Assembly: GCA_041662625.1 (NCBI GenBank)
Contig: JBAZSB010000001.1
Span: 374,467 to 438,466, forward strand
DNA length: 64,000 nucleotides
Reading direction: 5' to 3'
Source of the DNA: Patescibacteria group bacterium
GTDB taxonomy: Bacteria > Patescibacteriota > Patescibacteriia > Buchananbacterales > UBA6539
The first letter of the stretch is position 1. Every line of letters starts with the position of its first letter. The position numbers and the translations under genes are program-made. Below the pieces are notes generated by a model that ran no database searches, had not been told where the DNA came from, and saw only the letters and a program-made list of their open reading frames with translations. Shown piece after piece: positions 1 through 64,000 of the stretch.

Positions 1-834
1 GCGATATTCACGCAGATAAGCATTTTTTCTGATGGCTTTGATTAAACGATGATATAAAGGGCTAATCTTTAATTTTTGCTCTAATTTTTTCTGCTCGGCA
101 ATTAACTTCTTTTTTTTGATTTCTAAATCTCTTAAAGTCTTGTTGGGATTTTTATTCTCCTTTATAATTTTTCTGACTATTTTTTTAAAATCATTTTTGG
201 TTCTCAATTTACCCTCATAATTTATTAAAAGCCAACTGTAATCCTTTACCAACTGATCTAAAACTTTCCCTTCAGTCTTTTTGTCATTTTTTATTTTAAT
301 GGCTGCACGTAACAGATCCTTTTCTTCTTTAAGATAATAAGTATCTTTTGTACTTGAAGTTAAAATAGTAAAAAAATAATTGGCTTTTGATTGCGGCCAA
401 TTACTTAAAAAATATTTTTTTGTTTGAGCGACTAATTTCTGGTCATAAGTATTAACTAGCCCAAAGGCAAAAATTTCTGCATACAACTCATTGAATTTTT
501 TTAATAAATATATTAATTTTTGGTTCGAATAGCTATTAAGATCACTATGATAGAAACTAGCAGCAAAAATTAATAAATTACTTGCTGCCTTTTTGACTTC
601 TTTTTCCACTTGATTCATGAAACTTTGATTATTAAAAATTTTCCCAAAAGCAATAGCCGAATAATAATCTTCACTTTCCCGGTCTAAATAGCAATCCATC
701 TTGCCCTGATAAAAATGAGCAATAACTCTTTGGTCAGTTTTCCCAAAAGCTTTTTTCTTATTTTTTAGATTACCCAAAAAAGTCGGCCAAATCGTCAGGG
801 GATAAGTTATCCGGGAGTAACCTTGGATCCACAT
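1..834 (-). CDS. PEP-utilizing enzyme family protein, N-terminal 278 aa only (runs off the window start); paralog of the next gene
   Basis: Manual translation of the minus strand from ATG at 834-832 is an open frame all the way to position 1 (MWIQGYSRITYPLTIWPTF...LYHRLIKAIRKNAYLREYR). It is collinear and similar to the N-terminal 280 aa of ORF 843..2306 (e.g. DYSWLLINYEGK vs KKYFWILNSYHH). It is not in the ORF track because it is edge-truncated. Confidence 0.5.
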   Translation of the reverse strand, partial: MWIQGYSRITYPLTIWPTFLGNLKNKKKAFGKTDQRVIAHFYQGKMDCYLDRESEDYYSAIAFGKIFNNQSFMNQVEKEVKKAASNLLIFAASFYHSDLNSYSNQKLIYLLKKFNELYAEIFAFGLVNTYDQKLVAQTKKYFLSNWPQSKANYFFTILTSSTKDTYYLKEEKDLLRAAIKIKNDKKTEGKVLDQLVKDYSWLLINYEGKLRTKNDFKKIVRKIIKENKNPNKTLRDLEIKKKKLIAEQKKLEQKLKISPLYHRLIKAIRKNAYLREYR

Positions 835-842
835 AAAATTAA

Positions 843-2306
843 TTATTTCTTCAAAATAGTCACTACGCCTTGATTAGTATTAACTTCAACCAAATCACCA
901 TCGTGCAAAACTTTGGTGGCAATTTTCGTATTAACAATGCAAGGAATTTTTAATTCGCGAGAAACAATCGCCGCATGACTAGTCATTCCACCTTCGTCAG
1001 TAACAATGGCACTGGCCTTTTTAATCGCCACAATGTAGTCAGGCGAAGTCATTGCCGCCACTAAAACTTCACCTTTTTTCATTTGGCCAAAATTAGCAAC
1101 GCTGGTTAAAATTCTAACTTTGGCTCTAACTATCTTACCCCGACTGACAACTAAACCTTTAAATTTCTTAGTTGTTTTGTCAACTTTAACGGCAGTATAA
1201 CGACTACTGATTTTTTTTGCCAATGGGCCGGAAATATATTCCAATTTGTTCTTTTTTTCTGAATAAAAAACAACAAGATTTTTATAACGAGAAGCAATTT
1301 CTTTTTTAAAGATTATCTTTTGGTCCTTGGCTAACTTTAAAATCTCAAAACCACTATAATAATGCAGGCTGGAAAAATCCAAGTTATAACGCCGGCAAAA
1401 TTCTTTGATAAATAAATCAATATAATGATTAGCTAAAAAAATGTAATATTTGCGCAAATCCTGCCACCAAATACAGAAAGCTAACCGGTCAGCAATCTTT
1501 CTAATTTCTGGCTTGAGGTGGTACTTTTTAATAATCTGATCCTTTTCTTTTTTTACCCTCTTACTGTGATTTTCCAGCTCTTTAATTTTAGTTTGGGCTT
1601 TCTTTAAACTATAATTTGCCAGTTCCATTCTGAAATAATTTTCAGCCAAAATCCGGGTGTGGTGATAACTATTCAAAATCCAAAAATATTTTTTCTGGTG
1701 ATTGGCTAACTTTTGCTTAAATAATTTTGGCTTTTTACTAAATTTCTTAAGTTTCAATAAATCTAATTCAGCTTGTTGGTAAAAAGATAAATTAATTGGC
1801 GCTGATAGCCTTTCATAGATATAAATAAAGTCTTTGGCCGGCACTAATTTTTCTAACTTCTCCTTAAGGGTGATTTCGCCACCCCAGTTTGCCACTTCCG
1901 GCAATAAACCCAGGACCCAAAAATTAATATAAGAATCAGCCCACGTCTTAAAAATTAAATATAACTCTTTATTACTAAGGTCTTTGGCCGCAGAAAAAGA
2001 TATAGTTTTTTGAAAATCTAGCCAGCGGCTTAAATTTTTTTGCCAAAGGCGATAATAATACTTAAAGTTATTGTCAACCATTATAAATTTTTTGAAATTT
2101 TTCCGGCCACAGTTGTACAAAGCATTACTATTAAGCACAAAAAGTATTTTTTCTTTTCCCGCCAATAATAAAAGATCTGGCCAACTGAAAAATCCGTCCT
2201 TTTGAAATTTGATAAAGGCAATATTAAAAAAATCGGGGTAAATTAACTTACCATCAATCGGCCCCCATTTGAATAATTCACCCAAGGGATCAATATCTAT
2301 CTTCAT
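843..2306 (-). CDS. PEP-utilizing enzyme, mobile (swivel phosphohistidine) domain protein
   Basis: C-terminus has the GGMTSHAAIVSRELKIPCIV motif typical of the PEP-utilizing enzyme phosphohistidine domain. The N-terminal 350 aa are a lineage-specific domain. Confidence 0.7.
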   Translation of the reverse strand: MKIDIDPLGELFKWGPIDGKLIYPDFFNIAFIKFQKDGFFSWPDLLLLAGKEKILFVLNSNALYNCGRKNFKKFIMVDNNFKYYYRLWQKNLSRWLDFQKTISFSAAKDLSNKELYLIFKTWADSYINFWVLGLLPEVANWGGEITLKEKLEKLVPAKDFIYIYERLSAPINLSFYQQAELDLLKLKKFSKKPKLFKQKLANHQKKYFWILNSYHHTRILAENYFRMELANYSLKKAQTKIKELENHSKRVKKEKDQIIKKYHLKPEIRKIADRLAFCIWWQDLRKYYIFLANHYIDLFIKEFCRRYNLDFSSLHYYSGFEILKLAKDQKIIFKKEIASRYKNLVVFYSEKKNKLEYISGPLAKKISSRYTAVKVDKTTKKFKGLVVSRGKIVRAKVRILTSVANFGQMKKGEVLVAAMTSPDYIVAIKKASAIVTDEGGMTSHAAIVSRELKIPCIVNTKIATKVLHDGDLVEVNTNQGVVTILKK

Positions 2307-2333
2307 ATTAAATTTGTAATAACGGCACTATTC

Positions 2334-3638
2334 TTATTCCGTTGTTTTCAAAATCTGGAGCGCCTTATCTAATTGAGGATCTTTATCACTGTTATAATCT
2401 TCAGTGGTTAATTCAATTTCAATATCAGGCTTAATTCCCTCCTCGTTGATATTACGGCCATTTGGTGTCAACCATTCAGCAATCGTTAACTTAACCGATG
2501 AACCGTCAGAAAACTTTTTTAGATCCTGAACTGAACCTTTACCAAAAGTTGTTTCCCCAACTAAAGTGGCTACTTTATAGTCCTGCAAAGCACCAGCGAC
2601 GATTTCCGAACCTGAAGCACTACCTTTATTAACCAAAACTACCGTTGGGATATCCTTAAGCCTCGCCAGCCGATTGGCCTGATGGGCAATTTTTGTTCCA
2701 TTGCGCAGTTGTTCATAAACTACTACTTCACTGTCAACCCATTCACCGGCAACTTCAATTGCGGTATTTAAAAAGCCACCGGGATTATTCCTTAAATCCA
2801 AAATTATCCCTTTGGGACCAGCCGCTAAAACTTCCTGAATGGTTTTATTCCAATCAGCTAAAGTATTTTCATTAAAATAAAGTAACTCAATATAGGCGAT
2901 GTTCCCTTCTTTAAGCTCAAAACTTTTATCCTCACCTGCTGGTGTTGGTTCCGTACTTTTTCGGGAAAATTTTACACTATCAATTTCAATTTTTTCCCGG
3001 GTAATAGAAACTTCCTTTGGCTCTTCATCACCATTGCTTAAAACTGTCAGTTTAACTTGCGTCCCTTTATTGCCCCGGATGATGCTGACGGCATAATCCA
3101 AGGCAATACCGGCAGTATCAGCACCATCAATGGCTAAAATTTTATCACCAGCCCGCAAGCCGGCTTTATCTGCCGGTGTCCCGGGTAAAGGCGCAATGAT
3201 GGTCAGACGGTCTTGTTTAATACCAATCTCGGCGCCAATTCCTTCAAAACTGCCGGCTAGCTCTTCTTCAAATTTATTGGAAATTTCCGGATTTAAAAAT
3301 ACCGAGTAAGGATCCCCAAGTGAAGCAACAATACCAGCCATGGCCCCGTAAAAAAGCTGGCTTTCAGGCACGTCAGACTTAACGTAATTATCTTTGACAT
3401 AATTCCAGACCTGCCAAAATTCACTGAAATTGACGTCCTTGGTCAAAAAATCCGGTATTTCTTGAGTATGTTTAACTGTACCGCCTTCGACTTTAGCCTT
3501 CTGGCTTAGCTGAAACCGGCCAAAAATAAAACCGGCACTGAAAATTAAGACAATAAGAACAATCAAAGAATAAACTTTGATCAATCTAGAATTAAATTTA
3601 GATTTTGTTTTTTCGGTTTGATTTTGATTTAGTTCCAT
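2334..3638 (-). CDS. ctpA: S41 family carboxyl-terminal processing peptidase (PDZ + S41)
   Basis: PDZ-like GDKILAIDGADTAG, S41 catalytic region TLVGETTFGKGSVQ, N-terminal TM anchor. Confidence 0.85.
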   Translation of the reverse strand: MELNQNQTEKTKSKFNSRLIKVYSLIVLIVLIFSAGFIFGRFQLSQKAKVEGGTVKHTQEIPDFLTKDVNFSEFWQVWNYVKDNYVKSDVPESQLFYGAMAGIVASLGDPYSVFLNPEISNKFEEELAGSFEGIGAEIGIKQDRLTIIAPLPGTPADKAGLRAGDKILAIDGADTAGIALDYAVSIIRGNKGTQVKLTVLSNGDEEPKEVSITREKIEIDSVKFSRKSTEPTPAGEDKSFELKEGNIAYIELLYFNENTLADWNKTIQEVLAAGPKGIILDLRNNPGGFLNTAIEVAGEWVDSEVVVYEQLRNGTKIAHQANRLARLKDIPTVVLVNKGSASGSEIVAGALQDYKVATLVGETTFGKGSVQDLKKFSDGSSVKLTIAEWLTPNGRNINEEGIKPDIEIELTTEDYNSDKDPQLDKALQILKTTE

Positions 3639-3724
3639 TTATTTTTAGAAATTAGGATTTAGGCTCTAGGCGCTAGGATTCAATACCTAATTGCCTAAAG
3701 CCTAAAGCCTAAATATCCTAGCAC

Positions 3725-5029
3725 CTACTCAATCTTCCTAATCTTCGCCCCCACCTTGGCCAACCGACCGCATAAATCCTCGTAACCTCGCTCAATTGAA
3801 TAGACGTTTCTTAAAATCGACTGGCCCGTGGCTGCTAAAAGAGCCACTAAAATTATAGTTGAAGGCCGTAAGGCCGGCGGACAGACAATCTCGTTTCCTT
3901 TCAATTTAGTCGGTCCGACAACATAAACCCGGTGAGGATCGGCTAACTCAACTTTAGCGCCTAATTTATTAAGCTCGGTATAATAAATTGCCCGATTTTC
4001 ATAAACCCAGTCAAAAATTAAAGTTCTGCCTCTAGCTTGGGTAGCAATTGGCACAAAAAACGGCAAATTATCAATATTAATTCCCGGGTACGGCCGGGCA
4101 TAAATCTTTTCATCAAGGGCCACTAGTTTACTTGGGGAAGTCTGAATATCAACCAACTTGGTTTTTCCGTTTCTTGCTTTGTATCTTTTAGTTATTTTGA
4201 ATTTGAAACCCATTTTTTCCAGTTTCAAAAGTTCAAGCTCTAAAAATTCAATTGGGCAGCGTAAAATTTTCAGGCCAGAATTAGTCGTTGCCGCAATAGC
4301 TAAAAAAAGCATTGACTCAATCGGGTCTTCACTTAAAAAATAACTAATATTTTTATTAATATTTTTTTTGCCTTCAACTTCAAGAGTAGTAGTACCAATC
4401 CCTTTAATTTTAATACCCAGTTTTTCCAAAAAATAACAAAGGTCCTGAACCTGATAATTAGCGGAGGCAAACTTAATTATAGTTTTACCCGGAATTTTAG
4501 CAGCCGCCATTATAGCGTTTTCAGTCACGGTGTCACCAGATTCATACAAAACAATTTCCCCGCCGGGCTTTAAATTATTTGCTTTAACTTGATAATGTTT
4601 ACGTAAAGTTTCAATATTAATACCAAAATTCTCCAACGCCCAAAGATGAGGCTTAACGGTCCGTTTGCCCAACCGGCAGCCACCCGGTTGCGGCACTAAA
4701 AATGATTTTTCATAATGAACCATTACGCCCAACAAAAATAAAACACTTCGAGTCTTAATCGCTGATTCATAGTTGATTGCCCCTAAATTGAATTTTTTTG
4801 GCGGCAGAATAACCACATCCCGATTATTAACCCACTTGACAGTCACGCCGATACTCTGCAATACTTCAATAATCCGATTTACTTCTTCAATTTTGGGCAC
4901 ATCTTTTAAAGTGGTTTTTCCCTGATTTAAAAGTGCCGCATTAAGCATTACTACTGCGGCATTTTTTGAGGTATTGGTCACCAGTGTGCCACTTAATTTT
5001 TGTTGACCAGTGATTAAATAATTACTCAT
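3725..5029 (-). CDS. murA: UDP-N-acetylglucosamine 1-carboxyvinyltransferase
   Basis: 434 aa. EPT-fold motifs (LLNQGKTTLKDVP, GGCRLGKRTVKPHL, RGYEDL) match MurA. Confidence 0.85.
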   Translation of the reverse strand: MSNYLITGQQKLSGTLVTNTSKNAAVVMLNAALLNQGKTTLKDVPKIEEVNRIIEVLQSIGVTVKWVNNRDVVILPPKKFNLGAINYESAIKTRSVLFLLGVMVHYEKSFLVPQPGGCRLGKRTVKPHLWALENFGINIETLRKHYQVKANNLKPGGEIVLYESGDTVTENAIMAAAKIPGKTIIKFASANYQVQDLCYFLEKLGIKIKGIGTTTLEVEGKKNINKNISYFLSEDPIESMLFLAIAATTNSGLKILRCPIEFLELELLKLEKMGFKFKITKRYKARNGKTKLVDIQTSPSKLVALDEKIYARPYPGINIDNLPFFVPIATQARGRTLIFDWVYENRAIYYTELNKLGAKVELADPHRVYVVGPTKLKGNEIVCPPALRPSTIILVALLAATGQSILRNVYSIERGYEDLCGRLAKVGAKIRKIE

Positions 5030-5062
5030 CTTGGTGGTAAATAATTAAAAATTCTGCTAAAA

Positions 5063-5071
5063 TTTAATTAA
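5063..5071 (+). promoter_or_regulatory. extended -10 element TGcTAAAAT upstream of the PEGA gene
   Basis: tgctaaaat lies 50 nt upstream of ATG 5121. The same 9-mer recurs at 20544-20552. Confidence 0.35.
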
Positions 5072-5120
5072 CTTGGACTCAGTAATTTTACTATTTTAAG
5101 CTTATTTTTACAAGCCCCCT

Positions 5121-6494
5121 ATGAAGCTAAGGCTTAGGCGATTCATCTATTTAACCTTTATTACGTTTTTTATAATTATTGTACCGGTTATTACCTTATA
5201 CGCTGCCGGCTATAGTTACAATTTCAAAAAAAATAAAATTGAAAAAACCGGTATTCTTTATATCGAATCAAAACCAAAAGATGCCCAAATTTATATCAAC
5301 GGTAAATATCAAGCCAATACTCCTAAACGTTTTAGCCGGCTTTTGCCTGACAACTACCAAGTTGACGTCGAAAAAACCGGTTATTATCCTTGGCAAAAAA
5401 AACTTGAGGTAAAAAGTAATTCAACTACCTTTAGTAAAAACATTGTTTTATTTAAAAAAAATCTGCCAATCAACATCATTGAAGGTCAAATTAATATTTT
5501 AAGTGTTTCCCCAAATCAAGAAAAAATGGTCTATTCGTTGCTTGAGCAAAATACCGAGGAATTAAGGCTAAGAAACTTAAAAAACCAACTAGATCTTTCA
5601 ATCGAAAAACTTAATAGCCGAAATTATGACCAGCTTGAACCGATTGAATGGTCACCGGATCAAAGCAAAGTTTTACTAAAAGAAACAATTGGTGATTTCA
5701 ACAAGTATTTAATTATTGATACTGAGACTTTAAAAGTCAATGAATTATTTGATATTACTCGTCTTAACTTCACCAAAGTTAACTGGGACACTCTTAATGG
5801 CACCTATCTTTATGGCTTAAGAAATGCCATTTTATACCAAATTGATTTAGTGAACAACTCAACTAAAACCCTGGTTTCTGCTAACATTGAGGATTTTCAA
5901 ATCAAAAGAGAAGAAATTTATTATATTACGCGGGTCATTAATGAATCATTCCTCAATAGAAGTATTTTGGAAAATCAAACAGTAAGCAAATCGGAAAAAA
6001 TCAAACTCCCTTCTCCTTCCCAATATACTCTTCAACCATCAAGCCAAAATTATATCGTCTTGTTGGACAAAAAAAATAATGACCTATTTGTCATTAGTCC
6101 AAAATCTTTTACCGATCAAGATATCAACCAAAATGTAATTCTGCAGGATCGGGCAAAAAAAATTATTTGGTCAAAAAACTTAAAACGACTCCTATATTAC
6201 ACTGACTTTGAAATTTGGACTTTTGATTTCGTGACGAGGCAAAAAAATCTAATCACTCGCTATGGTGAAACTATTAAACAAGCCTTCTGGTATACTGGTG
6301 AAAATTATATCATTTACCAAATCAATAACCAGATTAAAGTGATTGAGGACTCTCTTGACGAAGCCAAAAATGACATTCAATTAACGGACTTTTCGGAAAT
6401 TGACTCAGTGACACTTGATAACACCGGCACCAATCTTTATTTCAAAGGTAAAGCTGGCAATCAAAGTGGCATCTACCAGCTAGCAATCCAATAG
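5121..6494 (+). CDS. membrane-anchored PEGA-domain protein with a C-terminal beta-rich (propeller-like) region
   Basis: N-terminal TM helix. PEGA-like segment (ILYIESKPKDAQIYINGKYQANTPKR...YQVDVEKTGYYPW). Confidence 0.5.
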   Translation: MKLRLRRFIYLTFITFFIIIVPVITLYAAGYSYNFKKNKIEKTGILYIESKPKDAQIYINGKYQANTPKRFSRLLPDNYQVDVEKTGYYPWQKKLEVKSNSTTFSKNIVLFKKNLPINIIEGQINILSVSPNQEKMVYSLLEQNTEELRLRNLKNQLDLSIEKLNSRNYDQLEPIEWSPDQSKVLLKETIGDFNKYLIIDTETLKVNELFDITRLNFTKVNWDTLNGTYLYGLRNAILYQIDLVNNSTKTLVSANIEDFQIKREEIYYITRVINESFLNRSILENQTVSKSEKIKLPSPSQYTLQPSSQNYIVLLDKKNNDLFVISPKSFTDQDINQNVILQDRAKKIIWSKNLKRLLYYTDFEIWTFDFVTRQKNLITRYGETIKQAFWYTGENYIIYQINNQIKVIEDSLDEAKNDIQLTDFSEIDSVTLDNTGTNLYFKGKAGNQSGIYQLAIQ

Positions 6495-6605
6495 TTAATC
6501 TTACTTTAACAAAAAACCCACCAAAATGGGCTTTTTGAATTACCTGGTTAATCTAAAATTCTAAACTTTATTAACTTTATTAACTATATCGCTTTATTAA
6601 CTCTA

Positions 6606-7325
6606 TTACTTCTCTCTTCCCGCCACCAAATTACCAGCTTCTAATAAACTAGCAAACGACTCTCCCCCATCACCCCACCAGCCGGACAATATTTCAAAAG
6701 TCATTGAATTTTTGGCCACGTAAAAATTATTCACATCGGTAATTTCCAGTTCACCACGGCCAGAAGGCTTTAGAGTTTTAATGGCTTGCCAAACAGAATT
6801 ATCATACATATAAACTCCAATTACCGCTAAATTACTTTTGGGATTTTGGGGTTTTTCTTCAATACTTTTAATTTTATCGCCTGCCAGTTCCGCAATGCCA
6901 AAGGACTCCGGGTTAGTTACTTCTTTAAGAAAAATCTTCGCTCCTTTTGGCTGGGATTCAAAATCTTTAGCCGCCTGACTGATATCATCTTCCAAAATAT
7001 TATCACCCAGCATAACAACAATTTTCTTATCATCGGCAAAATCTTCACACAGACCTAAAGCCTGAGCAATCCCACCGGCTTCTTCCTGAACGGCATAAGA
7101 AAAATTAGCCCCAAATTCCTGGCCCGATTTCAGTAATTCCAAAAATTGACCCGCATGGCCTTTGCCGGAAACAATCATAATATCTTTAATTCCAGCTTTA
7201 ACTAAAGTCTGAATCGGATAATAAATCATCGGTTTATTGTAAACCGGCAAAAGATGCTTATTTGTCACTTTGGTCAGTGGGTCTAAGCGTGAGCCAGTCC
7301 CACCAGCAAGAATTATACCTTTCAT
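6606..7325 (-). CDS. rmlA: short-form sugar-1-phosphate nucleotidyltransferase (glucose-1-phosphate thymidylyltransferase-like)
   Basis: MKGIILAGGTGSRLDPLT...KHLLPV nucleotidyltransferase signature, 239 aa. It is clustered with rmlB/C/D. Confidence 0.7.
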   Translation of the reverse strand: MKGIILAGGTGSRLDPLTKVTNKHLLPVYNKPMIYYPIQTLVKAGIKDIMIVSGKGHAGQFLELLKSGQEFGANFSYAVQEEAGGIAQALGLCEDFADDKKIVVMLGDNILEDDISQAAKDFESQPKGAKIFLKEVTNPESFGIAELAGDKIKSIEEKPQNPKSNLAVIGVYMYDNSVWQAIKTLKPSGRGELEITDVNNFYVAKNSMTFEILSGWWGDGGESFASLLEAGNLVAGREK

Positions 7326-7344
7326 AAATTTTCCTATTTTCCTT

Positions 7345-8193
7345 TTAAGTTAAGAAATTTTTCTTTAAATCGCTTTCTTTAGCCTGACGAATCACTTCTT
7401 TTGAGGCTCGGCTTTGCTTGCTTTGCTCCAAACGTACAGCATTCATTACCGCCATCAAATAAACCAGCCAAAATCCGGGCTTAAAAGCCTCAATCTCCAG
7501 GCTAAATTTATAAACCAAGTCAGTTTTATTTTCATAAATCAGAACTGAACTATAATTTTCAAAAGTCTTGATAAAAACTAAATTATATTCTTTACCATCA
7601 AATTGAAAACAATAATTCAAAATATCAGTTCCTTCGGTCAAATAATAACCATTGATTAACTGGCTTAGAAATGATTGACTTAGTTTTTCGGCCAAAAGTT
7701 CACTAGACTTAATTACTCCACTGGGCCAACTTCCCGTAGCCAAAGGATAGTCTTTAATATCCTGAAAAAATTGTTTTAATTTATTATGAAAACCAAGTTG
7801 ATTTTCCAGTTTTAGCCTTTCTTTTTTAACTTTTTCAATATCATCCCGGATAGTCTCAACATACTGATTATGTTTTCCAATTAATCTTCCAATGATTTCT
7901 TGGGTATTTTTGCGAAATAACCCTAGCTCCGGAATAACGATATTAGATTCACTTTTAATCCGAGAAAAAATACTGGCAATAATTGTGGGCAAAAGAAGAA
8001 TAAAAGCCCAAAGCCATTCTTCACTGTAAAATAAATATAATGATAAGGGCAAAGTGATTAAAGCAACCAACCAAAGAAAAATTACGATATAGCCACGGAT
8101 TGTTTCGGGAATTAACTCATCTTCCGAACGGCTAATATAATAAACTAGAAAAGCCAAAATGCCGATAACAAAAATCCAACCAGGAATATACAT
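7345..8193 (-). CDS. hypothetical membrane protein (3 N-terminal TM helices + coiled-coil)
   Basis: ORF with hydrophobic N-terminus. No recognisable domain. Confidence 0.4.
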   Translation of the reverse strand: MYIPGWIFVIGILAFLVYYISRSEDELIPETIRGYIVIFLWLVALITLPLSLYLFYSEEWLWAFILLLPTIIASIFSRIKSESNIVIPELGLFRKNTQEIIGRLIGKHNQYVETIRDDIEKVKKERLKLENQLGFHNKLKQFFQDIKDYPLATGSWPSGVIKSSELLAEKLSQSFLSQLINGYYLTEGTDILNYCFQFDGKEYNLVFIKTFENYSSVLIYENKTDLVYKFSLEIEAFKPGFWLVYLMAVMNAVRLEQSKQSRASKEVIRQAKESDLKKNFLT

Positions 8194-8209
8194 AATTTAT
8201 TTAAAGGAA

Positions 8210-9049
8210 TTAAATATTTTTTAAATAATCTTCTAGCGCCTCCTGCCACTCCCTCATCGGTTCCAATTTGGTGTTGACCAGCATCGCATACTTGGGTCGC
8301 TTGGCGGGCTGGGGAAATTCGGAGGAACTGCAAGGCACGACTTTGGTTTTCAGACCTTTTAACTCAACTGCTTTTTTTGCTAAATCATACCAGCTGATTC
8401 CTTCAACTGGCGTTTCATTGGTTACATGATAAATGCCACAAGGTTTTTGGCGGTCAATAATTTCTCGCGTTCTTTTTGCCAAATCCTTGGCATAAGTTGG
8501 CCGACCAAAATGGTCATTTACTACTTTCAATTTACGCTGATTTTGAGCTTTTGTCAAAATTCTTTTAACAAAATTTTTGCCACCATATTCGCCAAAAAGC
8601 CAAGAAGAACGAATCAAATAATACATTTCGCAATTTTGCTGTAACTGCTGCTCGCCCAACATCTTCGAAGCGCCATAAGCACTAATGGGATTAGGCAAAT
8701 CCTCCTCTTTATAGCCATTTTGATTTTCACCACTAAAAACATAATCAGTGCTGTAATGGACCAAAATTGCACCAAGCTCTTTGGCCGCTTTGGCCAAGTA
8801 GCCAACGCCATAACCATTAACCGAGTTAGCCAGCTCCTTATTTTTCTCGGCACAGTCAACATCAGTGTAAGCCGCGGCGTTTAAAATTAAAGTTGGCTTA
8901 AGCTTGGCTAATTTATTACTTACTTGATTTTCATTAGTGATATCCAAATCAGCCGAATCCCAAAGAATTGGATTTTGGTCGGCAAAAACTTCGGCCAGAG
9001 CATGACCGAGCATTCCGTTGGCACCTAAAATTAAGATTTGTTGTTCCAT
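8210..9049 (-). CDS. rmlD: dTDP-4-dehydrorhamnose reductase
   Basis: ILILGANGMLG Rossmann start, YSTDYVF motif, about 280 aa, typical of RmlD. Confidence 0.8.
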   Translation of the reverse strand: MEQQILILGANGMLGHALAEVFADQNPILWDSADLDITNENQVSNKLAKLKPTLILNAAAYTDVDCAEKNKELANSVNGYGVGYLAKAAKELGAILVHYSTDYVFSGENQNGYKEEDLPNPISAYGASKMLGEQQLQQNCEMYYLIRSSWLFGEYGGKNFVKRILTKAQNQRKLKVVNDHFGRPTYAKDLAKRTREIIDRQKPCGIYHVTNETPVEGISWYDLAKKAVELKGLKTKVVPCSSSEFPQPAKRPKYAMLVNTKLEPMREWQEALEDYLKNI

Positions 9050-9453
9050 TTTTTGAAATCATTAATAATCTTCCGATGATCAAAGCCAATATCTTTAGGC
9101 AGCTTATTTAAAGGAAAAAAATTGTGCGCTGTTGATTCCCGATTGCCTTTCAGTCTACTATTTATCGACTGACAGAAATAGGCTAAAGAGACAGTATGAT
9201 AGCGCGGATCACGCTTCGGATCAGAATAAACACCAAATAGTGTATAACTTTTTATTTTAAGATTAGTTTCTTCAAAAATTTCACGCTTTAAGGCCGTCTC
9301 AACCCTTTCACCATATTTAACATGGCCACCGGGCAGAACCCAAAAACCAACAAAAGGAAAATAATTTCTTTTGATCATTAAGACTTCACCTTTTTTATTA
9401 ATAATCAAGCTGTCAACGGTTAAAATTGGTGTTTTCGGCCTATTTACAGACAT
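9031..9453 (-). CDS. NUDIX hydrolase
   Basis: Nudix box GGHVKYGERVETALKREIFEETNL. Confidence 0.75.
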   Translation of the reverse strand: MSVNRPKTPILTVDSLIINKKGEVLMIKRNYFPFVGFWVLPGGHVKYGERVETALKREIFEETNLKIKSYTLFGVYSDPKRDPRYHTVSLAYFCQSINSRLKGNRESTAHNFFPLNKLPKDIGFDHRKIINDFKKWNNKS

Positions 9454-9454
9454 A

Positions 9455-10144
9455 TTACTTTTTCCAAGCTTGGGCTAAAATTTTGGCCAGGTATTTCTTA
9501 AACCGAAGCTGCTGCGCGATGCTATTAACTAATTCTAAATTAATATAAGATGAAAAATAAAATTGAGGAATATTTTTAACGTAATCCAGATCAGATAATT
9601 TTTTGACTGCATGCCAGCTTAAACCATTAGGTAAAACGGCACTGAGATGATTACAGCCAACTTTATATTGAGTTGCCAATTGCTGGCTTAATTTGTAATC
9701 TTTTGGGCAGCGGCGGCGAAAATACTCCAAATGGGATAAATCGATACAAACACCACCGGCATTCTCAAAAATTTTAAAGTTCTTGATTCTGGCTTTACCA
9801 TTATTATTCTCGATAAAAATTTTAGCCCGGTGTTTTGAATTTTTAAAATATTTTAAAAAGTACTGATAATGAGTGGTAAAAACTTTTGTCCCATACTGAT
9901 TAACAAAAAAATTAATTTCTGATTCTCTCATGTCTTGACGAAGATGAACATGATAAATTTTTTTTACTTTGGTTTGAGACAATGACTGATAAATTTCTTT
10001 CCTTTCCAAGTATCCAGCTGCAGTCAAAAATAAAGAAATTTCCTTTAACCCGAGATTTCTGACTTCAGCCATCATTTTTCGCCAATCACCGGCATAAGTC
10101 ACAACTGATGGATAAATTCTTTTTAAAATTTCCGCTTCAGTCAT
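9455..10144 (-). CDS. hypothetical protein
   Basis: 229-aa ORF, tightly packed in the operon. No family recognised. Confidence 0.4.
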   Translation of the reverse strand: MTEAEILKRIYPSVVTYAGDWRKMMAEVRNLGLKEISLFLTAAGYLERKEIYQSLSQTKVKKIYHVHLRQDMRESEINFFVNQYGTKVFTTHYQYFLKYFKNSKHRAKIFIENNNGKARIKNFKIFENAGGVCIDLSHLEYFRRRCPKDYKLSQQLATQYKVGCNHLSAVLPNGLSWHAVKKLSDLDYVKNIPQFYFSSYINLELVNSIAQQLRFKKYLAKILAQAWKK

Positions 10145-11160
10145 TAGCAGCTTTCTCCCCCATATTGCTTTTTGTAATACTTCTGATACTCGCCGGACTT
10201 AACTTTTTGCCACCAATCTTGATTCTCTTGATACCATTTAACTGTTTGCGTTAAATACTCGTCAAAGTCGTGCTCTGGCTTGTAACCCAATTCAATTTTA
10301 GCTTTTGACCAGTCAACCGCATATCGCCGGTCATGAGCTGGCCGGTCTTTGACAAATTCAATCATGGTTTTGTCTTTGCCTAAAATTTTCAGAATTTTTT
10401 CAATGATTTGCAGATTATTAATATCGCTAGCCATCCCGCCAATACAGTAAGTCTCGCCGATTTTGCCTTTTTGCAAAATTAAATCAATCGCCCGGCAATG
10501 GTCAGTAACATAAATCCAGTCACGGACATACAAGCCATCACCATAAATTGGCACTTTTTTTTCGGTCAAAAGGTTAGTAATAGCCAGCGGAATAAATTTC
10601 TCCGGAAATTGATAAGGCCCAAAATTATTTGAGCAATTAGAAATAGTAATCGCTAACTTATGCGTATCAAAATAAGCCCTGACTAAATGGTCAGAACCGG
10701 CCTTACTGGCCGAATACGGACTATGAGGATTATAAGATGTACTCTCATTAAACTTTTCTTTGGAGTCCAGGCTTAAAGCGCCAAAAACTTCATCGGTAGA
10801 AACATGATGAAAACGTTTGTCATGCTCTTTAGCGGCATCAAGTAAAATCTGAGTACCCATTACATTGGTTCTGACAAACTCGGCGCAGTCAATAATTGAG
10901 CGGTCAACATGCGACTCAGCCGCAAAATGAACCACTATATCACAATCCCGGACTAAAGGTCCCACCACATCAATATTACAAATGTCACCTAAAACAAATT
11001 TGTAATTGGGGTTATTTTCTACTGCTTTTAAATTTTCTAAATTACCGGCATAAGTCAGCTTATCAAGATTAATAATCTCATCTTGAGGATGATTTTTTAA
11101 CCAGTAATGGATGAAATTGGAGCCGATAAACCCAGCTCCGCCTGTTACTAATACTTTCAT
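10144..11160 (-). CDS. rmlB: dTDP-glucose 4,6-dehydratase
   Basis: MKVLVTGGAGFIGSNF, YxxxK SDR-extended motifs, 338 aa. Confidence 0.85.
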   Translation of the reverse strand: MKVLVTGGAGFIGSNFIHYWLKNHPQDEIINLDKLTYAGNLENLKAVENNPNYKFVLGDICNIDVVGPLVRDCDIVVHFAAESHVDRSIIDCAEFVRTNVMGTQILLDAAKEHDKRFHHVSTDEVFGALSLDSKEKFNESTSYNPHSPYSASKAGSDHLVRAYFDTHKLAITISNCSNNFGPYQFPEKFIPLAITNLLTEKKVPIYGDGLYVRDWIYVTDHCRAIDLILQKGKIGETYCIGGMASDINNLQIIEKILKILGKDKTMIEFVKDRPAHDRRYAVDWSKAKIELGYKPEHDFDEYLTQTVKWYQENQDWWQKVKSGEYQKYYKKQYGGESC

Positions 11161-11254
11161 ATTTTCAGTAAATTAAGCGAGTTAAGCGAGTTCGGCAAGT
11201 TAAGTTTCTTAACTCACTTAGTTTACTGAACTCGCTGAACTTGCTAAAAAATTA

Positions 11255-11653
11255 TTATAAACTCCCCTTAATCTTCTCAGCATACTCAGCCATTTCATTC
11301 TCACCATATTTCTTCGTTGGCCCAAAGCCAGCTAAACCATCATCTTTAAAACGAGGGACTAAATGGACATGAAAATGAGGCACGTCAACTCCAACGACAG
11401 ACACAACCACAAAATCAGCTTTAAGCGCTATTTTTATGACTTTCATTAATTCCTTAGCTTTAGTGAAGATATAAGCCACTAGTTCATCAGGCGTATCAGC
11501 CATCATCCGATAGTGTTCTTTGGGAATAAGCAAAACATGGCCATAATTCACCGGATTAATATCCAAAAAAGCCAGGACTTTATCATCTTCATATACTTTT
11601 GCCGCCGGAATTTCCCCAGCGATAATTTTACAAAAAATGCAATCCGCTGCCAT
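11255..11653 (-). CDS. HIT family (histidine triad) hydrolase
   Basis: HFHVHLVPR histidine-triad motif. Confidence 0.8.
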   Translation of the reverse strand: MAADCIFCKIIAGEIPAAKVYEDDKVLAFLDINPVNYGHVLLIPKEHYRMMADTPDELVAYIFTKAKELMKVIKIALKADFVVVSVVGVDVPHFHVHLVPRFKDDGLAGFGPTKKYGENEMAEYAEKIKGSL

Positions 11654-11756
11654 ATTTTAGGTCTTAATCTTTAGAAAGACAAAGTACTCGTCTTCCAAAA
11701 CTTTAACAAAATATTGCTCATCAATCAAGTCCCCCCTACGACCATAATTTTATCTT

Positions 11757-13451
11757 CTACTCATCCCGGCCCATCATTTTTAACAAATTGGTTAATTTAT
11801 ACTCCAATTTCTCATACTCGGTCTGGGAATGATGAATTTTATAATCAGGTAATAAAATAAAAGTGTCATCAATGTTAACCAGAAGATTTCTTTCTAAATT
11901 TAAATTATCAATAAAAAACTCCATATCACTAGACAAAATATAAATAGTATCTTTTTTATATAAACCCCTTTTCGCATCTTCAGTTTCTTTTTCAATAACA
12001 TTATTAAGTCCCTTGATCGGCCGAGCAAAATATCCATTATTTACAGTCAGATGATTTTGGGCGGCATACAAGGCAAAATCCATGTAATTTCGGTGATGGA
12101 TAACCGGTATAAATGAAATGTGCTTATAATCTTTAGCTAGACCTTCCCAGTCACGAGAAATTATGTGGTTTGACCATTTTTTTCCTTCAAATACTTTGCC
12201 CCTTTCCACCAGCATATTACTTAAATCAAATAATTGAAAAAATACTGCTAAAAGCAATATGGCCAAAGCTATCTTATACTTAGTCACTTTCAAAATATAA
12301 AAAGATAATAATAACAGCAGATAAAAAACCGGCCAAAATAATCTGCCCGAAGAACGCACAGCGCCTAAAATATTATTGGCAAAAAACTCAGGTAGTTGAA
12401 CATTGATTATTACCTTTGAATTAAACGTAACGACATTGCTGATTGCCAACAAAGTCAGAATTAAAGCGACTACGATGATCGGCCAATTTCTTTGAATAAC
12501 TTTAAGTAATATCTTTCTTTTAACCGCCGCCAGAAACGATAAAACTAACAAAAATATAATACCAACTCCTAAATAGTTAAAGCCTTCAGCCTGATATTCA
12601 GTGATTGGCAGACTATGAATTATGCGGGAAAAAACCAACGGATTAACTAAGGCATTAAGATTCATCGAAAACTGACCATAACCGCCTCCAAGGGCAAAAT
12701 CACCCATAAAATAACCTAGGGCGTATGCAATTAATGATATTAAAATTATTTGGCTAGCAAAAAAAATAAAAGCCTTCGATAGTTTAATTTTTTTATAAAC
12801 CAATAAAAGCATAATGATATCGGCAAACACCAAAAAAACATTCATAAAAAACAAATAGGGATGAACTAACAAAGATACCACCAATAATAAACTCCAATAA
12901 AACCACTGAATCTTTTCGTGAGGTCTTAATAATAACCAGAGGGCCGATAAAATCAACCATTGGCCGCCCAAGGCAAGATGACCGCCAATTCTAAACAACA
13001 TAATTGGACTCAATAAAAAAAGGACTGACCCCAAAATAGCCAACGTCTTTTTCTTAATAAAATTTTCTATAAGCAAATAGCCAAATATCGCCTGCAGGAT
13101 AAAACAAATGAGCATCCAAATACCAAAGTACTGAAATTGCCCAGGCAAAACGCTGCTGAGTAACTTTAATGGCATTGCCAGTATTGGTATTGAGTCAGTA
13201 AATATTACTGGGACACCCACCGGATAGCCATAATTATTTGCCACACCAATTGGAAAAGACCAATCAGAGTAACGATACATTTCCCAACCAACATAATACT
13301 GGACTAAATCTGGCTCATCGGTCGCCAATAACCATGCGTAGTATTTCGGATTTAAAACTTCAGAATACAAAATCAAAAAAAATATTAAGCCAAGGAGTAA
13401 AGAAATCAATATTGCAGCAATGTTTTTTTGCTTATTTAATCCTGGGGGCAT
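11757..13451 (-). CDS. polytopic membrane protein, GT-C-like glycosyltransferase candidate
   Basis: 564 aa with more than 10 predicted TM helices. It lies in a glycan-biosynthesis context. Confidence 0.45.
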   Translation of the reverse strand: MPPGLNKQKNIAAILISLLLGLIFFLILYSEVLNPKYYAWLLATDEPDLVQYYVGWEMYRYSDWSFPIGVANNYGYPVGVPVIFTDSIPILAMPLKLLSSVLPGQFQYFGIWMLICFILQAIFGYLLIENFIKKKTLAILGSVLFLLSPIMLFRIGGHLALGGQWLILSALWLLLRPHEKIQWFYWSLLLVVSLLVHPYLFFMNVFLVFADIIMLLLVYKKIKLSKAFIFFASQIILISLIAYALGYFMGDFALGGGYGQFSMNLNALVNPLVFSRIIHSLPITEYQAEGFNYLGVGIIFLLVLSFLAAVKRKILLKVIQRNWPIIVVALILTLLAISNVVTFNSKVIINVQLPEFFANNILGAVRSSGRLFWPVFYLLLLLSFYILKVTKYKIALAILLLAVFFQLFDLSNMLVERGKVFEGKKWSNHIISRDWEGLAKDYKHISFIPVIHHRNYMDFALYAAQNHLTVNNGYFARPIKGLNNVIEKETEDAKRGLYKKDTIYILSSDMEFFIDNLNLERNLLVNIDDTFILLPDYKIHHSQTEYEKLEYKLTNLLKMMGRDE

Positions 13452-13478
13452 AATTGACGATTGATTAGACTAAAAAGG

Positions 13479-14843
13479 CTAAGAAACCAGTAAAATTGGC
13501 CAAGCGACTCCTAAATAAATTAATAACGGTATAAGAATAAAAATTACAGCAATAATTTTATTTTTAAATCTTTGCCACCACCAACTATAAGATATGGCCG
13601 TTAACAGCGGAAAGGTAAAATAAATAAAAGCAGCCTTAGCTACTCCCCTCTCAAGATAAGGAAACCGCAAATTGTTATAAATAAGCGCAGCTAAACCAGC
13701 AAAAAACAAAATCATTAGAAAAAATTTATAATAATCAATTTCTTTATTTCTTATCACTAATAAAGCCTCGCCAAAAAATCCAACAAACCAAATTAAGGTA
13801 ATAAAAAAGCCCACCCGATTGATTAGCAGCATTGATTGCCATAGATTGGCTGTTGTATAGCGTCCATTATTGACTAAAATTTTTTGTTCGACTGGTATTG
13901 AATTTATCTTATCGACATTATTAAATAAATTATAATAATCACCAAAAGAATCACCCAGCAAAATGGAAAAAAATGATTGCGGCTGGCTATACCAGTAAGG
14001 GTAATCAAAAAAAATCTTATAGTTGATCTTCCTTAAATATTGCCAGCCATCACTCTTTAATATATTTTGCTTGTTTTGTCTTTCATACAAATTAATGGAA
14101 AAAGCCTCACCAAATTTATTTTGTTTATATATAAACCAAGGAATATTAATTGCTCCTACTATAAAAATTACAAAAAAGATATAAAGCAAAAAATATCTTT
14201 TTTTATTAGCAACAAAATTAAAAAGCCAAATAATAATAGCAACTAATAAGATGATAAAGGCAGTCAATTTGACTAGGGTTGCTAAACCTAAAATGATAGA
14301 CCACCAAATCACAAGTTTCTGCTTATTTTTTGCCAATAACTGCCAACGACAAAATAAGATAACTAACAAAATGATCAAAACATGAACCAAAATTTCATTA
14401 TTTACATAAACTGATAATTTTATTCCAACAAAAAAAATGGAGAATAAAAAAACATTCAACAACGCTAACCATTTATTTTTCTGACTGTAATCATAAGCCA
14501 GCAGCCAGACCAGAAATAAAAAAATAAAATAAAAAAATACATTTAAGCTTTCCCACCAATTCAGGCTATCATTTTGAAAAAACTCACCAATTTTAGACCA
14601 GCCAGCAAGAATTAGGTAATAAAGCGGCTCATGCCAGGATAAATATGTCTCTTCAAAAGTCGGTAACCGTTGCTTTTCTAAAATTGTTTTAGTATAGGCG
14701 ATATGCGCCCCGCCGTCATCTGCCCACCAGGTATTATAATTTCTGAGGTTGTTAAAAGAAATAAATAAAGTTAGCAACAAAATAATAAACAGGAGCACTA
14801 AATATAGTAGATTTTTTTTGAGAAATAACGAGGTATTTAACAT
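13479..14843 (-). CDS. GT-C family glycosyltransferase (PMT_2/ArnT-like)
   Basis: WWADDGGAHIAYTKTILEKQRLP motif typical of the GT39/GT83 PMT_2 family. Polytopic. Confidence 0.55.
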   Translation of the reverse strand: MLNTSLFLKKNLLYLVLLFIILLLTLFISFNNLRNYNTWWADDGGAHIAYTKTILEKQRLPTFEETYLSWHEPLYYLILAGWSKIGEFFQNDSLNWWESLNVFFYFIFLFLVWLLAYDYSQKNKWLALLNVFLFSIFFVGIKLSVYVNNEILVHVLIILLVILFCRWQLLAKNKQKLVIWWSIILGLATLVKLTAFIILLVAIIIWLFNFVANKKRYFLLYIFFVIFIVGAINIPWFIYKQNKFGEAFSINLYERQNKQNILKSDGWQYLRKINYKIFFDYPYWYSQPQSFFSILLGDSFGDYYNLFNNVDKINSIPVEQKILVNNGRYTTANLWQSMLLINRVGFFITLIWFVGFFGEALLVIRNKEIDYYKFFLMILFFAGLAALIYNNLRFPYLERGVAKAAFIYFTFPLLTAISYSWWWQRFKNKIIAVIFILIPLLIYLGVAWPILLVS

Positions 14844-14892
14844 AGTTTATCCAGCAAATCACAGGCTCGCCTATTAGATTAAAAAATGGCAA

Positions 14893-16608
14893 CTAGGTTT
14901 TTACCATATAAAATACAAAGTTTTTATCTTCAAAAATTTTAGTATAATATTGCTCACTGATTAAGCTAGAAGGAATCTCGATTGTCCCTTCCTTACCACC
15001 CAAAGGATAATCGTCAAGCCAGAAAAAAATCGGATAATTTTGATTACTCTTGTATAGCAACAAGGCATCAATTGGTTCAAAAGGTGAATTTCGGAGATTT
15101 TTGGCAAAATCTTGCGGACTTTTACTGACGGCCAATCCAGAAATAAAATAATAGCGCTGCGAAAAATTAGCCGCCGGGTGAGAAAAATGAATATTATAAC
15201 TAATATAATAATCAAACGGTAGATAGGCGGAAAGTTGGGGCACGCCGCTGGACAGTATTGTCAGTTTTTCAAGATCAGGGACATTTTTCAGTTCTTCAAT
15301 TAAATTAACAAGCTCTTCCCTTAAAGGTTGCTTTGTGGTTATCAATTGATTTCGCACCATTGGGCTATCAATAAAACTACCGCCTAAAAGTTGGGTGGCT
15401 AAAATTAGCCAAGCCAAAACAAAAATTGCTGAATGCCAATTTTTATAATTCAGCTTAGTTTCTAAAAATTCACTGAGACCATAGGCAGCGCTAATAGCCA
15501 AAACAGCGCCACCAAAAAATACAAACGGTTTATCCGGCAAAAATGGCGCTTGCCGAAAAGCAACGGTAATTAAACTAATAAATTGCCAAAGGTAAAGAGA
15601 AACTAATATTGCCCCCAGCGCTTTGAAATGGGGCTTTGACCAATAAAAGATGATCGATAATAAACCGATTAGAGAAACTAAACCAAAAATTGAAAATTGA
15701 AAAAAGGGCAAGAATAAATCTAAACTTTGAATGGTAAAAAAGGCAGGCTGCCAATTTTCCAAACCAAACTTCAAAGAAGAAATTAAAAGTGGCAAAGTAT
15801 AAGGCAAAGAAATTAAAATTACTAAAGCTCCGACTAAAAACAAGCGGCTATAATAATACCAAATCTTGGTTGGCGTCAATAATTTAAATAAGGCAACCGC
15901 TAAAACTAGAGGAAAAAACCAAAAGTAAAAAGTTAAAAATAACAAACCGCCACTAATGCCATAAAATAAAATCTTTTTAACATTTAATGATTTGAAGTGC
16001 AAATCACAAAGTAAAAAAGCTAACCAAAAAACAATTAGAACAGCGGAAATAAACTCATAAGGCTTAGTAATCACTGTAGTCCAATCGGCAACGACAAAAA
16101 CTAGAGCCGGCGCTAAAACTAATTTCCACTTATTGCTGCTTGCCTTATCTGAATTCTGCTGATCGGCCAAAGTCTTAAAGGTGTAACTGAACCAAAAATA
16201 GACTAAAAAAGGTAGGATAAGTAAAACTATGGCTACTCCCAATTGGGCGGCACCAACGCCGTTTAATTTAAATAAAAAAGCTAAACCACCAATTAGCCAA
16301 AAATAAAGCGGCGGATAAAAAGGCGGCAAGCCACTATAAAAGAAATCAGAAAATGGTTGGCCGGAAGCGACTTTTTCCAAAAAAGCGGTAACAAAAATTT
16401 CATCCCCTTGCAGTCCCCACCAAGTTACTTTTGCCTGGTAAATTAAAACTAGATAAGTCGTAGCCAAAAAAACAGAAATTAAAGTTACCAATAGAATCGG
16501 TTTTTTTAGTTTAAAAAAGAAAATTAAACCTAGGCCAATAAATAAATAAAAAAGCAGTTTTATTACTGCTATCTGCCAAACCTCAGTTGGACTTAAAATA
16601 ATATCCAT
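14893..16608 (-). CDS. polytopic membrane protein, GT-C-like candidate
   Basis: 571 aa, many TM helices. Confidence 0.45.
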   Translation of the reverse strand: MDIILSPTEVWQIAVIKLLFYLFIGLGLIFFFKLKKPILLVTLISVFLATTYLVLIYQAKVTWWGLQGDEIFVTAFLEKVASGQPFSDFFYSGLPPFYPPLYFWLIGGLAFLFKLNGVGAAQLGVAIVLLILPFLVYFWFSYTFKTLADQQNSDKASSNKWKLVLAPALVFVVADWTTVITKPYEFISAVLIVFWLAFLLCDLHFKSLNVKKILFYGISGGLLFLTFYFWFFPLVLAVALFKLLTPTKIWYYYSRLFLVGALVILISLPYTLPLLISSLKFGLENWQPAFFTIQSLDLFLPFFQFSIFGLVSLIGLLSIIFYWSKPHFKALGAILVSLYLWQFISLITVAFRQAPFLPDKPFVFFGGAVLAISAAYGLSEFLETKLNYKNWHSAIFVLAWLILATQLLGGSFIDSPMVRNQLITTKQPLREELVNLIEELKNVPDLEKLTILSSGVPQLSAYLPFDYYISYNIHFSHPAANFSQRYYFISGLAVSKSPQDFAKNLRNSPFEPIDALLLYKSNQNYPIFFWLDDYPLGGKEGTIEIPSSLISEQYYTKIFEDKNFVFYMVKT

Positions 16609-16612
16609 AAGA

Positions 16613-17644
16613 CTAATTTAGATTTTTGAAATTTTCGGCGGCGGCAATAATTTTTTTGGCTACCTGTATGGAATGGCCAGGCGTTAGACTAATTCCCGTT
16701 TCCCGACTGAGCATCATACCATCAACACCATCCAAAACTAGGTTGGTTAAGTCCAAAATTTCTGCCCGGGTTGGAACATAAGAGCTGACAATGCTGGCTA
16801 AAATTTGCGTCGCGACAATGACTGGTTTGCCAGCAGCTTTAGTTTGCCGGACAATTTCCTTCTGACTTATGCCCAAATTTTCAAAAGGCATGGTTAAACC
16901 TAAATCACCCCGCGCTACCATTATAATATCAGTCTCCTTAATAATTTCTTTAATATTTTTGAGCCCTAGCGGTGATTCAATTTTGGAAACGATCAAAGGC
17001 TGCCAATCTTTCGTCGTGACTTCAGCCAGTAATTTTTTGGCTTTTATTAGATAATCACGGCTATTCACAAAGGAAAAAGCCACCCAGTCCGGCTTAATCT
17101 GAGCTAAATTTTTAATATGATTCAAGGTTTTTTCATTGAAATGGTCAAGTTGGTCGATTTTTTCACCAATGTTAATCCCCTTCATATTAAGGATGGCATT
17201 GGTGTTTAAAGCCCGCGCCTTAAAACTGTCCTGATCGACTATTGAAGTTACAACAAAAGCAATCTCCCCGTCCGCTAAAGTAAAAATTTGTCCCTTTTTG
17301 ACCAAAGTACCAACGGCGGGAAAAGCCACTGGCACATACTCCGCCAGATCGGGAGAAAAATCTTTGCTGGCAAATGTCAGCTCCTGATCTTTAACTACTG
17401 GATATTCTTTGGCGGCAAAATCACCCAGCCTGACTTTACTGCCCGGCAGGTCAGCCAAAATCTTAATTTTATTTTCCAAACCAAGTTTAGCAATTACTGG
17501 ACGGGCAATATCAATTTTCGTCTTTAATTCTTGAGGAGAGCCGTGAGCAAAATTGTAACGCAAAACCGTAGCGCCAGCCGTTATAATTTCTTCAATTTTA
17601 TTGGCCGGGTAAGAACTTTTGGAAATTGTAGCAATAATATACAT
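16613..17644 (-). CDS. pyk: pyruvate kinase, barrel domain only (no C-terminal domain)
   Basis: PK motifs IVSKIESPLGL, MVARGDLGLTMP, GKPVIVATQILASIV, DGVDGMMLSRETG. The ORF-track start at 17680 is a GTG overlapping rmlC. The first ATG (MYIIATISKS, matching the PK N-terminus) is at 17644. Confidence 0.7.
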   Translation of the reverse strand: MYIIATISKSSYPANKIEEIITAGATVLRYNFAHGSPQELKTKIDIARPVIAKLGLENKIKILADLPGSKVRLGDFAAKEYPVVKDQELTFASKDFSPDLAEYVPVAFPAVGTLVKKGQIFTLADGEIAFVVTSIVDQDSFKARALNTNAILNMKGINIGEKIDQLDHFNEKTLNHIKNLAQIKPDWVAFSFVNSRDYLIKAKKLLAEVTTKDWQPLIVSKIESPLGLKNIKEIIKETDIIMVARGDLGLTMPFENLGISQKEIVRQTKAAGKPVIVATQILASIVSSYVPTRAEILDLTNLVLDGVDGMMLSRETGISLTPGHSIQVAKKIIAAAENFKNLN

Positions 17645-17649
17645 TTTTT

Positions 17650-18126
17650 TTAACCACCCGTAGTTACTTCTTTTGGCCACTGATATGGTACTTCCGTTGA
17701 ATTCCAGGCAACCCGATATTCATCAGGTTTTTCATAATCATACTTTTCGGTGGGGAGATTAATGATTTTGGCTTGTTCACAATCAATGGCAGTAAAGCCA
17801 TGGTAAACGCCGACAGGAATTTTTAATAAGATGTGTTCACCAGCCATTTCTGGTTCACTTAAGATAAATTCCTGAATTTTACCTTTAGTGGGTGAATCCG
17901 GTCGCGGATCATAGAGAACGACTAAGGCCTTACCTGCCACACAGATGAAATGGTCGGTTTGTTTTTGATGATAATGCCAACCTTTGGCCACGCCGCGTTT
18001 GACACCAGTCAGATATACCTGGCCAAATTTTTCAAAGACTTCATCGTCGTTTCTTAGCATCTCCATTAAAAATCCCCTTTCATCCGGAATGACTTTCAAT
18101 TTTTTTATTTTGGATCCATCAATCAT
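17650..18126 (-). CDS. rmlC: dTDP-4-dehydrorhamnose 3,5-epimerase-like cupin (short form)
   Basis: 158-aa cupin with the RmlC-like core (ERGFLMEMLRNDD...GWHYH...YDPR). Clustered with rmlA/B/D. Confidence 0.6.
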   Translation of the reverse strand: MIDGSKIKKLKVIPDERGFLMEMLRNDDEVFEKFGQVYLTGVKRGVAKGWHYHQKQTDHFICVAGKALVVLYDPRPDSPTKGKIQEFILSEPEMAGEHILLKIPVGVYHGFTAIDCEQAKIINLPTEKYDYEKPDEYRVAWNSTEVPYQWPKEVTTGG

Positions 18127-18138
18127 ACTGGTTAACTG

Positions 18139-18339
18139 TTAATTGTTAATTGTTGTTATAATACCGCTTAATATGGCAACGATCAAGAACCAAATGGGAT
18201 TAAACCAGTTAGTCGCAAAACCAGGAACTAAATATTCAATCAGTAATAAAATCAAAAAAATTATAAGACTAAAATGAAAAATGATTTCCGCTATTTCCCG
18301 AAAATGGCTATCTTCTCTTTTAAATAATTTAAATTTCAT
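18139..18339 (-). CDS. small membrane protein
   Basis: 66 aa, two hydrophobic helices. Translationally coupled to the upstream ORF. Confidence 0.3.
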   Translation of the reverse strand: MKFKLFKREDSHFREIAEIIFHFSLIIFLILLLIEYLVPGFATNWFNPIWFLIVAILSGIITTINN

Positions 18340-18848
18340 CGACTTAAAATTATTTTCAAGCTTTTAATCCTTAGCTCTCCCCCACCACCGGTCGGATCGG
18401 TGGCAATCAAAAATCGCCGGACATTTTTTTGCTGATAAATTTTAGTTAAATCAAAAGTAAAAACCGCTTCCTGGAAACCTTCTTCACTTTCAGCCAAATC
18501 ACTAATAACCAAAGGCTTTTGTGGATCATAACCCCAGCCTGGTCCGGTTTGACCGCCCAGGCCAGTCAGTTCCAAACCCGCCTCTTGGTAAACCAAACGG
18601 ACCTGAGCTTTGGTAAACCAAGGCATTGACCTCAAATCAAAATAGACCGGAGATTCCAAAACTGTTTGGTAATCAGCATTTAATTTAACTCGCACTGCCG
18701 GACCCAATTGAGTAATCATTGTCTGATCTTTACCTAACTTCATTTCAACGACCAATTCTCCGCTAGAAGGAATATTTGTATTGACTAGCCAAAGCAAAAG
18801 ACCACCGGAAGCCAAAATTAGTAAAATAAAAGTTATTTTTTTAAACAT
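18336..18848 (-). CDS. hypothetical exported protein
   Basis: N-terminal signal/TM (MFKKITFILLILASGGLLLWLV). Confidence 0.4.
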   Translation of the reverse strand: MFKKITFILLILASGGLLLWLVNTNIPSSGELVVEMKLGKDQTMITQLGPAVRVKLNADYQTVLESPVYFDLRSMPWFTKAQVRLVYQEAGLELTGLGGQTGPGWGYDPQKPLVISDLAESEEGFQEAVFTFDLTKIYQQKNVRRFLIATDPTGGGGELRIKSLKIILSR

Positions 18849-18870
18849 AGAAAAATCAAAAATTAATAAT

Positions 18871-18898
18871 CAAGAATTAAGGGTTCCCTTAATTCTTG
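18871..18898 (-). terminator. perfect 13-bp palindrome (caagaattaaggg-tt-cccttaattcttg) followed on the minus strand by a T-rich tract; terminator or operator
   Basis: Read directly. It overlaps the stop of ORF 18889..20130 and precedes ORF 18336..18848. Confidence 0.4.
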
Positions 18899-20130
18899 AT
18901 TCCAGCCCCTTGATTCTCAACTCGGTACAGCACTTCCTGGCCAATATTCTTAATCGGCTCTAACTTCAAACCATTATCAAATTCCAGCGTTGGCTCCGGG
19001 CCCAAAGCATAATAATAAAGAGGCACTACCTTTGTCAAATCGGGCAAAATTGTCAGCAGCTCTTGATTTAATGACAAAGCGTCAAAAGTATGAATGACTT
19101 TACGCTCCGGAAAAAACACTTTGTCTTTGCGGACAGTGACAATAACCGAACCCGGCTCAGTTAGATTAATCACTTCCTGAGCCGTTTGTTTATAAGTGTA
19201 AATCCGCTCGCGCACCGGCAAAATACTATCTGGCTTAGCGGCTAAAACCAAGCAGGCCGAAGGATAAAATAAAGCTACCAGCAACAAAGCCAAAACTAAA
19301 TTCTGCCAGCGGTTTTTTAAAAAATTAGTCAAAACGAGTAAGCTCAAAGCGACAAACGGCAAAGCTAAAAGATAAAGCGGCAACCAATAACGGACATAAG
19401 ACAAACCAAGGGTGTTAAGATGAACCGTCAGTAAATCCGAGAATTGCCAGCTCCCGTAGTAAATGATTAGCCAGCCAAATGAAAACAAACTGAATAAAAT
19501 ATAGCCAAAGATTTCAATTTTCTGTCGGCCTTTTTGGGTCAAGAAAGCCACTAAACCCAAAATAGCCAAAAGTGAAAACCACCAAAGCCGGCTTAGATAA
19601 TGAGTCCAAAAATTATAAGCGGCCAAAGCGGGATGAAAGCCAAAAGGCAGAATCACTGATTTAACCATCTGACAACTTTGGCAAACTCCTGATTGATTAT
19701 CCTGAAGTTGGCTATAACCAGAGGTTAAAAAATCGCCAAACAAAATCCGCTGCTGATAAAGGCTGGGCAAAAAGACTAAAAAAGCAATAGCCAAAAATAA
19801 AATTAAGTGTCTAAGTTTTAATTTCCCCTGCAAATAAATTATAACTACTAAATAAACCACGATTAACCAAATAATTTCTGATGGCCGAATTGATAAAGCT
19901 AAACCCGCAAAAAAAGCCGCCAGTAAAGTCTGGCTGATTTTCAATTTCTGCCCTTGGAATAGAAAATAAATACTTAGCAGGATCAAAGAAATGAAGGTGA
20001 CATTGGGCAACATTGAGGCAACCGAATAATACCACCAGGCTGGATGAGCCAACATTAAAATTGCCGAAATTAAAGCAATTTTTTCATTAAAAATCCGTTT
20101 GCATATACCAAAAAAAGCTAAAACTCCCAA
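18889..20130 (-). CDS. polytopic membrane protein, GT-C-like candidate
   Basis: 413 aa, multiple TM helices. Confidence 0.45.
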   Translation of the reverse strand: MGVLAFFGICKRIFNEKIALISAILMLAHPAWWYYSVASMLPNVTFISLILLSIYFLFQGQKLKISQTLLAAFFAGLALSIRPSEIIWLIVVYLVVIIYLQGKLKLRHLILFLAIAFLVFLPSLYQQRILFGDFLTSGYSQLQDNQSGVCQSCQMVKSVILPFGFHPALAAYNFWTHYLSRLWWFSLLAILGLVAFLTQKGRQKIEIFGYILFSLFSFGWLIIYYGSWQFSDLLTVHLNTLGLSYVRYWLPLYLLALPFVALSLLVLTNFLKNRWQNLVLALLLVALFYPSACLVLAAKPDSILPVRERIYTYKQTAQEVINLTEPGSVIVTVRKDKVFFPERKVIHTFDALSLNQELLTILPDLTKVVPLYYYALGPEPTLEFDNGLKLEPIKNIGQEVLYRVENQGAGIKN

Positions 20131-20228
20131 AATGGAAAAAAGCGGGGTAAAATAGATGATTGCTTTAAGACTAAAAATTTTGGCTAAAGTCCCGTAAAGC
20201 AGAATTAAACCTAAAAAACTGCCCGGTA

Positions 20229-20492
20229 CTAAAGAACCGTCAGTTCGGACATTGAAACTCCGGGGGTGATTTGATTTTTAGCCACTGTATTTAAGGGTTC
20301 AGCCAAAAAAAGCTGGCCAGTCTGGGCATATTCTTTCACCCAAAAATAATTGGCAGTTTCATCCGGCCAATCAAACCGCGGGTCAAGATTAGTGTTAATT
20401 GTAAGCGGCGTTGCTAGATATAAATAAACCCCGCCAAAAATAATGGCTATAACGATTAAAATAAAGGTTGGTTTAGTAAATATGTGATTCAT
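20229..20492 (-). CDS. small membrane protein
   Basis: 87 aa with an N-terminal TM. Confidence 0.35.
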   Translation of the reverse strand: MNHIFTKPTFILIVIAIIFGGVYLYLATPLTINTNLDPRFDWPDETANYFWVKEYAQTGQLFLAEPLNTVAKNQITPGVSMSELTVL

Positions 20493-20558
20493 AATTCTTA
20501 CTTGGTGATTCTAACCTCATTATAGCAAAAAATCACCCTTTTGTGCTAAAATGTAAGG

Positions 20559-22652
20559 ATGGAGGAAAAAATCGGTCAACTTAAATATTTAGTGATAAGT
20601 GTCATACTTTGTCTGGTATTGATTTTTAATTTTCTCAATTGGAGCAACCAAATTATTGGCCTGGGTTTTGGCCTAATCTACCTTTTATTTTATAGTTTTA
20701 TTTTTGGCTCAATCTTCATCAACAAAAAGGGCTGGCAAATTATTTTTGGCCTGCTTTTTTTATTCGCCCTGATTGCCGTTTTGGGCGCCGTAGCAATTTA
20801 TTTTTATGAACTCAATGATTATTTATTTATTCTTTTAATCCTTTTAATTCCCCTGATCTTAGTTACTCCCTATTATTTGGTCCAACCCAAAGAAAAATTT
20901 TCTTTGAAAAAAACCATCAAAAAATACTTGGATAAATTTGACCAGCGGCGGGAGCCAAAAACTAATTTTATTTTAGTGATTGCCTACCTGGCTTTGATCT
21001 CTTTGGCTTTTGCTTTTTTAATTAAAGGCCAGACCACCGAGTCAATTCAGGCACCCTGGCAAGTGGTTTCTTCCAAATTCCTGCCGGTTTATTTTCTATC
21101 CAGCTTTGTTCTTTTAACTTACCTTTTTCGTTCCCGCCGGACCAAGCTGCCTTTGATTTTATTAGTTATTCACACATTTTTGAGCAGCACGGTGGCTTTG
21201 CTGGTCTATAAAATTGGCTACGGTTTTGATCCTTTTATTCATCAGGCTACCGAAAGGATTATTGCCCAAACCGGAACCATCTGGCCTAAACCTCTTTATT
21301 ATCTTGGCCAATATGCCATAGTAGTCTTTTTTCATAAATTAACCACTTTAGACATTGCTTTAATTGATCGGATCTTAGTGCCGAGTCTTTTTTCTTTATT
21401 CCTGCCAACGATTATTTTTTATACCTTCAGCCACTGGGTGGAAAAAAAGTTTGCCTTAATCTTGGCCTTGGCGGTTTTGGTTATTCCCTACTCCGGTTTT
21501 ATTATGACCGCCCCCCAAAATTTAGCCAATCTGATTTTCATTCTCACTATTATTTTGTCGCTGCTTTATTACAAAAACCAAATCAGCCCCATCATTTTAT
21601 ACCTTCTGACCTTAGCTACCATTGCCATTCATCCCATGGCTGGCATTCCCCTATTGATTGCCGTATTTTTGCTGAATTTATTCAAATTCCTTTACACCAG
21701 CTACATTAAATATTTAAGTCTTTACTTTTTTTCCGCCCTGGTCTTTGTCATCTTTTTGCCTTTGGCTTTTATCAGCAATGGTTCCACCCTGAATCTAAAA
21801 CCGGTTTTCAAGCTTTCTGATTTTAAATGGTTTGGCTGGATTGATAAATTTGATTTGCCGCTAAATTTGGTTTATTTGGTCAATGCAAATAAAATAATTC
21901 TTGCCAGCCTAATTATTATAATCGGTCTAGTTTATCTTGCTAAAAATAAACTGCTAAAAAACAACGCCGGCTACCTGATGGCAGCTTTGATTATCGTTGT
22001 AGATTTTGTCATTACCAAATACTTTCTGGCCTTCCCCGACCTCCAAGATTATGACAAAAATTTCTTTGTCGCCCGGCTAGCAATTATTGCTTTCTATATA
22101 TTGCTGCCTTTCTTTCTGCTTGGCCTTTATTTCATTAGCAAAAAATTATATCAGCATGATTTTTACACCCGCCTGTTGCTTATTTTAGTTTTAGCCGGCA
22201 GCCTAACCATTTCTTTGTATCTTTCTTATCCCCGCCTAAATCAATATGAACCAGCCAAATTCTTTAGTGTTTCGGCTTCTGATATCAAAGCTGTTGATTT
22301 CATCGAAAAAAGCGCCGCACCAAACCATCTGGTTTTGGCTAATCAGATGATTGGGGTAACGGCAATCAAAGAATTTGGATTTAAAAAATATTATAATAAT
22401 CAATTTTATTATTCCATGCCCATGGGTAGTCCGCGCACTTTTTATGAATACTACTTGGAAATGATTTACCAAGGTGCCAAAAGAGAAACTATGGAAAAAG
22501 CGATGAATGAAGCCGGGGTCACGGAAGCTTATTTTGTTTTGAATCAATACTGGAATAATTCAACTAAAATTGCCAAGCAAGCAACAGAATCAGCCGATAA
22601 AATTTACGATATTGATAATGGCAAAATTTATATCTTTAAATATGTAAAATAA
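20559..22652 (+). CDS. large polytopic membrane protein
   Basis: 697 aa with about 14 TM helices. TGcTAAAAT (-10) ends 6 nt before the ATG, so the mRNA is possibly leaderless. Confidence 0.5.
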   Translation: MEEKIGQLKYLVISVILCLVLIFNFLNWSNQIIGLGFGLIYLLFYSFIFGSIFINKKGWQIIFGLLFLFALIAVLGAVAIYFYELNDYLFILLILLIPLILVTPYYLVQPKEKFSLKKTIKKYLDKFDQRREPKTNFILVIAYLALISLAFAFLIKGQTTESIQAPWQVVSSKFLPVYFLSSFVLLTYLFRSRRTKLPLILLVIHTFLSSTVALLVYKIGYGFDPFIHQATERIIAQTGTIWPKPLYYLGQYAIVVFFHKLTTLDIALIDRILVPSLFSLFLPTIIFYTFSHWVEKKFALILALAVLVIPYSGFIMTAPQNLANLIFILTIILSLLYYKNQISPIILYLLTLATIAIHPMAGIPLLIAVFLLNLFKFLYTSYIKYLSLYFFSALVFVIFLPLAFISNGSTLNLKPVFKLSDFKWFGWIDKFDLPLNLVYLVNANKIILASLIIIIGLVYLAKNKLLKNNAGYLMAALIIVVDFVITKYFLAFPDLQDYDKNFFVARLAIIAFYILLPFFLLGLYFISKKLYQHDFYTRLLLILVLAGSLTISLYLSYPRLNQYEPAKFFSVSASDIKAVDFIEKSAAPNHLVLANQMIGVTAIKEFGFKKYYNNQFYYSMPMGSPRTFYEYYLEMIYQGAKRETMEKAMNEAGVTEAYFVLNQYWNNSTKIAKQATESADKIYDIDNGKIYIFKYVK

Positions 22653-22683
22653 AAGAGAATATTACACACTTTATTGTGTATTA

Positions 22684-22716
22684 CAAAAAAAGTATGATAT
22701 AAGCCATACTTTTTTT
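22684..22716 (+). terminator. bidirectional intrinsic terminator (A7-agtatg-loop-catact-T7)
   Basis: Perfect 12-13-bp inverted repeat aaaaaaagtatg / catacttttttt, 32 nt after the stop of ORF 20559..22652. Confidence 0.5.
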
Positions 22717-22755
22717 CATTTTGTCTTATTTTAGCTAAAAATATGCCTTTTACCC

Positions 22756-22783
22756 TTGACAAAGCCAAAAATAATCCTACAAT
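22756..22783 (+). promoter_or_regulatory. sigma70-type promoter TTGACA-N16-TACAAT
   Basis: ttgaca at 22756-22761 and tacaat at 22778-22783. GGGAGG Shine-Dalgarno at 22826-22831. Confidence 0.55.
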
Positions 22784-22843
22784 GAATATTCACTAGCCCC
22801 TTATCAAGGGCACTTTCGTAACAAAGGGAGGTACAAGAAAATC

Positions 22844-23200
22844 ATGGACATAAATGAGTTGCTGCAGGAAATCGGCGAGTCACAACCAGGGCTTGCTAAA
22901 AGATTCAGGCAAGTCTTTACGACGGTACAAGAAGGTCTCAAGGATAGGTGTCCAAATTCGCCAGAATTAGCCTGGGCCATCAGGGCCATTCTCCCTCGGG
23001 AAGAAGCGAAACCGGGCCAAAGTGAAAAAGATCGACCGCTAGTCAAAGGCCAAAACCTTTGGGCTTTGCTAGTCGAAATCTATCCCAGCCACGCCACCAA
23101 CTCGCCTGAACTCGATATCAGCGCCCTACTCAACCGGTGGCTACCAATGATTGGCGCCTTGATCCACATCAATCGAAAGCGATCAAAGCCAATCTGCTGA
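22844..23200 (+). CDS. hypothetical 118-aa protein (island ORF A), GC-rich, no recognisable family
   Basis: ORF with Shine-Dalgarno, own promoter and own terminator. Composition (about 55-60% GC) contrasts with the host (about 30%). Confidence 0.5.
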   Translation: MDINELLQEIGESQPGLAKRFRQVFTTVQEGLKDRCPNSPELAWAIRAILPREEAKPGQSEKDRPLVKGQNLWALLVEIYPSHATNSPELDISALLNRWLPMIGALIHINRKRSKPIC

Positions 23201-23217
23201 TAATGCTTCTAGTGATT

Positions 23218-23251
23218 CCACCAAGACATTGATCTTGGTGGCTCTTTTTTA
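23218..23251 (+). terminator. intrinsic terminator ccaccaaga-cattga-tcttggtgg + CTCTTTTTT
   Basis: 9-bp GC-rich stem plus U-tract 18 nt after the ORF A stop. Confidence 0.7.
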
Positions 23252-23282
23252 TTCTGGTTTGAATTCTGGTTCTATCTTTAAG

Positions 23283-23311
23283 TTGACAATTTCCTATAAT
23301 TAAGCTATAAT
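23283..23311 (+). promoter_or_regulatory. perfect-consensus sigma70 promoter TTGACA-N17-TATAAT
   Basis: ttgaca at 23283-23288, 17-nt spacer, tataat at 23306-23311. Confidence 0.65.
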
Positions 23312-23317
23312 AAAAAA

Positions 23318-23354
23318 TCAAGACCCATCGTCTTGACCCAGCAATGATTTGCTG
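23318..23354 (+). promoter_or_regulatory. two operator-like palindromes at/after the predicted TSS: tcaagac-ccatc-gtcttga and cagcaa-tgat-ttgctg
   Basis: Inverted repeats at 23318-23336 and 23339-23354, between the -10 and the Shine-Dalgarno. Confidence 0.5.
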
Positions 23355-23396
23355 GTAGTTCCAAACCCGGCAAGCAACAAAGCGAAGGAGGTTCCA

Positions 23397-23570
23397 ATGC
23401 AAGGTTGGTATTTGGTAGTTGATGTAACACCGGAGCAACTTGAGGCGATGCGAGGCAAACTCGAACCGGTTATTCGGGCCGCGCTCGAAGAACTCCACCT
23501 CACGCCGCGCGTGGATGACACGAATGCAGCGGGTAAACCCGGACTCAACATCAACTTCGTCACCGGCTGA
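23397..23570 (+). CDS. hypothetical 57-aa protein (island ORF B)
   Basis: AAGGAGG Shine-Dalgarno at 23385-23391, 6 nt before ATG 23397. The ORF-track start at 23349 lacks a Shine-Dalgarno. Confidence 0.5.
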   Translation: MQGWYLVVDVTPEQLEAMRGKLEPVIRAALEELHLTPRVDDTNAAGKPGLNINFVTG

Positions 23571-23598
23571 TTCGTCATCGGCTAAAAGGAGGCACCCT

Positions 23599-23940
23599 AT
23601 GCAAAAGCTAAAGCGCACATTCGACGGATTAGCGGCAGGTTGCCCCTGGCTACCCAGTCTCCTCCATGACCTGCCAGGAGCCTTTACCCGGGAAAGCGAA
23701 GAAATCCTCTGCGACGGAATTGTTGCTCTGACCAGCGAAGACCCCCAAGACCATTTGGTCGGGGATGATCTCTGGAATGAGTTACATCGACAGTTCCCCG
23801 CCGGCGACGACATCAATTTCCTCGGCCTGGTAGGCGCACTGGAAGAAAAACTCAGCTACATCAAGGCTATGGCAGCCAGATGTGCTGATGCGGCTGCCGA
23901 TGCAGAACCTGAGGAGACTACCGTCGTTCTCGTCGGCTGA
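23599..23940 (+). CDS. hypothetical acidic 113-aa protein (island ORF C)
   Basis: AAAGGAGG at 23583-23591 precedes ATG 23599. It is 28 nt downstream of ORF B (bicistronic). D/E-rich. The ORF-track 166-aa version from 23440 overlaps ORF B out of frame and lacks a Shine-Dalgarno. Confidence 0.5.
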   Translation: MQKLKRTFDGLAAGCPWLPSLLHDLPGAFTRESEEILCDGIVALTSEDPQDHLVGDDLWNELHRQFPAGDDINFLGLVGALEEKLSYIKAMAARCADAAADAEPEETTVVLVG

Positions 23941-23979
23941 GACAGCCCCCTGCCCTCCCTTGGCACTACTGCCTAAGGG

Positions 23980-24014
23980 GACGACCATGCACTCGCGTGG
24001 TCGTCATTTTCTTT
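23980..24014 (+). terminator. intrinsic terminator gacgacca-tgcactcgcg-tggtcgtc + ATTTTCTTT
   Basis: 8-bp stem plus T-rich tail 40 nt after the ORF C stop. It abuts the stop codon of the convergent host gene at 24013. Confidence 0.65.
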
Positions 24015-24597
24015 AGCAACATTTTTTCTGAAAAGCCAAAGCTAACTGGCCGGCTTCGGTCATATCCTTACCCAAAGCAATAAAACCGTGATTTTTCAAA
24101 ACTAAAAAATTATTATTTTCTAAAATAGACAAAGCTTGTCTGACTAATTCGAGGCTGCCATAAGGGGCTTCTTTTTTGGTTTGCGGGATATTTAATTTTT
24201 TCGCCTGGGCTAAAATTTGCTGACAGTGGCCATGAAAGATGGCATTAACTTCCACTCGCTTCTGATAAAGGGCAAAATGAAGCATCGTTTCCGAAGATGG
24301 CTCCATTACCCCTTCAGCTTGAATAATTTTTCTTTCAAAATCACAATTAAAGATTTTGACAAAAGATTGATTAGTTAAATCTTCTTTGGCTTTTAGGCCT
24401 GCGCCGGTAATAATAAAAATGTTTTCTCCTTCTTTTAGGCGAAAACTGAGATTCCCGGCTGAGCAACCATCGTAAACCGGCGCCAAATTAGACTGGTGAA
24501 AATCCTGGCACCATTTGATTAGTTCAATAATTCTTGGATCTTGGGGCGCTTGCTTTTTTATAAATTCGGTTTTAAATTTTACACCGGGATACACCAT
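24013..24597 (-). CDS. class II aldolase/adducin family protein (MtnB-like dehydratase/aldolase)
   Basis: 194 aa with HGH-type metal-binding motifs (AIFHGHC). Adjacent to an e2B2-family isomerase. Confidence 0.6.
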   Translation of the reverse strand: MVYPGVKFKTEFIKKQAPQDPRIIELIKWCQDFHQSNLAPVYDGCSAGNLSFRLKEGENIFIITGAGLKAKEDLTNQSFVKIFNCDFERKIIQAEGVMEPSSETMLHFALYQKRVEVNAIFHGHCQQILAQAKKLNIPQTKKEAPYGSLELVRQALSILENNNFLVLKNHGFIALGKDMTEAGQLALAFQKKCC

Positions 24598-24630
24598 AGA
24601 AATTAGGTTGTAGGTAGTAGGTTGTAGCAG

Positions 24631-25680
24631 TTAGAATAATTTGCTGATTGCTTTTTCATTCGCTTTGATTATTCCTTTCTCGGTAATGATACCAGTGATA
24701 TATTTTGCCGGGGTAACATCAAAAGCCGGATTAATTGCCTCTGACCCCGGTGAACAAACTAAAATTCTTTCAATTTTTCCGGCCGAGTTTGGTCCGGTCT
24801 GGTATAAAACTTCGTCTTCACTGCGTTGTTCAATGGGAATTTCTGTCCCACTTGGGCAATTCCGATCAATCGTTGAAGTTGGCGCGGCAACATAAAATGG
24901 CACGTCATAAACTTTAGCTACAATCGCTTTTTCCAAAGTCCCGATTTTATTGGCCACGTCGCCATTTCGGGCAATCCGGTCAGCACCAACAATCATTAAG
25001 TCCACTTTATGCTGGCTCATCAGATAAGCCCCGGCATTATCCGGAATAATCTTATGAGGCACGCCTTCATTTTTTAATTCCCAGGCTGTCAATCGTGCCC
25101 CCTGGCTGCGCGGCCGGGTTTCGTCAGTGTAGACAAAGATTTTTTTGCCTGCCCGGTGAGCCGTGTAAATTGGTGCCAAAGCACTGCCCCAGTCCACAAA
25201 GGCCAGCCAGCCGGCATTACAATGGGTTTCAATCTGAAAGCCGTCTTTAATTAATTCATTGCCATACTCCCCTATTTTTCTGCCATTTTCAGCATTTTCT
25301 AAAGCCAGCCTTTGCGCTTCATTCAAAGCCGCTTCAGTCGGCTGAGCGGAATTTTTTCCGGCTTGGTAAACCATTTTAGTCGCATAAAACAAATCATGAG
25401 CCGTGGGCCGGGTGGCTTCAATATCCGCTTTTGCTTTTTCTATAAATTGCCAAAAATTATCAGCTGGTGCTTCCAGAAATGCTTGAGCCAAGGCATAGCC
25501 AGCGGTTGCGCCGATGGCTCCGGCTCCCCTGACAATCATAGTATTAATCGCCTGACAACTTGCCAAATAATTTTTGGCTTCAAAAATCTTGAATTCAAAA
25601 GGTAATAAATTTTGCTCAATCAAAAAAACGGATGAACCCGCCATCCAGACTGTTTGATAATCTTTGCCTGCTACCTTCAT
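24631..25680 (-). CDS. mtnA: eIF-2B alpha/beta/delta-like isomerase (methylthioribose-1-phosphate or ribose-1,5-bisphosphate isomerase)
   Basis: RGAGAIGATAGYALAQA and CNAGWLAFVDWGSALAPIYTA motifs of the e2B2/MtnA family. Confidence 0.7.
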   Translation of the reverse strand: MKVAGKDYQTVWMAGSSVFLIEQNLLPFEFKIFEAKNYLASCQAINTMIVRGAGAIGATAGYALAQAFLEAPADNFWQFIEKAKADIEATRPTAHDLFYATKMVYQAGKNSAQPTEAALNEAQRLALENAENGRKIGEYGNELIKDGFQIETHCNAGWLAFVDWGSALAPIYTAHRAGKKIFVYTDETRPRSQGARLTAWELKNEGVPHKIIPDNAGAYLMSQHKVDLMIVGADRIARNGDVANKIGTLEKAIVAKVYDVPFYVAAPTSTIDRNCPSGTEIPIEQRSEDEVLYQTGPNSAGKIERILVCSPGSEAINPAFDVTPAKYITGIITEKGIIKANEKAISKLF

Positions 25681-25682
25681 AG

Positions 25683-26852
25683 CTATAATAATTTAATCAG
25701 CTGCTTTAAATAGTTACTGACCGAAAAATTCCGAACTGAAACAAAACAATTCTTTTTCAGCTCTTCAATTTTTTCCGGATGATTCAAAAAATATTCTAAA
25801 ACCTCAATCAAATTTTTTTCATTACCCGGGGCAAAAGTAAAACCGTTGTAATCATCTTTGACAATTTCCGAAACACCACCGATATCAGCAGCAATCACCG
25901 GAACGTTGGCCACCAAACTTTCATCAATCACTTTGGGTGAATTTTCATAACAAAGTGAAGGCACAATCGTCAAATCAGCCTGGCGATAATAATCCGCTAA
26001 TTTGTCCTGCTCAACGCGGCCAATCAACTGAAAACGATTATCATCTTGGGCTAATCTTTTCGCTTCTTCCATCACTCCCCCGCCACCAACAACAGTCAGC
26101 TGCCAATTTTGCGGTTTTACTTTTTTCAAAGCCTCAATCAAAAGTAAAACACCTTTGAATCTTTCCAGCTGCCCGACAAACAATAAATTAATTTTTCGAT
26201 TTCTGATATCACCCAGTTCAATCTTTTCAACTTTTTTAAATTCCAAAGGATTAGGCATAATTAATTTTTTTGATTCATAGAAAAACCCCCGGGCCTGATA
26301 ATAACCCAGCAACCAGCGCGAGGGCGAAATTACCACATCAGGATTACTAAAAAGTCGCTTAACCGTTTTTTCATAAACTTTATCCAAAACCAAAAAAGGT
26401 TTTTCCGCTCCAAAAATTATCAAACCTGACGGCCGGGAAAGCTGGACATCATGAACCGTATGAAAATGGCGGATGCCGACTTTACGAATCGCTTTGGGAA
26501 TTAAATAACCCACACCTTTTAAATTATGAGTCATAACCACAGCGGGTTTTTCCTGCTCCAAAATCTTTTTCACCTGAGAATAACTGCTCAGATTAAAAAC
26601 ATCGATTGGATGCCACAACAAGCGCAACCAAACCGGCCGTTTATCAATATCCAAAAAAGAAAAAACATTTTTAGGCTTGATCCGGTAAATCGTCAATTTA
26701 CCCTCTTTGGTCACTGCCTTTTGCCGGCCTAAAGTAATCAAAACTACCTCATGGCCCAAACTCAAAAGGCCGCGGACAATGATTTCCACTACCACTTCCG
26801 CCCCACCCCGCTTATAGGGCTTGTATAGGCTATGAATTAGGCAAATCTTCAT
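25683..26852 (-). CDS. glycosyltransferase family 4 (GT-B)
   Basis: C-terminal GT1/GT4 signature (FVGQLERFKG...E...P). 389 aa. Confidence 0.8.
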   Translation of the reverse strand: MKICLIHSLYKPYKRGGAEVVVEIIVRGLLSLGHEVVLITLGRQKAVTKEGKLTIYRIKPKNVFSFLDIDKRPVWLRLLWHPIDVFNLSSYSQVKKILEQEKPAVVMTHNLKGVGYLIPKAIRKVGIRHFHTVHDVQLSRPSGLIIFGAEKPFLVLDKVYEKTVKRLFSNPDVVISPSRWLLGYYQARGFFYESKKLIMPNPLEFKKVEKIELGDIRNRKINLLFVGQLERFKGVLLLIEALKKVKPQNWQLTVVGGGGVMEEAKRLAQDDNRFQLIGRVEQDKLADYYRQADLTIVPSLCYENSPKVIDESLVANVPVIAADIGGVSEIVKDDYNGFTFAPGNEKNLIEVLEYFLNHPEKIEELKKNCFVSVRNFSVSNYLKQLIKLL

Positions 26853-27167
26853 ATTTCCAGTAAATGATTGAAAACTATACCATAAACTATGGCTAGTACC
26901 CTGCTTTTTAATTTTAGCATTTTTTAAGACTTTCTGGAAAATCTTTTGGTAATATAAGTATCAAAAAACATAGCGTTTTTTTAAGTTATTTGTTAGGATA
27001 TAACTAGGTTATAGGCGCTATGTTGGCAAGTTAATATTAGCTTATTTTAAATAAAAAAGTCAACAAGTTCGCATAAAAGAAGTTGTCGGAAATATTGTTC
27101 TTAAAAATAAAATACTTTGGGGAAGTTACTCTGCTTAATGGGTCAATGGATCAAAAGGAGATAAAAC

Positions 27168-27296
27168 ATGCTGTTAGAAGAAGAACAAAAAAAAGCCGAC
27201 CGACTGGATCGATTGCGTAGGATTTGCGAGAGAGTAAGAAAAGAAGTATACGAAGAAGTATGGTGCAGAGCTCATCATGTACACTGTTGTCCATAG
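27168..27296 (+). CDS. 42-aa Cys/His-rich peptide (MLLEEEQKKADRLDRLRRICERVRKEVYEEVWCRAHHVHCCP)
   Basis: AAGGAG at 27155-27160, 7 nt before the ATG. Too short for the ORF track. Followed by hairpin 27318-27348. Confidence 0.3.
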   Translation: MLLEEEQKKADRLDRLRRICERVRKEVYEEVWCRAHHVHCCP

Positions 27297-27317
27297 CTTT
27301 TCTATGGTACCTTTGTT

Positions 27318-27348
27318 GGGGAGAACGGAGAACTAAGTCGTTTTCCCC
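27318..27348 (+). terminator. 10-bp hairpin ggggagaacg / cgttttcccc, candidate terminator of the small peptide gene
   Basis: Stem with one G-U pair; the downstream T-tract is weak (tattttgtt). Confidence 0.35.
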
Positions 27349-27413
27349 ACTTCCCCAAAGTATTTTGTTAAAAAGGATAACAATACATCCAACAACACGT
27401 TTTATCTGGTTTC

Positions 27414-27433
27414 GCAAAAGAGATATAATCTGT
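27414..27433. repeat. left 20-bp terminal inverted repeat gcaaaagagatataatctgt
   Basis: Exact reverse complement of 27950-27969. Confidence 0.8.
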
Positions 27434-27486
27434 ACAAAGCAAAGACCCCTGAACAAGCGAGTCTTTACAAGAAACGCGTCCAGGGG

Positions 27487-27768
27487 TTAGGAGTTGTGTG
27501 GATCATGCCGCAGGGCATTATCTAGTGCAAGCCGGCTTTCCGTCAAAGGTCCACCCATGCGGGCAACTTCCTGTCTGATTTCGTTAACCAGTTCTTCGGG
27601 TAACCCTTGCACCGTTCGCATAATGTCGTAGAGGGCCTCTGGTGTTGCTCCCTCATAAGAGCATAACCTGCGAACAGTTTCGGCTTGTTTGGCAACGAGC
27701 GCGTGCCGAAATATCAAGCTGTGCTCAGCTAGTTTTCGGCCAAGTGCCTTCAATACTCTTCTAAACAT
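27487..27768 (-). CDS. hypothetical 93-aa protein, GC-rich (about 53%), inside the IR-bounded segment
   Basis: AAAGGAGA Shine-Dalgarno 5 nt before the ATG (minus strand). A stem-loop (7-bp stem ccctggg / cccaggg style, large loop) plus T-rich tail follows the stop. Confidence 0.45.
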   Translation of the reverse strand: MFRRVLKALGRKLAEHSLIFRHALVAKQAETVRRLCSYEGATPEALYDIMRTVQGLPEELVNEIRQEVARMGGPLTESRLALDNALRHDPHNS

Positions 27769-27841
27769 CGTCGTCTCCTTTACCGTAGATTCATTTTTTG
27801 CCTTACTTGACCATAACTAGCTACAACTATCGTGAAATTAT

Positions 27842-27869
27842 TACCAATTATGGTTAGATAAGGTATCTG
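27842..27869 (-). promoter_or_regulatory. direct repeats TTATCTAAC (x2, 19-bp register) with an embedded tagata-agg-tatct palindrome in the leader of ORF 27487..27768
   Basis: gttagataa at 27842-27850 and 27861-27869 (plus strand). TTGACA/TTGACT hexamers lie upstream (minus strand) at about 27893-27915. Confidence 0.35.
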
Positions 27870-27949
27870 AAGTTAGATAAATAACAATAGCATATTTATA
27901 TATTTTTGTCAATAAGAAATAGTCAAAAAATACTAAATTTATCCAAAAA

Positions 27950-27969
27950 ACAGATTATATCTCTTTTGC
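27950..27969. repeat. right 20-bp terminal inverted repeat acagattatatctcttttgc
   Basis: Exact reverse complement of 27414-27433. Confidence 0.8.
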
Positions 27970-27983
27970 TCCACCCAAATTCT

Positions 27984-28034
27984 GCACATATTTCTGCGGT
28001 GACCTCCGGTCAATTTTACCACAGAAATATGTGT
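27984..28034. other. 17-bp imperfect inverted repeat (gcacatatttctgcggt ... accacagaaatatgtgt) with a 17-nt loop
   Basis: One mismatch and one wobble. Immediately outside the right IR. Confidence 0.4.
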
Positions 28035-28107
28035 AGAACTTCAGATAAAACGGTAATGTTGTATTTAATCGAGAAAGGATAAACATAATTAAATAAATAT
28101 TACCTAT

Positions 28108-28422
28108 ATGCTATTTTTTGAAACAAAAGATAAAGGAGAATATATCTATTTTAGAAGAAAAAAATTTACATTACAATTGGCGTTTATTCCGGCAATATGT
28201 TACTTTGTTTTGTTCCCAATCATTTATTCTATTTTCAGGTCAGGTGCCTTAGCTATAGCTATAGCACTTTTACTGTTGCTATTTTGGTTTTTTGGAATGT
28301 GGATGGCAATCGAGGGTGTAATAGCTGGATCTAAAATTAAAAAACAAAAAAAGCAAGGTAAAAAGATTGAATATGAGCATGGTGAATCATCTGGAATCCG
28401 AGGGGTTAAAATATATAAATAG
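28108..28422 (+). CDS. small membrane protein
   Basis: 104 aa, two TM helices, lysine-rich tail. Confidence 0.4.
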   Translation: MLFFETKDKGEYIYFRRKKFTLQLAFIPAICYFVLFPIIYSIFRSGALAIAIALLLLLFWFFGMWMAIEGVIAGSKIKKQKKQGKKIEYEHGESSGIRGVKIYK

Positions 28423-28525
28423 AAAGCCCTTTCTCGACTAAATCTAACGCGTTTTATAAGGCTCACCCATTACTAAGTAGTTCGGCTCGCGGACATTTCA
28501 AATATTAATAGTTAACGCAAAAAAT

Positions 28526-28897
28526 ATGGGAAAAAAAGTTAATAAATTTGTTTATTGGGCACCGAGAATACTAGCGATTTTATTTATACTATTTCTGGCT
28601 ATGTTTTCGTTGGATATTTTTGACGGCAACTACGGATTCTGGGGAACAATTGTGGGATTATTTATGCATAATATCCCAGCCTTGATCTTGCTAGCAGTTC
28701 TCATAATTTCTTGGAAATATGAAATAGTCGGAGGAATCGTATTTATTCTGGCCGGACTAGCATATATTATAATGCTAATGATGAACCAAACATTTGAATG
28801 GTATATGCTATCCTGGGCTCTAACAATTTCTGGACCGGCATTTCTGGTAGGAATTCTATTTTTGATTAACTGGATTAAGAAAAGCCGACATAATTAA
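28526..28897 (+). CDS. membrane protein (4 TM)
   Basis: 123 aa, hydrophobic. Confidence 0.45.
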   Translation: MGKKVNKFVYWAPRILAILFILFLAMFSLDIFDGNYGFWGTIVGLFMHNIPALILLAVLIISWKYEIVGGIVFILAGLAYIIMLMMNQTFEWYMLSWALTISGPAFLVGILFLINWIKKSRHN

Positions 28898-28931
28898 AGC
28901 TGTTTAATCAAAATTTTACATAATAAATGCA

Positions 28932-29017
28932 TGTTAGGTCTAGGAATTATAATTTTAATTGTTTTGGCGGTAATAATAGCCTTGATCATGGGTGCCCGAG
29001 AAGATAAAAATAGTTAG
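28932..29017 (+). CDS. 28-aa single-TM micropeptide (MLGLGIIILIVLAVIIALIMGAREDKNS)
   Basis: Read manually. Below the ORF-track size cut-off. No clear Shine-Dalgarno. Confidence 0.2.
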
Positions 29018-29081
29018 ATCATCCTTTACTCTTGACTTTTTACAAAAATTATGGTATTATTAATAATGAATTAATAAATAA

Positions 29082-29606
29082 TTGAATAATACTATGATAA
29101 GTCTTGAAAAAGGAGATCCTACACTCCAAGAAATGGGGATTGAACCAGACCAAGATGAATCAACTGAGCTTCCCCAAATACCTGAAGAAAAAAAATCAGA
29201 ATCAGGTATTACACCTGAACAATTGGCTGAAGCGATAAAAAAAGCTGAAGGAAATTATGGCAATGTATATCTTGACACGCCACTTGGAGATGCGACTCCG
29301 TATATAATAAGCGGCGACCAGGTAATGGTTGAATTTGTCGGCATGCCTGACTCAAGGCACTCTTTTGATATGAAGGATTTGAGATTAATTGATAAACCAA
29401 ATATTGATGATAGACCAAAGCCGTCGGCAAGTATTTATCCTGAAGGAGAAGGAGAAACCGATCCAGAAGATGACTTATATGCTGAACAAAGAATAATTCC
29501 TACTGATGGCGGCTTAGTGGAAGGCAGAATTGTTTCAGGACTTAAAGGTGGACCAGGGGTAATAGAAACTGATAAGGGAAAATTAAGAGTTAATAGATTA
29601 GGATAA
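29082..29606 (+). CDS. hypothetical acidic protein
   Basis: 174-aa ORF. No family recognised. Confidence 0.4.
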   Translation: MNNTMISLEKGDPTLQEMGIEPDQDESTELPQIPEEKKSESGITPEQLAEAIKKAEGNYGNVYLDTPLGDATPYIISGDQVMVEFVGMPDSRHSFDMKDLRLIDKPNIDDRPKPSASIYPEGEGETDPEDDLYAEQRIIPTDGGLVEGRIVSGLKGGPGVIETDKGKLRVNRLG

Positions 29607-29722
29607 ACCTTATATTAAAAAAGTTAGAAGCATAATAAAAGCAGTTATCTTTGATTGGAATGGCGTCATTATCAATGCCATGGCTGCTCATCAAATAGAA
29701 ATAAAATCAAACAAATAAAAGC

Positions 29723-30220
29723 ATGCTAGTTGGAATTGCCGGCTTGCCTGGCTCAGGCAAAACAAAAATCACTTGGGCTTTAGAAAAGCAAGGCTTCAAA
29801 GGTTTACATCGTGATGATTTCATTACTTTTTTGTTTAACCCAGTTGATTATAGTTCCCGAGCCCAAAAAGATCTTGCCTTCAAGATAATGCTAGCAGTAG
29901 CTGAATATTATTTAAAGCATAATAAAAATGTGGCACTGGATTGCCCTTCCTTCAGCCAAAAATGGGCGGTAAATTTGGCAAGGGCAACTGCCAAAAAAGC
30001 TAAAACTAAATTTAAATTAATTTACTGCCAGTGCCCGGATGAAATTGCAATCAAAAGGATTAAAAAAGCAAAACATCATATTGCGACTGACCGCACCCCA
30101 AAACTTTATTTTGAAGTTAAAGCCCGCTTTGAACCAATTAAAATCAAACATAAAAAAATCAATACCAATCGACCGCTGGCACAGACAATAAAGGAAGTTA
30201 ACCAGTATCTGAAAAAGTAG
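29723..30220 (+). CDS. P-loop NTPase / small kinase-like protein
   Basis: Walker A GLPGSGKT at the N-terminus. Confidence 0.55.
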   Translation: MLVGIAGLPGSGKTKITWALEKQGFKGLHRDDFITFLFNPVDYSSRAQKDLAFKIMLAVAEYYLKHNKNVALDCPSFSQKWAVNLARATAKKAKTKFKLIYCQCPDEIAIKRIKKAKHHIATDRTPKLYFEVKARFEPIKIKHKKINTNRPLAQTIKEVNQYLKK

Positions 30221-30278
30221 ATTTAAATAAAAATCGCCTTTTGACTGAACTCAAGGCGGTTTTTTAATAATATAAGTC

Positions 30279-30653
30279 CTAACTATTATTTGGCTTTTTT
30301 TGGAAGAAACATAAAATTGCAAAAAATAAAATTCCCATCCCATCGATTCCGATATCTTTAAGGCTTGCCACCCGGCCCGCCACATAGCTTTGGTGCCATT
30401 CATCAAAACCAGCATAGGCCAACGATAGGATAAAAGCAAAAATTAATGAGGTTTTTGAATTGATTTTAGACTGCCCCAAAGCCCGAAAAAATAAATAGGC
30501 CAAAATAAAAAATTCTGCCATGTGGGCAATCTTTCGGAAGATATAGTCCCAGAACGGTTCCAGGCTTGATTTGAGGTCAGGCTGAGCCGAAAAATAGTAA
30601 ATTACTCCCATCCAAGCGATGACAGCAAGCCAATTAAAGATTTTCTTTGACAT
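30279..30653 (-). CDS. VanZ-like family membrane protein
   Basis: FDEWHQSYVAGRVASLKDIGIDGMG motif, 4 TM. Confidence 0.55.
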   Translation of the reverse strand: MSKKIFNWLAVIAWMGVIYYFSAQPDLKSSLEPFWDYIFRKIAHMAEFFILAYLFFRALGQSKINSKTSLIFAFILSLAYAGFDEWHQSYVAGRVASLKDIGIDGMGILFFAILCFFQKKPNNS

Positions 30654-30712
30654 ACTTAAGATAATTTTGAATTTTGAAATTAGAATTTTGATTCAAAATT
30701 TAAAATTAAAAA

Positions 30713-31861
30713 TTATAATTTCTTATAAAGCTCATCCAACTGCTGACCGATAATCCGCCAGTCATATTTAAGCAAAACTTTCCTTCTCCCCGCCCGGCCA
30801 AATTCCAAGGCTTGACTGGGATTATCCAAAAAATAATTAATTTTAGCGGCCAAGTCGTCGGGATTTTTTGGTTCAGCCAATAACCCATCCATTTTTTCGG
30901 TGATGACGCTACGCACCCCAACTAAATTAGAGGCAACGACAGGCTTAGCACAGCTCATCCCTTCAATCAAAGCTAAACCAAAAGCTTCCGATTTATCAAC
31001 TGAGGGTAGAACAACCACATCGGCTAAATTATAATATTTTGGCAAATCCTCGTTAGGCACATAACCGGTGAAAACTGTCCGCAGATGAATTTTTAACTGA
31101 TGGACCAAATCCACATAGGTTTGCTTCAGTTCACCTTCGCCGACAATAACTAATTTCCATTCATAGTTTTCCTGGCGCAGCCGACTGGCCCCTTCAATCA
31201 GATATTCCACACCCTTGAAATAATGGGCTTTGTCCAGCCCGCCAACAAATAAAACTACTTTATCATTAAAATTGATTTCATGTTTTCTCAGCAGTTCACT
31301 ATCCTTAGCTTGGGGGGAAAAGTTCTGGGTATCAACACCGTTGGGTAACTCGACAAATTTAGCCGGGTTTTTCCCGATTTTTTTGGCCAGGTTAGAATGC
31401 TGGCCGTAATCCAGGGAAGTAAAAATGACTTTATCCGCTTTTTTGACAATCCGTGGCAGAACGAACCAATTATGAATTTTAAAAATCAATTTGAAAATTC
31501 CCTCCCCGACAACATCCATATGGTAATGCAAAATAATCTTTGTTTTTTGCTTTTTAAACCTCCGCCAATAAAACCAAATCACTTCCGCCCCGCCAAAAAA
31601 AGGATAATGCAGATGAATAATATCGTAGCCTTTCAGCATCCAGCCTAAAGCCGGAACAAAGGCAGCATTGCCGTATTTGAATAAAGGCTTAACCCGTTTA
31701 ATATCTAGATCACTGAATTCTTCCTCAACTGCCTGATAAAAAGGAGTAAAGATGGTTACCTGGTAGCCAAGCCGGACCAGTTCTTTGGCATTAAAAGCAG
31801 CGACATTACCAATGCCGCCGGCGTAAGGGGGAAAAGTAGGAGTAACTATGGCAATTTTCAT
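30713..31861 (-). CDS. glycosyltransferase family 4 (BshA/MshA-like)
   Basis: MKIAIVTPTFPPYAGGIGNV N-terminus and GT4 C-terminal motifs. Confidence 0.8.
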   Translation of the reverse strand: MKIAIVTPTFPPYAGGIGNVAAFNAKELVRLGYQVTIFTPFYQAVEEEFSDLDIKRVKPLFKYGNAAFVPALGWMLKGYDIIHLHYPFFGGAEVIWFYWRRFKKQKTKIILHYHMDVVGEGIFKLIFKIHNWFVLPRIVKKADKVIFTSLDYGQHSNLAKKIGKNPAKFVELPNGVDTQNFSPQAKDSELLRKHEINFNDKVVLFVGGLDKAHYFKGVEYLIEGASRLRQENYEWKLVIVGEGELKQTYVDLVHQLKIHLRTVFTGYVPNEDLPKYYNLADVVVLPSVDKSEAFGLALIEGMSCAKPVVASNLVGVRSVITEKMDGLLAEPKNPDDLAAKINYFLDNPSQALEFGRAGRRKVLLKYDWRIIGQQLDELYKKL

Positions 31862-31914
31862 AAAAAAAAGATATAATAATTCTAACTTATTTAATCTTAA
31901 AAGGCAATAAAATT

Positions 31915-32289
31915 ATGAAAAAAACCTTCTTATTTATCGTTATCGGGTTAGCTCTAATCTTAGTCGGCTGCAGCCCAAAAACTAGTCAAAATCAACCAGC
32001 CACCAATCAGCCTGTCGCTAATATCAACGAAAACATTAATACCAGTCAGAATAACATCACCATCCAAAATTTTGCCTTTGCACCCACAAATTTGGTGGTC
32101 ACCAAAGGATCAACCGTGACTTGGACTAATCAAGACTCTACTATCCACGCCATCACTGCCTCAGGGACTTTTGATTCCGGAAATTTAAATCAAGGGCAAT
32201 CTTTCAGTCATACCTTTAATGAAGCAGGTACCTTTAATTATCACTGTTCTATTCATCCTTCAATGACTGGAACGATAACTGTTCAATAA
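31915..32289 (+). CDS. cupredoxin (plastocyanin/azurin-like blue copper) lipoprotein
   Basis: Lipobox LVGCS. Type-1 copper ligands H...YHCSIHPSM. Confidence 0.7.
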   Translation: MKKTFLFIVIGLALILVGCSPKTSQNQPATNQPVANINENINTSQNNITIQNFAFAPTNLVVTKGSTVTWTNQDSTIHAITASGTFDSGNLNQGQSFSHTFNEAGTFNYHCSIHPSMTGTITVQ

Positions 32290-32291
32290 AT

Positions 32292-32510
32292 ATGCTAAAA
32301 AATATTGCCTATTTTTTAATATTAGGTAAGCCTCTGGTTCTCTATTTAGGCAGTATCACCCTTATCCTTTTGCTGCTTACTGCCACCATGGGTTTTTTGG
32401 TCATGAAAGGTAAAGCTAATTTCAAACATCATTTATTGTTGGCCAAAATCACCATTGCTTTGGCGTTAATCCATGGCATTTTAGGTTTAGCACTTTATTT
32501 TAATCTTTAA
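32292..32510 (+). CDS. small membrane protein
   Basis: 72 aa, 2 TM, translationally coupled to the cupredoxin gene. Confidence 0.35.
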   Translation: MLKNIAYFLILGKPLVLYLGSITLILLLLTATMGFLVMKGKANFKHHLLLAKITIALALIHGILGLALYFNL

Positions 32511-32514
32511 AAAT

Positions 32515-32979
32515 ATGAAATCTGATACTAAAATTACCAGCTTGATGATCAAAAGTCATCAACAAATTGAACAACTAATTAATCAGTTTGAAAAAAGTTT
32601 AGGGCGGGACTCTAAATTAGCGGACAAATCATTTCTAGAATTGAGAATTGGCCTAGAACAACATTTTCTAACAGAAGAAAAAGCTATTTTTGCCTTTAGC
32701 CAGCAAGGAAATGATAAATACAATGGTATTCCAAATCTGATCCAGCAGCATGGAATTATGCTGGAAATGATTAATAATATAAAAAACCAACTAGCCACAA
32801 AAAAAAGTTTTAGCATCTCAGAATTCAAAACATATATAGGTAAGCATCGAATGATTGAGGAAGGAATTCTATATCCGAAGTTGGATGCAGAATTAAATGA
32901 GTCACAGAAACAATTTATTATTAAAAAAATTGAAGAAATCCCCTCTCTAACCGAAAAATACCAGGACGAAAACGATTAA
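32515..32979 (+). CDS. hemerythrin-like domain protein
   Basis: Four-helix pattern with H/E spacing (HQQIEQL, EQHFLTEE, QQHGIMLE, HRMIEEG). Confidence 0.4.
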   Translation: MKSDTKITSLMIKSHQQIEQLINQFEKSLGRDSKLADKSFLELRIGLEQHFLTEEKAIFAFSQQGNDKYNGIPNLIQQHGIMLEMINNIKNQLATKKSFSISEFKTYIGKHRMIEEGILYPKLDAELNESQKQFIIKKIEEIPSLTEKYQDEND

Positions 32980-33029
32980 AAAATTTAATATTAAGGATAT
33001 TCAGGAGGGAACAAAAGGATAATCGAATT

Positions 33030-33302
33030 ATGACTAAAGACGAATTAAAAAAAGTTTGGGATAGATTTACCCAAAACAAAGACTTTATTTTGAATCCGGA
33101 CCCTGATCACGTCGAGGAAGTCGCTACCGGACTAATAGTTATGGAACAAAAGTACGGCTTAAGGCTTTGCCCTTGCCGTCTGCGTGATGGCTCCCGAAAG
33201 CGTGATTTGGAACTAATGTGCCCCTGCAATTTCAAAGCCCAAGATATCTGGCAGAGCCAAGGCCGTTGCTGGTGTGGCTTGTTTGTCAAAAAAGATAATT
33301 AG
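33030..33302 (+). CDS. ferredoxin-thioredoxin reductase catalytic-subunit-like protein
   Basis: CPC...CPC...CWCGLF cysteine pattern, matching the FTR-C fold. Confidence 0.55.
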   Translation: MTKDELKKVWDRFTQNKDFILNPDPDHVEEVATGLIVMEQKYGLRLCPCRLRDGSRKRDLELMCPCNFKAQDIWQSQGRCWCGLFVKKDN

Positions 33303-33337
33303 CTTTATCGCTTTATTAACTTTATTAACTTAAATTT

Positions 33338-33715
33338 ATGACTGAAGTAAATCAAATCTACAGATGTAATATCTGCGGCAATATTGTCCAGGTCTTACAT
33401 GATGGCGTCGGACAATTGGTCTGTTGCGGTCAACCGATGGAATTGCTCAAAGAAAACACCGTTGACGCCAGCCGGGAAAAGCACGTGCCAGTCATTGAAA
33501 AAACCGCCAATGGCTATAAGGTCAAAGTCGGCTCAGTCCCCCATCCGATGGAAGAAAAGCATTATATTGAGTGGATTCAGCTAATTGTCGGCAATATGGC
33601 CTATCACCGCTATCTCAAGCCTGGCGACGCGCCTGAGGCCGAATTCTGTGTCCCCAAGGCCGGCGAGGTCATTGCTCGGGAATACTGCAACTTGCACGGG
33701 CTTTGGAAGTCGTAA
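33338..33715 (+). CDS. desulfoferrodoxin (2Fe superoxide reductase)
   Basis: N-terminal desulforedoxin CNICGN...CCG. SOR centre EKHVPVIE...H...C. Confidence 0.8.
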
Positions 33716-33722
33716 ATAAAGT

Positions 33723-34028
33723 ATGGGCATTACCATCTACGTCACCTACCCGAGTCTAACTGAAGCCAAAAAAATAACCGACAAGCTGCTGGCCCAAAAA
33801 CTGGTGGCTTGTGTTACTTTCTTCCCAATCAAAAGTAAATTTTGGTGGCAAGGGAAAATCCAACAGGCAAACGAAGTGGTGACATTGCTAACTACCAAAA
33901 AAGAAAATTGGGCAAAAGTTAGAGCTGAAATAAAAAAAATGCACTCTTACAAAGTACCGTGCATTGAAAAAACTGAGTTTGCGGCTAATATTGATTATGA
34001 GGATTGGATCAAAAAAGTAACAAAATAA
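33723..34028 (+). CDS. cutA: divalent-cation tolerance protein CutA
   Basis: 101 aa. CutA1 signature (VACV...WW.G.I...E). Confidence 0.75.
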   Translation: MGITIYVTYPSLTEAKKITDKLLAQKLVACVTFFPIKSKFWWQGKIQQANEVVTLLTTKKENWAKVRAEIKKMHSYKVPCIEKTEFAANIDYEDWIKKVTK

Positions 34029-34045
34029 TATTCATCAGATTTACT

Positions 34046-34073
34046 GCCGAGGCATCCCCGCCTCGGCTTTTTT
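34046..34073. terminator. bidirectional intrinsic terminator gccgaggc-atcccc-gcctcggc + T6
   Basis: Lies between convergent cutA and GT2. Confidence 0.75.
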
Positions 34074-35118
34074 ACCACCAAACTATTTTTTTTATAACTT
34101 GCCAATAGCAGTTAAAAATTGGATTAGCGATATACTTCAATAATGGGTTTTGTAAATCTTGAAATTCAATTTTGCCGACAAAACGTTTAATAATTTCTTT
34201 GTCTTTGACTATTCGTTTACTCTGGACCTCTTTTCTGGTTTTAATGAATTTACCCCAATTGCGGGGATTAAAAAAATAAGCATAGACGTTAAACTCCTCT
34301 TGCCACCAGCCGCCGATAAAAGAATAGAAAAACATGGCAATATCCATTATCAGCCAAGCCGGACTGATTAAAAAAATCGTTGCCATTTTATAATTCTGAA
34401 GCATTACCAAATAGCGGTTGCGCTCCATATAATAATATTTTTTGATGCTTCGGGAAAATTCGTATTTGTGATAAACTACCGAGTTGGGTGCTAACATTAC
34501 TTTCCAGCCAGCCAGCCAAAGTCGCCAGCCTAAATCTGCATCTTCGTGGTACATAAAAAAATCGGCATTAAACAAACCGACTTGTTTTAAAACGCTAGTT
34601 CTAAACAGGGCACAAGCACCAGAAGGATAAGTAATTTCTTTGACCGCCAATTCCTGATCAACCATCTGATAGCCGCCCGCAAAAGCAAAGCCTAAGTAAT
34701 GAATTTCATTGCCAATACTGTTAATTTTACCCTGATCTTGATAAAGTAATAATTTTGACTGCACCGCACCAATTTTCTCATCAGTTTGGGCAATAGCCAT
34801 AACTTCGTCTAAAAAATTGGGGCTAACCACGGTATCTTGATTTAATAAATATACGTAATCAAAACCATTATCAATGCCATATTGCAAACCAATGTTATTA
34901 CCAGCCGCAAAGCCACTATTTTCTTTATTTTCAATCAACTTAATATCTGCCCAGTTGTTCTTTAAATATTGAACCGAAGCATCAGTTGAAGCGTTGTCAA
35001 TAACTAAAATCTCAAAACTATCTTTAGGATAAGTAATTTTGGCTAAACTAGATAAACAATCGCGGAGGAAATCCGCGCCGTTGTAAACTAAAATAACAAT
35101 TAGAACTTTTTTGACCAT
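34072..35118 (-). CDS. glycosyltransferase family 2
   Basis: LVYNGADFL...IDNASTD GT2 motifs. Confidence 0.8.
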   Translation of the reverse strand: MVKKVLIVILVYNGADFLRDCLSSLAKITYPKDSFEILVIDNASTDASVQYLKNNWADIKLIENKENSGFAAGNNIGLQYGIDNGFDYVYLLNQDTVVSPNFLDEVMAIAQTDEKIGAVQSKLLLYQDQGKINSIGNEIHYLGFAFAGGYQMVDQELAVKEITYPSGACALFRTSVLKQVGLFNADFFMYHEDADLGWRLWLAGWKVMLAPNSVVYHKYEFSRSIKKYYYMERNRYLVMLQNYKMATIFLISPAWLIMDIAMFFYSFIGGWWQEEFNVYAYFFNPRNWGKFIKTRKEVQSKRIVKDKEIIKRFVGKIEFQDLQNPLLKYIANPIFNCYWQVIKKIVWW

Positions 35119-35179
35119 GAAGGAATTAGGAATTAGGAATTAGGAATTAGGAATTCTACCCTGATTCATAATTCCTAAT

Positions 35180-35515
35180 TCATGATTCTGGGTCTTCTTT
35201 ATCTTCCAAGGCTGTTCGGCGCACGACCTTCGTTATATCCCGGTCAATTTTTTCTAGCCTGACAATAATTTTGAAAACCAGAAAGAACAAGACAATGACG
35301 GAAAGATAAACCAATAAATCGGCACCGCGTTCCACGCCAAGCCATTGCGAAACAGCATCGGTCTTTTTTGGCACTAACGTGGCAGCAGCAACCAGAAACC
35401 AAAAAATCAGCCAAATCACCAATTCCCGACTAGTAATATCACCTTTACGGAAACGTAAAAACGTCCGCCAAAAAACAAACACAATAAACAAAATTATAAT
35501 AATTTTTATAATCAT
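35180..35515 (-). CDS. DUF2304-like small membrane protein
   Basis: 111 aa, 3 TM. Typical partner of GT2 DPM-synthase-like genes. Confidence 0.5.
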   Translation of the reverse strand: MIIKIIIILFIVFVFWRTFLRFRKGDITSRELVIWLIFWFLVAAATLVPKKTDAVSQWLGVERGADLLVYLSVIVLFFLVFKIIVRLEKIDRDITKVVRRTALEDKEDPES

Positions 35516-36183
35516 CGGCCGACTCGATCAATAATTAAAGCCCAAATTATTCTAAAAGCATTGGATAGTTTTTGGCCTTTGCGAATTGAATAATCAGTAT
35601 AATACATTGTGATTGGCACTTCAATGAATTTCAGCCTGTATTTTTTAACCTGCTCAAGAATTTCTGAAGCATGGGCCATACCATCTTGCCTAATTCTGAT
35701 TTTTTCCGCTGCTAAGCGCGACATGGCCCGAAAACCATTATGAGTATCGGTCAATTTTAAACCAGTATATAGATTAGTCACCCAAACGGCTAATTTTAAA
35801 ACTACCCTTTTGGCAACTGGGATCTGACTGTTTGGCTTGAGAAAACGGGAACCTAAAACAATATCAACCCCACCCAAAATTAACGGCTCAACTACTTTAT
35901 CAATTTCCTCAGCGTTCAACTGACCATCGGCATCAAAAGTAACAATGATATCTGCGTTGGACTTCAGGGCAAAATTAATGCCAGTTTGCAAAGCTGCACC
36001 CTGGCCACGATTTAAAAAATGAGTTAGGACAATAGCTCCGGCTCGCTTGGCCTGCTGGCCAGTATCATCACTTGAACCGTCGTCAACTACTATTACCTGA
36101 TTAGCTTTATTTTTGACTGCCCTAACCACGCTGGCAACCATGGTTGCCTCGTTAAAAGCCGGAATCACAATACTAGTCATCAT
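35512..36183 (-). CDS. GT2 polyprenol-phosphate sugar synthase-like glycosyltransferase
   Basis: IVIPAFNE...VVDDGSSDDT motifs. Confidence 0.8.
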   Translation of the reverse strand: MMTSIVIPAFNEATMVASVVRAVKNKANQVIVVDDGSSDDTGQQAKRAGAIVLTHFLNRGQGAALQTGINFALKSNADIIVTFDADGQLNAEEIDKVVEPLILGGVDIVLGSRFLKPNSQIPVAKRVVLKLAVWVTNLYTGLKLTDTHNGFRAMSRLAAEKIRIRQDGMAHASEILEQVKKYRLKFIEVPITMYYTDYSIRKGQKLSNAFRIIWALIIDRVGR

Positions 36184-37217
36184 AATCTTCTCAAACCACT
36201 AGTTGGGCCCAAAATAGACTTATAGGCTTTAAAGTAATCGATTGCTCCTTGGATGCCATCTTCTAATAAAACTATGGGAAACCAAGTCAGTCGCTCCTTG
36301 GCTAAAGTGATATCGGGTAAACCAAGCGGGGTCATAAAGAGTAAAGGTTTTTGGAAAACAACTTTTGATTTAGAACTAGTCATGGCAATGATCTTATTGG
36401 CTACATCAACAATTTTATATTCTAAATCACTCCCTAAATTAATTGGACCACTCTCGCCGCTTTTCATCATTTTGGTTAAGCCCTGAACAATATCAGAAAC
36501 GTAACAAAGCGAGGTGGAAAAACCTTCATCACCAAAAATTACCAGGTCTTCACCCACCAAAGCGCTGGAGACAAAATCAGGTATCATCTGCCCAATATTA
36601 AGTTTCATCCGCGGTCCGTAGGTCCGAAAAATTCGGACAATCTTAGTATCTAAGTTATAAACTTGGCCGTAAGTGTTAGTTAAAGTCTCAGCAAATCTTT
36701 TGCCTTCATCATAACAAGCCCTGGGGCTAATTTGATCAACTACGCCGGAATAACTTTCTTTAAAATAAGGACTTTGCGGATCACGCGAACCATAGACTAC
36801 CGAAGAAGAGGCAAACAAAAATTTAGCTTTATATTTTACGGCTAAATCTAAAATGTTTCTGGTGCCAACTGAATTAGCTAAGACAGTTTCAATTCTGGTC
36901 TTTTCAAAGTCCTTGGGTGAAGTCGGACAAGCCAAATGATAAATTTCTTGAATCCCCTGGAATTTAATTCTGAATTCTTCCAGCTCGGGCAAACTCTCTA
37001 GGTCAATTGGTTGGTTGATGTCATGTTTAATAAAACGAAAATTGGGGTTTTGGAGCAAATGATCGATATTGGCTTCATCGCCTGAAATAAAATTATCAAT
37101 ACAGATAATTTTATTTTTTTCAATCAAATCATCACAAAGATAGGAACCGATAAATCCGGCCCCACCGGTGATTAAGACATTTTTCTTCTCAAAAATTGCT
37201 TTGGTATTTATAGGCAT
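36180..37217 (-). CDS. NAD-dependent epimerase/dehydratase (UDP-glucuronate decarboxylase-like)
   Basis: TGGAGFIGSYLCDDL Rossmann, SDR-extended. Confidence 0.8.
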   Translation of the reverse strand: MPINTKAIFEKKNVLITGGAGFIGSYLCDDLIEKNKIICIDNFISGDEANIDHLLQNPNFRFIKHDINQPIDLESLPELEEFRIKFQGIQEIYHLACPTSPKDFEKTRIETVLANSVGTRNILDLAVKYKAKFLFASSSVVYGSRDPQSPYFKESYSGVVDQISPRACYDEGKRFAETLTNTYGQVYNLDTKIVRIFRTYGPRMKLNIGQMIPDFVSSALVGEDLVIFGDEGFSTSLCYVSDIVQGLTKMMKSGESGPINLGSDLEYKIVDVANKIIAMTSSKSKVVFQKPLLFMTPLGLPDITLAKERLTWFPIVLLEDGIQGAIDYFKAYKSILGPTSGLRRL

Positions 37218-37327
37218 ATATTTATTCCGGAACTTATAGCTACAGCCGGTAACGTTTTTTAAGATTTGCTAGGTTACAGACTAATTATATTATAGCTCAA
37301 AAATATCCTCTAAGCAAACCACCTAAA

Positions 37328-37927
37328 TCACTTAAATTTGGCTAATTTCTTAAAAAAATTAAGGGTATACAGGTAATCACTGCGGTATTGCCTTTTAATT
37401 TCGGGAAACTTAATGGCTTGCCATTTTCTTTTAACTTTACCGTCAGTCAAAAACCATTTAACAATCGTGGTTAAATCATAACCCCGAATTGACATCGGGG
37501 TGATTATCCGATAAACACCCATTGGCCCCAAAGTATCAACCTTATCAAATGCTTTCATAATATCCCCTTCTAAACCACCAGCTTGCTTTTTACCGCTACG
37601 ATGAGTAGAGATTATCCCACAAACTACCTTAATTTTTTCCTTAGGAAAATTGATACTTTCCAAAACCGACTTGGCGATTTTGGCCGATTGCAAATTATGG
37701 CCATTGATAGGACTTTTATTAAAAGCAGCCAAATCATGCAGTAAACAACTGGCCACTAAAATTTCTAGATCAGCCCCTTTTTTCTTACCAAACTTTTCAG
37801 CGTTTTTCCAAACCCGCCAGTGATGTGACGGACCATGACAAGGCAAAAATTTATTGCTTTTCTGCCAAAGTTGATTAATTTTTTGACTAATCTTCTTTTC
37901 CCAATACTTATAATCTTTCGTCTTCAT
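37328..37927 (-). CDS. HD-domain phosphohydrolase
   Basis: H...HD motif (CLLHDLAAF). Confidence 0.6.
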   Translation of the reverse strand: MKTKDYKYWEKKISQKINQLWQKSNKFLPCHGPSHHWRVWKNAEKFGKKKGADLEILVASCLLHDLAAFNKSPINGHNLQSAKIAKSVLESINFPKEKIKVVCGIISTHRSGKKQAGGLEGDIMKAFDKVDTLGPMGVYRIITPMSIRGYDLTTIVKWFLTDGKVKRKWQAIKFPEIKRQYRSDYLYTLNFFKKLAKFK

Positions 37928-38352
37928 AAAACAGAATGATGATGTTTAAAAGTCCAAAAACGATTGAAGCCAAAATTCCAAAAGGTCACGGTGCCAGTGG
38001 CAAAAACCCAGGATAACCGATAGTCAATCCCCTGCCAATCGGTTAAAACATAGATAATAAGGGTGTTAATAACTAACCCCAAAAACACGACCACAAAAAA
38101 TTTTACCATCTGAGTTATAGCTTGTTTACCCCGCTCTTGATTGGCAAATGTCCAAAACTTGTTAGCTAAAAAATTGAAGACAGCTGAGATTATAAAAGAA
38201 CAAACGGATGAATAGATATACCACATCTTCAAGTATTCAGTAAAAGAATAATAAATGGAAAAACTGATTAATGCCGCCGTCCCCCCAACCAGACAAAATT
38301 TACAAAACTGCTTCAAAAATGGATAGCGATTTAAAAAACTAATAAAATCCAT
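37924..38352 (-). CDS. GtrA-family membrane protein
   Basis: 142 aa, 4 TM. GtrA-like FxxVGxxxxxI pattern. Confidence 0.7.
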   Translation of the reverse strand: MDFISFLNRYPFLKQFCKFCLVGGTAALISFSIYYSFTEYLKMWYIYSSVCSFIISAVFNFLANKFWTFANQERGKQAITQMVKFFVVVFLGLVINTLIIYVLTDWQGIDYRLSWVFATGTVTFWNFGFNRFWTFKHHHSVL

Positions 38353-38354
38353 AG

Positions 38355-40598
38355 CTAATACCTTATTAATGCGGGTCGCACTCCCCCTTGATAATTTCCC
38401 CCATTGGCTAAAATTTCTAACCGCATTTTACCATGGAGATCAAAAACTTTTATTTTGGCCGCCCCGCCAATACCGGTGCCGGTAATAATTTCATCTACTC
38501 CGTCGTTTTCTAGATCACCACTGGCGACATAAACACCCTTCAAATAATTAGGTTCGTAAGCAAAAAAATCACCCAGAATCGTGCCCCGATAATCAAAAAC
38601 TCGAACCGTTGGCACTGAATCTTTTTCCACGCTGACAATAATCTCCTCTTGACCATCACCATGAAGGTTACCACAAGCAACATTAATACCACCCTTATAA
38701 TTTTTATTGTAGGCAAAAAATTGGGAAACCACCTGGCCGTCAATATTGAAAACCCGGACATGGGGGCCACCGCCAGCGCCAGCACCAGTAATAATTTCAA
38801 TTTTACCATCCTTGTTAATGTCGCCAGCGGCCACCTTAACTCCGCCTAAAAAACTTTCTTGATAGGCTAAAAATTTGACTAAAAGATTACCCTGATAATC
38901 AAATATTCTAACTTCCGGGGCTAAACCTCTACCTGGACCAGTAATGATTTCGGCTTTATTGTCATTATTAATATCTTTTGCAAGAACGTTAACTCCACCT
39001 CGGGAATTTTTATCATAGGCAAAAAATTGGGAAACCACCTGGCCTTCAATATTGAAAACCCGGACATGGGGGCCACCGCCAGCGCCAGCACCAGTAATAA
39101 TTTCATCTTTACCATCACTATTAACATCAGCAGCAGCAACGTTAATTGGCCCGTTGAAATGAGGACTATAAGCGTAAAATGATTTAAAAATTGAACCATC
39201 AGCTTCTAAAATCTTAACCTGGGGAAAAGAACCAAAACCCAGACCGGCAATAATATAACTGGCATTGCCAACTTTAGTGGGGGAAATTTTTGGATTTATT
39301 GCCGCCTCTAAAGCCTGGGCCGGATCAAGCAAGCCAGAACCTAATTTATTCTCATACCCGGGGTTATAGCTGGAGATATCATCAGTATTACCCAAAACAA
39401 AATCTCGGATTATCCCGGCATTATAAGCGGGTCTTAAAGCCTTAATAGAAGCCAAGGTTCCACTGACTAACGGCGCTGATAAAGAAGTACCAGACCAATA
39501 GCCATCATAGTATTTATTGAAATCAGCAAGATCGGACTGGTAAAATTGGGTTGAATAAAAATTTTCTCCCGGCGCCACAATATCAATACAGCCGCCATAA
39601 CTAGAAAAACTTGATTTAGTCAGACTTGGGCTGACTGAAGCAACACCGATAACCATATTTTCACCGTTCAAACCGTCATAACAAACCGGGTACGATTTAA
39701 CCAAATCTAAATCAATACCATTAACTGTCGGGTCGGTATTGCCAGCGGCCGCAACGATTAAAACACCACGATTATAAGCATTTTGAATAGCATCAAAGAG
39801 ACTTTGACTGAAACCCGTACCAACAAAGCTCATATTTATCACATCAGCGCCATTGGCAACTGCATAATCAATCGCTTTAACGACCGAATAAACGTCACCG
39901 GATCCAGTGCTATCTAAAACCCTTAGCGGCATAATTTGACTAAACCAACTGATGCCGGCAATTCCTTCCTGATTATTAGTGGTTGCCGCCGCGATCCCAG
40001 CCACAATTGTTCCATGTTTAACTGCATCAGCGATATAATCACCACTCAAAGAAGGGCTTGGATCGGCGTCATTATTAACAAAATCCCAACCATGGAGATC
40101 ACCAATATAACCATTTTTGTCATTATCCATATTGGCTGCCTCATCTTTATTAACCCAAATCTTATCTTTTAGATCAGGATGCATTAAATCAACACCAGTA
40201 TCTAAAATGGCAATAACTGAACGACGAGTGATATTTTCTTGTTCTCTAATTACTAATTCTTTTGACCAAGCGGTTTGTGCATCGACTGTTTTTAAATATA
40301 GCTGCAAAGGATAATTAGGATCATTGGGAAAAGCCGTGGTCTGAAAAGTATAGTTTGGTTCTAAATATTCAATTGCTGATTCATTTTGATATTTTTCAAT
40401 CGCCGCGATCGGATCAACTTCACTAGTAAATTGAAATTTATAAATTTGGGGGTTATTCTTAAACTTAACCAAAAATTCACCAGCTTTATAGTTAGCTGGC
40501 GTATTAGCAAAAACTGGCAAAGAAAAAAATGATCCTGGGTTTAAAAGTGCCAAAACTAAAAAAGAAAAAATATGGATTTTAATTTTTTTGATCTTCAT
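38355..40598 (-). CDS. secreted subtilisin-like S8 protease with C-terminal FG-GAP repeats (x5)
   Basis: D (DTGVDLMHPDL), H (HGTIVAGIAAA) and S (GTSLSAPLVSG) triad. Repeated ...DGKxEIITGAGAGGGPHVRVF... units. Confidence 0.75.
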   Translation of the reverse strand: MKIKKIKIHIFSFLVLALLNPGSFFSLPVFANTPANYKAGEFLVKFKNNPQIYKFQFTSEVDPIAAIEKYQNESAIEYLEPNYTFQTTAFPNDPNYPLQLYLKTVDAQTAWSKELVIREQENITRRSVIAILDTGVDLMHPDLKDKIWVNKDEAANMDNDKNGYIGDLHGWDFVNNDADPSPSLSGDYIADAVKHGTIVAGIAAATTNNQEGIAGISWFSQIMPLRVLDSTGSGDVYSVVKAIDYAVANGADVINMSFVGTGFSQSLFDAIQNAYNRGVLIVAAAGNTDPTVNGIDLDLVKSYPVCYDGLNGENMVIGVASVSPSLTKSSFSSYGGCIDIVAPGENFYSTQFYQSDLADFNKYYDGYWSGTSLSAPLVSGTLASIKALRPAYNAGIIRDFVLGNTDDISSYNPGYENKLGSGLLDPAQALEAAINPKISPTKVGNASYIIAGLGFGSFPQVKILEADGSIFKSFYAYSPHFNGPINVAAADVNSDGKDEIITGAGAGGGPHVRVFNIEGQVVSQFFAYDKNSRGGVNVLAKDINNDNKAEIITGPGRGLAPEVRIFDYQGNLLVKFLAYQESFLGGVKVAAGDINKDGKIEIITGAGAGGGPHVRVFNIDGQVVSQFFAYNKNYKGGINVACGNLHGDGQEEIIVSVEKDSVPTVRVFDYRGTILGDFFAYEPNYLKGVYVASGDLENDGVDEIITGTGIGGAAKIKVFDLHGKMRLEILANGGNYQGGVRPALIRY

Positions 40599-43078
40599 TA
40601 TTTGGTTTGTTCTAATAATTCCCCGGCTTCCAGCAGCTGCAAAAATTGTTCGGCTTCTTTAGAAAAAGCCGGATCTAATTCTACTGCTTTTTGGGTTGCC
40701 TCTTTCGCTTTTTGGTTCTCACCGATTTTAGCGTAAATCGCCGCTAATCTAGCATATTCGGCTGCCGTCGGCTGTAATTCAACAACCTTATTTTGAAATT
40801 CGATCATTTTGGGATAAAAATTATTTCGGCCATACAACTCAACCAGTCTTTGGTAATCAGCAACAGTTGGCTGCCATTTCAGTTCATCAAGCATCAGTTT
40901 AAATTGATTATCGGCTGATTCATAGTTTTTCGAAACTATATAAATCGATAATAATGACAAATTATCCTCCAATACCAAGGGCGCTAATTTCAAACCTTTT
41001 TTGAAATATTCGTCGGCGAGATCAAACTTCCCTAAATAAAGATAGGCTTGGCCGGCTTCATAATAAGCCTGGGGCCGAGTCGGGCTAAGTTTAGTTCCGG
41101 TTTCCATTAATTCAAGGACTTTTTGAGGATTAGTTGTATTAAATTTTGTGGTGGCATTATAGAATGTGGCTAAATACAAATAATGGCGGACGTTGAGTGG
41201 CTCTTCTTTGACACTTTTATTTAGCTCGTCACTGGCATAATTGATCATAGTCTGCGCTTTGGCTAAGGAAGCGTCTTTACTTTTAGCAAAATTATTAACA
41301 TAATCAGCCAACTGCTGGCGAGCTTCAAATTTACCTACAACCGCTTCATTAATCGACTTTTTAATAAGCTCAAAAGCAGCATCGCTGAACTGGCCGGTGA
41401 TCGCTTTAGAGACTAAGCCCTGATAAAGATAACCATTAGCCCGTAAAGTCCTGATGTTAATACCCAAGACACCAAACAATAAAGCAATGATTATAATGAC
41501 CAGATAAATATAATTAGGATCCTTGACTTGGCCTTCGGCTGGCTTTTCGCTTTCTTGATTTCTTATTGAAGATAAATAAACTACAAAAGCCAAAAGGAGA
41601 TAGAAAGGAATCTCCGTATTTAAGGTATCAAAAACAAAAAAATTCTGAATAAAATAGGCAATAATTAAAGCAATAAGTAAAAAGCTGGAACTGAATACTT
41701 TACTTTTTTGATAATCTTTAAATAACGACCAAGAGGCAAAGAATAAAATGCTTAGATAAACAATCAGACCGATGATACCAGTTGTTACCCCCACATCAAA
41801 AATTATATTATGTGCCCGGTCAAACCAAATTTGTGAACCAGCGTCTTTGTAGATAGGAACGGGAAAATTTTTGTTAAAGGCATAATAATAATTCTCCGGA
41901 CCAAAACCTACAAGAAATGACTTGGGACTTTCCGTCCAACCTTTCCAACTGGCCTGCCAAGTCAATAACCGTGACTGAGTGGTAATATTTGTCATTGAAA
42001 TATTAGCCAAACGTTTCAATGTACCAATATTCTGAACAAAAGGCGTATCCTTGGCAAAAAATAAGGCCAAAGGGGAAACTAGAATCAAAAGCAGAAGAAT
42101 TAAACTAAAAAGTCTAATTTTTTTATCAATTTTTTTCAAAAATAAAGTAGCAAAAGCTAAAAAAGCTATCCCGGCAACAAAACCAACAACGGCTCCTCTA
42201 GTTTGGGTATTAAAAAAGATAATAAATTCAAAAAGAAAAATAATAGCTAATAAGACAGTAATACATTTTTTAGAACGGAAAAACCAGACTGCCAAAATTA
42301 AAATTTGCAGGAATAAAAATGCATAGAAAAAAGACGGATATTTGAACGCTTCAATCAAAACCGGCGCCTTCAAAAAATTAAGACCCTGCCAGTCAAATGT
42401 CGGAAAAATTTTATAGAGCAACGAAGATATAATTAGGTAGCCGTCAAAAAAGAAAAAGCTGTAAGAAAACACCTTTAAATTAAACCTACCGGGTTTAGCA
42501 ATAAAATATAAAATAAAGAAAAGATTAAATATCAAATAAGCGGCAAAAAATGTTGGATTGCCAACTGTCCCGGTTAACCGAACACCACCAGACGACCTTA
42601 ATAAAAATGGCACGCCTAACCACTGAGCTAGACCTAAAATGCACATAAAAGAACTAACAACAACCGAAAAGGTTAAAAATGAATGCCAATCTTTCTTTTC
42701 TTTAAAGACACCAACCAGAACTAAAAAATACATCACTAAATGCCCCAGATGAAAAAGTCCACTCATTCTTTCATAATTGCCCCAAAAACTGCTATAGATC
42801 CCGATGCCAGCAAAAGTGGCGAGGGTCGAAACACCAAAAAACAACAAAACCGACCAAACAATTTTGTTAAATGATGGCCGGAATTCTGGTTTGAGATGAG
42901 CCAAAATTAAATAAGCGGCAAAGATAACTTCGGTGGCAATTCGGAAAAAAATATTCTTCGGTACAATAAAAGGAAAGAAAAAAGTGTTCTGCATTACTAT
43001 CGGCAGAAATAAAATAAAAAAGACGCCGATTTTGATAAATTTTAACAAAATATAAGATAGCCTCTCGCGGTCTAACAT
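40598..43078 (-). CDS. O-antigen ligase/polymerase-like membrane domain fused to C-terminal TPR repeats
   Basis: 826 aa with about 12 TM N-terminal half. C-terminal TPR-like repeats (AxxYxxxG). Confidence 0.6.
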   Translation of the reverse strand: MLDRERLSYILLKFIKIGVFFILFLPIVMQNTFFFPFIVPKNIFFRIATEVIFAAYLILAHLKPEFRPSFNKIVWSVLLFFGVSTLATFAGIGIYSSFWGNYERMSGLFHLGHLVMYFLVLVGVFKEKKDWHSFLTFSVVVSSFMCILGLAQWLGVPFLLRSSGGVRLTGTVGNPTFFAAYLIFNLFFILYFIAKPGRFNLKVFSYSFFFFDGYLIISSLLYKIFPTFDWQGLNFLKAPVLIEAFKYPSFFYAFLFLQILILAVWFFRSKKCITVLLAIIFLFEFIIFFNTQTRGAVVGFVAGIAFLAFATLFLKKIDKKIRLFSLILLLLILVSPLALFFAKDTPFVQNIGTLKRLANISMTNITTQSRLLTWQASWKGWTESPKSFLVGFGPENYYYAFNKNFPVPIYKDAGSQIWFDRAHNIIFDVGVTTGIIGLIVYLSILFFASWSLFKDYQKSKVFSSSFLLIALIIAYFIQNFFVFDTLNTEIPFYLLLAFVVYLSSIRNQESEKPAEGQVKDPNYIYLVIIIIALLFGVLGINIRTLRANGYLYQGLVSKAITGQFSDAAFELIKKSINEAVVGKFEARQQLADYVNNFAKSKDASLAKAQTMINYASDELNKSVKEEPLNVRHYLYLATFYNATTKFNTTNPQKVLELMETGTKLSPTRPQAYYEAGQAYLYLGKFDLADEYFKKGLKLAPLVLEDNLSLLSIYIVSKNYESADNQFKLMLDELKWQPTVADYQRLVELYGRNNFYPKMIEFQNKVVELQPTAAEYARLAAIYAKIGENQKAKEATQKAVELDPAFSKEAEQFLQLLEAGELLEQTK

Positions 43079-43144
43079 AAATAATTTTTATTAATAATGG
43101 ATTAATTTTAACAAAATTCCAAAAATTTGGCAAATCTGAACCAA

Positions 43145-43173
43145 TTGACTAAACTCGCCAGATATCGTATAAT
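43145..43173 (+). promoter_or_regulatory. sigma70 promoter TTGACT-N17-TATAAT for the plus-strand glycan operon
   Basis: ttgact at 43145-43150, tataat at 43168-43173, 24 nt upstream of ORF start 43197. Confidence 0.55.
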
Positions 43174-43196
43174 CTAGCTATCATTAAAACTAATTA

Positions 43197-44597
43197 TTGT
43201 CACTTGTGGCCAAAAATTCAGTGCTTGGTGCTAAAAAGTACTTCTTGATTTTAGGGGATATATTTATCCTTTATTTTTCTCTTTGGTTAACTCTCATAAT
43301 TAGATATGGGGACAAATATGACAATGAACTTTGGCTCAGGCATCTTTGGCCGTTCACTCTTGTCTTTCTAGTCTGGTTAGTAATTTTTTATATTGATGAT
43401 TTATATGAACTGAACCTCCGCCAAGGGCGAGCTAATATTTTAAGCCGGATAATCAGAGATATCTTAATTGGTGGCATCCTAGCTATTATCTTCTTCTATT
43501 TAGGCGAAAATCGCCTCTTTGCCATCAAACCGCAAACAGTACTCTTAATTAATGGCGGTATTGCTGTTATTTCAATTTATCTTTGGCATATTGCTTTCGA
43601 CTCTTTCATTAAATTATCAAAGACTAATAGTTTAGTGATTATCGGCTTTAATCCACTAATTCAAGAAGTTATTGAGGAAATTAAAAAACGACCGCAACTT
43701 GGCTTCCAGCTCAAACATATAATTATCGAGGATAATAATATAAATATTCCTGACAACTTAAAAAGTGTCACTATCTATGACCACTTCGAAAATTTAAAAA
43801 ATATCTGCCTCAACAATAAAATTAATACCATCGTTTCTAACATTCATCCGAGAGACAACAATAGTTTGTCAAAAAGCTTATTTGATTGTTTGCCCCTACA
43901 AATAAACTTTTTCGATATTGCTAATTTTTACGAAAAAATCACTGGCAAAATTCCTGTAACAACGATCGAACAAATTTGGTTTCTGGAAAATTTAGAGGAA
44001 AGCAACAAAAAATTCTACGAAAGAACAAAAAGGGTTTTTGATCTTATTTTGTCGTTTATCCTTTTTACTTTATCACTCCCCTTCATTCCGCTGATTGCTT
44101 TGATTATAAAATTAAGTAGTAAGGGAAAAGTATTTTTTACCCAAATCAGAGTTGGAAAAAATGGCCAAACTTTCAAGGTGATTAAATTTCGAACAATGTT
44201 TGAAAATGCCGAAACTAACGGCCCCCAATGGGCCACAACAAATGATTCCCGCATAACTAAAGTTGGCAGATTACTCCGCAAAACCAGAATTGATGAAATC
44301 CCTCAGCTGCTAAACATAATTAAAAATGAAATGAGTATAATCGGTCCCCGCCCCGAAAGGCCGGAATTTATTGAACAATTGCAAAATCAAATCCCCTTTT
44401 ATAAAGAAAGGCTTTTAATCAAACCGGGTTTAACTGGTTGGGCTCAGGTAGCCGGACCGTCCTATGGCGGCTCCAAAGAGGAAAGCCTGGAAAAACTCCA
44501 GTATGATCTATTTTATATCAAAAATCGCTCCCTGACTTTAGATTTAAGTATTCTCCTTAAAACCATCAGGATTGTTTTGAGTCGACAAGGACAATAA
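43197..44597 (+). CDS. polyprenyl-phosphate glycosyl-1-phosphate transferase (WbaP/bacterial sugar transferase)
   Basis: C-terminal sugar-transferase domain (RVFDLILS...KFRTM...GPRPERPEF). The start codon is uncertain: TTG at 43197 and no ATG nearby. Confidence 0.8.
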   Translation: MSLVAKNSVLGAKKYFLILGDIFILYFSLWLTLIIRYGDKYDNELWLRHLWPFTLVFLVWLVIFYIDDLYELNLRQGRANILSRIIRDILIGGILAIIFFYLGENRLFAIKPQTVLLINGGIAVISIYLWHIAFDSFIKLSKTNSLVIIGFNPLIQEVIEEIKKRPQLGFQLKHIIIEDNNINIPDNLKSVTIYDHFENLKNICLNNKINTIVSNIHPRDNNSLSKSLFDCLPLQINFFDIANFYEKITGKIPVTTIEQIWFLENLEESNKKFYERTKRVFDLILSFILFTLSLPFIPLIALIIKLSSKGKVFFTQIRVGKNGQTFKVIKFRTMFENAETNGPQWATTNDSRITKVGRLLRKTRIDEIPQLLNIIKNEMSIIGPRPERPEFIEQLQNQIPFYKERLLIKPGLTGWAQVAGPSYGGSKEESLEKLQYDLFYIKNRSLTLDLSILLKTIRIVLSRQGQ

Positions 44598-44601
44598 ATC
44601 C

Positions 44602-46446
44602 ATGTGTGGCATTGCTGGCTATTTAAAATTTAATAATTCTACCGATTTTGACCAGGAACACCTGGCTAAAATGTTAAAAACTATTGAATACCGGGGACCC
44701 AATGACCAAGGTATTTTTATTGACAAAAAAATTGGCCTGGGCCACCGCCGGTTAAGTATTCTTGATTTGAGCTCAGCCGGGCATCAGCCGATGTTTGATT
44801 CGGAAAAATCATTAGCAATTATCTATAACGGCGAAGTATTTAATTATCTTGAAATCAGAGAAGAATTAAAAAACAAGGGCTATAAATTCCAAACAGAGAC
44901 CGATACAGAAGTAATCATCTATTCCTACAAGGAATGGGGTCAAGACTGCGTTAAAAGATTCAACGGCATGTGGTCTTTCGTTATTTGGGATAAACAAAAA
45001 GAAGAATTATTTGCTAGCCGGGATCGCTTTGGCATCAAGCCATTCTTTTACCAAAAAACAGACGACTACTTTATTTTTGGATCGGAGATTAAAACTATCC
45101 TTGCCGTCTCACCATTACCAAAAAAAATTAACTACAAGCAGCTGTATAACTTTATTGATAGAAATATGTCCTATGGCTGTTCCGAAACGATATTTGAAAA
45201 TATCAATGAACTCCCACCCGGCCACAGCCTGAAAATAACGGGAAATAAAATGACATTTGATCAATATTGGCAGCTTGATTTGGAAAAAATAAAAACCAAA
45301 TACGATTATACCAAGCCGGAAAAAACTTTTCGTGAATTGCTGATTGACGCTGTTAAATTAAGATTAAGAAGTGATGTACCGGTTGGTGTCTGCTTGTCTG
45401 GTGGAATTGACTCAACAGTAATAACTGGAATCATTACTAAAATTTTAGGCCAAAAAATTGATACATTTTCTTCGGTCTACGACCAACCAGATTATAACGA
45501 AAAAAAGTTTATTGAAATTGCCAATAATTATTATGGCACTACCGCTCATTATCTCAAACCTGATCCGAATAAATTATTTGAGATAACGGAAAAAATAGTC
45601 AAACATCATGACTTACCGGTCAGGATGCCCAGCACTTTTTCCCATTGGCATGTGATGGAATGTGCCGCCCAAAAAGTCATTGTCACTTTAGATGGCCAGG
45701 GAGCCGACGAAATTTTAGGCGGCTATCCTGCCTATTACCCTTTTTATCTGGCTGATTTACTAAGGGGGTTAAAATTAAAAAAATTTGTTCAAACCAGAAA
45801 AGAAATAAAACATTACCTCAACCAAAGCTACGATAAAGAGGTAATTAAAATTTTAACGCCAAAATTTATCCTTAAAATCAAACGGCTATTCAAACCGCAG
45901 CGCCGCTGGCAGGACCAAATTCTAAGCGGAGAAATGCTAAAATTTAAAAGCGGACCAAATAAAATACCTAAATTTTTTTCCGGCTACCTGAATCAAGCTC
46001 TTTTTGAAGCATTCAGCACCACCAATCTGCCGGTTTTGCTTAGTAACGAAGACCGGATTAGCATGGCTTTCTCTCTGGAAGCCAGAGTCCCCTTTCTTGA
46101 TTACCGCTTAGTAGAATTTTGCTTCGGTCTGCCAATTAAATACAAAATTGATGGCTATAGAAATAAAGTAATCTTAAGGGAAGCATTCAAAGATATTTTG
46201 CCGCCAGAAATTTACGATCGAAAGGATAAAAAGGGTTTTCCGACACCAAATGATCACTGGTTTAAAAATGAACTAAAAAATAAGCTGCAAGAGTTATTCT
46301 ATTCACCAAATTTCAACCAAAACGGCTTACTGGATACCAAAAAAGTCCAAAATATTTTCCAGCAACACTTAAGCGGGAAAAACCATGGCCGATTACTTTG
46401 GCGAATACTGACACTGGAAATTTGGCTAAAAAAGTACTTTACTTAA
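44602..46446 (+). CDS. asnB: asparagine synthase (glutamine-hydrolysing)
   Basis: MCGIAG Ntn glutaminase. PP-loop SGGIDSTV. Confidence 0.8.
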   Translation: MCGIAGYLKFNNSTDFDQEHLAKMLKTIEYRGPNDQGIFIDKKIGLGHRRLSILDLSSAGHQPMFDSEKSLAIIYNGEVFNYLEIREELKNKGYKFQTETDTEVIIYSYKEWGQDCVKRFNGMWSFVIWDKQKEELFASRDRFGIKPFFYQKTDDYFIFGSEIKTILAVSPLPKKINYKQLYNFIDRNMSYGCSETIFENINELPPGHSLKITGNKMTFDQYWQLDLEKIKTKYDYTKPEKTFRELLIDAVKLRLRSDVPVGVCLSGGIDSTVITGIITKILGQKIDTFSSVYDQPDYNEKKFIEIANNYYGTTAHYLKPDPNKLFEITEKIVKHHDLPVRMPSTFSHWHVMECAAQKVIVTLDGQGADEILGGYPAYYPFYLADLLRGLKLKKFVQTRKEIKHYLNQSYDKEVIKILTPKFILKIKRLFKPQRRWQDQILSGEMLKFKSGPNKIPKFFSGYLNQALFEAFSTTNLPVLLSNEDRISMAFSLEARVPFLDYRLVEFCFGLPIKYKIDGYRNKVILREAFKDILPPEIYDRKDKKGFPTPNDHWFKNELKNKLQELFYSPNFNQNGLLDTKKVQNIFQQHLSGKNHGRLLWRILTLEIWLKKYFT

Positions 46447-46453
46447 GCTTAAT

Positions 46454-47098
46454 ATGAAAAAATTAATAAATAAGCTATTTAATCGTAGTGGTATCTTCCA
46501 CCCCACAAAAAATCATTCTCATTATCTAGAAAAATTTTCTAAGATTAAAGATAAAAAGATAATTAATATTGGTTCAGGGGGTTATGATCCTATACCTGGT
46601 GCTATTAATATTGATCCCTATCGCCAGGGTCCTAATACTATTAAAGCTTTTGGTGAAAACCTACCTCTAGAAGACAATTCAATTGATTTAGCAATTTGCA
46701 TGGCTGTTTTAGAACATACAAAATCACCGGAATTAATAATTAAAGAAATATATCGAGTTTTAAAAGTAAATGGACAAATTTATATTGAAATCCCTTTTAT
46801 TCAACCATATCATGCTGCGCCAGAAGATTTTATAAGATTTACCCTGCCGGGAATAGAAAAACTGTGTCAACAATTCAAAAAAATTGATTCGGGCATTGTT
46901 AATGGACCTGGATCAGGTGTTGCCTGGATATTAGTTGAATATGGCCAGCTATTCTTCAAAAATAGACTACTTAAAAAAATATCAAAGAATATAATTAAAA
47001 TTATAGTTTCTCCATTAAAATATATAGATAATTGGCTCATAAAAAAAGAAGACAGTATAAATTTAGCTGGCGGTTTTTACTTCTATGGAAAAAAATAA
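46454..47098 (+). CDS. class I SAM-dependent methyltransferase
   Basis: Methyltransf_11-like motifs (INIGSGG). Confidence 0.6.
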   Translation: MKKLINKLFNRSGIFHPTKNHSHYLEKFSKIKDKKIINIGSGGYDPIPGAINIDPYRQGPNTIKAFGENLPLEDNSIDLAICMAVLEHTKSPELIIKEIYRVLKVNGQIYIEIPFIQPYHAAPEDFIRFTLPGIEKLCQQFKKIDSGIVNGPGSGVAWILVEYGQLFFKNRLLKKISKNIIKIIVSPLKYIDNWLIKKEDSINLAGGFYFYGKK

Positions 47099-47105
47099 TA
47101 ACTGA

Positions 47106-48240
47106 TGTGAAAATTTTTATTTTTACAAAAGATTTTCCTAAAAAAAATTTTATCGGCGGGGCGGAAATCCAGGCTTATCTTTTAGCAAAATATCTCACTT
47201 TAAAAAATCATCAAATTAAATATTTGGTCTTAAAGGGAAAAAAAGGATTAGCCCAAACAGAAATTGAAGGATTTAAATTATTTTCTCTTAGTAGTCAACA
47301 AGAAAGCGACTTAAAAGCAATCATTAATTTTTATCAGATCAACAAAAAAGAAAAGCCAGATTTATTTTTTATCCGCGATTTTCGCTATTTATTTATTTTT
47401 TATCTTACCTGCCGCTTCTTAAAAATTCCGGTAATTTACAATACCACCCATATTAATAATTGTTTGCCTTATCCTAAAAAAATAAAATTCAGTATAAATA
47501 TCCTGGCAACCTTAATTTCGGCCAAAGCAGCACTAATCCATTTCTTGAACTTTAAAACTTTAAAAAAAGTCCACGTTATAACCATCAATAGACTCCATGC
47601 TGAAATCCTTAAAACTAAATACAATATAACGGCTACCCCAATTTATAACAGCATGGAAGATAATTACCAAAAATTTAAAGTCGCTGAAAAAGAAGATATT
47701 ATTGTTTGGGTGGCAAATTTGAAAGGTAGAAAAAGACCAGAAATTTTCTTACAGCTAGCTCAAGAGCTAAAAGAAACTAATTTTAAATTTTTAATGATCG
47801 GTTACCTGCAGAATAATATTGATTTATACAAAAAGTTAATTGAAGAAACACAAAATTTTAATCCCAATTTCAAATACTTAGGCGGACAAGCAGTTGAAAA
47901 AGTTGATGAAATTTTAGCCAAAGCAAAAATTTTTGTTAATACCTGCCTGCCAGAAGGCTTTGGCAATAATTTCATCCAAGCCTGGCTAAATGAATGCCCA
48001 ACAATCACTTTAGATTTTGACCCCGATGATATTATCAAAAACAATAAAATCGGTTTTCATTCCGCCTCCTATGAACAATTGGCTAAAGATACTAAATTTT
48101 TAATTACTAATGAAAATACCAGAGCCGAGATGGGCAAACATGCCCGGGAGTTCGCCCTAAAAAATCATTTACCAAAAAATAATGTCTTGAAGTATGAAAA
48201 TTACTTCCTAAGCATAATTAATAAAAAACAACATGATTAA
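47106..48240 (+). CDS. glycosyltransferase family 4
   Basis: GT4 C-terminal motifs. The GTG at 47106 (VKIFIFTKDF) is the likely start, because the ORF-track start at 47032 overlaps the upstream gene. Confidence 0.65.
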
Positions 48241-49276
48241 AAAATTGAATAATTTTATTAACAAAATTGAAACAAGCCTGGGTCGGACTAAACTGATTTC
48301 CCTGCCTAGATATGCTCAGATTGAGCCCACCAATCGCTGCAATGAAAAATGCGTCTTTTGCCCCCGCAATGAAGCCAATTATGACGTCCCGCTTGGTGAC
48401 ATGAGTTTTGACCAATTTAAAAGTATACTTAAGCAAATTCCGACTTTGACTGATATTCAAATTAACGGTTTGGGTGAGCCGCTGCTTAATAAGGATATCT
48501 TGACGATGATCAAATATGCCGCCAACCGAGGCATCAGTGTCGCCATGAATTCCAATGTTACTGTTGTCAACGAAGAAATGGCCAAGAAATTAGTTAGCTC
48601 CGGCCTTGGACTGCTAAAAGTATCAGTGGACACTACTGATCCAAAAGTTTATCAATCTATCAGAAAAGGCAACTTCGAAAATGCTATCAATGGCATAAAA
48701 AATTTAGTCAAAGCCAAAAAAGAATTGGGTTTAAGCAAGCCAAGTATTTGGTTTAACTCAATAATTTTAAAACAAAATATTGACGAGTTATCAAAAATTA
48801 TAAAACTGGGAGAAGAATTGGGTATTGATCAGGTAAGGTTTAAACCAATTGATACTTTTGATCTATACCAGAAAAATGACTTGCTGGTAGATAATAATAA
48901 ACTGTTGGAAACACTAGAAGCAACCCAAAAGGAATGCAAAAACCTAAAAATAAAGCATAACTTGGATAAATTAATTGACGAGTTTAAAAATTATTACCGT
49001 CCGCCGCAAAAGCTCCCCTGCTTTTCTCCTTGGTATGAAGTGTATATTCAATATTATGGCGGCGTCAGACTTTGCTGCGAATTTTATAGCAAAAAATATG
49101 ATGTTGGCAACATCTTTGAACAAGGATTCAGAAATGTTTGGAATAGTAAAAAATACCAACATATTCGCGCCTCATTCAGTAAAGGCGATACTTATTTCCC
49201 CGTCTGCCAAACTTGCAACCGGTTCAAAAGAAATATTAGAATTTATAATAAACTAAAAAAATTAAAATTAAGATAA
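48233..49276 (+). CDS. radical SAM / SPASM-domain protein
   Basis: CNEKCVFC (Cx3Cx2C). C-terminal Cys cluster. Confidence 0.75.
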   Translation: MIKKLNNFINKIETSLGRTKLISLPRYAQIEPTNRCNEKCVFCPRNEANYDVPLGDMSFDQFKSILKQIPTLTDIQINGLGEPLLNKDILTMIKYAANRGISVAMNSNVTVVNEEMAKKLVSSGLGLLKVSVDTTDPKVYQSIRKGNFENAINGIKNLVKAKKELGLSKPSIWFNSIILKQNIDELSKIIKLGEELGIDQVRFKPIDTFDLYQKNDLLVDNNKLLETLEATQKECKNLKIKHNLDKLIDEFKNYYRPPQKLPCFSPWYEVYIQYYGGVRLCCEFYSKKYDVGNIFEQGFRNVWNSKKYQHIRASFSKGDTYFPVCQTCNRFKRNIRIYNKLKKLKLR

Positions 49277-49280
49277 TAAT

Positions 49281-50153
49281 ATGGAAAACATAAAATTTTC
49301 AGTAATTATCCCGGCCTATAACGAACAAGCTACTATTTTAACTACCATCAATGCACTAAAAGATTACCTTCGGCTCAATTTTGCCAATCACTATGAAATA
49401 ATAGTAGTCAACGATGGTTCAAATGATAAAACAGCAGAAATTCTTGGTCAGATAAATGAAAACGAGATTAAAGTAATCAATCATCCTTACAACAAAGGCT
49501 ACGGCGCCTCCGTCAAAACAGCAGTGGCGGCAAGCTTGATGGACTGGATTTTAGTCTTTGACGCCGATGGTCAGCACAAAATAGAAGATATTGGCCGCCT
49601 CATTCAAGCTAGCGATGGATTTGATATGGTGGTTGGCTCTAGACAGGGCTATAAAGGACCACTGGTCAGGCAACCAGGGAAAAAAGTCCTACACTGGGTA
49701 GCCGAATATTTAGTGGAACACAAAATCCCTGATTTAAATTCTGGCTTAAGATTAATAAAAAGAGAGTATTTTAATAAATACGCTCACTTGCTGCCAAATG
49801 CTTTCTCCTGGACAACGACAATCACCTTAGCATTCTTCAAAAACGGGCTAAATGTTAATTATCTGCCAATTGAAATTAAAAAAAGACAAGGCGGCAAAAG
49901 CACCGTAAAGATCAGTGATGCTTTTAAGACCTTAATGCTAATCTTGAGAATAATTATGCTTTTTTCGCCGCTAAGAATTTTTCTGCCGATAACCATTGTT
50001 TTAGGCACATTAACTTTAGCTTTTGGCATATTCGATTTAAGTCAGGGAAATATTACTGATGCTACGGTTTTATTACTTGTCAGCACTATTCTAATATTTT
50101 TCTTTGGCCTTTTGGCTGACCAAATTGCTTCAATCAGGCGAGAAATAAAATAA
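49281..50153 (+). CDS. GT2 polyprenol-phosphate sugar synthase-like glycosyltransferase with C-terminal TM helices
   Basis: VIIPAYNE...VVNDGSNDKT. Confidence 0.8.
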   Translation: MENIKFSVIIPAYNEQATILTTINALKDYLRLNFANHYEIIVVNDGSNDKTAEILGQINENEIKVINHPYNKGYGASVKTAVAASLMDWILVFDADGQHKIEDIGRLIQASDGFDMVVGSRQGYKGPLVRQPGKKVLHWVAEYLVEHKIPDLNSGLRLIKREYFNKYAHLLPNAFSWTTTITLAFFKNGLNVNYLPIEIKKRQGGKSTVKISDAFKTLMLILRIIMLFSPLRIFLPITIVLGTLTLAFGIFDLSQGNITDATVLLLVSTILIFFFGLLADQIASIRREIK

Positions 50154-50154
50154 T

Positions 50155-52128
50155 ATGTGCGGTATATTTGGTGTCATTACTAAAGAAGATTCAAAATTTT
50201 CGCCAGCTCTCAAACAAGGGTGGCTAGATGTTTTATTTAAATTATCTGAATCTCGCGGTAAAGAAGCAGCTGGCTTGGCAATTAAAACCGTGGAAAGTAT
50301 TGCTGTCTTTAAAAAACCAACGGCGGCTTCGGAAATGATTGGTTCCCCGGAATATAAAAAAATAATCCAGCAATATGTGACCGGCAATCATTCGGCAATT
50401 ATCGGTCATTCTCGACTGGTGACAAATGGCTTGCAAACATTACATAATAATAATCAGCCGGTAATTAAAGACAATCTAGTCGGCGTTCATAATGGCATTA
50501 TTGTCAATGTTGATAATTTATGGCAACAATTTTCTGATTTAGCAAGAAAATACGAAGTCGATACGGAAGTTATTTTGAGTCTTATCAGAAAATTTATTCG
50601 GGAAAAAGGATCAATTATTCAAGCCGTGCAAACTACTTTCGGTCATCTCGAAGGAGCGGCCTCAATTGCAGTTTTACTTGCTGATGCCCCCTATTTAATC
50701 TTAACTACCAATACAGGTTCACTTTATACCTGCCTGAGTAAAAATAAGGATGCATTTGTTTTTGCCTCGGAAAATTATATTTTAAAAAAATTTGCTGAAA
50801 AATCTAAAGAAACTTTTGATCAGGAAGAAGTCAAACATTTACCCCCAGGCATCGGCTATTTAATCAACCTAAATGATTTAAAAATTGAAGAATTTAAATT
50901 GACTGAGCTTCAAATTTCTAAAATGCCTATTGAACCGGCAAAAAACTTAGAAATAATTGATCTTTCTTTGCCTAATGGCTCACCAGAAAAAATAGACACA
51001 ATCACCCAACAAAAATCAATCAAAGGTATAGTTCAATATGAGATCCCTAATCTAAAACGATGCACTAAATGCATCTTACCAGAAACTTTTCCGGGTATAA
51101 ATTTTGATGAGCAGGGAGTTTGCAATCTCTGTCGCAATCATCAAAAAAATCAAGTTAAAGGTGAAGACGCTCTACAAATATTTACTAGTAAATATAAAAA
51201 TAATTCGGGAAAACCTGATTGTTTGGTTGCTTTCAGCGGCGGCCGAGACAGCTCTTATGGCCTTCATTATATAAAAAATATTCTGAAAATGAACCCAATT
51301 GCTTTCACCTACGATTGGGGGATGGTCACCGATTTGGCTCGAAGAAATCAAGCCAGAATATGCGCTAAATTAGGAATTGAACATATAATAGTATCAGCTG
51401 ATATCAAGAAAAAAAGAGAAAATATCAGAAAAAATATCGAGGCTTGGCTGAAAAAACCTGATTTAGGGATGGTTCCCCTCTTTATGGCTGGTGACAAGCA
51501 GTTCTTCTATTATGCCAATAAACTGATGAAACAAAATAATCTAAAATTGATGGTTTGGTGTGAAAATGAAAAGTTGGAAAATACCAAATTTAAAACCGGC
51601 TTTTGCGGTGTCTATGAAGGTAATAACCGCTGGGCCAATATGCCAGGGCGGCAAAAAATCAAATTGGCGTTTTATTATGCTAAACAATTCATTAAAAACC
51701 CCTCCTATTTGAATGCCTCGTTACTTGATACTTTATTTGCCTACCTTTCAACTTATTTACTTTCCCACGATTATCTATTTTTATACCGTTATATTGATTG
51801 GGAAGAACAAAAATTAACTTCCACCTTAATTAATAATTACAATTGGGAAACAGCCAAAGACACTAAAACCACTTGGCGGATCGGCGATGGCACTGCCCCT
51901 TTCTATAATTATATTTATTATACCGTTGCCGGCTTTTCTGAAAATGATACTTTTCGCAGTAACCAAATCAGAGAAGGATTAATTTCTCGAGAAGAAGCAT
52001 TAAAGTTTGTGAAGGAGGAAAATGAACCGCGGCCGGAGTCACTTCAATGGTATGCTGATCAACTCGGACTTGATTTAGAAAAAACGATAAAAATTATCAA
52101 TTCAATCCCTAAACGTTATAAAATATGA
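50155..52128 (+). CDS. N-acetyl sugar amidotransferase (AsnB-like glutaminase + PP-loop, WbpG-like)
   Basis: MCGIFGV N-terminus. PP-loop SGGRDSSY in the C-terminal half. Confidence 0.65.
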   Translation: MCGIFGVITKEDSKFSPALKQGWLDVLFKLSESRGKEAAGLAIKTVESIAVFKKPTAASEMIGSPEYKKIIQQYVTGNHSAIIGHSRLVTNGLQTLHNNNQPVIKDNLVGVHNGIIVNVDNLWQQFSDLARKYEVDTEVILSLIRKFIREKGSIIQAVQTTFGHLEGAASIAVLLADAPYLILTTNTGSLYTCLSKNKDAFVFASENYILKKFAEKSKETFDQEEVKHLPPGIGYLINLNDLKIEEFKLTELQISKMPIEPAKNLEIIDLSLPNGSPEKIDTITQQKSIKGIVQYEIPNLKRCTKCILPETFPGINFDEQGVCNLCRNHQKNQVKGEDALQIFTSKYKNNSGKPDCLVAFSGGRDSSYGLHYIKNILKMNPIAFTYDWGMVTDLARRNQARICAKLGIEHIIVSADIKKKRENIRKNIEAWLKKPDLGMVPLFMAGDKQFFYYANKLMKQNNLKLMVWCENEKLENTKFKTGFCGVYEGNNRWANMPGRQKIKLAFYYAKQFIKNPSYLNASLLDTLFAYLSTYLLSHDYLFLYRYIDWEEQKLTSTLINNYNWETAKDTKTTWRIGDGTAPFYNYIYYTVAGFSENDTFRSNQIREGLISREEALKFVKEENEPRPESLQWYADQLGLDLEKTIKIINSIPKRYKI

Positions 52129-53189
52129 GCAAACTAAATATCATACACTCAATACTTAAAAATAAACTTGGAATCCCCCAATACCCAGCTTTTGTCACTT
52201 ATCTAGTCACCTGGCGATGCAACGCACGTTGCATTATGTGCAATGTTTGGAAAAAAGAACAAAAAATAGCTGAAGAATTAACCCTCCCAGAAATAGAAGG
52301 GATATTTAAGCAACTTAAAAAAATAAATGTCTTGAGAATTACTGGCGGTGAACCGTTTTTGCGTCAAGATTTGGCGGAAATAATTAATAAAATAGAAAAA
52401 ATAAATTCGCCGGAATTGATCCATATCACCAGTAACGGTATTTTGACTGAACAAATTATCGAGATTGTTAAAAAAATAGAGTGCCCAGAAAAAATTCATA
52501 TAAAAATTTCAATTGACAGCATCGGCAAAAAACATGATGAGATTAGAGGCATAACAAATGCTTATGATAAAGCGATGGAAACTGTAAAAAGATTAGTTGA
52601 GCTCAGAGGAAAAACTCATCTCCATGTAGGGGTAAATCAAACAATTGTTGAAGAAAAAGAAATTGATTCTTATTCCAAACTAAAAAAAATACTAGAACCG
52701 CTGAAAGTGCCCGTCTATCCAGTCATCGCCACCGATACCACTGGCAGTTTATATAATGACGAAGATACTGCTAACCCTAATAATGCCACTAAGACTTTTA
52801 CTCCCTTTTCCAAAGATGGGCTAAAAAGATTCATTAACGAGATGCTAAAAGACAGTAAAAAAATGAACAATCTTGAAGAAAGAATAGTAGATCGATATCA
52901 CCTTAAGGGTTTGTATAATAGACTAGTCAATAATAAGAATAAACCTAATCCTAAATGTGTCGCTTTAAACAATCATCTCAGGATACTCCCTAATGGTGAT
53001 ATTCCAGTTTGTTTATACAACGGTAATATTGTCGGCAATCTAAAAAGAACACCTTTCAAGGATATTTGGTTTGGCAAAGATTTAAAAAAATATCGCACCT
53101 GGGTGAAAAATTGCCAAGGTTGCTGGTTCAGCTGCGAATCAGCCGTTAGCGGAATTTATACCGGCGATATTTGGAAAGGGTTGCTGTAA
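52125..53189 (+). CDS. radical SAM / SPASM-domain protein
   Basis: CNARCIMC. C-terminal CQGCWFSCE. Confidence 0.75.
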   Translation: MSKLNIIHSILKNKLGIPQYPAFVTYLVTWRCNARCIMCNVWKKEQKIAEELTLPEIEGIFKQLKKINVLRITGGEPFLRQDLAEIINKIEKINSPELIHITSNGILTEQIIEIVKKIECPEKIHIKISIDSIGKKHDEIRGITNAYDKAMETVKRLVELRGKTHLHVGVNQTIVEEKEIDSYSKLKKILEPLKVPVYPVIATDTTGSLYNDEDTANPNNATKTFTPFSKDGLKRFINEMLKDSKKMNNLEERIVDRYHLKGLYNRLVNNKNKPNPKCVALNNHLRILPNGDIPVCLYNGNIVGNLKRTPFKDIWFGKDLKKYRTWVKNCQGCWFSCESAVSGIYTGDIWKGLL

Positions 53190-53235
53190 ATACCCGAATC
53201 TAAAATATTGAATTTGACCAAACTAGCTATAAAAA

Positions 53236-54180
53236 ATGAAAAAAAGATTTAATTATAAAAATTTTTTGTCCTTAATTGGCATTGGCTTTTTTATCTTCAT
53301 TATTGTTTATGTTATTGACCTAAAGAGTTTATTATTAACTATTAAAAGAACAAACTACCTTTATTTTATTCCTATATTTTTTCTTTGCTTTCCCCTGATT
53401 GGCTTTAAAGCCTGGCGCTGGCAGATAATAATGAGGAAACAAAGCATTAATTATTCATTCATAGGCTGTTTTGCCATGTATTCAGTCGGGACATTATTAA
53501 GCCTGGTTACACCAGGGAAAATCGGGGAAGCAGCAAAAATATTTTATCTTCATCAGGATAATTACCCTTTAAGGTCTTCATTAATTACTATTATTTTTGA
53601 CCGATTAGCCGATCTGATCTTCTTAATTCTAACGACTTACGTTGGTTTTTTTATTTTCAGCCAGTATTTTTCCCAAGAAATTCTTTACTTAACCCTATTA
53701 ATGATCATCAGCCTGATCTTTTTGTACTTGATAAACAAAAACAAAAACTATCTAAAGATATTAGAGTTTATTGTCCCAAATAAATACAGAGAACTAATTA
53801 TCAAAAATTCCCAAGGAATCATTGGCGACTTTAAAAAATATAATTTTAATGAGTACTTGTTTATTTTTTTTCTGACATTCGGAAGCTGGCTGATCTATAT
53901 AGGTCAAATCTATCTTTTAGGGCTATCACTAGGCTTAAATCTAAATTTTTTATTTATTATTCCCATGGTTGCCTTAGCCAATACTGCCGATCTATTACCA
54001 ATAAGTTTTAACGGGTTAGGCACTCGCGAAGCAATCTTTATCTTTTTTTTCAAAATCATAAATTTACCAGCCGAGAAAGCAGTAGCTTTGGGAATTTGCC
54101 AACTCTTTATTGTTTTATCGGTTGCGGCTATCGGTTTTCTTTACTGGCTAAAAAAACCTATAAAATTTAATCTTAGATAA
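53236..54180 (+). CDS. flippase-like membrane protein (LPG-synthase-TM / UPF0104 family)
   Basis: 314 aa, about 8 TM. Confidence 0.5.
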   Translation: MKKRFNYKNFLSLIGIGFFIFIIVYVIDLKSLLLTIKRTNYLYFIPIFFLCFPLIGFKAWRWQIIMRKQSINYSFIGCFAMYSVGTLLSLVTPGKIGEAAKIFYLHQDNYPLRSSLITIIFDRLADLIFLILTTYVGFFIFSQYFSQEILYLTLLMIISLIFLYLINKNKNYLKILEFIVPNKYRELIIKNSQGIIGDFKKYNFNEYLFIFFLTFGSWLIYIGQIYLLGLSLGLNLNFLFIIPMVALANTADLLPISFNGLGTREAIFIFFFKIINLPAEKAVALGICQLFIVLSVAAIGFLYWLKKPIKFNLR

Positions 54181-54181
54181 A

Positions 54182-54853
54182 ATGGCTGAAGAATTTCAAA
54201 AAAAATATTGGGAAAGAGACGAACTAGACAAAAGGAGGCAACCGGACCATCCGATTATTAAATTATTTGCCGAATCAAAGATTCAAGAGATCCGAAAGTA
54301 CATCAATTTTGATAATCAACAAAAACTCTTGGACGTAGGAGCAGGCAATGGCTTTTTTTCTTATTACTTTGATAAAATTTGCCAAGTAACAGCTGTGGAC
54401 TACTCGGAAAAAATGATCGAGTTAAATCCGGTTAAAAACAAAATGGTCATGGATGCCAATAATTTAAAATTTGCTGATAATTATTTTGACATAGTTTTTG
54501 AATCTTGCCTCTTACACCATGTTGAAAATGAAGATAAAATTATTTCGGAAATGAAAAGGGTTTCTAAAAAATATTTAATTTTTTTAGAGCCCAATCGCAG
54601 TAATCCTTTAATTTTTCTTTTTGGACTAATTAAAAAAGAAGAAAGAAAATCTTTGAACTTCTCTTTAAAATATTTAACAAAAAAAATTAGGAATAACAAC
54701 CTAAAAATATTATTAGCTATTTCCCATGGCATAATTGCGCCAAATAAAATGCCAAAGTTCCTAGCACCAGTTTTAAATCTGTTTGACAAAAAAATACCTC
54801 TTATAGGTATAGATAATTTGATTATTTGCGAAAAGTTGCAAAATAAATCCTAA
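54182..54853 (+). CDS. class I SAM-dependent methyltransferase
   Basis: LDVGAGNGFF motif I. Confidence 0.6.
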   Translation: MAEEFQKKYWERDELDKRRQPDHPIIKLFAESKIQEIRKYINFDNQQKLLDVGAGNGFFSYYFDKICQVTAVDYSEKMIELNPVKNKMVMDANNLKFADNYFDIVFESCLLHHVENEDKIISEMKRVSKKYLIFLEPNRSNPLIFLFGLIKKEERKSLNFSLKYLTKKIRNNNLKILLAISHGIIAPNKMPKFLAPVLNLFDKKIPLIGIDNLIICEKLQNKS

Positions 54854-54897
54854 AACCTAAAAACATTGTTTTGTTTTAAATCATCCTTAGATAAAGG

Positions 54898-57741
54898 TTA
54901 CTTGCCAAAACCAATCTCCAAATTCTTAGCAACAAAATTACTATCAAATTCTGGCTCAAGGGAAAAATTACCTTCTCCAGCAAAACCACCTTGAATATCA
55001 CTATTAGTAATATCAACTGAAGAATTATCTTCGGTTTTTATTTGGACCAAATTGTTCCAAATAATATTTTTATCAAGTCTGGCTGAAGATTTACCAAAAA
55101 TTTCCTTTTTTTGATACAAAAATACCCCGGAATCCTTATTGTCAATTATGGTATTTTGAATGATTTCTGATTCAGATAGATCCTTGACCGCAATACCAAT
55201 ATTACAACCCTTCAATAAATTGCTAAGTATTTTCGGAGTGGAATTTTCACCAACACTAATACATTTATCCCCCGAGCTCAGGATTTTATTATCTTTAATC
55301 AATACAGAAGAACCAGAAATATCAATTCCATCATTACCATTATCATAAAATTGATTACCTTCAATCAGGCTACCTTTAGCGGCAAAATCAAAATCAAAAG
55401 CATCAAAACCATTACTATGGAAAATTGAACTATAAACTTCACCAATAGCATCTTTAATATTCAAACTATCATCGCCCGAAGCTTGATAAAAAACGCTATT
55501 TTTTATTATGACATCAGAATGGTAAAAAGATATTTGGCCGGAAACAAAAATGCCATTCACATAAGCCTGGCTCCCACCACCGATACTGACATTCTCAAGC
55601 TGGCTTGTTTTATCTTCTTGACCAATGACTGCCACAACGCCCCAAGGCTTAGTATTATCTAAACGATGAATTACAATCGGATTTTGAGCAGTCCCTGCTG
55701 CTTTAAGCGGTATATAACTGAAAATAGAAACTTCAGGCCCCACTTCCAAAACTGCTCCAGCACTAATTATCCATTGATCAAAACATTTAGGGATAATTAT
55801 ATTCTTATCAAAGCGATAGACCCCGGATGGCAAAACCAAACTTTGACCGACCATTTTGAATTGGGGAAATTTTCTTAAAAATTCTGATTGGCTTAGAAGT
55901 AAATCATTAAAATTGTTGAAAGTCGTACTGTCAATATAAACTTTATCATCACTCATTTTTTTACCCGTAACGGCGTTATTTATGTCAAATTCAAGATTAT
56001 TAAATACTTCCACTGATGATAAATTCGAATGATTATTAGCTACGATAAAAAAATTATATTTAGTATTAATAATTTGAATTGGCTTCATCAAAGGCCCAAC
56101 ACCAGCTTCGTAATCTTGTACATTATAATCAATATTTTGACTAATTTCTCGATCGGCCAACATCCGCTGGTTAAAATTATCTATAATTAATGCCTGATTA
56201 TCACTAGTAAAATTGCCAAGTTTTGAGTCATCATTATCAAATTTGCCATTTTTATTGCGATCAAAATATAAACTTAATGTTCCTTGTATTTTTTGGTCCT
56301 GATTTAAATTTATTTTTAATTCATTTAATTCAACCCCGCTGAAATTGTTCACTAAAAATTCGATCCGAGCTAAAACAGCTAAGGAATTGATTTGGCTTTC
56401 TAAATTTTCCGAAAAATCAATTGCAACCGAAACCTTACCATCGTTTAAAAGGTCCTGCGCCTCATGGAAAAGATCATTGAATCTTTGGCGCCTGATTTTC
56501 AATTTTCGGTCAAAATAAAAGCTACTGTAATTTGTCTTGCGATCCCGATAAACCGCAAAGCGTATATCGTCATAAGCCTGATCGAAAAAAGCTAAATCAT
56601 CAGTTAAATTCTGTTCATTTTTGACATAATCCCATAAGACTTGGTTCCTTTGATCAAGAAATTCTGAATTTTTAATAATTCTTGTTACTAAGGGATTATA
56701 GACGATATCAATAACGGAAGAATTTGATAAACCAACATCAGATGGGATAAATTTAAATTTGCCAATAGTGCTATCAAAGTAAATCCTCATATTATGAGCA
56801 AAATCTTGATGATAACTGCCAGCTAGCATATTTAAAGCACTCCACTTATAAAAATTGTCTAGATCAACCAAATATGGAATTTTAGCAAAAAATTCTTCAT
56901 CACTGGCATTATTGATTAGATCCAAAAGCAGATTAATTTCGGCATAATTGTCAATAAGGGAAATTTTATCTTGATTATCTTTTTGCCAAGCATTAGGATC
57001 CTTAAATAGCTGATCAGTAATCTTTTGATCACTATAAACGTTAACGTCAGCTGCCTGTCGATTTTTCTCTAACATCTTACCGTCAGTTGGTTCCTGCTGG
57101 ATATAAGGTCCATAAAACGCCCCATTAATCTTCAAAGTAACTAGCTTAAATTCTGGCACGGCCAGACCCAATTTTTTTGCTCGATAATTATTCAAATATT
57201 CAGCAATATATTCCCGATCATCAGGCAAAATTAGATCAAATTCCGCTAAGCCAAAAAAGTCACCGTCTTTAAATCTAATACGCCATGATTTCTTCGTATT
57301 CGACCAATGATTTGCACAATCGCCCCTCACTCTTACTTCTACCGGATAGCTTTTATTTTGAAATTCAAAGGTGGCCGATGTATATTTTGTTGCTTCTTTG
57401 GGCAGACAGTTACAACAAAGGCCATTAATCGAGGCTAGTACTCTTTCTAGATCTTTTAAATCATCTTTGTTGATTGTTAATTTATACCGGGGTAAATCTG
57501 GTCCTTTAATCATTAAGGGTAGATAATAAATATCTAAAATTTTTGGCACACGACTTAAAAAACTCAGGGAAGGATGATTATTAACTAAACCGTCAATTCG
57601 ACCGTTGAATTCAGACCAAAAAAGAAAGCCAGAAAATAAAAATATTAGCGCCAATAGTATTGATAAAAACAAAAATCTTTTCCGGAAAATCCTAACACTA
57701 AATTTTCTACCAAAATAATTTAAAAAATTTAAGATTTTCAT
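54898..57741 (-). CDS. CotH-domain protein with C-terminal right-handed parallel beta-helix repeats
   Basis: N-terminal CotH-like region. C-terminal NxxG/beta-helix repeat pattern. N-terminal TM anchor. Confidence 0.55.
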   Translation of the reverse strand: MKILNFLNYFGRKFSVRIFRKRFLFLSILLALIFLFSGFLFWSEFNGRIDGLVNNHPSLSFLSRVPKILDIYYLPLMIKGPDLPRYKLTINKDDLKDLERVLASINGLCCNCLPKEATKYTSATFEFQNKSYPVEVRVRGDCANHWSNTKKSWRIRFKDGDFFGLAEFDLILPDDREYIAEYLNNYRAKKLGLAVPEFKLVTLKINGAFYGPYIQQEPTDGKMLEKNRQAADVNVYSDQKITDQLFKDPNAWQKDNQDKISLIDNYAEINLLLDLINNASDEEFFAKIPYLVDLDNFYKWSALNMLAGSYHQDFAHNMRIYFDSTIGKFKFIPSDVGLSNSSVIDIVYNPLVTRIIKNSEFLDQRNQVLWDYVKNEQNLTDDLAFFDQAYDDIRFAVYRDRKTNYSSFYFDRKLKIRRQRFNDLFHEAQDLLNDGKVSVAIDFSENLESQINSLAVLARIEFLVNNFSGVELNELKINLNQDQKIQGTLSLYFDRNKNGKFDNDDSKLGNFTSDNQALIIDNFNQRMLADREISQNIDYNVQDYEAGVGPLMKPIQIINTKYNFFIVANNHSNLSSVEVFNNLEFDINNAVTGKKMSDDKVYIDSTTFNNFNDLLLSQSEFLRKFPQFKMVGQSLVLPSGVYRFDKNIIIPKCFDQWIISAGAVLEVGPEVSIFSYIPLKAAGTAQNPIVIHRLDNTKPWGVVAVIGQEDKTSQLENVSIGGGSQAYVNGIFVSGQISFYHSDVIIKNSVFYQASGDDSLNIKDAIGEVYSSIFHSNGFDAFDFDFAAKGSLIEGNQFYDNGNDGIDISGSSVLIKDNKILSSGDKCISVGENSTPKILSNLLKGCNIGIAVKDLSESEIIQNTIIDNKDSGVFLYQKKEIFGKSSARLDKNIIWNNLVQIKTEDNSSVDITNSDIQGGFAGEGNFSLEPEFDSNFVAKNLEIGFGK

Positions 57742-57749
57742 AATTTAAT

Positions 57750-59477
57750 TTATTTAATAAGATTTAAAAACCAACTCTGATTAGGTAATTTAACGTTAAA
57801 AGAATTAATCGGGATTTGATTATCGGCAATATTTTTAATGTTATAATTTTCAACAATTTTTTTAGATAACTCCGGATCATAGCCTAAAATATATTTTACC
57901 TTGAACTCATCAAAAACTTGACCGAGTTTATTTTCAGAGATTAACTTTTCTATTGTTTCCTTTTGGAAGACCACAAAAGATTTGTTACTCCGATAATTAA
58001 GGTAATAAACTTCATTGGCACTAGTAGGGGTAGCAATAACATCATTGCTGACAATATTATTTTCCTTAATTTTTTCTATATAGCTGTCTAGTAATGGTAT
58101 GGGGTTATTATTATATTTCTGGCTCCACATCACATGGTTAGAAAGGATTAGATTATAAATGACTAAAATCAAAATAAAAAAGGTAATGAGATTTTTATTT
58201 TTTTGGTAAGATAATTGATTAGACAAAGAATCGGTTAATAAAATAATGCCTAAACTCGAGCAGACAGCTAAACCAAAACCTAAATCCATCATATGATTAC
58301 GCCCAACTAATGCCACCCCGCCCCATAGAATGATACTCCCTAAAAACCAAGATGTAAATAAAATAAACCAAGGCTTTCTTTTAATTTTAAGGGCAATTAA
58401 ACCAATAATTAATAGCAACGTAATTAATGGGCCACCCGTTTCGGAAATCGACATAAATCTAAATAAATGCCGGACGGTCAAAATTGAACTAATTTTTAAA
58501 CGCCCAATAAAATCAAGGGGCATGGCCCCAACACTGGAGGCTTGTTTATTAATCGCCTGTTGCTTGGTAAAATCAGAATTTTCTCCCTGACTGAGTTGCT
58601 CCTGTAAGTAAGATTCCTGAGCAAAATGATAAGTATAGGGATCAGGAAAAAATTCAGCGTAATAACTATAATCTATGGCTTTTGAATTCTCAACTTCGGA
58701 TGGGGTTTTAAAAATGAAGGAATAAACATTGTTTCCTGAAATAAAATTTGGCAACCAAAAAATTATTAATATCAAGGTTAAAGGTATAAAAATATACAGC
58801 AGACGCTTCTTGTTTTGAGAAAACAAGAGAAAAATAAATAAAATCGGGAAAAAAATCAAAAATGCCTCCTTGCTTAAACCAGCTAAGGCCAAAAAAATAC
58901 CAGAAAAAATTAAATAAATTGTTGAAAGACTAAAAAAATTACTTTTTATTTCTTTCCCTAATCCCCTGGTTCCCAAAGTAAACAACAAAAAGAAAATGGC
59001 TAAAAATAAAACGGCAAATTGATAACTCAAAAGTGATTGGGTGATAAACCAGTTTGAAGGTAAAAAGATATAAATCAAAGAAAAAAATAAAAATACTTTA
59101 TAACCAAACAAATAATAAACTGCTAAACCAAAAATAATTAAAGCTAAAGCTAAAACTACGCAATTAAATAAAATAACTGACAAAACATTAAAACTGCCAA
59201 AAATCTTAATTATTTTTGCCATTAGGAAAACACTTAAATTATTCCCCTGTAAAGATTGATTACCTTGCTCTTTTAATAAATCAGTAGACAGAACAACGTT
59301 CAAATCATTTTCCGCACCATTGATTTCAGCGTTTGCTAAATTCCTAGCTCTGACTAAAGCATTTACGTCTAAAATTGAAACATTGTAACCTTTAAAAATT
59401 ATTGGTGAATACCAAACCAAAACTGCCAATAAAGCAATTACTCCTAACGATGCAATTAAAATTATCTTTTGTTTCAT
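57750..59477 (-). CDS. polytopic membrane protein
   Basis: 575 aa, about 12 TM, with a C-terminal soluble domain. Confidence 0.45.
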   Translation of the reverse strand: MKQKIILIASLGVIALLAVLVWYSPIIFKGYNVSILDVNALVRARNLANAEINGAENDLNVVLSTDLLKEQGNQSLQGNNLSVFLMAKIIKIFGSFNVLSVILFNCVVLALALIIFGLAVYYLFGYKVFLFFSLIYIFLPSNWFITQSLLSYQFAVLFLAIFFLLFTLGTRGLGKEIKSNFFSLSTIYLIFSGIFLALAGLSKEAFLIFFPILFIFLLFSQNKKRLLYIFIPLTLILIIFWLPNFISGNNVYSFIFKTPSEVENSKAIDYSYYAEFFPDPYTYHFAQESYLQEQLSQGENSDFTKQQAINKQASSVGAMPLDFIGRLKISSILTVRHLFRFMSISETGGPLITLLLIIGLIALKIKRKPWFILFTSWFLGSIILWGGVALVGRNHMMDLGFGLAVCSSLGIILLTDSLSNQLSYQKNKNLITFFILILVIYNLILSNHVMWSQKYNNNPIPLLDSYIEKIKENNIVSNDVIATPTSANEVYYLNYRSNKSFVVFQKETIEKLISENKLGQVFDEFKVKYILGYDPELSKKIVENYNIKNIADNQIPINSFNVKLPNQSWFLNLIK

Positions 59478-59524
59478 CTATTTTTTACTTATTCAACTGA
59501 CAATAATTTATTATCCAATATTTT

Positions 59525-60727
59525 TTAATTATTGTCAAATAAAATTTCTGGCAAAACTTTTTCCCCTAAAACTTTTGCTAAATAAGATTGACCGCTGTCA
59601 CGGCGGTGCCAATTTTCCAAAAAACCCTGCGCTTTTGGTTGTTCAAGATAAACCAAAAATTCATCATCAATCTCAATCAAACGATTTGGATTTTTCACTA
59701 AACTTTTTAACCGAATAAATAAATTTCCTGGGGCAAAATGATTATTATCAACTTGCTTAACAAAAGATAAAACTTCAGTCATAAAGTCCTCGATTGTCAT
59801 ATGCTGGACTCGTTTAATAAAAGCAACGAATCCCTGATTTTGATAAAAAGAGTCTAAATTACCGGATTTTTCATACTCTTGAAAAAATTGCGATTGCTGC
59901 GGCGGTAACATTAAAATGTAAACCTTAGACTGACTATTATCAATTGTATAATCAATCACCTTAGCCATTCTATCAATTACCTCCGAAGTAGAAGTAGAGA
60001 TATCATCAAAGTAAACCTCGGGATAAGGTTTAAAAAGATCAGGAGCTATCCCACTTTCTGAAAAATTATCATTTTGATTTATTTTTTTCAAAAAATTATA
60101 GCTTGATCTTAAAAACTGATAAGTTTTAAAGGATCTAATACCGGTAGCTGAACCATTAATTGGGGTAAAATCTTTTTTTTCTTTAACAGTTCCATTTTCG
60201 TCAAAAACCAAAGCCGGGGCGTGATTAACGGTCTGATCGTTTCCTGCTACCAGTGACGGATCCTTTTGCGGATCAAAGACATAAATAAAATAATCAATAT
60301 TATATTCTTGGCTGAATTTTTTTATCAAAAAATAAGCCATCTCAATATTATATTTTGGGATACAAAAATTAAAGACTTCTATTTTTTTATTGGGATAATT
60401 TTTATTCCACTCTTTTTCTAAAATAGTGGTAGCAATATTTTCCAAGGCGGAATTAGTTCCTCGCAAATAATGAGAACCAACAAAGGCAAGGCGAGTAACA
60501 TCATTTGGTTTCTCTTGCAAATGATTAACGTCCCTAAAACCGTCTTTATTGATGGAAAATAAATTTCCTTCATACCAAAAATTATGGTTGGCTAGATGCG
60601 ACCAACCGAATTCTGGCTGATACTGTAATAAAACTTCCGTGTTGTAATGGCTCCAGTTTAAATAAAATTCAAAACCAATAACTAAGATAGCTGCTATAAT
60701 AACAAGGATGATAATTTTATTTATCAT
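59525..60727 (-). CDS. membrane-anchored hypothetical protein (possible SGNH/acyl-esterase-like)
   Basis: N-terminal TM. No firm family. Confidence 0.35.
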   Translation of the reverse strand: MINKIIILVIIAAILVIGFEFYLNWSHYNTEVLLQYQPEFGWSHLANHNFWYEGNLFSINKDGFRDVNHLQEKPNDVTRLAFVGSHYLRGTNSALENIATTILEKEWNKNYPNKKIEVFNFCIPKYNIEMAYFLIKKFSQEYNIDYFIYVFDPQKDPSLVAGNDQTVNHAPALVFDENGTVKEKKDFTPINGSATGIRSFKTYQFLRSSYNFLKKINQNDNFSESGIAPDLFKPYPEVYFDDISTSTSEVIDRMAKVIDYTIDNSQSKVYILMLPPQQSQFFQEYEKSGNLDSFYQNQGFVAFIKRVQHMTIEDFMTEVLSFVKQVDNNHFAPGNLFIRLKSLVKNPNRLIEIDDEFLVYLEQPKAQGFLENWHRRDSGQSYLAKVLGEKVLPEILFDNN

Positions 60728-61950
60728 AAATAAAACTTCAAGAGATTATTAATTTGATGTTCAACTGTAAAATGATTTTTTATTTTATCATAACCATTAT
60801 CACCAAAGTTTTTGGCTAAATTATCGTCATTTAAAATTAGCTTTATTTTTTCAGCCATTGTCTTAATATCTAAAGGATTGATAATAAAACCGGTTTTATT
60901 ATCTTCAACTAATTCCCGACTGCCGCCAAAGCAGGTAGCAATCACCGGCCTTTGACAAGCCATAGCTTCTAAATTTACTGTTGGGAAAGAATCAAAACAA
61001 ACTGAAGGGACAACAACGACACTGCTGCTCCCATAAGCAGCGGCTAATTCTTTCCCCTTAAGCCAACCAGTCTTCAGCAAAATAACGCCTTGGCTTTTGG
61101 CGAAATCCGAAATCTCATTTAAATATTGATCATTCCGGCCAACGACTAACAAAACTACATTGGGAACTGATTTCTTGACTTCGGCGGTGGCTAATATTAA
61201 TTCTCTGCCCCCCTTTAAGGCGCTAAGCCGACCGCCAAAAAAAACTACTCTTTTATCTAAAAGATTAAACTTTTTTTTAAATTGGCTTATTTCTAAATCA
61301 GTTATTTCCCACTCTCTTTGGTCTATACCATTATGAACCACGGCTACATTTTTAATACCATTTTGCTTTAAAGCATCGGCTAATGCATCACTAACGGCAA
61401 AAATCTTATCGACATACTTTAAGTAATGATTAATAATTGCGTTACGAAACGGATTATATCTCTTCTTATATCTTTTTAACTGCTGCCAGATACTAACCTG
61501 ATAATTAAAAGTCTGTGGTACAGCTAAATTGCCTTGATCAATAAATTCGACTAGCTTGCCGTAATGAAATAATTGGACATCATGAGCGGTCAAAAAGACT
61601 TTTGGACAATATTTTTTGGCAATCTTTAAAACACCGTAGGAAGAATAGTAGTGAAGGTTATGGGTATGGATTATATCAGGCCTTATTTCTTTCACTAGCT
61701 TCTTAATCTCCCGCACGGCTACTGGGTTATAAAGGCTGCGATAAGCTTTCCAGCGCGGGTGATAATCGGGGACATAAATGCGGTAGACTCCATTATTACC
61801 GTTTTCTGCCAAAGATTGATCCTGAACCGTGGAAATGACAAAAACTTCATAGCCTTTAGCCTTAAAACCATTTACCAGATTAAAAACAATCTGCTCGGCT
61901 CCCCCGGTGCTATAAGGCGGAAACCAGTCCGCAATAAATAATATCCTCAT
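60724..61950 (-). CDS. glycosyltransferase family 4
   Basis: MRILFIADWFPP...GGAEQ and C-terminal GT4 motifs. Confidence 0.8.
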   Translation of the reverse strand: MRILFIADWFPPYSTGGAEQIVFNLVNGFKAKGYEVFVISTVQDQSLAENGNNGVYRIYVPDYHPRWKAYRSLYNPVAVREIKKLVKEIRPDIIHTHNLHYYSSYGVLKIAKKYCPKVFLTAHDVQLFHYGKLVEFIDQGNLAVPQTFNYQVSIWQQLKRYKKRYNPFRNAIINHYLKYVDKIFAVSDALADALKQNGIKNVAVVHNGIDQREWEITDLEISQFKKKFNLLDKRVVFFGGRLSALKGGRELILATAEVKKSVPNVVLLVVGRNDQYLNEISDFAKSQGVILLKTGWLKGKELAAAYGSSSVVVVPSVCFDSFPTVNLEAMACQRPVIATCFGGSRELVEDNKTGFIINPLDIKTMAEKIKLILNDDNLAKNFGDNGYDKIKNHFTVEHQINNLLKFYL

Positions 61951-62699
61951 AAATTAGTTTGTTCTAAACTCTGGCCATTGGTTAGATACTGACACTCAGA
62001 CCGATTAGCCATATATTTAAAAACTGTCTCTAAATCATCCCACATGTCATACTTTTCGATTTCCCAAGAATGCCCCCAGAGATGGTAAACGCCGCCTTCT
62101 TTTAAAAAACAATCAAAAAGGGCTTGACTTAAATTATGCCAACTAAAAAATGATCTTTTCGGCAGCTTAAGTTTTAAAATCTGAAAAAAGCTATTCTGCA
62201 ATGGCTGAAACAAAAATCTAGAAAAATAATAATGATCTTTATCTCTTTTTCTAAAAGGAAACGGATAAACATGAATCGTAGTAGCAAATTCAAATTTGTC
62301 TTGGCTGATACCAAATTCAAATTCCCTGGTAGTCCGGGCAGCAATAAAACCGGCCTCCTTAACGGCCTGCTTTGTTCTGAAATCAAATTTCCCGCCCGGA
62401 TAGGCAAACATCTTTATCTCCCGGCCCAAAAATTGCTCCAAAAAATCCTTTGACCCCTTAATTTCTCGTTTAATTTCTTCATCAGATACTAAACTGGTTA
62501 AATTGGGATGGTTTAAAGTATGAGCACCAATCTCTTGAGTTTCGGCAATTAATTTAATTTCTTGACCAGTTAAAGATTTTAACTCCAAATTTTTAGGGAT
62601 ATAAAAAGTCCCTTTTAAATTATATTTGTTTAAAAGGTTAAGCAGCTTTAAATCCAGCTTATTACCATCATCCCAACTGGTTGTGACAATCTTTCTCAT
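61947..62699 (-). CDS. polysaccharide deacetylase (NodB homology)
   Basis: TSWDDG motif 1, H..H. Confidence 0.75.
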   Translation of the reverse strand: MRKIVTTSWDDGNKLDLKLLNLLNKYNLKGTFYIPKNLELKSLTGQEIKLIAETQEIGAHTLNHPNLTSLVSDEEIKREIKGSKDFLEQFLGREIKMFAYPGGKFDFRTKQAVKEAGFIAARTTREFEFGISQDKFEFATTIHVYPFPFRKRDKDHYYFSRFLFQPLQNSFFQILKLKLPKRSFFSWHNLSQALFDCFLKEGGVYHLWGHSWEIEKYDMWDDLETVFKYMANRSECQYLTNGQSLEQTNL

Positions 62700-64000
62700 T
62701 TGTTTAACAGTAACCTAAACCAACCAAAAAAATGACTAAATATAATTTTTAATCTCCGGGAAAGTTTTTTCCAGCCATCAATGGTAAATAATGATTGAAT
62801 AAAAAATTTGGCAAAATACCAATAGCCATTTTCAAATCTAAAAACCAATAACCGATAATAATTCTTTATCTCTTCACGGGTCATGGTATCAGTATGATGA
62901 ACAACAGTCAGCCTGGTATCATATTTAAAATAATCAAATTCATCTATCTGGCCCTTGCTATAAAGCTCATCCCAAAGCTCTGAACCGGGTAAGGGGGTAG
63001 TAATATGAATTCTTACTCGGTCCGGCTTTATCTCTTTGATCAGCTTTCCGGTTTTATTTATATCCTCTTTGGTTTCACCAGGAAATCCGACCATAACAAA
63101 CATCATTGAATGAATTCCTGCTTCTTTTGCTAATTTAAATGAATGATAAACATTTTCTAATTTTAAATCTTTCTTAATCCGATCCAGAACTTTTTGTGAT
63201 CCTGATTCAACCCCCCACCAAATCCAACGAAAACCGGCTTTGTGCATCATCTTTAAAGTTTCCAAGTCAATAAAACTATTGCAACGACCCTGACAAATAT
63301 AGCCTAAATCATCAACTCCCCTTTTGATAATTTCTTCACAAATTTCTCTTACCCACTGATTTTGCTGGGATGACATACCAATAAATTCATTATCATAAAG
63401 CTGCACCGATTTAACTTTCAGTTCCTTTTTATAAAATTCTATTTCGTCAACAATGCTTTTGGGACTGCGAAAACGAGGCTTTTTCCCAGCGTTACAACAA
63501 AAAATGCAGCGGTGGGGGCAACCACGCGAACCCATCATTACTGCATTAGGCATATCTATACCCTCCCAACCGCCATGAACTCCATGATAAGCGGAAAAAT
63601 CTGGCTCTACTATCTGATAATTAGGAAAAGGAATCGAATCAAGATCGTCAATTAAACTTTGGGGTTCAGTTTTGCAGAATTCACCATTTTGCCCTCTAAA
63701 AGCTATCCCCTTGACTGTTTTTAAGTCTTTTTTATTTTCAAGACATTCAATCAAATCAACAATATTACTTTCGCACTCCCCTAGCCCTAAAACATCTATT
63801 GCTGGACACTCATCTAAGGTCTTTTCCGGCTCTAGGGTGGGACCAAAACCACCAGCTAAAATTTTAGCTTCACCTAAAGCTTCCCGACAAACTTCGGCTG
63901 TTTTATACAAAATCGGCATCCCTAAGGTAGTTGCGGTTAAACCAATAATATCTGGCTTTTCTTGAGCCAGTCGTGCTTTCAGCTTATCCCAGGATAATTC
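62696..64000 (-). CDS. B12-binding radical SAM protein (5' end beyond the window)
   Basis: CPHRCIFC. The frame stays open upstream of the track start to the window end (…PDIIGLTATTLG = B12-binding domain). Confidence 0.75.
   Translation of the reverse strand, partial: ELSWDKLKARLAQEKPDIIGLTATTLGMPILYKTAEVCREALGEAKILAGGFGPTLEPEKTLDECPAIDVLGLGECESNIVDLIECLENKKDLKTVKGIAFRGQNGEFCKTEPQSLIDDLDSIPFPNYQIVEPDFSAYHGVHGGWEGIDMPNAVMMGSRGCPHRCIFCCNAGKKPRFRSPKSIVDEIEFYKKELKVKSVQLYDNEFIGMSSQQNQWVREICEEIIKRGVDDLGYICQGRCNSFIDLETLKMMHKAGFRWIWWGVESGSQKVLDRIKKDLKLENVYHSFKLAKEAGIHSMMFVMVGFPGETKEDINKTGKLIKEIKPDRVRIHITTPLPGSELWDELYSKGQIDEFDYFKYDTRLTVVHHTDTMTREEIKNYYRLLVFRFENGYWYFAKFFIQSLFTIDGWKKLSRRLKIIFSHFFGWFRLLLNK

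What the first reader, a model, noticed from the sequence alone, without database searches (positions are those of the whole stretch)
27130..28040. Second anomalous locus: convergent small-gene pair with strong Shine-Dalgarno sites, hairpins and a GC-rich ORF in the GT4 / membrane-protein intergenic gap
This roughly 1.25-kb gap (26853-28107) between divergent host genes is far longer than other spacers in the window. It holds a 42-aa Cys/His-rich peptide gene (+) and a 93-aa ORF (-) of about 53% GC. Each has a near-consensus AAGGAG Shine-Dalgarno and a downstream stem-loop. Their style matches the 22.7-24.0 kb cassette rather than the host. Together the two loci may be parts of one acquired system or two independent insertions from a similar donor.
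Basis: seen in the sequence. Interest (0 to 1): 0.8.

Follow-up and report, generated by a model that had tools for sequence, protein, structure and literature searches.

The report
Self-expressing small-gene cassette inside palindromic repeat
The long gap in this groundwater CPR (Candidatus Buchananbacteria) genome holds foreign-looking small genes, one of them a promoter-gene-terminator cassette with swappable cargo, bracketed by perfect inverted repeats and sitting inside a conserved hairpin-forming repeat. It looks like a new small mobile gene carrier, and what its proteins do is unknown.

Summary
The 1,255-bp gap (26853-28107) is the longest stretch without a host gene in the window. It holds a 42-aa ORF (+) and a 93-aa ORF (-, 50.7% GC against 37% for host genes). 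Each has AAGGAG 6-7 nt before ATG, a signal that no host gene start in the window has.

p93, with its sigma-70-type promoter, leader and terminator, is bracketed by a perfect 20-bp inverted repeat. That repeat is nested in a 671-bp copy (27392-28062) of a structured repeat module. Seven copies of the module in four Buchananbacteria genomes show strong covariation.

A second metagenome carries the same frame, promoter and terminator (86-100% identical) in a different genomic context, with an unrelated 115-aa gene as cargo. A third context has that cargo unit without the frame, flanked by 20-nt direct repeats.

Both window ORFs are orphans. p93 is probably a real gene; p42 is doubtful.

Best reading: horizontally acquired, modular, transposase-less expression cassettes, like mobile insertion cassettes or phage morons, lodged in a REPIN-like element. 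There is no evidence for inversion or for a link to the 22.7-kb cassette beyond shared style. Protein function is unknown.

The parts
27034..27063 (-). Predicted native promoter of GT4 (TTGACT-18-TAATAT). It marks the left edge of the inserted material.
   Evidence: a 32-nt stretch here resembles L010 677-708.
27064..27090 (.). Degenerate copy of the M repeat. It is the outer arm of the palindrome around p42 and pairs with 27379-27405.
   Evidence: I4; nhmmer E 0.17.
27082..27126 (.). Left arm of the 45-nt imperfect inverted repeat around p42. Its perfect 18-nt core is 27109-27126.
   Evidence: The fold of 27075-27415 has z -4.95.
27152..27178 (+). M-like repeat copy, 15 of 19 identical to the M core (about 21 of 27 when extended by eye). 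It contains the p42 Shine-Dalgarno site (27155-27160), the ATG and the first codons.
   Evidence: (I6).
27168..27296 (+). p42: a 42-aa orphan ORF, a charged helix followed by a Cys/His-rich tail. Its coding status is uncertain.
   Evidence: only itself in the database; ORF length not significant.
27291..27360 (+). Two hairpins downstream of p42 (27291-27307 and 27311-27360).
   Evidence: z -3.3.
27349..27393 (.). Right arm of the 45-nt inverted repeat around p42. Its perfect core is 27349-27366.
27392..27413 (-). 3' part of the structured module, read on the minus strand: AAC, the 11-nt outer-helix strand (27408-27398), then TGTTGT (27397-27392). This is the left end of the 671-bp block shared with L022/L025.
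   Evidence: (95% identical).
27414..27433 (.). Left arm of the perfect 20-bp inverted repeat (GCAAAAGAGATATAATCTGT).
   Evidence: All four arms, two in the window and two in L025, are identical.
27434..27487 (-). Intrinsic terminator of p93: hairpin 27445-27487 followed by UCUUUGCUUUGU. The sequence is homologous in the window, L025 and L024.
27487..27768 (-). p93: a 93-aa orphan ORF, 50.7% GC, pI 9.0, with five predicted helices. This is the cargo of the cassette.
27769..27883 (-). Leader of p93, with a hairpin (27801-27863) and AAGGAG at 27780-27775. It is unrelated to the L025 leader.
   Evidence: (z -3.2).
27884..27912 (-). Sigma-70-type promoter: TTGACA, 17 nt, TATTGT with an upstream TG. 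It is 86% identical to L025 and also homologous in L024.
27950..27969 (.). Right arm of the perfect 20-bp inverted repeat.
27970..27981 (-). Conserved linker, AATTTGGGTGGA on the minus strand. It is also present after the hairpins of uninterrupted modules in L025.
   Evidence: D5; 100% identical.
27977..28041 (-). Inner hairpin of the module: 24-nt arms and a conserved 17-nt loop with a TGACC-GGA-GGTCA apex.
   Evidence: z -7.8 and -8.3; all 5 differences from L025 fall in the stem, as 2 compensatory pairs and 1 repair.
28042..28062 (-). 5' part of the module, read on the minus strand: ACAACA (28062-28057), TTAC bulge, then the 11-nt outer-helix strand (28052-28042). This is the right end of the shared block.
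   Evidence: (I22).

Best explanation
The gap is about 1 kb of acquired, repeat-framed DNA (27064-28062) inserted between the divergent promoters of two host genes in a Candidatus Buchananbacteria (CPR) genome.

Its main component is a self-contained expression cassette on the minus strand: a sigma-70-type promoter, a structured leader, a strong Shine-Dalgarno site, a 93-aa GC-rich orphan gene and an intrinsic terminator. A perfect 20-bp inverted repeat brackets this cassette. No transposase or recombinase was found among the window's genes that were screened.

The cassette sits inside one copy of a conserved hairpin-forming repeat module that resembles REPIN or MITE elements and occurs in several Buchananbacteria genomes.

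The cassette is modular. The promoter, terminator and frame are kept while the transcribed cargo (leader plus ORF) is exchanged. The promoter-cargo-terminator unit also occurs on its own elsewhere.

Shown: the anatomy, the mosaic relatives in other contexts, the covariation of the module, and the alien composition and translation signals.

Inferred: the unit expresses a small cytoplasmic helical protein autonomously, insulated by the flanking hairpins. It was moved in trans by an unidentified enzyme that recognises the inverted repeats or hairpins, as in mobile insertion cassettes (MICs), and/or by homologous recombination at the conserved promoter, terminator and repeat sequences.

The neighbouring p42 region is an expanded junction palindrome of the same repeat family. 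Its 42-aa ORF may or may not be a gene.
For: 1. Inverted repeats and hairpins are far beyond chance.

2. L022/L025 comes from a different metagenome, and its flanking genes are unrelated to the window. It shares the window's 27392-27487 and 27888-28062 at 86-100% identity, ending exactly at the module ends. The leader and ORF are unrelated, and the cargo there is a different 115-aa gene.

3. L024 carries that 115-aa cargo (79% aa identity, dN/dS 0.45, no indels) with the same promoter, terminator and a leader hairpin kept by compensatory and G-U changes. It lacks the frame and is flanked by a 20-nt direct repeat, 19 of 20 identical.

4. Seven module copies in four genomes: the 11-bp outer helix is paired in 77 of 77 cells, and 7 of its 11 pairs change on both sides. 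Overall 95% of cells are paired, and 0 of 500 shuffles reach the observed values. In the window this helix spans the whole cassette.

5. Foreignness: p93 and p42 are orphans and absent from 10 relatives. GC and codon log-likelihood lie 5-6 sd from host genes. A strong SD is found at cassette gene starts only. Across the window and 10 relatives, 16 of 18 GC-rich genes have an SD against 12 of 244 low-GC genes.

6. No transposase or recombinase domain was found among the window's genes that were screened.

7. A GGA trinucleotide flanks the 20-mer-bounded element on both sides in L025 (GGA and GAA in the window). It is a possible 2-3 bp target duplication.
Against: - Only two independent copies of the framed cassette, and three of the promoter/terminator unit, are known. 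An exact-match scan of 241 million metagenome records with the 20-mer found just two contigs, so this is not a prolific element.
- No cognate transposase is known, the target duplication is weak (3 nt, one shared insertion event), and no empty site was found.
- The promoter, transcription start and terminator are predictions.
- p93 has no homologue, so purifying selection cannot be shown for it. Strain variants have no SNPs in the gap, which is uninformative.
- The module segments used for covariation counting were extracted by eye around conserved anchors.
- No viral, phage or plasmid relatives were found that could name a donor.
Confidence: 0.6

Rival explanations
1. No dedicated mobility. 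The inverted repeats are simply neighbouring copies of an abundant intergenic palindromic repeat family in opposite orientation. The cassette and its cargo were shuffled only by ordinary homologous or illegitimate recombination at conserved promoter, terminator and repeat sequences, as happens at module boundaries in phage genomes.
For: - In L025 every intergenic region holds a module, so host genes are trivially flanked by inverted repeats made of adjacent module ends.
- Cargo breakpoints coincide with the -10 box and the stop codon, next to conserved stretches that could serve as recombination substrates.
- L024 and L012 show 20- and 44-nt direct duplications, as expected from recombination-based insertion.
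Against: - The 20-mer inverted repeat is not part of the module family. It is perfect in both genomes while neighbouring non-coding sequence has diverged by 5-30%.
- It ends sharply and is flanked by GGA on both sides in L025.
- The block shared with L025 ends exactly at the module ends.
Confidence: 0.22
2. Inverton: the 20-bp inverted repeats are sites for an invertase that flips the 516-bp segment. This would switch outward-reading promoters toward mem104 or GT4 as phase variation in a surface-glycan locus.
For: - A perfect 20-bp inverted repeat 516 bp apart encloses promoters: a strong one on the minus strand and a weaker plus-strand match at 27906-27934.
- The locus lies in a large cell-envelope glycan gene region.
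Against: - Five assemblies from four or five samples, and the diverged L025 copy, all have the same orientation relative to the frame.
- No invertase or recombinase was found among the window's genes that were screened.
- The promoter, gene and terminator all lie inside the segment, so flipping would not switch p93.
- The interior is replaced, not inverted, in the relative.
Confidence: 0.07
3. The GC-rich stretch is a structured non-coding RNA or cis-regulatory element, and the ORFs are incidental.
For: - High GC in a long intergenic region of an AT-rich genome is a classic signature of non-coding RNA.
- The frame is a covarying structure.
- p42 is not statistically supported as an ORF, and its start signals lie in a repeat copy.
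Against: - No Rfam family matches at any threshold.
- The p93 ORF region folds no better than shuffles on the sense strand (z -1.5).
- The GC1 > GC3 > GC2 pattern, the perfect SD and the ORF filling the island exactly from leader to terminator all point to coding.
- The equivalent cargo in L025/L024 evolves as a protein: dN/dS 0.45 with no frameshifts.
Confidence: 0.06
4. A two-gene functional system, such as toxin-antitoxin or a small protein with an antisense-regulated partner, formed by the convergent p42/p93 pair and possibly linked with the 22.7-kb cassette.
For: Convergent arrangement, small size and shared expression style.
Against: - No overlap of the two transcription units.
- p42 is hydrophilic, unlike type I toxins.
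- No hits in PADLOC, Pfam, NCBIfam or PHROGs.
- In L025 and L024 the p93-type unit occurs without any p42 counterpart.
- No sequence is shared with the 22.7-kb cassette.
Confidence: 0.05

Closest known systems
Mobile insertion cassettes (MIC231 of Bacillus cereus; mic-qnrD and mic-qnrS2)
   Same: A short element bracketed by inverted repeats, with no transposase gene inside or nearby. It carries a passenger gene with its own promoter and ribosome-binding site. The ends are conserved and the cargo is modular. There is a possible 2-3 bp target duplication. The definition is taken from PMC3913671.
   Different: No cognate insertion sequence or transposase is known and no transposition has been shown. 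The target duplication is weak. The element is nested in a second, structured palindromic repeat. The cargo exchange boundaries are the promoter and terminator rather than the terminal repeats. The host is a CPR bacterium.
Phage morons
   Same: An autonomous promoter-gene-terminator unit whose GC content differs from its neighbours, added between resident genes. The definition is taken from PMC3594210. The L024 copy is exactly such a bare unit.
   Different: It is not in a prophage. The window is a glycan-biosynthesis region with no phage genes, and there are no matches in IMG/VR or in phage records. Morons have no inverted-repeat frame.
REP / REPIN / MITE-type intergenic palindromic repeats
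   Same: The frame is a 75-145 nt hairpin-forming module made of two inverted short repeats. It is multi-copy in intergenic regions (four in 3 kb of L025), and pairing is kept by compensatory changes. In 4 of 4 genomes the strand carrying the G-T wobbles is the G-rich strand.
   Different: There is no sequence similarity to known REP elements. No RAYT or IS200/IS605 transposase was seen. Two copies carry a complete gene cassette in their interior.
Invertons (invertible promoter segments)
   Same: Perfect inverted repeats about 0.5 kb apart enclose a promoter, in a surface-structure locus.
   Different: There is no invertase, no flipped variant in any assembly, and the regulated gene lies inside the segment.
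Integron cassettes and Acinetobacter pdif modules
   Same: Small single-gene modules delimited by imperfect palindromic sites, found in different contexts with different cargo. The sites alternate in orientation along an array.
   Different: There is no integrase and no attI, and the cassettes bring their own promoter. The M repeat does not fit a dif site beyond chance, and its two arm types differ by a 3-4 nt bulge.

Membership tests
Mobile insertion cassette (MIC) | Bracketed by two inverted repeats | tested here: met
   Perfect 20-bp inverted repeat at 27414-27433 / 27950-27969, identical in L025.
Mobile insertion cassette (MIC) | No transposase gene inside or nearby; carries passenger gene(s) | tested here: met
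   The only interior gene is p93. No transposase or recombinase Pfam domain was found among the window's genes that were screened.
Mobile insertion cassette (MIC) | Target-site duplication flanking the inverted repeats | tested here: inconclusive
   GGA on both sides in L025; GGA and GAA in the window. This is 3 nt from a single shared insertion event.
Mobile insertion cassette (MIC) | Ends match those of an insertion sequence whose transposase mobilises it in trans | not testable with these tools
   No related insertion sequence was found in the sequence held. The full 922-kb genome could not be read.
Phage moron | Independent transcription unit with its own promoter and terminator | tested here: met
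   Predicted promoter at 27912-27884 and terminator at 27445-27487. Both are conserved in L025 and L024. These are predictions only.
Phage moron | GC content differs from surrounding genes | tested here: met
   50.7% against 37.4% (sd 5.0) for host genes.
Phage moron | Located in a phage or prophage genome | tested here: not met
   Neighbours are glycan-biosynthesis and metabolic genes. No PHROG, IMG/VR or phage-record matches.
REPIN / REP-type repeat (for the frame) | Two inverted short repeats forming a hairpin, multi-copy in intergenic DNA | tested here: met
   Seven copies in four genomes. The outer helix is 100% paired and 7 of its 11 pairs covary.
REPIN / REP-type repeat (for the frame) | Associated RAYT (IS200/IS605-like) transposase in the genome | not testable with these tools
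   Only 64 kb of the genome, plus 3-21 kb loci of the relatives, are available.
Inverton | Both orientations present in the population | tested here: not met
   All assemblies are colinear, and the L025 copy has the same orientation. Read-level data could not be tested.
Inverton | Site-specific invertase nearby | tested here: not met
   None found among the window's genes that were screened.
Integron cassette / CALIN | attC site (R''-L''...L'-R' with RYYYAAC / GTTRRRY) at the 3' end of a promoterless ORF; integrase and attI | tested here: not met
   The cassette has its own promoter. The repeats flank the whole unit. The AAC...GTT ends do not fit the R-box consensus (read directly). There is no integrase.
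Xer/dif module (pdif, IMEX) | 28-bp dif-like 11-6-11 sites at module ends | tested here: not met
   The best dif match (27066, 16-17 of 22) is within the range of shuffled sequence (15-17).
Any Rfam RNA family | Covariance-model match | tested here: not met
   No match for the window, the gap, or the uninterrupted modules in L010, L011 and L025.

The most novel reading that the evidence does not exclude
Buchananbacteria, and perhaps other CPR bacteria, may possess an undescribed gene-capture and expression platform. Structured REPIN-like modules would serve as landing pads for inverted-repeat-bounded promoter-leader-ORF-terminator cassettes whose cargo is exchanged between conserved promoter and terminator modules. 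Functionally this would resemble an integron, but without an integrase. The cargo would come from a private pool of GC-rich orphan genes that depend on a Shine-Dalgarno site, inside hosts whose own genes do not use such sites.
Probability: 0.15. Interest if true: 0.85.

Novelty: new variant of a known kind. Interest (0 to 1): 0.6.

Why it matters
CPR bacteria have tiny genomes, and little is known about their mobile elements. This locus shows three things.

1. A small, transposase-less cassette carries its own expression signals, has interchangeable cargo, and occurs in at least three genomic contexts.
2. A structured intergenic repeat family with clear covariation is absent from Rfam.
3. There is a sharp two-class split of genes. 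Host genes are AT-rich and lack a Shine-Dalgarno site. Island genes are GC-rich and have a strong one. The split holds across eleven related genomes.

If general, this defines how orphan small genes enter and spread in these reduced genomes. It also raises a directly testable question: how are SD-led genes translated in a host that otherwise does not use SD sites?

Tried and rejected
Protein identity
- Pfam, PHROGs, PADLOC and NCBIfam gave nothing for p42, p93, the three genes of the 22.7-kb cassette, or the L025 cargo.
- A full HMMER search of 1.84 billion representatives with p93 found only a fragment of itself and spurious TPR hits.
- AlphaFold2 gave a low-confidence five-helix model (pLDDT 63). 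Foldseek against the PDB and a PDB sequence search gave nothing real, only designed helical repeats.

Donor search
- IMG/VR scans with p93, c1_113, the L025 cargo, the 20-mer, the terminator and the hairpin loop found nothing.
- blastn against phage and plasmid records found nothing.

dif/Xer idea
- One degenerate M copy resembles dif (16-17 of 22), but shuffled sequence reaches the same score, so this was rejected.

Other ideas
- attC/integron: the R-box consensus is not met and the cassette has a promoter.
- Promoter inside the 20-mer (it contains TATAAT): no acceptable -35 element, so dropped.
- Genome-wide gene-flanking inverted repeats in the window: other inverted repeats are AT-rich chance matches. 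Only the gap stands out.
- Empty site or strain lacking the cassette: all contigs carrying mem104 or GT4 have the same arrangement.
- SNP-based constraint: strain variants have no changes in the gap.
- An M-like repeat, the 20-mer, or the promoter/terminator modules in the 22.7-kb cassette: none.
Full report
**Source and setting.** Relatives found with the flanking glycosyltransferase place the window in Candidatus Buchananbacteria (Patescibacteria/CPR). Ten loci share 63-78% aa identity. The window has 36% GC and consists almost entirely of cell-envelope and glycan-biosynthesis genes. No transposase, integrase or invertase domain was found among the genes screened. Rfam and tRNA scans of the whole window are empty.

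**The observation.**
- The gap 26853-28107 (1,255 bp) is real and is the longest stretch without a host gene. A seemingly similar gap at 43 kb is closed by a TTG-start gene.
- p42 (27168-27296, +) and p93 (27487-27768, -) exist as described. Each has AAGGAG 6-7 nt upstream of ATG and stem-loops downstream.
- p93 has 50.7% GC with GC1 > GC3 > GC2. That is the same pattern as the three genes of the 22.7-24.0 kb cassette. Host genes average 37.4% (sd 5.0).
On both strands of the 64 kb, a strong SD followed by a start codon and an ORF of at least 30 codons occurs eight times. Four are the cassette genes and four lie inside long host genes. No host gene start has one.
- Over the window and ten relatives, 16 of 18 GC-rich genes have an SD against 12 of 244 low-GC genes.

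- A perfect 20-bp inverted repeat (27414-27433 / 27950-27969) brackets p93 together with its predicted promoter (TTGACA-17-TATTGT with TG, 27912-27884), its 110-nt leader and its terminator (27445-27487).
- Outside the 20-mers lie an 11-nt perfect inverted repeat (27398-27408 / 28042-28052) and a 65-nt hairpin (27977-28041, z about -8).
- p42 is enclosed by a 45-nt imperfect inverted repeat with an 18-nt perfect core.

**Relatives of the element.**
- The single metagenome scan, run with the 20-mer, found the window's own strain and one other contig, L022, which L025 extends.
- L022/L025 matches window 27392-27487 and 27888-28062, and the match ends exactly at the outer repeat. By segment, the 20-mers and the linker are 100% identical, the outer repeats 95%, the hairpin 92%, the -35 to -10 region 86% and the terminator about 70%.
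- Everything from the -10 box to the stop codon is unrelated. L025 has a different leader and a different 115-aa ORF. The genes flanking the block in L025 have no counterpart in the window.
- All five differences in the hairpin lie in its stem: two compensatory pairs and one change that repairs a mismatch. The loop is unchanged.
- The 115-aa cargo has one homologue (79% aa identity) on L024. That contig is syntenic with another part of the window (about 70% nt identity in the GT and VanZ genes). On L024 the same promoter, leader hairpin (kept through compensatory and G-U changes on the sense strand), ORF and terminator are present. The frame is absent, and a 20-nt direct repeat (19 of 20 identical) flanks the unit.
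- The two cargo copies differ at 16% of nucleotides, with no indels and dN/dS 0.45. This type of cargo therefore evolves as a protein.
- The locus is thus a mosaic at three levels: a frame, a promoter-cargo-terminator unit, and the cargo itself.

**The frame is a structured repeat.**
- The outer repeat (called M here) belongs to a family with at least eight copies in the 3-kb L025 contig and four in the window's gap.
- A profile search and a structure-based scan of 362 kb found the same architecture in two GTDB Buchananbacteria, L010 and L011. The architecture is: ACAACG, a 3-4 nt bulge, an 11-nt strand, an inner hairpin starting A-N-G-T-T, an optional linker, AAC, the complementary 11-nt strand, then TGTT(G/A)T.
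- Seven copies were compared on a pseudo-alignment. Segments were taken around conserved anchors and joined by spacers, so there is some risk of ascertainment bias.
  - The 11-bp outer helix is paired in all 77 cells, and 7 of its 11 pairs change on both sides.
  - Overall 95% of cells pair, and 12 of 25 pairs change on both sides.
  - No shuffle out of 500 reaches these values, and slid controls collapse.
- Two positions are G-U (G-T) in nearly all copies. This singles out one strand, the minus strand in the window, which is the sense strand of p93. In all four genomes that strand is the G-rich one (n = 4, suggestive only).
- No Rfam family matches the uninterrupted copies.
- In uninterrupted modules the two strands of the outer helix are 50-120 nt apart. 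In the window and in one L025 copy they are 633-734 nt apart, because the 20-mer-bounded cassette lies between the linker and the 3' strand.
- The inverted repeats around host genes in L025, and largely those around p42, follow simply from adjacent module ends facing each other.

**p42.** The ORF is an orphan and its length is not significant. It lies on the strand opposite to the module. Its SD, ATG and first codons fall inside an M-like repeat copy, where CC to GG and CG to CA changes create AAGGAG and ATG. I put the chance that it is a real gene at roughly 35-40%. For p93 I put it at about 80%. The reasons for p93 are that the ORF fills the GC island exactly between leader and terminator, the SD is perfect, the length test gives p about 0.016, the ORF sequence shows no excess RNA structure (z -1.5), and the equivalent cargo elsewhere evolves as a protein.

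**Function.** No library, structure or sequence search gives a lead for p93, which is basic (pI 9.0), hydrophilic, has five predicted helices and has no signal peptide or membrane segment. The same is true for p42.
- The mechanism I commit to concerns the element rather than the protein.
- It is an autonomous expression cassette delivered by horizontal transfer into a hairpin repeat.
- It is mobilised in trans, or by recombination at its conserved ends.
- Its hairpins insulate it from the two divergent host promoters.

**Relation to the 22.7-kb cassette.** The style is the same: GC-rich ORFs, strong SD sites, consensus promoters and terminators. Codon log-likelihood also places p93 and p42 with the island genes. 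There is no shared sequence, repeat or protein family. That other site, between GT4 and a 697-aa membrane protein, is a hot spot with different GC-rich content in almost every relative. Its content includes homologues of the 113-aa gene in L007 and L009, and a dapB-like gene flanked by a 44-nt direct repeat in L012. Two independent acquisitions from the same kind of gene pool fits best.

**Comparison with known systems.**
- The cassette works like a mobile insertion cassette: an inverted-repeat bracket, no transposase, a self-expressed passenger gene (definition from PMC3913671). It also works like a phage moron: its own promoter and terminator, and deviant GC (PMC3594210).
- It fails membership of the moron class because it is not in a phage. 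Membership of the MIC class cannot be tested, because no cognate insertion sequence is known and the target duplication is doubtful.
- The frame works like a REPIN or MITE. Insertion sequences that target palindromic repeats are known; from my own knowledge, IS110-family elements such as IS621 insert into REP sequences. Insertion into such a module is therefore plausible.
- The inverton, integron, dif-module, non-coding RNA and toxin-antitoxin readings were each tested as far as possible and are disfavoured.

**Verdict.** The finding is real, and its general interpretation as acquired DNA is right. It is a new variant of known kinds of small non-autonomous elements, in a lineage where such elements are essentially undescribed. 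The evidence rests on few copies, and the proteins remain functionally blank.

Noticed in passing
whole window; L004-L013: Host genes essentially lack Shine-Dalgarno sites, and the sequence upstream of their starts is A/T-rich. GC-rich small genes almost always have a strong one: 16 of 18 GC-rich genes against 12 of 244 low-GC genes over eleven genomes. This is a two-class translation-signal split.
   Followed up: partly
L004-L012, between GT4 and the 697-aa membrane protein (window equivalent 22653-25682): This is a hot spot with different content in nearly every relative (30-1100 bp), often GC-rich small ORFs with an SD. The window has additionally gained IF-2B-like and aldolase genes there. 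Homologues of the 113-aa cassette gene (35% aa identity) sit at this site in L007 and L009.
   Followed up: partly
L012 1698-1741 and 2757-2800: A 44-nt direct repeat (98% identical, containing a terminator) flanks a 1-kb insertion. The insertion carries a GC-rich (52%), SD-led dapB-like gene.
   Followed up: partly
L006 11370-11386 / 11744-11760: A 17-nt inverted repeat (94% complementary) flanks a GC-rich 69-aa Cys-rich ORF. The ORF has a homologue in L004 (11508-11744).
   Followed up: no
L004 3234-3614; L006 6735-7094 and 7102-7503: A family of GC-rich, SD-led proteins of 119-133 aa of unknown function. In L006 they are tandem paralogues.
   Followed up: no
window 27998-28012 and 27967-27981: On the plus strand, the loop of the module hairpin and the linker contain CCTCC and CTCCACCC, which resemble an anti-Shine-Dalgarno sequence. 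The minus strand reads GGAGG and GGGTGGAG. The relevance to SD-led cassette genes is unknown.
   Followed up: no
window 33338-33715: A GC-rich (49.5%) desulfoferrodoxin gene has no Shine-Dalgarno site. This is one of the two GC-rich genes without an SD in the 16-of-18 count (the other is a 155-aa ORF in L004), so high GC alone does not imply the cassette style.
   Followed up: no
window 35123-35188: Tandem GAATTAGG repeats form a 29-nt-arm hairpin between two genes.
   Followed up: no
L004 11246-11456; L007 11810-12042: L004 has tandem repeats of about 130 bp (a 37-nt unit 97% identical). L007 has a repeated TGTCATCCTGA motif. Both lie in the GT4/membrane-protein hot spot of those relatives.
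   Followed up: no
window 43197-44597: A 466-aa sugar transferase starts with TTG. Gene callers restricted to ATG starts would leave a false 1.1-kb gap here.
   Followed up: yes
L024 1348-1368 and 1976-1996: A 20-nt direct repeat (GA[T/A]TTTAGGGTCGGTTTTTT, 19 of 20 identical) flanks the frameless promoter-cargo-terminator unit downstream of a VanZ gene.
   Followed up: partly

What the first reader, a model, noticed from the sequence alone, without database searches (positions are those of the whole stretch)
27414..27969. Perfect 20-bp inverted repeats bounding a 556-bp segment that carries the 93-aa ORF and its promoter
gcaaaagagatataatctgt (27414-27433) is the exact reverse complement of 27950-27969. 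A perfect 20-mer pair 516 bp apart is very unlikely by chance in AT-rich DNA. The bounded segment contains a complete expression unit (promoter-like TTGACA hexamers, TTATCTAAC direct repeats, Shine-Dalgarno, ORF, stem-loop). The possibilities are the TIRs of a miniature non-autonomous mobile element carrying cargo, recombination sites of an invertible (phase-variable) segment, or a long-range RNA stem. Note that each IR contains a TATAAT hexamer. No transposase is present within it.
Basis: seen in the sequence. Interest (0 to 1): 0.75.

Follow-up and report, generated by a model that had tools for sequence, protein, structure and literature searches.

The report
Gene-carrying arm of integron-like cassette site
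The perfect 20-bp inverted repeat is real, but it is not a transposon end: it most likely closes a gene-bearing side arm of a folded, attC-like recombination site, in a small integron-like gene-cassette array of a Patescibacteria genome whose recombinase gene has decayed.

Summary
There are two perfect 20-mers, 516 bp apart, unique in the window, and they enclose a promoter, a 93-aa orphan ORF and a terminator.

The repeat is nested inside a larger unit, 27392-28062. This unit has the layout 5'-ACAAC-A-[11-nt L'']-GGTTTC-[IR...IR]-TCCACCC-[hairpin]-[11-nt L']-GTAAT-GTTGT-3'. I call such units S units.

- **They recur.** S units occur in same-orientation arrays in related Patescibacteria contigs, alternating with small orphan genes.
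- **Their stems covary.**
- **A recombinase sits beside them.** In four intact platforms the array lies next to a 272-275-aa Xer/IntI-like tyrosine recombinase and a conserved attI-like region. That conservation ends exactly at GTT.
- **The window's copy is degraded.** It keeps the attI-like region (26973-27081) and a stop-riddled recombinase remnant (26854-26972).
- **The locus is variable.** One relative has an empty site, and strains differ by cassettes with breakpoints at GTT.
- **Other sites have the same arm.** Its length runs 16, 17, 40, 459, 556 and 657 nt. Three further genes are closed by unrelated inverted repeats, two of them perfect (20 and 23 nt).

Best reading: the repeat is the closing stem of a gene-carrying variable arm of an attC-like site. 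The array is integron-like but not a canonical integron, because the recombinase lacks the IntI-specific domain. What the stem does remains inferred.

The parts
26854..26972 (-). Remnant of a Xer/IntI-like tyrosine recombinase gene. It keeps the start ATGTTTTTTGAT (26972-26961) and a box II fragment (26945-26854), now full of stop codons. Two internal deletions separate it from the intact gene in L019.
   Evidence: blastn against L019: 26945-26854 matches L019 3702-3795 at 80% with a 2-nt gap, while L019 3108-3701 and 3796-3950 are missing. The in-frame translation has 5 stops. The intact L019 gene matches PF00589 and NF040815.
26973..27081 (.). attI-like platform region between the recombinase start and the crossover core. 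It is conserved in five platforms and ends in GTTCGCATAAAAGAA just before GTT.
   Evidence: 88% identical to L019/L024 and 75% to L025. In the five-way alignment, conservation stops exactly at GTT.
27082..27126 (+). GTT core plus extended R' end of cassette 1 (GTTGTCGGAAATA...). It pairs with 27349-27396.
   Evidence: 45-nt inverted repeat, 73% complementary. The same GTTGTCGGAAATA begins cassettes in L019 and L024.
27168..27296 (+). 42-aa ORF of cassette 1, with its own Shine-Dalgarno sequence, followed by hairpins at 27291-27307 and 27312-27345.
   Evidence: No family match.
27349..27396 (+). Extended R'' end of cassette 1, ending CATCCAACAAC. It is homologous to CATCCGACAAC in L019.
27392..28062 (+). 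S_win, the attC-like structured site. Its parts are: R'' ACAAC 27392-27396; spacer A 27397; L'' 27398-27408; GGTTTC junction 27408-27413; P2 arm 27414-27969; TCCACCC 27970-27976; P3 hairpin 27977-28041; L' 28042-28052; spacer GTAAT 28053-28057; R' GTTGT 28058-28062.
   Evidence: The ends are 86-90% conserved with L004/L007 while cargo and neighbours differ. Both strands fold into the nested stems, with z-scores of -7.9 and -8.8. Architecture scan and covariation.
27414..27433 (+). Left arm of the perfect 20-bp inverted repeat (5' strand of the P2 stem).
27444..27487 (-). Terminator-like stem-loop after the 93-aa ORF. It lies inside the block conserved with L007.
27487..27768 (-). 93-aa all-helical orphan ORF (the cargo), G+C-rich relative to the host DNA.
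27853..27880 (+). Two GTTAGATAA direct repeats (TTATCTAAC on the minus strand) between the promoter and the Shine-Dalgarno sequence. They match GTTRRRY. Their role is unknown.
   Evidence: read directly
27884..27912 (-). Cargo promoter: TTGACA, 17-nt spacer, TATTGT, with a TG extension. It lies in the promoter module conserved in L007, L011 and L019.
27950..27969 (+). Right arm of the perfect 20-bp inverted repeat (3' strand of the P2 stem).
27977..28041 (+). P3 hairpin (24-nt arms). Compared with L004/L007 it shows two compensatory double changes and one G-T to A-T change.
28058..28448 (+). Cassette 2: R' end GTTGTATTTAATCGAGAAAGG, the 104-aa membrane-protein ORF (28108-28422), and R'' end CCTTTCTCGACTAAATCTAAC.
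   Evidence: 21-nt inverted repeat, 86% complementary. Flank-complementarity score 27, equal to the control maximum.
28446..28520 (+). Truncated attC-like site. It keeps AAC-G-CGTTTTATAAG-GCTCACCC... but has lost its 3' half.
   Evidence: 86.5% identical to the 5' half of the L019/L024 site at L019 367-316.
28526..30220 (+). Rest of the variable region: DUF7670, a 174-aa ORF and an AAA_33 kinase-like ORF. It is absent from relatives and has no recognisable S units. The conserved VanZ-side flank resumes at 30214-30291.

Best explanation
The window carries a small, degraded integron-like platform. Its parts are a dead Xer/IntI-like tyrosine recombinase gene, an attI-like region ending in a GTT crossover core at 27082, and two cassettes. 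Each cassette would have entered as a circle, by recombination at GTT.

Cassette 1 runs from about 27083 to 28058 and ends in an attC-like site, S_win (27392-28062). Its R box (ACAAC/GTTGT) and its 11-bp L box (CGTTTTATCTG/CAGATAAAACG) pair when the DNA is single-stranded. This mimics a two-arm tyrosine-recombinase core site with an asymmetric unpaired spacer.

The variable terminal part of this site is a three-way junction, and one of its branches (P2) is the reported segment. The perfect 20-bp inverted repeat is the stem of that branch. It loops out a self-contained expression unit (promoter, 93-aa ORF, terminator) so that the two halves of the site stay juxtaposed. The framing arms are the conserved part and the gene inside is exchangeable cargo.

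**Shown:** the anatomy, its recurrence, the covariation, the association with the recombinase and attI-like region, an empty site, and strain polymorphisms with breakpoints at GTT.

**Inferred:** that recombination uses folded single strands, that the recombinase acts on these sites, and that the 20-bp stem is kept because it preserves folding of the site.

**Unknown:** the function of the cargo protein.
For: **1. The repeat is nested in a larger conserved unit.** Window 27392-27487 and 27888-28062 match L004/L007 at 90% and 86%, with an identical 20-mer. The ORF (93 aa against 133 aa; BLASTP E = 2.6) and the flanking genes differ.

**2. The architecture recurs.** The layout AAC-A-[11 nt]...[11-nt complement]-(4-5 nt)-GTT occurs four times in 3 kb of L007, all on one strand. 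It also occurs 5 times in L024, 2 in L025, 1 in L030 and 2 in L032, but only once in the 64-kb window.

**3. The L box covaries.** In 12 sites, 132 of 132 cells are Watson-Crick, 9 of 11 pairs show changes on both sides, and no shuffle reached the observed score (0/500). Registers slid by 1-3 columns pair in only 26-45% of cells. P3 has two compensatory double changes.

**4. The ends follow integron cassette logic.** Each site's R'' is 9/9 complementary to the R' at the 5' end of its own cassette, but only 6-7/9 to the R' in its own site.

**5. A recombinase sits beside the arrays.** An intact 272-275-aa recombinase lies next to the arrays in L019/L024, L025-28, L030/31 and L032/33, in four different gene neighbourhoods. 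It is always divergent from the array.

**6. The attI-like region is shared.** About 130 bp are conserved in five platforms, and conservation ends exactly at GTT. The window keeps this region and a recombinase remnant.

**7. The locus is variable.**
- VanZ abuts GT4 in L020 and L030, an empty site.
- L021 has one gene there.
- L024 has nine cassettes.
- L019 and L024 are 99.97% identical up to ...AAAACG[G/A]TAACGTT and unrelated beyond it.
- L004 and L007 differ upstream of ATACGTT.

**8. The P2 arm is a regular, length-variable feature.** Lengths are 16, 17, 40, 459, 556 and 657 nt. Other genes are closed by unrelated inverted repeats:
- 23 nt, perfect, inside a 518-nt site in L032;
- 20 nt, perfect, in L024;
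- 31 nt, 87% complementary, in L011.

**9. Cargo differs between strains.** L017 and L007 diverge at the inner edge of the repeat.
Against: - **No canonical integrase.** The recombinase lacks the IntI-specific additional domain. VchIntIA residues 184-239 have only a 14-aa counterpart, and the TIGR02249 score of 229 is below its cut-off of 265. Whether it acts on folded single strands is therefore unproven.
- **Non-canonical site details.** The L boxes have no extrahelical bases. The asymmetry lies instead in a 1-nt against 4-5-nt spacer.
- **Selection bias in the pairing figure.** Sites were selected by requiring at least 8-9 Watson-Crick pairs, so the 100% pairing is partly built in. Only the double changes are informative.
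- **Weak support for the folding role.** With DNA parameters, equilibrium folding gives P(L box) = 0.96 with the repeat and 0.63-0.98 (mean 0.86) with one arm shuffled.
- **Few independent examples.** Only two independent copies carry this particular 20-mer.
- **Missing data.** No reads, no whole genome and no experiment were available.
- **Unexplained perfection.** The inner repeats are perfect, whereas the outer cassette-end repeats are only 73-96% complementary. Selection for folding does not obviously explain this difference.
Confidence: 0.6

Rival explanations
1. The 556-bp segment is a non-autonomous transposable element with a passenger gene (a mobile insertion cassette or MITE). Its terminal inverted repeats are the 20-mers, and it inserted site-specifically into the loop of a structured repeat.
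For: The repeat is perfect, has sharp edges and encloses a complete expression unit. The same 20-mer pair occurs in a second genomic context with a different passenger. The interior is richer in G+C than the host DNA. L017 and L007 differ from the inner edge of the repeat onwards.
Against: There is no target-site duplication: the TC on each side is also present around the 16-nt arm of cargo-less units. Sequence conservation runs 22 nt and 93 nt beyond the arms. Only two loci carry the 20-mer pair in the metagenome, species-genome and viral collections; the only other match is one isolated chance hit. Sister units at the same position have unrelated repeat sequences. No transposase was found among the 20 window ORFs tested. 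When cargo differs, the repeat stays and the interior changes, which is the reverse of what a transposon with its own ends would show.
Confidence: 0.12
2. The 20-mers are crossover sites of a tyrosine-recombinase inversion switch. Inversion would redirect the internal promoter towards either the GT4 operon on the left or the membrane-protein genes on the right.
For: A tyrosine recombinase gene once lay about 440 bp away. The flanking genes are divergent and the segment carries an outward-capable promoter. One analogous unit, in L032, has its gene in the opposite orientation relative to the site.
Against: All assemblies that span the repeat have one orientation: the 4 window-type records (window, L001, L002, L003=L005) and the 4 independent L007-type ones (L004=L008, L007, L009, L010). 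The recombinase is a stop-riddled remnant here. Its conserved sites elsewhere are the AAC/GTT cores, not these 20-mers. Promoter and ORF invert together, and a terminator-like hairpin follows the ORF.
Confidence: 0.05
3. The repeat acts in RNA. A transcript spanning both arms, for example read-through from the array promoter, forms a 20-bp duplex. That duplex would be an RNase III processing or insulation signal, or an end-to-end stabiliser of the cargo mRNA.
For: Both strands fold far better than shuffles, with the 20-bp stem present in the minimum-free-energy and centroid structures. Every small gene in the island is bracketed by complementary flanks, as ribosomal RNA operons are by their processing stems.
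Against: The best promoter for the ORF lies inside the repeat, so its mRNA would lack the upstream arm. There are no G-U pairs in 132 L-box cells, which fits DNA better than RNA. In L032 the 23-bp stem would bury the start codon. No Rfam family matches. Breakpoints of strain differences at GTT indicate DNA recombination.
Confidence: 0.15
4. The repeat has no present function. It is a by-product of how the gene was captured into the hairpin loop, for example by snap-back or templated synthesis, and is perfect only because it is young.
For: The inner repeats are perfect while the older cassette-end repeats are 73-96% complementary. Equilibrium folding hardly needs the stem.
Against: The 20-mer is identical in two copies whose adjacent sequence has diverged by 10-14%. 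The arms of the L011 unit differ in sequence from the window's but remain 87% complementary. Together these point to maintenance rather than youth.
Confidence: 0.08

Closest known systems
Integron gene-cassette arrays and attC sites, including degraded arrays lacking an integrase (CALIN)
   Same: - A tyrosine recombinase gene is divergent from an array of short, mostly orphan ORFs.
- An attI-like site has its crossover at GTT.
- The sites are imperfect palindromes in which only AAC...GTT is invariant, with paired R and L boxes, an unpaired spacer and a variable terminal structure.
- Some R boxes fit the consensus exactly (ACCTAAC/GTTAGGT).
- The R' upstream of a cassette belongs to that cassette.
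- All sites share one orientation.
- Strains differ by whole cassettes.

Feature definitions are taken from PMC5027507, PMC9668308 and PMC9024848.
   Different: - The recombinase is 272-275 aa and lacks the IntI-specific additional domain. It aligns end to end with archaeal XerA.
- The spacer is asymmetric (1 nt against 4-5 nt) and the 11-bp L box has no extrahelical bases.
- The complementarity at cassette ends extends 19-57 nt rather than 7.
- Complete genes, closed by mostly perfect inverted repeats, sit inside the variable arm of some sites.
- The host is a Patescibacteria (CPR) bacterium. I found no integron report for this group in the searchable literature.
Xer recombination on folded single-stranded DNA (integration of CTX phage attP(+) by XerCD); recalled from my own knowledge
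   Same: A Xer-type recombinase uses a hairpin of single-stranded DNA that mimics a two-arm core site.
   Different: That system makes a single integration at dif. It has no cassette array, no attI-like platform and no cargo inside the hairpin.
pdif (Xer) modules of Acinetobacter plasmids; recalled from my own knowledge
   Same: Discrete gene modules are bounded by inversely oriented recombinase sites that neighbouring modules share. The modules are presumed to be moved by Xer-type recombinases.
   Different: pdif sites are 28-bp duplex sites of 11-6-11 layout with palindromic inner arms. No such duplex site is present here. The conserved features are long-range complementary stems.
Mobile insertion cassettes and MITEs (for example MIC231 of Bacillus cereus); recalled from my own knowledge
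   Same: Inverted repeats bracket a passenger gene, and no transposase lies inside.
   Different: Here there is no target-site duplication, no dispersed family and no cognate transposase. The repeat is part of the conserved frame, and it is the interior that changes.

Membership tests
Integron (canonical) | An integrase of the tyrosine recombinase family carrying the IntI-specific additional domain around patch III (PMC9668308). | tested here: not met
   The window holds only a pseudogene. The intact orthologue in L019 aligns to VchIntIA 12-183 and 240-319 with a 14-aa linker in place of residues 184-239. TIGR02249 scores 229 bits against a cut-off of 265. NF040815 (XerA/'integron integrase') scores 244 against 220.
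Integron (canonical) | An attI site next to the integrase gene, with cassette insertion at the G|TT core. | tested here: met
   About 130 bp between the recombinase start and GTT are conserved in five platforms, and the sequences diverge immediately after GTT. This rests on sequence comparison only.
Integron (canonical) | A tandem array of short ORFs interspersed with attC sites in one orientation. | tested here: met
   The window has 2 cassettes plus 1 truncated site. L024 has 9 bracketed cassettes and at least 5 strictly defined sites. L007/L011 has 5 sites. All lie on one strand.
attC recombination site | A conserved AAC...GTT, with R''/R' and L''/L' pairing into a hairpin whose structure, not sequence, is conserved. 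| tested here: met
   AAC and GTT are invariant in 12 sites. The L box has 11 bp, and 9 pairs show double changes. Caveat: sites were picked by a pairing criterion.
attC recombination site | The R' found upstream of a cassette is complementary to that cassette's own R''. | tested here: met
   9/9 against 6-7/9 in four consecutive L024 sites. Window cassette 2 gives 18/21.
attC recombination site | Extrahelical bases in the L box and an unpaired central spacer, which together confer strand choice (PMC5027507). | tested here: inconclusive
   There are no bulged bases in the L box. Unpaired bases are instead confined to a 1-nt (5') against 4-5-nt (3') spacer. By my reading of PMC5027507, this is on the same arm as canonical extrahelical bases.
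attC recombination site | Detection by the IntegronFinder attC covariance model. | not testable with these tools
   The model is not available here, and Rfam holds no attC family.
attC recombination site | Recombination as a folded bottom strand, catalysed by the cognate recombinase. | not testable with these tools
   This needs a biochemical or conjugation assay.
MITE / mobile insertion cassette | Terminal inverted repeats flanked by a target-site duplication, present as a dispersed multi-copy family with a cognate transposase. | tested here: not met
   There is no duplication (cargo-less units). The 20-mer pair occurs in two loci in all collections scanned; the only other match is one isolated chance hit. 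No transposase was found in the ORFs tested.
Invertible (phase-variable) segment | Both orientations present in a population, and an active recombinase. | tested here: inconclusive
   Only one orientation appears in the 8 independent assemblies that span the repeat, and the recombinase is decayed. Reads were not available.
pdif / Xer module | 28-bp duplex sites of 11-6-11 layout, with palindromic inner arms, bounding the module. | tested here: not met
   Read directly from 28042-28069 and from the 20-mer. Neither has dif-like inner palindromy.

The most novel reading that the evidence does not exclude
Buchananbacteria-like Patescibacteria carry an undescribed integron-like system. In it, a short Xer/IntI-related recombinase without the IntI domain captures circular cassettes at a GTT core. 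Its attC-like sites can themselves house complete genes inside side arms closed by mostly perfect inverted repeats. These gene-in-site units could be a second tier of exchangeable cargo, or an intermediate in how new cassettes are made, a step that remains unexplained for integrons.
Probability: 0.4. Interest if true: 0.85.

Novelty: new variant of a known kind. Interest (0 to 1): 0.68.

Why it matters
**A system that standard tools would miss.** Integrons are known mainly from Proteobacteria, with recent reports in Archaea. Here the recombinase would fail the standard IntI test. If this system is active, cassette capture at folded AAC/GTT sites is older or more widespread among Xer-like recombinases than the IntI clade. 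CPR bacteria, which have tiny genomes and few known mobile elements, would then have a dedicated gene-shuffling platform. In several relatives it sits in or next to cell-surface glycan loci.

**A route to an open question.** Sites that carry whole genes in a stem-closed arm, with cargo differing between near-identical strains, offer a concrete way to ask how genes become paired with attC sites.

**A practical lesson.** A perfect inverted repeat around a small gene in these genomes marks cassette anatomy. It does not mark a transposon.

Tried and rejected
**Known RNAs.** Rfam found nothing at gathering thresholds across the window. Permissive scans of 26800-28200 and of L004 gave only chance microRNA-like hits. 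No tRNA or tmRNA was found.

**Cargo function.**
- Pfam, PHROGs, NCBIfam and PADLOC gave nothing.
- The word-indexed protein search returned only the query itself.
- Exhaustive HMMER over 1.84 billion representatives returned a 44-aa fragment of the same protein plus weak multi-stretch helical matches.
- The AlphaFold model had pLDDT 63, and Foldseek against PDB gave E >= 0.57.

**More copies of the 20-mer.**
- IMG/VR had none, and the hairpin core had none either.
- The species-genome collection gave one isolated match in an Oscillospiraceae contig with no flanking similarity, which I judge to be chance.

**Ideas considered and dropped.**
- tRNA-like or ribozyme: no supporting matches.
- dif/pdif site: no 11-6-11 palindromy.
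- hok/sok-type pairing of mRNA ends: the promoter lies inside the repeat.
- Retron or diversity-generating element: no reverse transcriptase.
- IS200/IS605-type element: the ends pair with each other and no TnpA or TnpB is present.

**A misreading, corrected.** I first read L011 as lacking two cassettes relative to L007. The '100-aa gene' was only the cut end of the lipoprotein gene.

**The folding test.** The test of the 'clamp' idea gave only a modest effect.

**A failed look-up.** The look-up of P0009 found no record.
Full report
**1. The observation**

The sequence GCAAAAGAGATATAATCTGT at 27414-27433 is the exact reverse complement of 27950-27969, with 516 nt between the arms. Allowing three mismatches, these are the only two copies in the window, where shuffles predict 0.02. 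The arms have sharp edges.

Inside the repeat, all on the minus strand, lie:
- the best sigma-70-like site of the region: TTGACA 27912-27907, 17-nt spacer, TATTGT 27889-27884;
- a Shine-Dalgarno sequence;
- a 93-aa ORF at 27487-27768;
- a stem-loop at 27444-27487.

The interior is 48-53% G+C, against 27-36% in the flanking DNA.

**2. The cargo protein**

The 93-aa protein is an orphan.
- It has no Pfam, PHROGs, NCBIfam or PADLOC family.
- It has no relative in the 5.8-billion-protein word-indexed search.
- It has no real relative in an exhaustive HMMER scan of 1.84 billion representatives.
- It is predicted to be all-helical at low confidence, and no fold match was found.

No Rfam family or tRNA is present.

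**3. A second copy shows the true limits of the unit**

A scan of JGI metagenomes for the 20-mer found this locus and one other contig, L004. L007 is a longer version of the same locus from another sample.

There the two arms are 615-617 nt apart. Window 27392-27487 and 27888-28062 align to it at 90% and 86%. The ORF between them is unrelated (133 aa; BLASTP E = 2.6), and the neighbouring genes are different.

The conserved unit therefore runs from ACAAC (27392) to GTTGT (28062), well outside the 20-mers. What varies is the gene inside.

The hairpin just outside the right arm (27977-28041) carries two compensatory double changes between the two copies.

As a single strand, 27392-28062 folds on either strand into a nested structure. 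This comprises an outer stem (CGTTTTATCTG/CAGATAAAACG plus ACAAC/GTTGT), the 65-nt hairpin, and the 20-bp stem closing a 516-nt loop. The z-scores are -7.9 and -8.8.

**4. The unit belongs to a family of structured sites ('S units')**

L007 holds four units with the same layout within 3 kb, all on one strand. A fifth is truncated. The layout is:

AAC, one A, an 11-nt box, a variable middle, the exact complement of the box, 4-5 unpaired nt, GTT.

Cargo-less members are 84-105 nt long. Two of them have the same junctions as the window unit (GGTTTC ... TCCACCC), but with a 16- or 17-nt hairpin where the window has its 556-bp segment. Another member, in L024, has a 40-nt arm there.

Three members carry genes in that arm: the window (556 nt), L007 (657 nt) and L011 (459 nt, arms 31 nt and 87% complementary, with a different sequence that also contains TATAAT). 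A fourth gene-bearing site, in L032, is 518 nt long. It is closed by a perfect 23-nt repeat of unrelated sequence, and its gene faces the other way.

Across 12 sites, the 11-bp box is Watson-Crick in 132 of 132 cells. Nine of 11 pairs show changes on both sides, and there are no G-T pairs. No shuffle reached the observed score (0/500), and shifted registers pair in only 26-45% of cells. One caveat applies: sites were found by requiring at least 8-9 pairs, so only the double changes are informative.

**5. The neighbourhood is a cassette array**

I tested the 57 window genes for complementarity between their upstream and downstream flanks. Three consecutive small genes stand out: the 42-aa, 93-aa and 104-aa ORFs at 27082-28448. 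They score 37, 38 and 27, against a control mean of 18 and maximum of 27. Only one unrelated gene, at 17650-18126, also stands out.

Each of the three is bracketed by GTT...AAC. After the third comes a truncated S unit at 28446-28520.

**6. Orthologous loci in relatives**

The adjacent GT4 glycosyltransferase has a graded series of orthologues, which places the organism near Candidatus Buchananbacteria. The contents of the orthologous site differ between relatives:

| Relative (GT4 identity) | Contents between VanZ and GT4 |
|---|---|
| L020 (81%) | nothing: VanZ directly abuts GT4, an empty site |
| L030 (not measured) | nothing here; the platform sits upstream of the other GT4 gene (382 aa) |
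| L021/L022 (78%) | one gene |
| L019/L024 (89%) | an intact 275-aa tyrosine recombinase next to GT4, then nine small genes |

In L019/L024 each of the nine genes is bracketed by a 20-27-nt GTT...AAC repeat. They alternate with S units, all in one orientation and divergent from the recombinase.

The window retains the recombinase's first four codons (26972-26961) and a box II fragment (26945-26854, 80% identical). The fragment contains five stop codons, and two deletions separate it from the intact gene.

**7. Evidence for site-specific recombination at GTT**

- **A shared platform region.** The roughly 130 bp between the recombinase start and GTT are conserved in five platforms: the window, L024, L025, L030 and L032. 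These lie in four different gene neighbourhoods. In all of them the sequences diverge immediately after GTT.
- **Cassette-end logic.** In four consecutive L024 sites, R'' is 9/9 complementary to the R' at the start of its own cassette. It is only 6-7/9 complementary to the R' lying in the same site. This is the signature expected of circles inserted at G|TT.
- **A strain breakpoint.** L019 and L024 come from different samples. They are 99.97% identical over 3.7 kb up to ...CTTATAAAACG[G/A]TAACGTT and unrelated beyond it.
- **A recombinant junction.** L004 begins with the 3' end of a different S unit, joined at GATAC-GTT to the cassette that in L007 follows another unit. This could be a circle or a rearranged array. 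It rests on only 17 nt.

**8. The recombinase**

It scores above the cut-off for NF040815 ('XerA / integron integrase': 244 bits against 220) and below it for TIGR02249 (integron integrase: 229 against 265). Its best solved relative is VchIntIA (E = 2e-45), matched in two pieces. The 56 residues of VchIntIA that include the IntI-specific domain are replaced by 14 residues. It aligns end to end with XerA.

The system is therefore integron-like in anatomy but fails one defining test of a canonical integron.

**9. What the 20-bp repeat is**

Putting this together, window cassette 1 runs from about 27083 to 28058. It comprises the 42-aa ORF plus the site S_win. The reported segment is one branch of the variable terminal structure of that site, and the 20-mers are the stem of that branch.

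The framing arms are conserved while the gene is exchangeable. This holds between the window and L007. It also holds between L017 and L007, which are near-identical (2 mismatches and 1 gap in 975 nt) up to the inner edge of the repeat and different inside it.

I infer that the stem keeps the two halves of the site together when the strand folds. Equilibrium folding supports this only weakly: P(L box) is 0.96 with the repeat, against 0.63-0.98 when one arm is shuffled. Any kinetic benefit is conjecture.

It remains unexplained why the inner repeats are perfect (20, 20-21 and 23 nt in unrelated sequences) while the outer cassette-end repeats are not.

**10. Rivals**

- **Transposon ends.** This is unlikely. 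There is no target duplication, no dispersed family, conservation extends beyond the arms, and sister units have unrelated repeats.
- **An inversion switch.** No assembly supports it, and the recombinase is dead here. Reads are needed to exclude it.
- **An RNA stem.** This is possible for read-through transcripts. Against it stand the position of the promoter, the strictly Watson-Crick covariation, and the L032 case, where the stem would bury the start codon.

**11. Novelty**

Full-text searches found no report of integrons or cassette arrays in Patescibacteria or the Candidate Phyla Radiation. The two integron papers I text-searched for the term, on archaeal integrons and on IntegronFinder 2.0, do not mention Patescibacteria.

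I rate this a new variant of a known kind. The window itself holds a decayed copy. The interest lies in the family it reveals.

Noticed in passing
window 27853-27861 and 27872-27880: Two direct repeats of GTTAGATAA (TTATCTAAC on the minus strand) lie between the cargo promoter and its Shine-Dalgarno sequence. They match the integron core consensus GTTRRRY. The stretch TATCTGAAGTT between them is complementary to the P3/L' junction at 28037-28047. They could be an operator, a relic half-site or chance.
   Followed up: no
window 17650-18126 flanks: This dTDP-sugar epimerase-like gene is the only gene outside the island whose upstream and downstream flanks are unusually complementary. It scores 29 against a control maximum of 27.
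   Followed up: no
L004 1-24 and 1518-1541: The same 24 nt (the 3' end of an S unit plus GTT) occur 1517 bp apart. At the left end of the contig they are joined to a different cassette than in L007. This fits a two-cassette circle or a duplicated or rearranged array in sample 3300025323, but only 17 nt are diagnostic.
   Followed up: partly
L032 5892-5912 and 6691-6711: A perfect 21-nt inverted repeat lies within the called 345-aa SduA_C-like ORF, inside a cassette that has its own 25-nt end repeat. Either the ORF call is chimeric or the repeat is coding.
   Followed up: no
window 27888-27925; L011 4146-4189; L019 about 1640-1665; L007 1062-1100: A conserved promoter module (TTGACA, 11 nt, AATATGCTA or a close variant; on the opposite strand, TAGCATAT...TTGTCAA) recurs in front of several unrelated reverse-oriented cassette genes in different organisms.
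   Followed up: partly
L030/L031 819-1646 against window 26854-30300: A relative found in the same samples as the window organism (ERZ27249449, 3300014208) carries the recombinase and attI platform at a different place, upstream of the other GT4 gene (382 aa). VanZ abuts GT4(389) there. The platform itself has therefore moved or been lost and regained within this glycan locus.
   Followed up: partly
window 1-64000: All 16 of the 20 sampled ORFs that gave a Pfam match, and the previously identified GT4, belong to cell-surface glycan or sugar metabolism or related enzymes: rhamnose pathway genes, many GT2/GT4 glycosyltransferases, radical SAM/SPASM enzymes, PMT_2 and an LPG synthase-like protein. 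The cassette island sits in the middle of this region.
   Followed up: partly
L011 4272-5024; L025 5119-5640: PD-(D/E)XK nuclease-family genes (PDDEXK_1, PDDEXK_3) lie next to two of the arrays or platforms. Any link to the system is unknown.
   Followed up: no

What the first reader, a model, noticed from the sequence alone, without database searches (positions are those of the whole stretch)
43197..64000. Glycan locus unusually rich in radical-SAM chemistry and amidotransferases
A single locus combines an initiating polyprenyl-P sugar transferase with several GT2/GT4 enzymes, two class-I methyltransferases and AsnB plus a second AsnB-like/PP-loop N-acetyl-sugar amidotransferase. It also has two SPASM-type radical-SAM enzymes (48233-49276, 52125-53189) and a B12-binding radical-SAM (62696 onwards). 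Three rSAM enzymes in one polysaccharide cluster imply uncommon sugar modifications (C-methylation, epimerisation or cross-links). The product may be a heavily tailored, amidated surface glycan or glycoconjugate.
Basis: partly seen in the sequence, partly recalled or inferred. Interest (0 to 1): 0.55.

Follow-up and report, generated by a model that had tools for sequence, protein, structure and literature searches.

The report
Radical-SAM-tailored surface glycan locus (Patescibacteria)
This is a cell-surface sugar-polymer gene cluster from a tiny uncultured (Patescibacteria/CPR) bacterium in which three radical-SAM enzymes are each paired with their own glycosyltransferase, in modules that recur across these bacteria and have never been characterised, so the surface sugar chemistry they make is probably unusual but is still unknown.

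Summary
Three corrections apply. Both "SPASM" enzymes keep only 4-5 invariant C-terminal cysteines, so they are BtrN-type twitch enzymes with one auxiliary cluster. The B12-rSAM is on the minus strand in a convergent operon and is cut by the window end. Three rSAMs per locus is ordinary for relatives, which carry up to five B12-rSAM paralogues per 17 kb.

The locus splits into three conserved modules:
- A: AsnB-GT4-rSAM1. The GT4 sits directly upstream of rSAM1 in 14 of 14 orthologous loci.
- B: an ArnC/GtrB-like GT2, a glutaminase/N-acetyl-sugar-amidotransferase fusion, rSAM2, a flippase-like protein and a methyltransferase.
- C: B12-rSAM, deacetylase, GT4 and a 575-aa protein with no Pfam hit whose predicted fold is GT-C.

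No rSAM reaches the threshold of any curated cofactor, tRNA or RiPP family, and there is no room for a precursor peptide.

Best reading: radical tailoring of polyprenyl-carried sugars, similar in logic to HpnI/K/J and the Arn pathway. The actual reactions are inferred only. It is a new variant of a known kind, of moderate interest.

The parts
43197..44597 (+). Initiating polyprenyl-phosphate glycosyl-1-phosphate transferase (Bac_transf; 5 TM-like segments)
   Evidence: PF02397 E 3e-66. TIGR03025 388 bits, above cut-off 295.6. TM segments. Promoter-like TTGACT-17-TATAAT at 43145-43173.
44602..46446 (+). AsnB-type glutamine-dependent amidotransferase (module A)
   Evidence: PF00733 and GATase_7. 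TIGR01536 464.5 bits, above cut-off 267. Cys2 (MCGI) and SGGIDS at 266. Precedes GT4a-rSAM1 in 7 of 14 orthologous loci.
46454..47098 (+). Class I SAM methyltransferase MT1
   Evidence: PF08241 E 1.6e-12. MT1-like genes sit just upstream of B12-rSAMs in relatives. An MT1-like domain is fused to a B12-rSAM in P0287.
47107..48240 (+). GT4 glycosyltransferase GT4a, obligate partner of rSAM1 (module A)
   Evidence: PF00534 and PF13439. Directly upstream of the rSAM1 orthologue in 14 of 14 loci at 45-82% identity. Probable GTG start at 47107. Overlaps rSAM1 by 8 nt.
48233..49276 (+). rSAM1: radical SAM enzyme with a BtrN-type twitch domain (one auxiliary 4Fe-4S cluster)
   Evidence: PF04055 and PF13186. 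C36/C40/C43, plus C263, C281, C282, C325 and C328 invariant in 22 orthologues. Its C-terminal domain matches the BtrN twitch domain, whole-sequence E 3e-9, with the four shared Cys in register. AF2 pLDDT 91.9. Nearest folds are BlsE, SuiB, DesII, CteB, SkfB, viperin and BtrN.
49281..50153 (+). GT2 polyprenyl-phosphate glycosyltransferase (ArnC/GtrB/DPMS/AglJ-like) with 3 C-terminal TM segments (module B)
   Evidence: PF00535. NCBIfam best hits are AglJ, PgfS, PpgS and ArnC. Best PDB sequence hits are ArnC E 2e-15, GtrB and DPMS. TM segments at 217-275.
50155..52128 (+). Fusion of an Ntn (class II) glutaminase with an N-acetyl-sugar amidotransferase (NASAT/WbuX-like PP-loop) domain
   Evidence: GATase_6/7 at residues 75-210. 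TIGR03573 144.7 bits at residues 301-642, below cut-off 203. PDB 8wex LpNASAT E 2.6e-14; GlmS N-terminal domain E 2e-8. MCGI, SGGRDS at 361 and the tetracysteine CTKC...GVCNLC at 303-326 match the family motifs given in PMC10607449. Orthologues at 50-55% identity in L008, L014, L016, L035 and L062; same-architecture GATase proteins of 643-663 aa in L028, L076 and L077.
52125..53189 (+). rSAM2: radical SAM enzyme with an abridged SPASM/twitch-like domain
   Evidence: PF04055 and PF13186. C32/C36/C39 plus C278, C296, C330, C333 and C337 invariant in 23 orthologues. 23% identical to rSAM1. Family of more than 800 proteins. Always near a GT2, a methyltransferase and/or a flippase-like gene.
53236..54180 (+). 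LPG_synthase_TM / flippase-like membrane protein (HpnL-type family)
   Evidence: PF03706 E 3e-42. TIGR00374 89 bits, above cut-off 43. 7 TM-like segments.
54182..54853 (+). Class I SAM methyltransferase MT2 (module B)
   Evidence: PF08241 E 6e-18. An orthologous position after the flippase-like gene is seen in L001 and L027.
62696..64000 (-). B12-binding (class B) radical SAM enzyme, N-terminal 48 residues beyond the window end (module C)
   Evidence: PF04055. Frame open to position 64000. Full-length P0241 is 482 aa with PF02310. C161/C165/C168. NCBIfam BchE 229 of 481 and HpnJ 165 of 578. Best PDB hit 9ccb, the MCR Gln C-methyltransferase, E 4e-17.
61947..62699 (-). CE4/NodB-type polysaccharide de-N-acetylase (module C)
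   Evidence: PF01522 E 1e-20. D10-D11 and H60/H64 present. Sits immediately after the B12-rSAM orthologue in 10 of 22 loci.
60724..61950 (-). GT4 glycosyltransferase GT4b (BshA/MshA-like retaining HexNAc-transferase type) (module C)
   Evidence: PF00534 and PF13439. NCBIfam hits to stp2, BshA and MshA, all below cut-off. Within 4.5 kb downstream of the B12-rSAM orthologue in 16 of 22 loci.
59525..60727 (-). 400-aa protein with one N-terminal TM anchor and no recognisable family
   Evidence: No Pfam, NCBIfam or PDB hit. Not conserved in relatives; L029 has a second B12-rSAM in this position.
57750..59477 (-). 575-aa 12-TM protein: unannotated GT-C-fold glycosyltransferase (module C)
   Evidence: No Pfam or NCBIfam hit. 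12 TM-like segments. AF2 pLDDT 91.8, pTM 0.92. The top 33 Foldseek PDB hits are all GT-C enzymes: AglB, STT3, PglB, ArnT, ALG9/12, DPY19, AftA/B, Pmt. hhalign against a PMT_2 set gives 75.6% probability. GT4-GT-C fusion in P0378. Follows GT4b in 7 of 22 loci.
54898..57741 (-). 947-aa membrane-anchored or secreted CotH plus right-handed beta-helix protein, last gene of the minus-strand operon
   Evidence: PF08757, PF13229 and PF05048. One N-terminal TM. Syntenic in L001, L007 and L029.
40598..43078 (-). Wzy_C (O-antigen ligase/polymerase-type) 13-TM protein with C-terminal TPR repeats, divergent from the initiating transferase
   Evidence: PF04932 and TPR. Syntenic in L001, L002 and L007.

Best explanation
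The region is part of a polyprenyl-phosphate-dependent cell-surface glycan locus of a Patescibacteria (CPR) bacterium. It comprises two convergent operons that resolve into three conserved modules. Each module pairs one cytoplasmic radical-SAM enzyme with one glycosyltransferase.

Module A (43197-49276): an initiating phosphoglycosyl transferase starts a carrier-linked glycan. GT4a adds a sugar, which its obligate partner rSAM1 then modifies. rSAM1 is a BtrN-type twitch enzyme, a class that typically does two-electron oxidation, and possibly epimerisation or decarboxylation of a sugar carbon. AsnB amidates a carboxylate and MT1 methylates.

Module B (49281-54853): an ArnC/GtrB-like GT2 makes a polyprenyl-phosphate N-acetyl-hexosamine. 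The glutaminase-NASAT fusion converts its acetamido group to an acetamidino group; a sister locus carries a deacetylase in this slot instead. rSAM2 and MT2 tailor the sugar further. The LPG_synthase_TM protein flips it for use by a GT-C enzyme.

Module C (64000 to 57750, minus strand): GT4b adds a HexNAc and the CE4 enzyme de-N-acetylates it. The B12-rSAM then either C-methylates it (the commonest class B reaction) or rearranges it as HpnJ and Cds do. The newly recognised GT-C enzyme transfers the product outside the membrane.

Shown: gene content, catalytic motifs, fold assignments and conserved gene pairing. Inferred: substrates, order of steps and every rSAM reaction.
For: - Identity of the parts: Pfam and NCBIfam; PDB sequence hits; motifs.
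- Source organism: the 100%-identical proteins P0001 and P0241 lie on a 922-kb Patescibacteria MAG contig.
- Twitch rather than SPASM: rSAM1 has only C263, C281, C282, C325 and C328 invariant, and its C-terminal domain aligns with the BtrN twitch domain with the Cys in register. rSAM2 has five invariant Cys.
- Module A: GT4a is adjacent to rSAM1 in 14 of 14 loci from Buchananbacteria, Falkowbacteria, 'Saccharibacteria' and a Woesearchaeota bin, at 49-85% identity.
- Module B: the stand-alone cassette GT2-rSAM2-LPG_TM-MT occurs in L027. L028 has PMT_2(GT-C)-LPG_TM-GT2-MT-GATase/NASAT-rSAM2. L026, L076 and L077 carry the same parts. L001 has a Polysacc_deac_1+DUF3473 deacetylase exactly where the window has the NASAT fusion, and both enzyme types act on an N-acetyl group.
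- Module C: in 22 loci with an orthologue of the B12-rSAM, the deacetylase is next in 10, GT4b is downstream in 16 and the GT-C in 7. Gene fusions link GT4 to the GT-C (P0378) and B12-rSAM to an MT1-like methyltransferase (P0287).
- GT-C fold of the 575-aa protein.
- Coupling: 4-8 nt start/stop overlaps throughout.
- Precedents: HpnI/HpnK/HpnJ and Cds (PMC12583986; PMC13459092); the NASAT reaction (PMC10607449).
Against: - There are no biochemical or glycan-structure data for any member, and the literature searches found nothing on these modules.
- No rSAM reaches a curated family cut-off. The nearest solved folds of rSAM1 are generic and include peptide maturases (SuiB, CteB, SkfB) alongside the sugar enzymes BlsE, DesII and BtrN.
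- The NASAT domain scores below the TIGR03573 cut-off (144.7 against 203.2).
- No Wzx-type flippase was seen among the ORFs scanned, and the acceptor (polysaccharide, lipid or protein) is unknown.
- AsnB passes the housekeeping asparagine-synthase equivalog model, so a primary-metabolism role cannot be excluded for this copy.
- Whether the rSAMs act on carrier-linked or on nucleotide-activated sugars is undetermined.
Confidence: 0.6

Rival explanations
1. The rSAMs, flippase-like protein and methyltransferases remodel a lipid rather than its sugar. The target would be the polyprenyl carrier or scavenged membrane lipids, as with HpnH/HpnR/HpnP, Tes/GDGT-MAS or ladderane-type enzymes. The glycosyltransferases would only supply head groups.
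For: - Weak hits of rSAM1 to GDGT-MAS (PDB 7tol, 36 bits) and to Tes (52 bits).
- rSAM2 hits HpnH (56 bits) and Tes (51 bits).
- The B12-rSAM hits HpnJ (165), HpnR (100) and a lipid-biosynthesis B12 rSAM (99 bits).
- The LPG_synthase_TM family includes lipid flippases and HpnL.
Against: - All scores are far below cut-offs and no higher than hits to unrelated families.
- The enzymes interleaved with the rSAMs (NASAT or CE4 deacetylase) act on N-acetyl sugars, and they swap within one slot.
- Each rSAM tracks a glycosyltransferase.
- No lipid-synthesis genes are nearby.
Confidence: 0.15
2. The rSAMs act one step earlier, on soluble nucleotide-activated sugars as DesII does, supplying unusual donors to their partner glycosyltransferases. 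Their targets would not be carrier-bound sugars.
For: The structural neighbours of rSAM1 include DesII, which acts on a TDP-sugar, and BlsE, which acts on a nucleoside-sugar. All three rSAMs are soluble with no TM segments.
Against: - rSAM2 lies between a polyprenyl-phosphate GT2 and a flippase-like gene. A B12-rSAM replaces it in that slot in L007, L035, L062, L041 and L047, which suggests action after transfer to the carrier.
- The order deacetylase then rSAM mirrors HpnK then HpnJ, which act on the lipid-bound sugar.
- Neither argument is decisive.
Confidence: 0.15
3. The locus is a RiPP-like or protein-maturation system. The SPASM-type and B12 rSAMs, an AsnB-like (lasso-cyclase-like) enzyme, methyltransferases and the nearby S8 protease would modify a peptide or the adjacent secreted CotH/beta-helix protein, which is then glycosylated.
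For: - Pfam SPASM hits.
- AsnB hits the lasso cyclase model with 373 bits.
- The B12-rSAM hits RiPP enzymes ApyD (134 bits) and rSAM_ocin_1 (85 bits).
- SuiB, CteB and SkfB are among the top fold matches.
- The S8 protease and CotH protein are syntenic in L001 and L007.
Against: - There is no space for a precursor ORF: gaps inside the operons are 1-48 nt.
- Both enzymes lack the second auxiliary-cluster cysteines typical of peptide-modifying SPASM enzymes.
- AsnB has an intact glutaminase Cys2 and passes the asparagine synthase model, not the lasso model (525 needed).
- The invariant neighbours across loci are glycosyltransferases, not peptides or proteases.
Confidence: 0.06
4. The rSAMs are housekeeping cofactor or tRNA-modification enzymes (tungsten-cofactor maturase, NirJ/AhbD, MoaA, BchE-like) that lie in the glycan locus by chance.
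For: The top-ranked NCBIfam names are cofactor enzymes: W_rSAM_matur 148 bits, NirJ1 78 bits, BchE 229 bits. JGI annotations read 'Fe-coproporphyrin III synthase' and 'Mg-protoporphyrin cyclase'.
Against: - All scores are 2- to 8-fold below the curated cut-offs.
- No heme, molybdopterin or chlorophyll genes were seen nearby.
- Pairing with glycosyltransferases is conserved in dozens of diverged loci.
- Up to five paralogues occur per locus, which is incompatible with a single housekeeping function.
Confidence: 0.03

Closest known systems
HpnI / HpnK / HpnJ (+HpnL) hopanoid side-chain pathway, and calditol synthase Cds
   Same: The logic matches module C: a glycosyltransferase adds GlcNAc, a deacetylase removes the acetyl, and a B12-domain rSAM then acts on the lipid-bound aminosugar by ring contraction to a cyclitol. 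An LPG_synthase_TM-family protein (HpnL) is associated. HpnJ is the second-best NCBIfam hit of the B12-rSAM (165 bits). Sources: PMC12583986; PMC13459092.
   Different: The score is far below the HpnJ cut-off (578). The deacetylase here is CE4/NodB-type. From my own knowledge, not tested here, HpnK is a different type of deacetylase and HpnI is not a GT4. No hopanoid genes are present. The host is a CPR bacterium, and the module ends in a GT-C transferase.
Three-component polyprenyl-phosphate glycosylation systems (ArnC/ArnD/ArnEF/ArnT; GtrA/GtrB/GtrV; PpgS with its GT-C; CsbB/GtcA/YfhO)
   Same: Module B has a membrane-anchored GT2 whose best solved relatives are ArnC, GtrB and DPMS. An enzyme acts on the N-acyl group of the carrier-bound sugar (a deacetylase in L001, as ArnD does). 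A small flippase-type membrane protein is present. GT-C enzymes are nearby (PMT_2 in L028 and L003; DUF6311, AftA_N and PMT_2 in the window).
   Different: The known systems contain no radical-SAM enzyme, no amidotransferase and no methyltransferase acting on the carrier-bound sugar. The flippase candidate here is LPG_synthase_TM-type, not ArnE/F or GtrA.
N-acetyl sugar amidotransferases (WbuX, WbpG, PseA, LpNASAT 8WEX)
   Same: The PP-loop SGGxDS and the tetracysteine CxxC...[GN]xCxxC motif are both present. PDB 8wex E 2.6e-14. The expected reaction is acetamido to acetamidino.
   Different: It is fused to an N-terminal Ntn (GlmS/AsnB-type) glutaminase domain. From my own knowledge, classical WbuX instead works with separate HisH/HisF-like partners (WbuY/WbuZ). 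It scores below the TIGR03573 cut-off.
Sugar-modifying twitch/SPASM-clade rSAMs: BtrN, DesII, BlsE
   Same: rSAM1 shares the BtrN twitch cysteine pattern. BlsE and DesII are among its top fold matches. All are soluble enzymes acting on carbohydrate C-H bonds.
   Different: Identity is only 14-18% and TM-scores about 0.6-0.7. Peptide maturases score equally well. These known enzymes belong to antibiotic pathways, not surface-glycan loci. rSAM1 has an extra invariant Cys (C282) next to the presumed cluster ligand.
Class B (cobalamin) rSAM sugar C-methyltransferases GenK, GenD1, Fms7, MoeK5
   Same: The domain architecture matches (B12-binding plus rSAM), and the context of aminosugar tailoring after deacetylation fits. 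Methylation is the commonest class B chemistry (PMC12931638).
   Different: No direct comparison was possible because no model or sequence was available here. The best named relatives are BchE, HpnJ and the MCR Gln methyltransferase. Methyl transfer is not shown.
XrtA/PEP-CTERM exopolysaccharide loci
   Same: The backbone genes resemble EpsB_2 (367 bits), the AsnB-type amidotransferase TIGR03108 (431 bits), the stp2/stp3 GT4s and, in L001, the XrtA-system deacetylase TIGR03006 (146 bits). A Wzy_C protein with TPR repeats is also present.
   Different: All scores are below cut-offs. No exosortase or PEP-CTERM protein was found among the window ORFs scanned. The classical system has no rSAM enzymes.

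Membership tests
Radical SAM superfamily | CX3CX2C cluster motif within a PF04055 core | tested here: met
   rSAM1 C36/C40/C43, rSAM2 C32/C36/C39, B12-rSAM C161/C165/C168. PF04055 E 4e-22, 5e-20 and 8e-24.
SPASM subfamily (two auxiliary clusters) | Seven-cysteine motif CX9-15GX4C...CX2CX5CX3C...C | tested here: not met
   rSAM1 has only C263, C281/C282 and C325-X2-C328 invariant. rSAM2 has only C278, C296 and C330-X2-C333-X3-C337. The Pfam SPASM model still matches because it also covers twitch domains.
Twitch-domain rSAM (BtrN type, one auxiliary cluster) | Four Cys with BtrN-like spacing that align to the BtrN auxiliary-cluster ligands | tested here: met
   In rSAM1 the four Cys align with Cys in the BtrN twitch domain (phmmer domain 21.5 bits, whole-sequence E 3e-9). 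That these are the BtrN auxiliary-cluster ligands is from my own knowledge. rSAM2 aligns with rSAM1 over the same Cys. NF033640 scores are below cut-off (80 and 58 of 170).
Class B (cobalamin-binding) rSAM | N-terminal B12-binding Rossmann domain (PF02310) followed by the rSAM core | tested here: met
   Full-length P0241, 100% identical over the window part, carries PF02310 and PF04055. Inside the window the domain is truncated. Cobalamin binding itself was not tested.
HpnJ (TIGR03471) | Score at or above the curated cut-off of 577.6 bits, plus a hopanoid gene context | tested here: not met
   164.7 bits. No hopanoid genes in the window.
BchE (TIGR02026) | Score at or above 481 bits, plus a bacteriochlorophyll context | tested here: not met
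   229.3 bits. No chlorophyll genes.
GenK/Fom3-type C-methyltransferases | Phylogenetic placement with characterised sugar or phosphonate C-methylases | not testable with these tools
   No model or reference sequence was available. Only indirect evidence exists: KedN5 78 bits, PhpK 113 bits, MCR Gln-MT 100 bits, all below cut-off.
Cofactor maturases (W-cofactor rSAM maturase, NirJ/AhbC/AhbD, MoaA, PqqE) | Score at or above each curated cut-off | tested here: not met
   rSAM1: 148 of 380, 98 of 500, 75 of 325. rSAM2: 78 of 650, 70 of 284.
Asparagine synthase B family (TIGR01536) | Cut-off 267 bits, N-terminal Cys nucleophile, PP-loop | tested here: met
   464.5 bits. MCGI and SGGIDS.
N-acetyl sugar amidotransferase (NASAT/WbuX, TIGR03573) | PP-loop SGGXDS and tetracysteine CXXCXn[GN]XCXXC (PMC10607449), plus the HMM cut-off of 203.2 | tested here: inconclusive
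   Both motifs are present (SGGRDS at 361; C303/C306/C323/C326). PDB 8wex E 2.6e-14. The HMM score is 144.7, below the cut-off.
Polyprenyl-phosphate glycosyltransferases (ArnC/GtrB/DPMS type GT2) | GT-A GT2 domain followed by C-terminal TM helices, with closest relatives in this class | tested here: met
   PF00535. 3 TM-like segments at 217-275. ArnC, GtrB and DPMS are the best PDB hits. Donor and acceptor were not tested.
GT-C glycosyltransferase superfamily (575-aa protein) | Multi-TM GT-C fold | tested here: met
   AF2 pLDDT 91.8. The top 33 Foldseek PDB hits are exclusively GT-C enzymes, best E 2.5e-5 and TMq 0.50-0.54 for the oligosaccharyltransferases. The OST signature WWDYG is not among the invariant columns D279, Y281 and H395. 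Catalysis was not tested.
XrtA/PEP-CTERM EPS system | Exosortase, PEP-CTERM proteins and family-specific cut-offs | tested here: not met
   EpsB_2 367 of 393, TIGR03108 431 of 817, stp2 107 of 409. No exosortase among the scanned ORFs.

The most novel reading that the evidence does not exclude
Patescibacteria and DPANN archaea share an uncharacterised, lineage-wide toolkit of glycosyltransferase-coupled radical-SAM modules: GT4 with a twitch rSAM; GT2, NASAT or deacetylase, rSAM and flippase; and B12-rSAM, deacetylase, GT4 and a new GT-C family. These modules would perform radical chemistry directly on carrier-bound surface sugars. The products would be sugar types not yet described in any surface glycan, such as multiply C-methylated, carbocyclic (cyclitol-like) or C-C-linked amino or amidino sugars. 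This would make the episymbiont's cell surface dependent on scavenged cobalamin.
Probability: 0.3. Interest if true: 0.75.

Novelty: new variant of a known kind. Interest (0 to 1): 0.55.

Why it matters
CPR/Patescibacteria and DPANN organisms live attached to host cells, so their surface glycans are likely to mediate attachment and recognition. Almost nothing is known about their chemistry.

This locus shows that radical-SAM enzymes are fixed, conserved partners of particular glycosyltransferases in these lineages. They include large expansions of cobalamin-dependent ones, in organisms generally thought (my own knowledge, not tested here) to be unable to make cobalamin. That points to new carbohydrate radical chemistry.

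It also defines concrete two- to five-gene modules that can be expressed and assayed. It adds an unannotated GT-C family and a new glutaminase-NASAT fusion to the catalogue of glycan enzymes. If the B12-rSAM modules prove to be HpnJ/Cds-like, cyclitol formation on lipid-bound sugars would extend from membrane lipids to surface glycans.

Tried and rejected
- An exact-sequence look-up of rSAM1 in the contig index found nothing, although a 100%-identical protein exists (P0001).
- tRNA and Rfam scans of the window found nothing.
- Five literature searches for these modules in CPR or in glycan loci returned nothing relevant.
- The 400-aa protein at 59525-60727 and GT4a gave no PDB sequence hits. 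The 400-aa protein has no family hit and is not conserved in relatives.
- The RiPP reading was rejected: no room for a precursor, twitch rather than SPASM, and an intact AsnB glutaminase.
- The cofactor/tRNA reading was rejected: all scores are far below cut-offs and pairing with glycosyltransferases is conserved.
- XrtA/PEP-CTERM membership was rejected: scores are sub-threshold and there is no exosortase.
- The terminator scan of the convergent junction at 54853-54898 showed nothing above the shuffled background.

Full report

The plus-strand operon runs from 43197 to 54853 and is preceded by a strong promoter-like site at 43145-43173. In order it encodes:
- a Bac_transf initiating transferase (TIGR03025, 388 bits, above cut-off);
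- AsnB (TIGR01536, 464 bits, above cut-off);
- a class I methyltransferase (MT1);
- a GT4 (GT4a), whose real start is probably the GTG at 47107;
- an rSAM with a Pfam SPASM hit (rSAM1);
- a GT2;
- a 657-aa glutaminase/PP-loop fusion;
- a second rSAM with a Pfam SPASM hit (rSAM2);
- an LPG_synthase_TM protein;
- a second class I methyltransferase (MT2).

A convergent minus-strand operon enters from beyond the window end. It encodes a B12-rSAM (62696-64000, frame open to the edge), a CE4 deacetylase, a GT4 (GT4b), a 400-aa unknown, a 575-aa 12-TM unknown and a 947-aa CotH/beta-helix protein. Genes overlap by 4-8 nt or are separated by less than 50 nt.

The three rSAM genes are the only CxxxCxxC/rSAM ORFs in the whole 64 kb. 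Proteins 100% identical to rSAM1 and to the B12-rSAM lie on a 922-kb contig of a Patescibacteria MAG. The full-length B12-rSAM (P0241, 482 aa) carries PF02310, which confirms the B12-binding domain that the window truncates.

**What the rSAMs are.** rSAM1 has the canonical C36/C40/C43 motif. In the C-terminal domain, only C263, C281, C282, C325 and C328 are invariant across 22 orthologues. phmmer aligns this domain with the twitch domain of BtrN (PDB 4m7t, E 3e-9), with four Cys in register. From my own knowledge these are the four auxiliary-cluster ligands of BtrN.

rSAM2 has C32/C36/C39 plus C278, C296, C330, C333 and C337 invariant in 23 orthologues. It is only 23% identical to rSAM1.

Neither enzyme has the seven-cysteine SPASM motif, so both are better described as twitch-type enzymes with one auxiliary cluster. 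A confident AlphaFold model of rSAM1 (pLDDT 91.9) finds BlsE, SuiB, DesII, CteB, SkfB, viperin and BtrN as nearest solved folds. Three of these are carbohydrate enzymes, but the list does not discriminate.

All NCBIfam hits of the three enzymes to cofactor, tRNA, lipid or RiPP families are far below the curated cut-offs:
- rSAM1: 148 of 380;
- rSAM2: 78 of 650;
- B12-rSAM: BchE 229 of 481, HpnJ 165 of 578, MCR glutamine methyltransferase 100 of 360.

The best solved relative of the B12-rSAM is 9CCB, the MCR glutamine C-methyltransferase.

**Conserved modules.** Gene neighbourhoods were read from orthologue look-ups, a genome scan and a metagenome scan. They were compared with the window's proteins by tblastn. 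Three modules emerge.

*Module A.* GT4a lies immediately upstream of rSAM1 in all 14 orthologous loci. rSAM1 identity there is 49-85%, and the bins are labelled Buchananbacteria, Falkowbacteria, Saccharibacteria and Woesearchaeota. An AsnB paralogue precedes the pair in 7 of the 14.

*Module B.* GT2, rSAM2, the LPG_synthase_TM protein and a methyltransferase recur together.
- L027, a 1.58-Mb contig with central-metabolism genes, has the bare four-gene cassette.
- L028 (Magasanikbacteria) has PMT_2(GT-C)-LPG_TM-GT2-MT-glutaminase/NASAT-rSAM2.
- L026, L076 and L077 carry the same parts.
- In the 85%-identical relative L001, a Polysacc_deac_1+DUF3473 deacetylase occupies exactly the slot of the window's amidotransferase fusion. 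Both enzyme types attack an N-acetyl group.
- In L007, L035, L062, L041 and L047, a B12-rSAM sits in the rSAM2 slot next to the flippase-like gene.

*Module C.* 22 metagenomic loci have an orthologue of the window's B12-rSAM (at least 45% identity) and at least 3 kb of downstream sequence. The deacetylase is the next gene in 10, GT4b follows within 4.5 kb in 16 (it lies just upstream in several others), and the 575-aa protein follows in 7.

These loci hold one to five B12-rSAM paralogues per 17 kb or less. The window's three rSAMs are therefore typical rather than exceptional among relatives.

An archaeal locus (L005, which encodes TFIIB) combines two SPASM-type and two B12 rSAMs with AsnB, GT4, a methyltransferase and UDP-glucose dehydrogenases.

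**Other parts.**
- The GT2 has three C-terminal TM segments. Its best solved relatives are ArnC, GtrB and DPMS, and its best NCBIfam names are AglJ, PgfS, PpgS and ArnC. It is a polyprenyl-phosphate glycosyltransferase type.
- The 657-aa fusion starts MCGI, the Ntn nucleophile. It has the PP-loop SGGRDS and the tetracysteine CTKC...GVCNLC. These are the two motifs that define N-acetyl sugar amidotransferases (PMC10607449). It matches the solved Legionella NASAT (8wex, E 2.6e-14) and the GlmS glutaminase domain. Its TIGR03573 score (144.7) is below the cut-off (203.2).
- The 575-aa protein has no Pfam or NCBIfam hit and belongs to a small family of 196 representative clusters out of 1.84 billion. 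A confident model (pLDDT 91.8, pTM 0.92) matches only GT-C glycosyltransferases among its top 33 PDB hits: AglB, STT3, PglB, ArnT, ALG9/12, DPY19, AftA/B and Pmt. Profile comparison with PMT_2 proteins gives 75.6% probability.
- Two gene fusions support functional coupling. P0378 joins a GT4 to this GT-C. P0287 joins a B12-rSAM to an MT1-like methyltransferase.

**Mechanism (inferred).**
1. Sugars are assembled on a polyprenyl carrier at the cytoplasmic face.
2. In module B, a polyprenyl-phosphate HexNAc is made. Its acetamido group is converted to an amidine, or removed in sister loci. It is further tailored by rSAM2 and MT2, flipped by the LPG_synthase_TM protein, and used by a GT-C enzyme.
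3. In module C, GT4b adds a HexNAc and the CE4 enzyme deacetylates it. The B12-rSAM then C-methylates or rearranges the aminosugar, and the new GT-C enzyme transfers it outside.
4. In module A, the sugar installed by GT4a is oxidised, epimerised or decarboxylated by the BtrN-like rSAM1, and a carboxylate is amidated by AsnB.
5. The Wzy_C-TPR protein (40598-43078) would polymerise or ligate the product.

The closest precedent for glycosyltransferase, then deacetylase, then B12-rSAM is HpnI/HpnK/HpnJ, with calditol synthase Cds as a second case of rSAM ring contraction of a lipid-bound hexose (PMC12583986; PMC13459092). The closest precedent for module B is the Arn/Gtr type of three-component glycosylation. 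None of the rSAM reactions is demonstrated.

**Rivals.** Four alternative readings were weighed:
- lipid-tail modification: weak sub-threshold hits to Tes, HpnH and HpnR, set against the N-acetyl-sugar enzymes interleaved with the rSAMs;
- action on nucleotide sugars rather than on carrier-bound sugars, which remains open;
- RiPP or protein maturation: no precursor space, twitch domains, an intact AsnB glutaminase, and invariant glycosyltransferase partners;
- housekeeping cofactor enzymes: refuted by the scores and the synteny.

**Novelty and verdict.** Literature searches found no description of these modules. The finding is real and the glycan-tailoring interpretation is the best supported. 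The chemistry remains unknown, and the richness is a lineage-wide trait rather than a peculiarity of this locus. I rate it a new variant of a known kind (a surface-glycan locus with conserved, uncharacterised rSAM tailoring modules), interest 0.55.

Noticed in passing
window 57750-59477 (-): A 575-aa 12-TM protein with no Pfam or NCBIfam hit is predicted with high confidence to have a GT-C glycosyltransferase fold. The best matches are the AglB/STT3/PglB oligosaccharyltransferases. The family is small (196 representative clusters), with an invariant FPDPYTYHF-type motif (D279, Y281) and H395.
   Followed up: yes
P0378 and P0392 (homologues of window 57750-59477): Proteins of about 980 aa in which a GT4 domain (27% identical to GT4b) is fused to the N-terminus of the GT-C family. 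This is a Rosetta-stone link between the cytoplasmic GT4 and the membrane GT-C.
   Followed up: partly
P0287 (homologue of window 62696-64000): A 682-aa B12-rSAM with a C-terminal class I methyltransferase domain that is 43% identical to the core of MT1 (window 46454-47098). MT1-like genes also sit directly upstream of B12-rSAMs in L029, L033, L036, L037, L050 and L061.
   Followed up: partly
L027 7112-10643: A bare four-gene cassette, GT2-rSAM2-LPG_synthase_TM-methyltransferase, on a 1.58-Mb contig next to citrate synthase and NAD-synthesis genes and beside a transposase. Module B therefore also exists as a stand-alone unit in what looks like a non-CPR genome.
   Followed up: partly
L007, L035, L062, L041, L047 (next to the LPG_synthase_TM gene): The slot occupied by the twitch rSAM2 in the window is occupied by a B12-rSAM paralogue in these relatives. 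Different rSAM classes appear to be interchangeable at the same pathway position.
   Followed up: partly
L005 (GCA_053533875.1, archaeal contig with a TFIIB gene): An archaeal locus combines two SPASM-type and two B12 rSAMs with AsnB, GT4, a methyltransferase, a nitroreductase and two UDP-glucose dehydrogenases. The rSAM-rich glycan theme crosses the domain boundary.
   Followed up: no
window 54898-57741 (-): A 947-aa protein with an N-terminal TM anchor, a CotH kinase-like domain and a right-handed beta-helix/NosD region. It is syntenic with the locus in L001, L007 and L029. Its role is unknown; it could be an acceptor glycoprotein, a glycan-modifying enzyme or a surface kinase.
   Followed up: no
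window 37924-43078 (-): A GtrA-family protein, a secreted S8 subtilase with FG-GAP repeats and a 13-TM Wzy_C protein with C-terminal TPR repeats are conserved in the same order next to the initiating transferase in L001, L002 and L007. The Wzy_C family includes O-oligosaccharyltransferases (own knowledge), so the TPR fusion might indicate a protein acceptor.
   Followed up: no
window 6606-20130 (-): Upstream lie dTDP-rhamnose-type genes: a nucleotidyltransferase (6606-7325), an RmlD-like gene (8210-9049), a 4,6-dehydratase (10144-11160) and a 3,5-epimerase-like gene (17650-18126). Three further GT-C-type membrane proteins are also present: DUF6311 (11757-13451), AftA_N (14893-16608) and PMT_2 (18889-20130). 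More than two thirds of the 64-kb window appears devoted to envelope glycans.
   Followed up: partly
window 59525-60727 (-): A 400-aa protein with a single N-terminal TM has no detectable family, structure or conserved orthologue. The closest relative (L029, 7642-9096) carries a second B12-rSAM at this position instead.
   Followed up: partly
window 48233-49276, residues C281-C282: rSAM1 orthologues keep an invariant Cys-Cys pair. C281 aligns with a Cys of the BtrN twitch domain and C282 aligns with a Phe in BtrN. The extra Cys could be a hydrogen-atom donor, as in rSAM epimerases. This is speculation.
   Followed up: no
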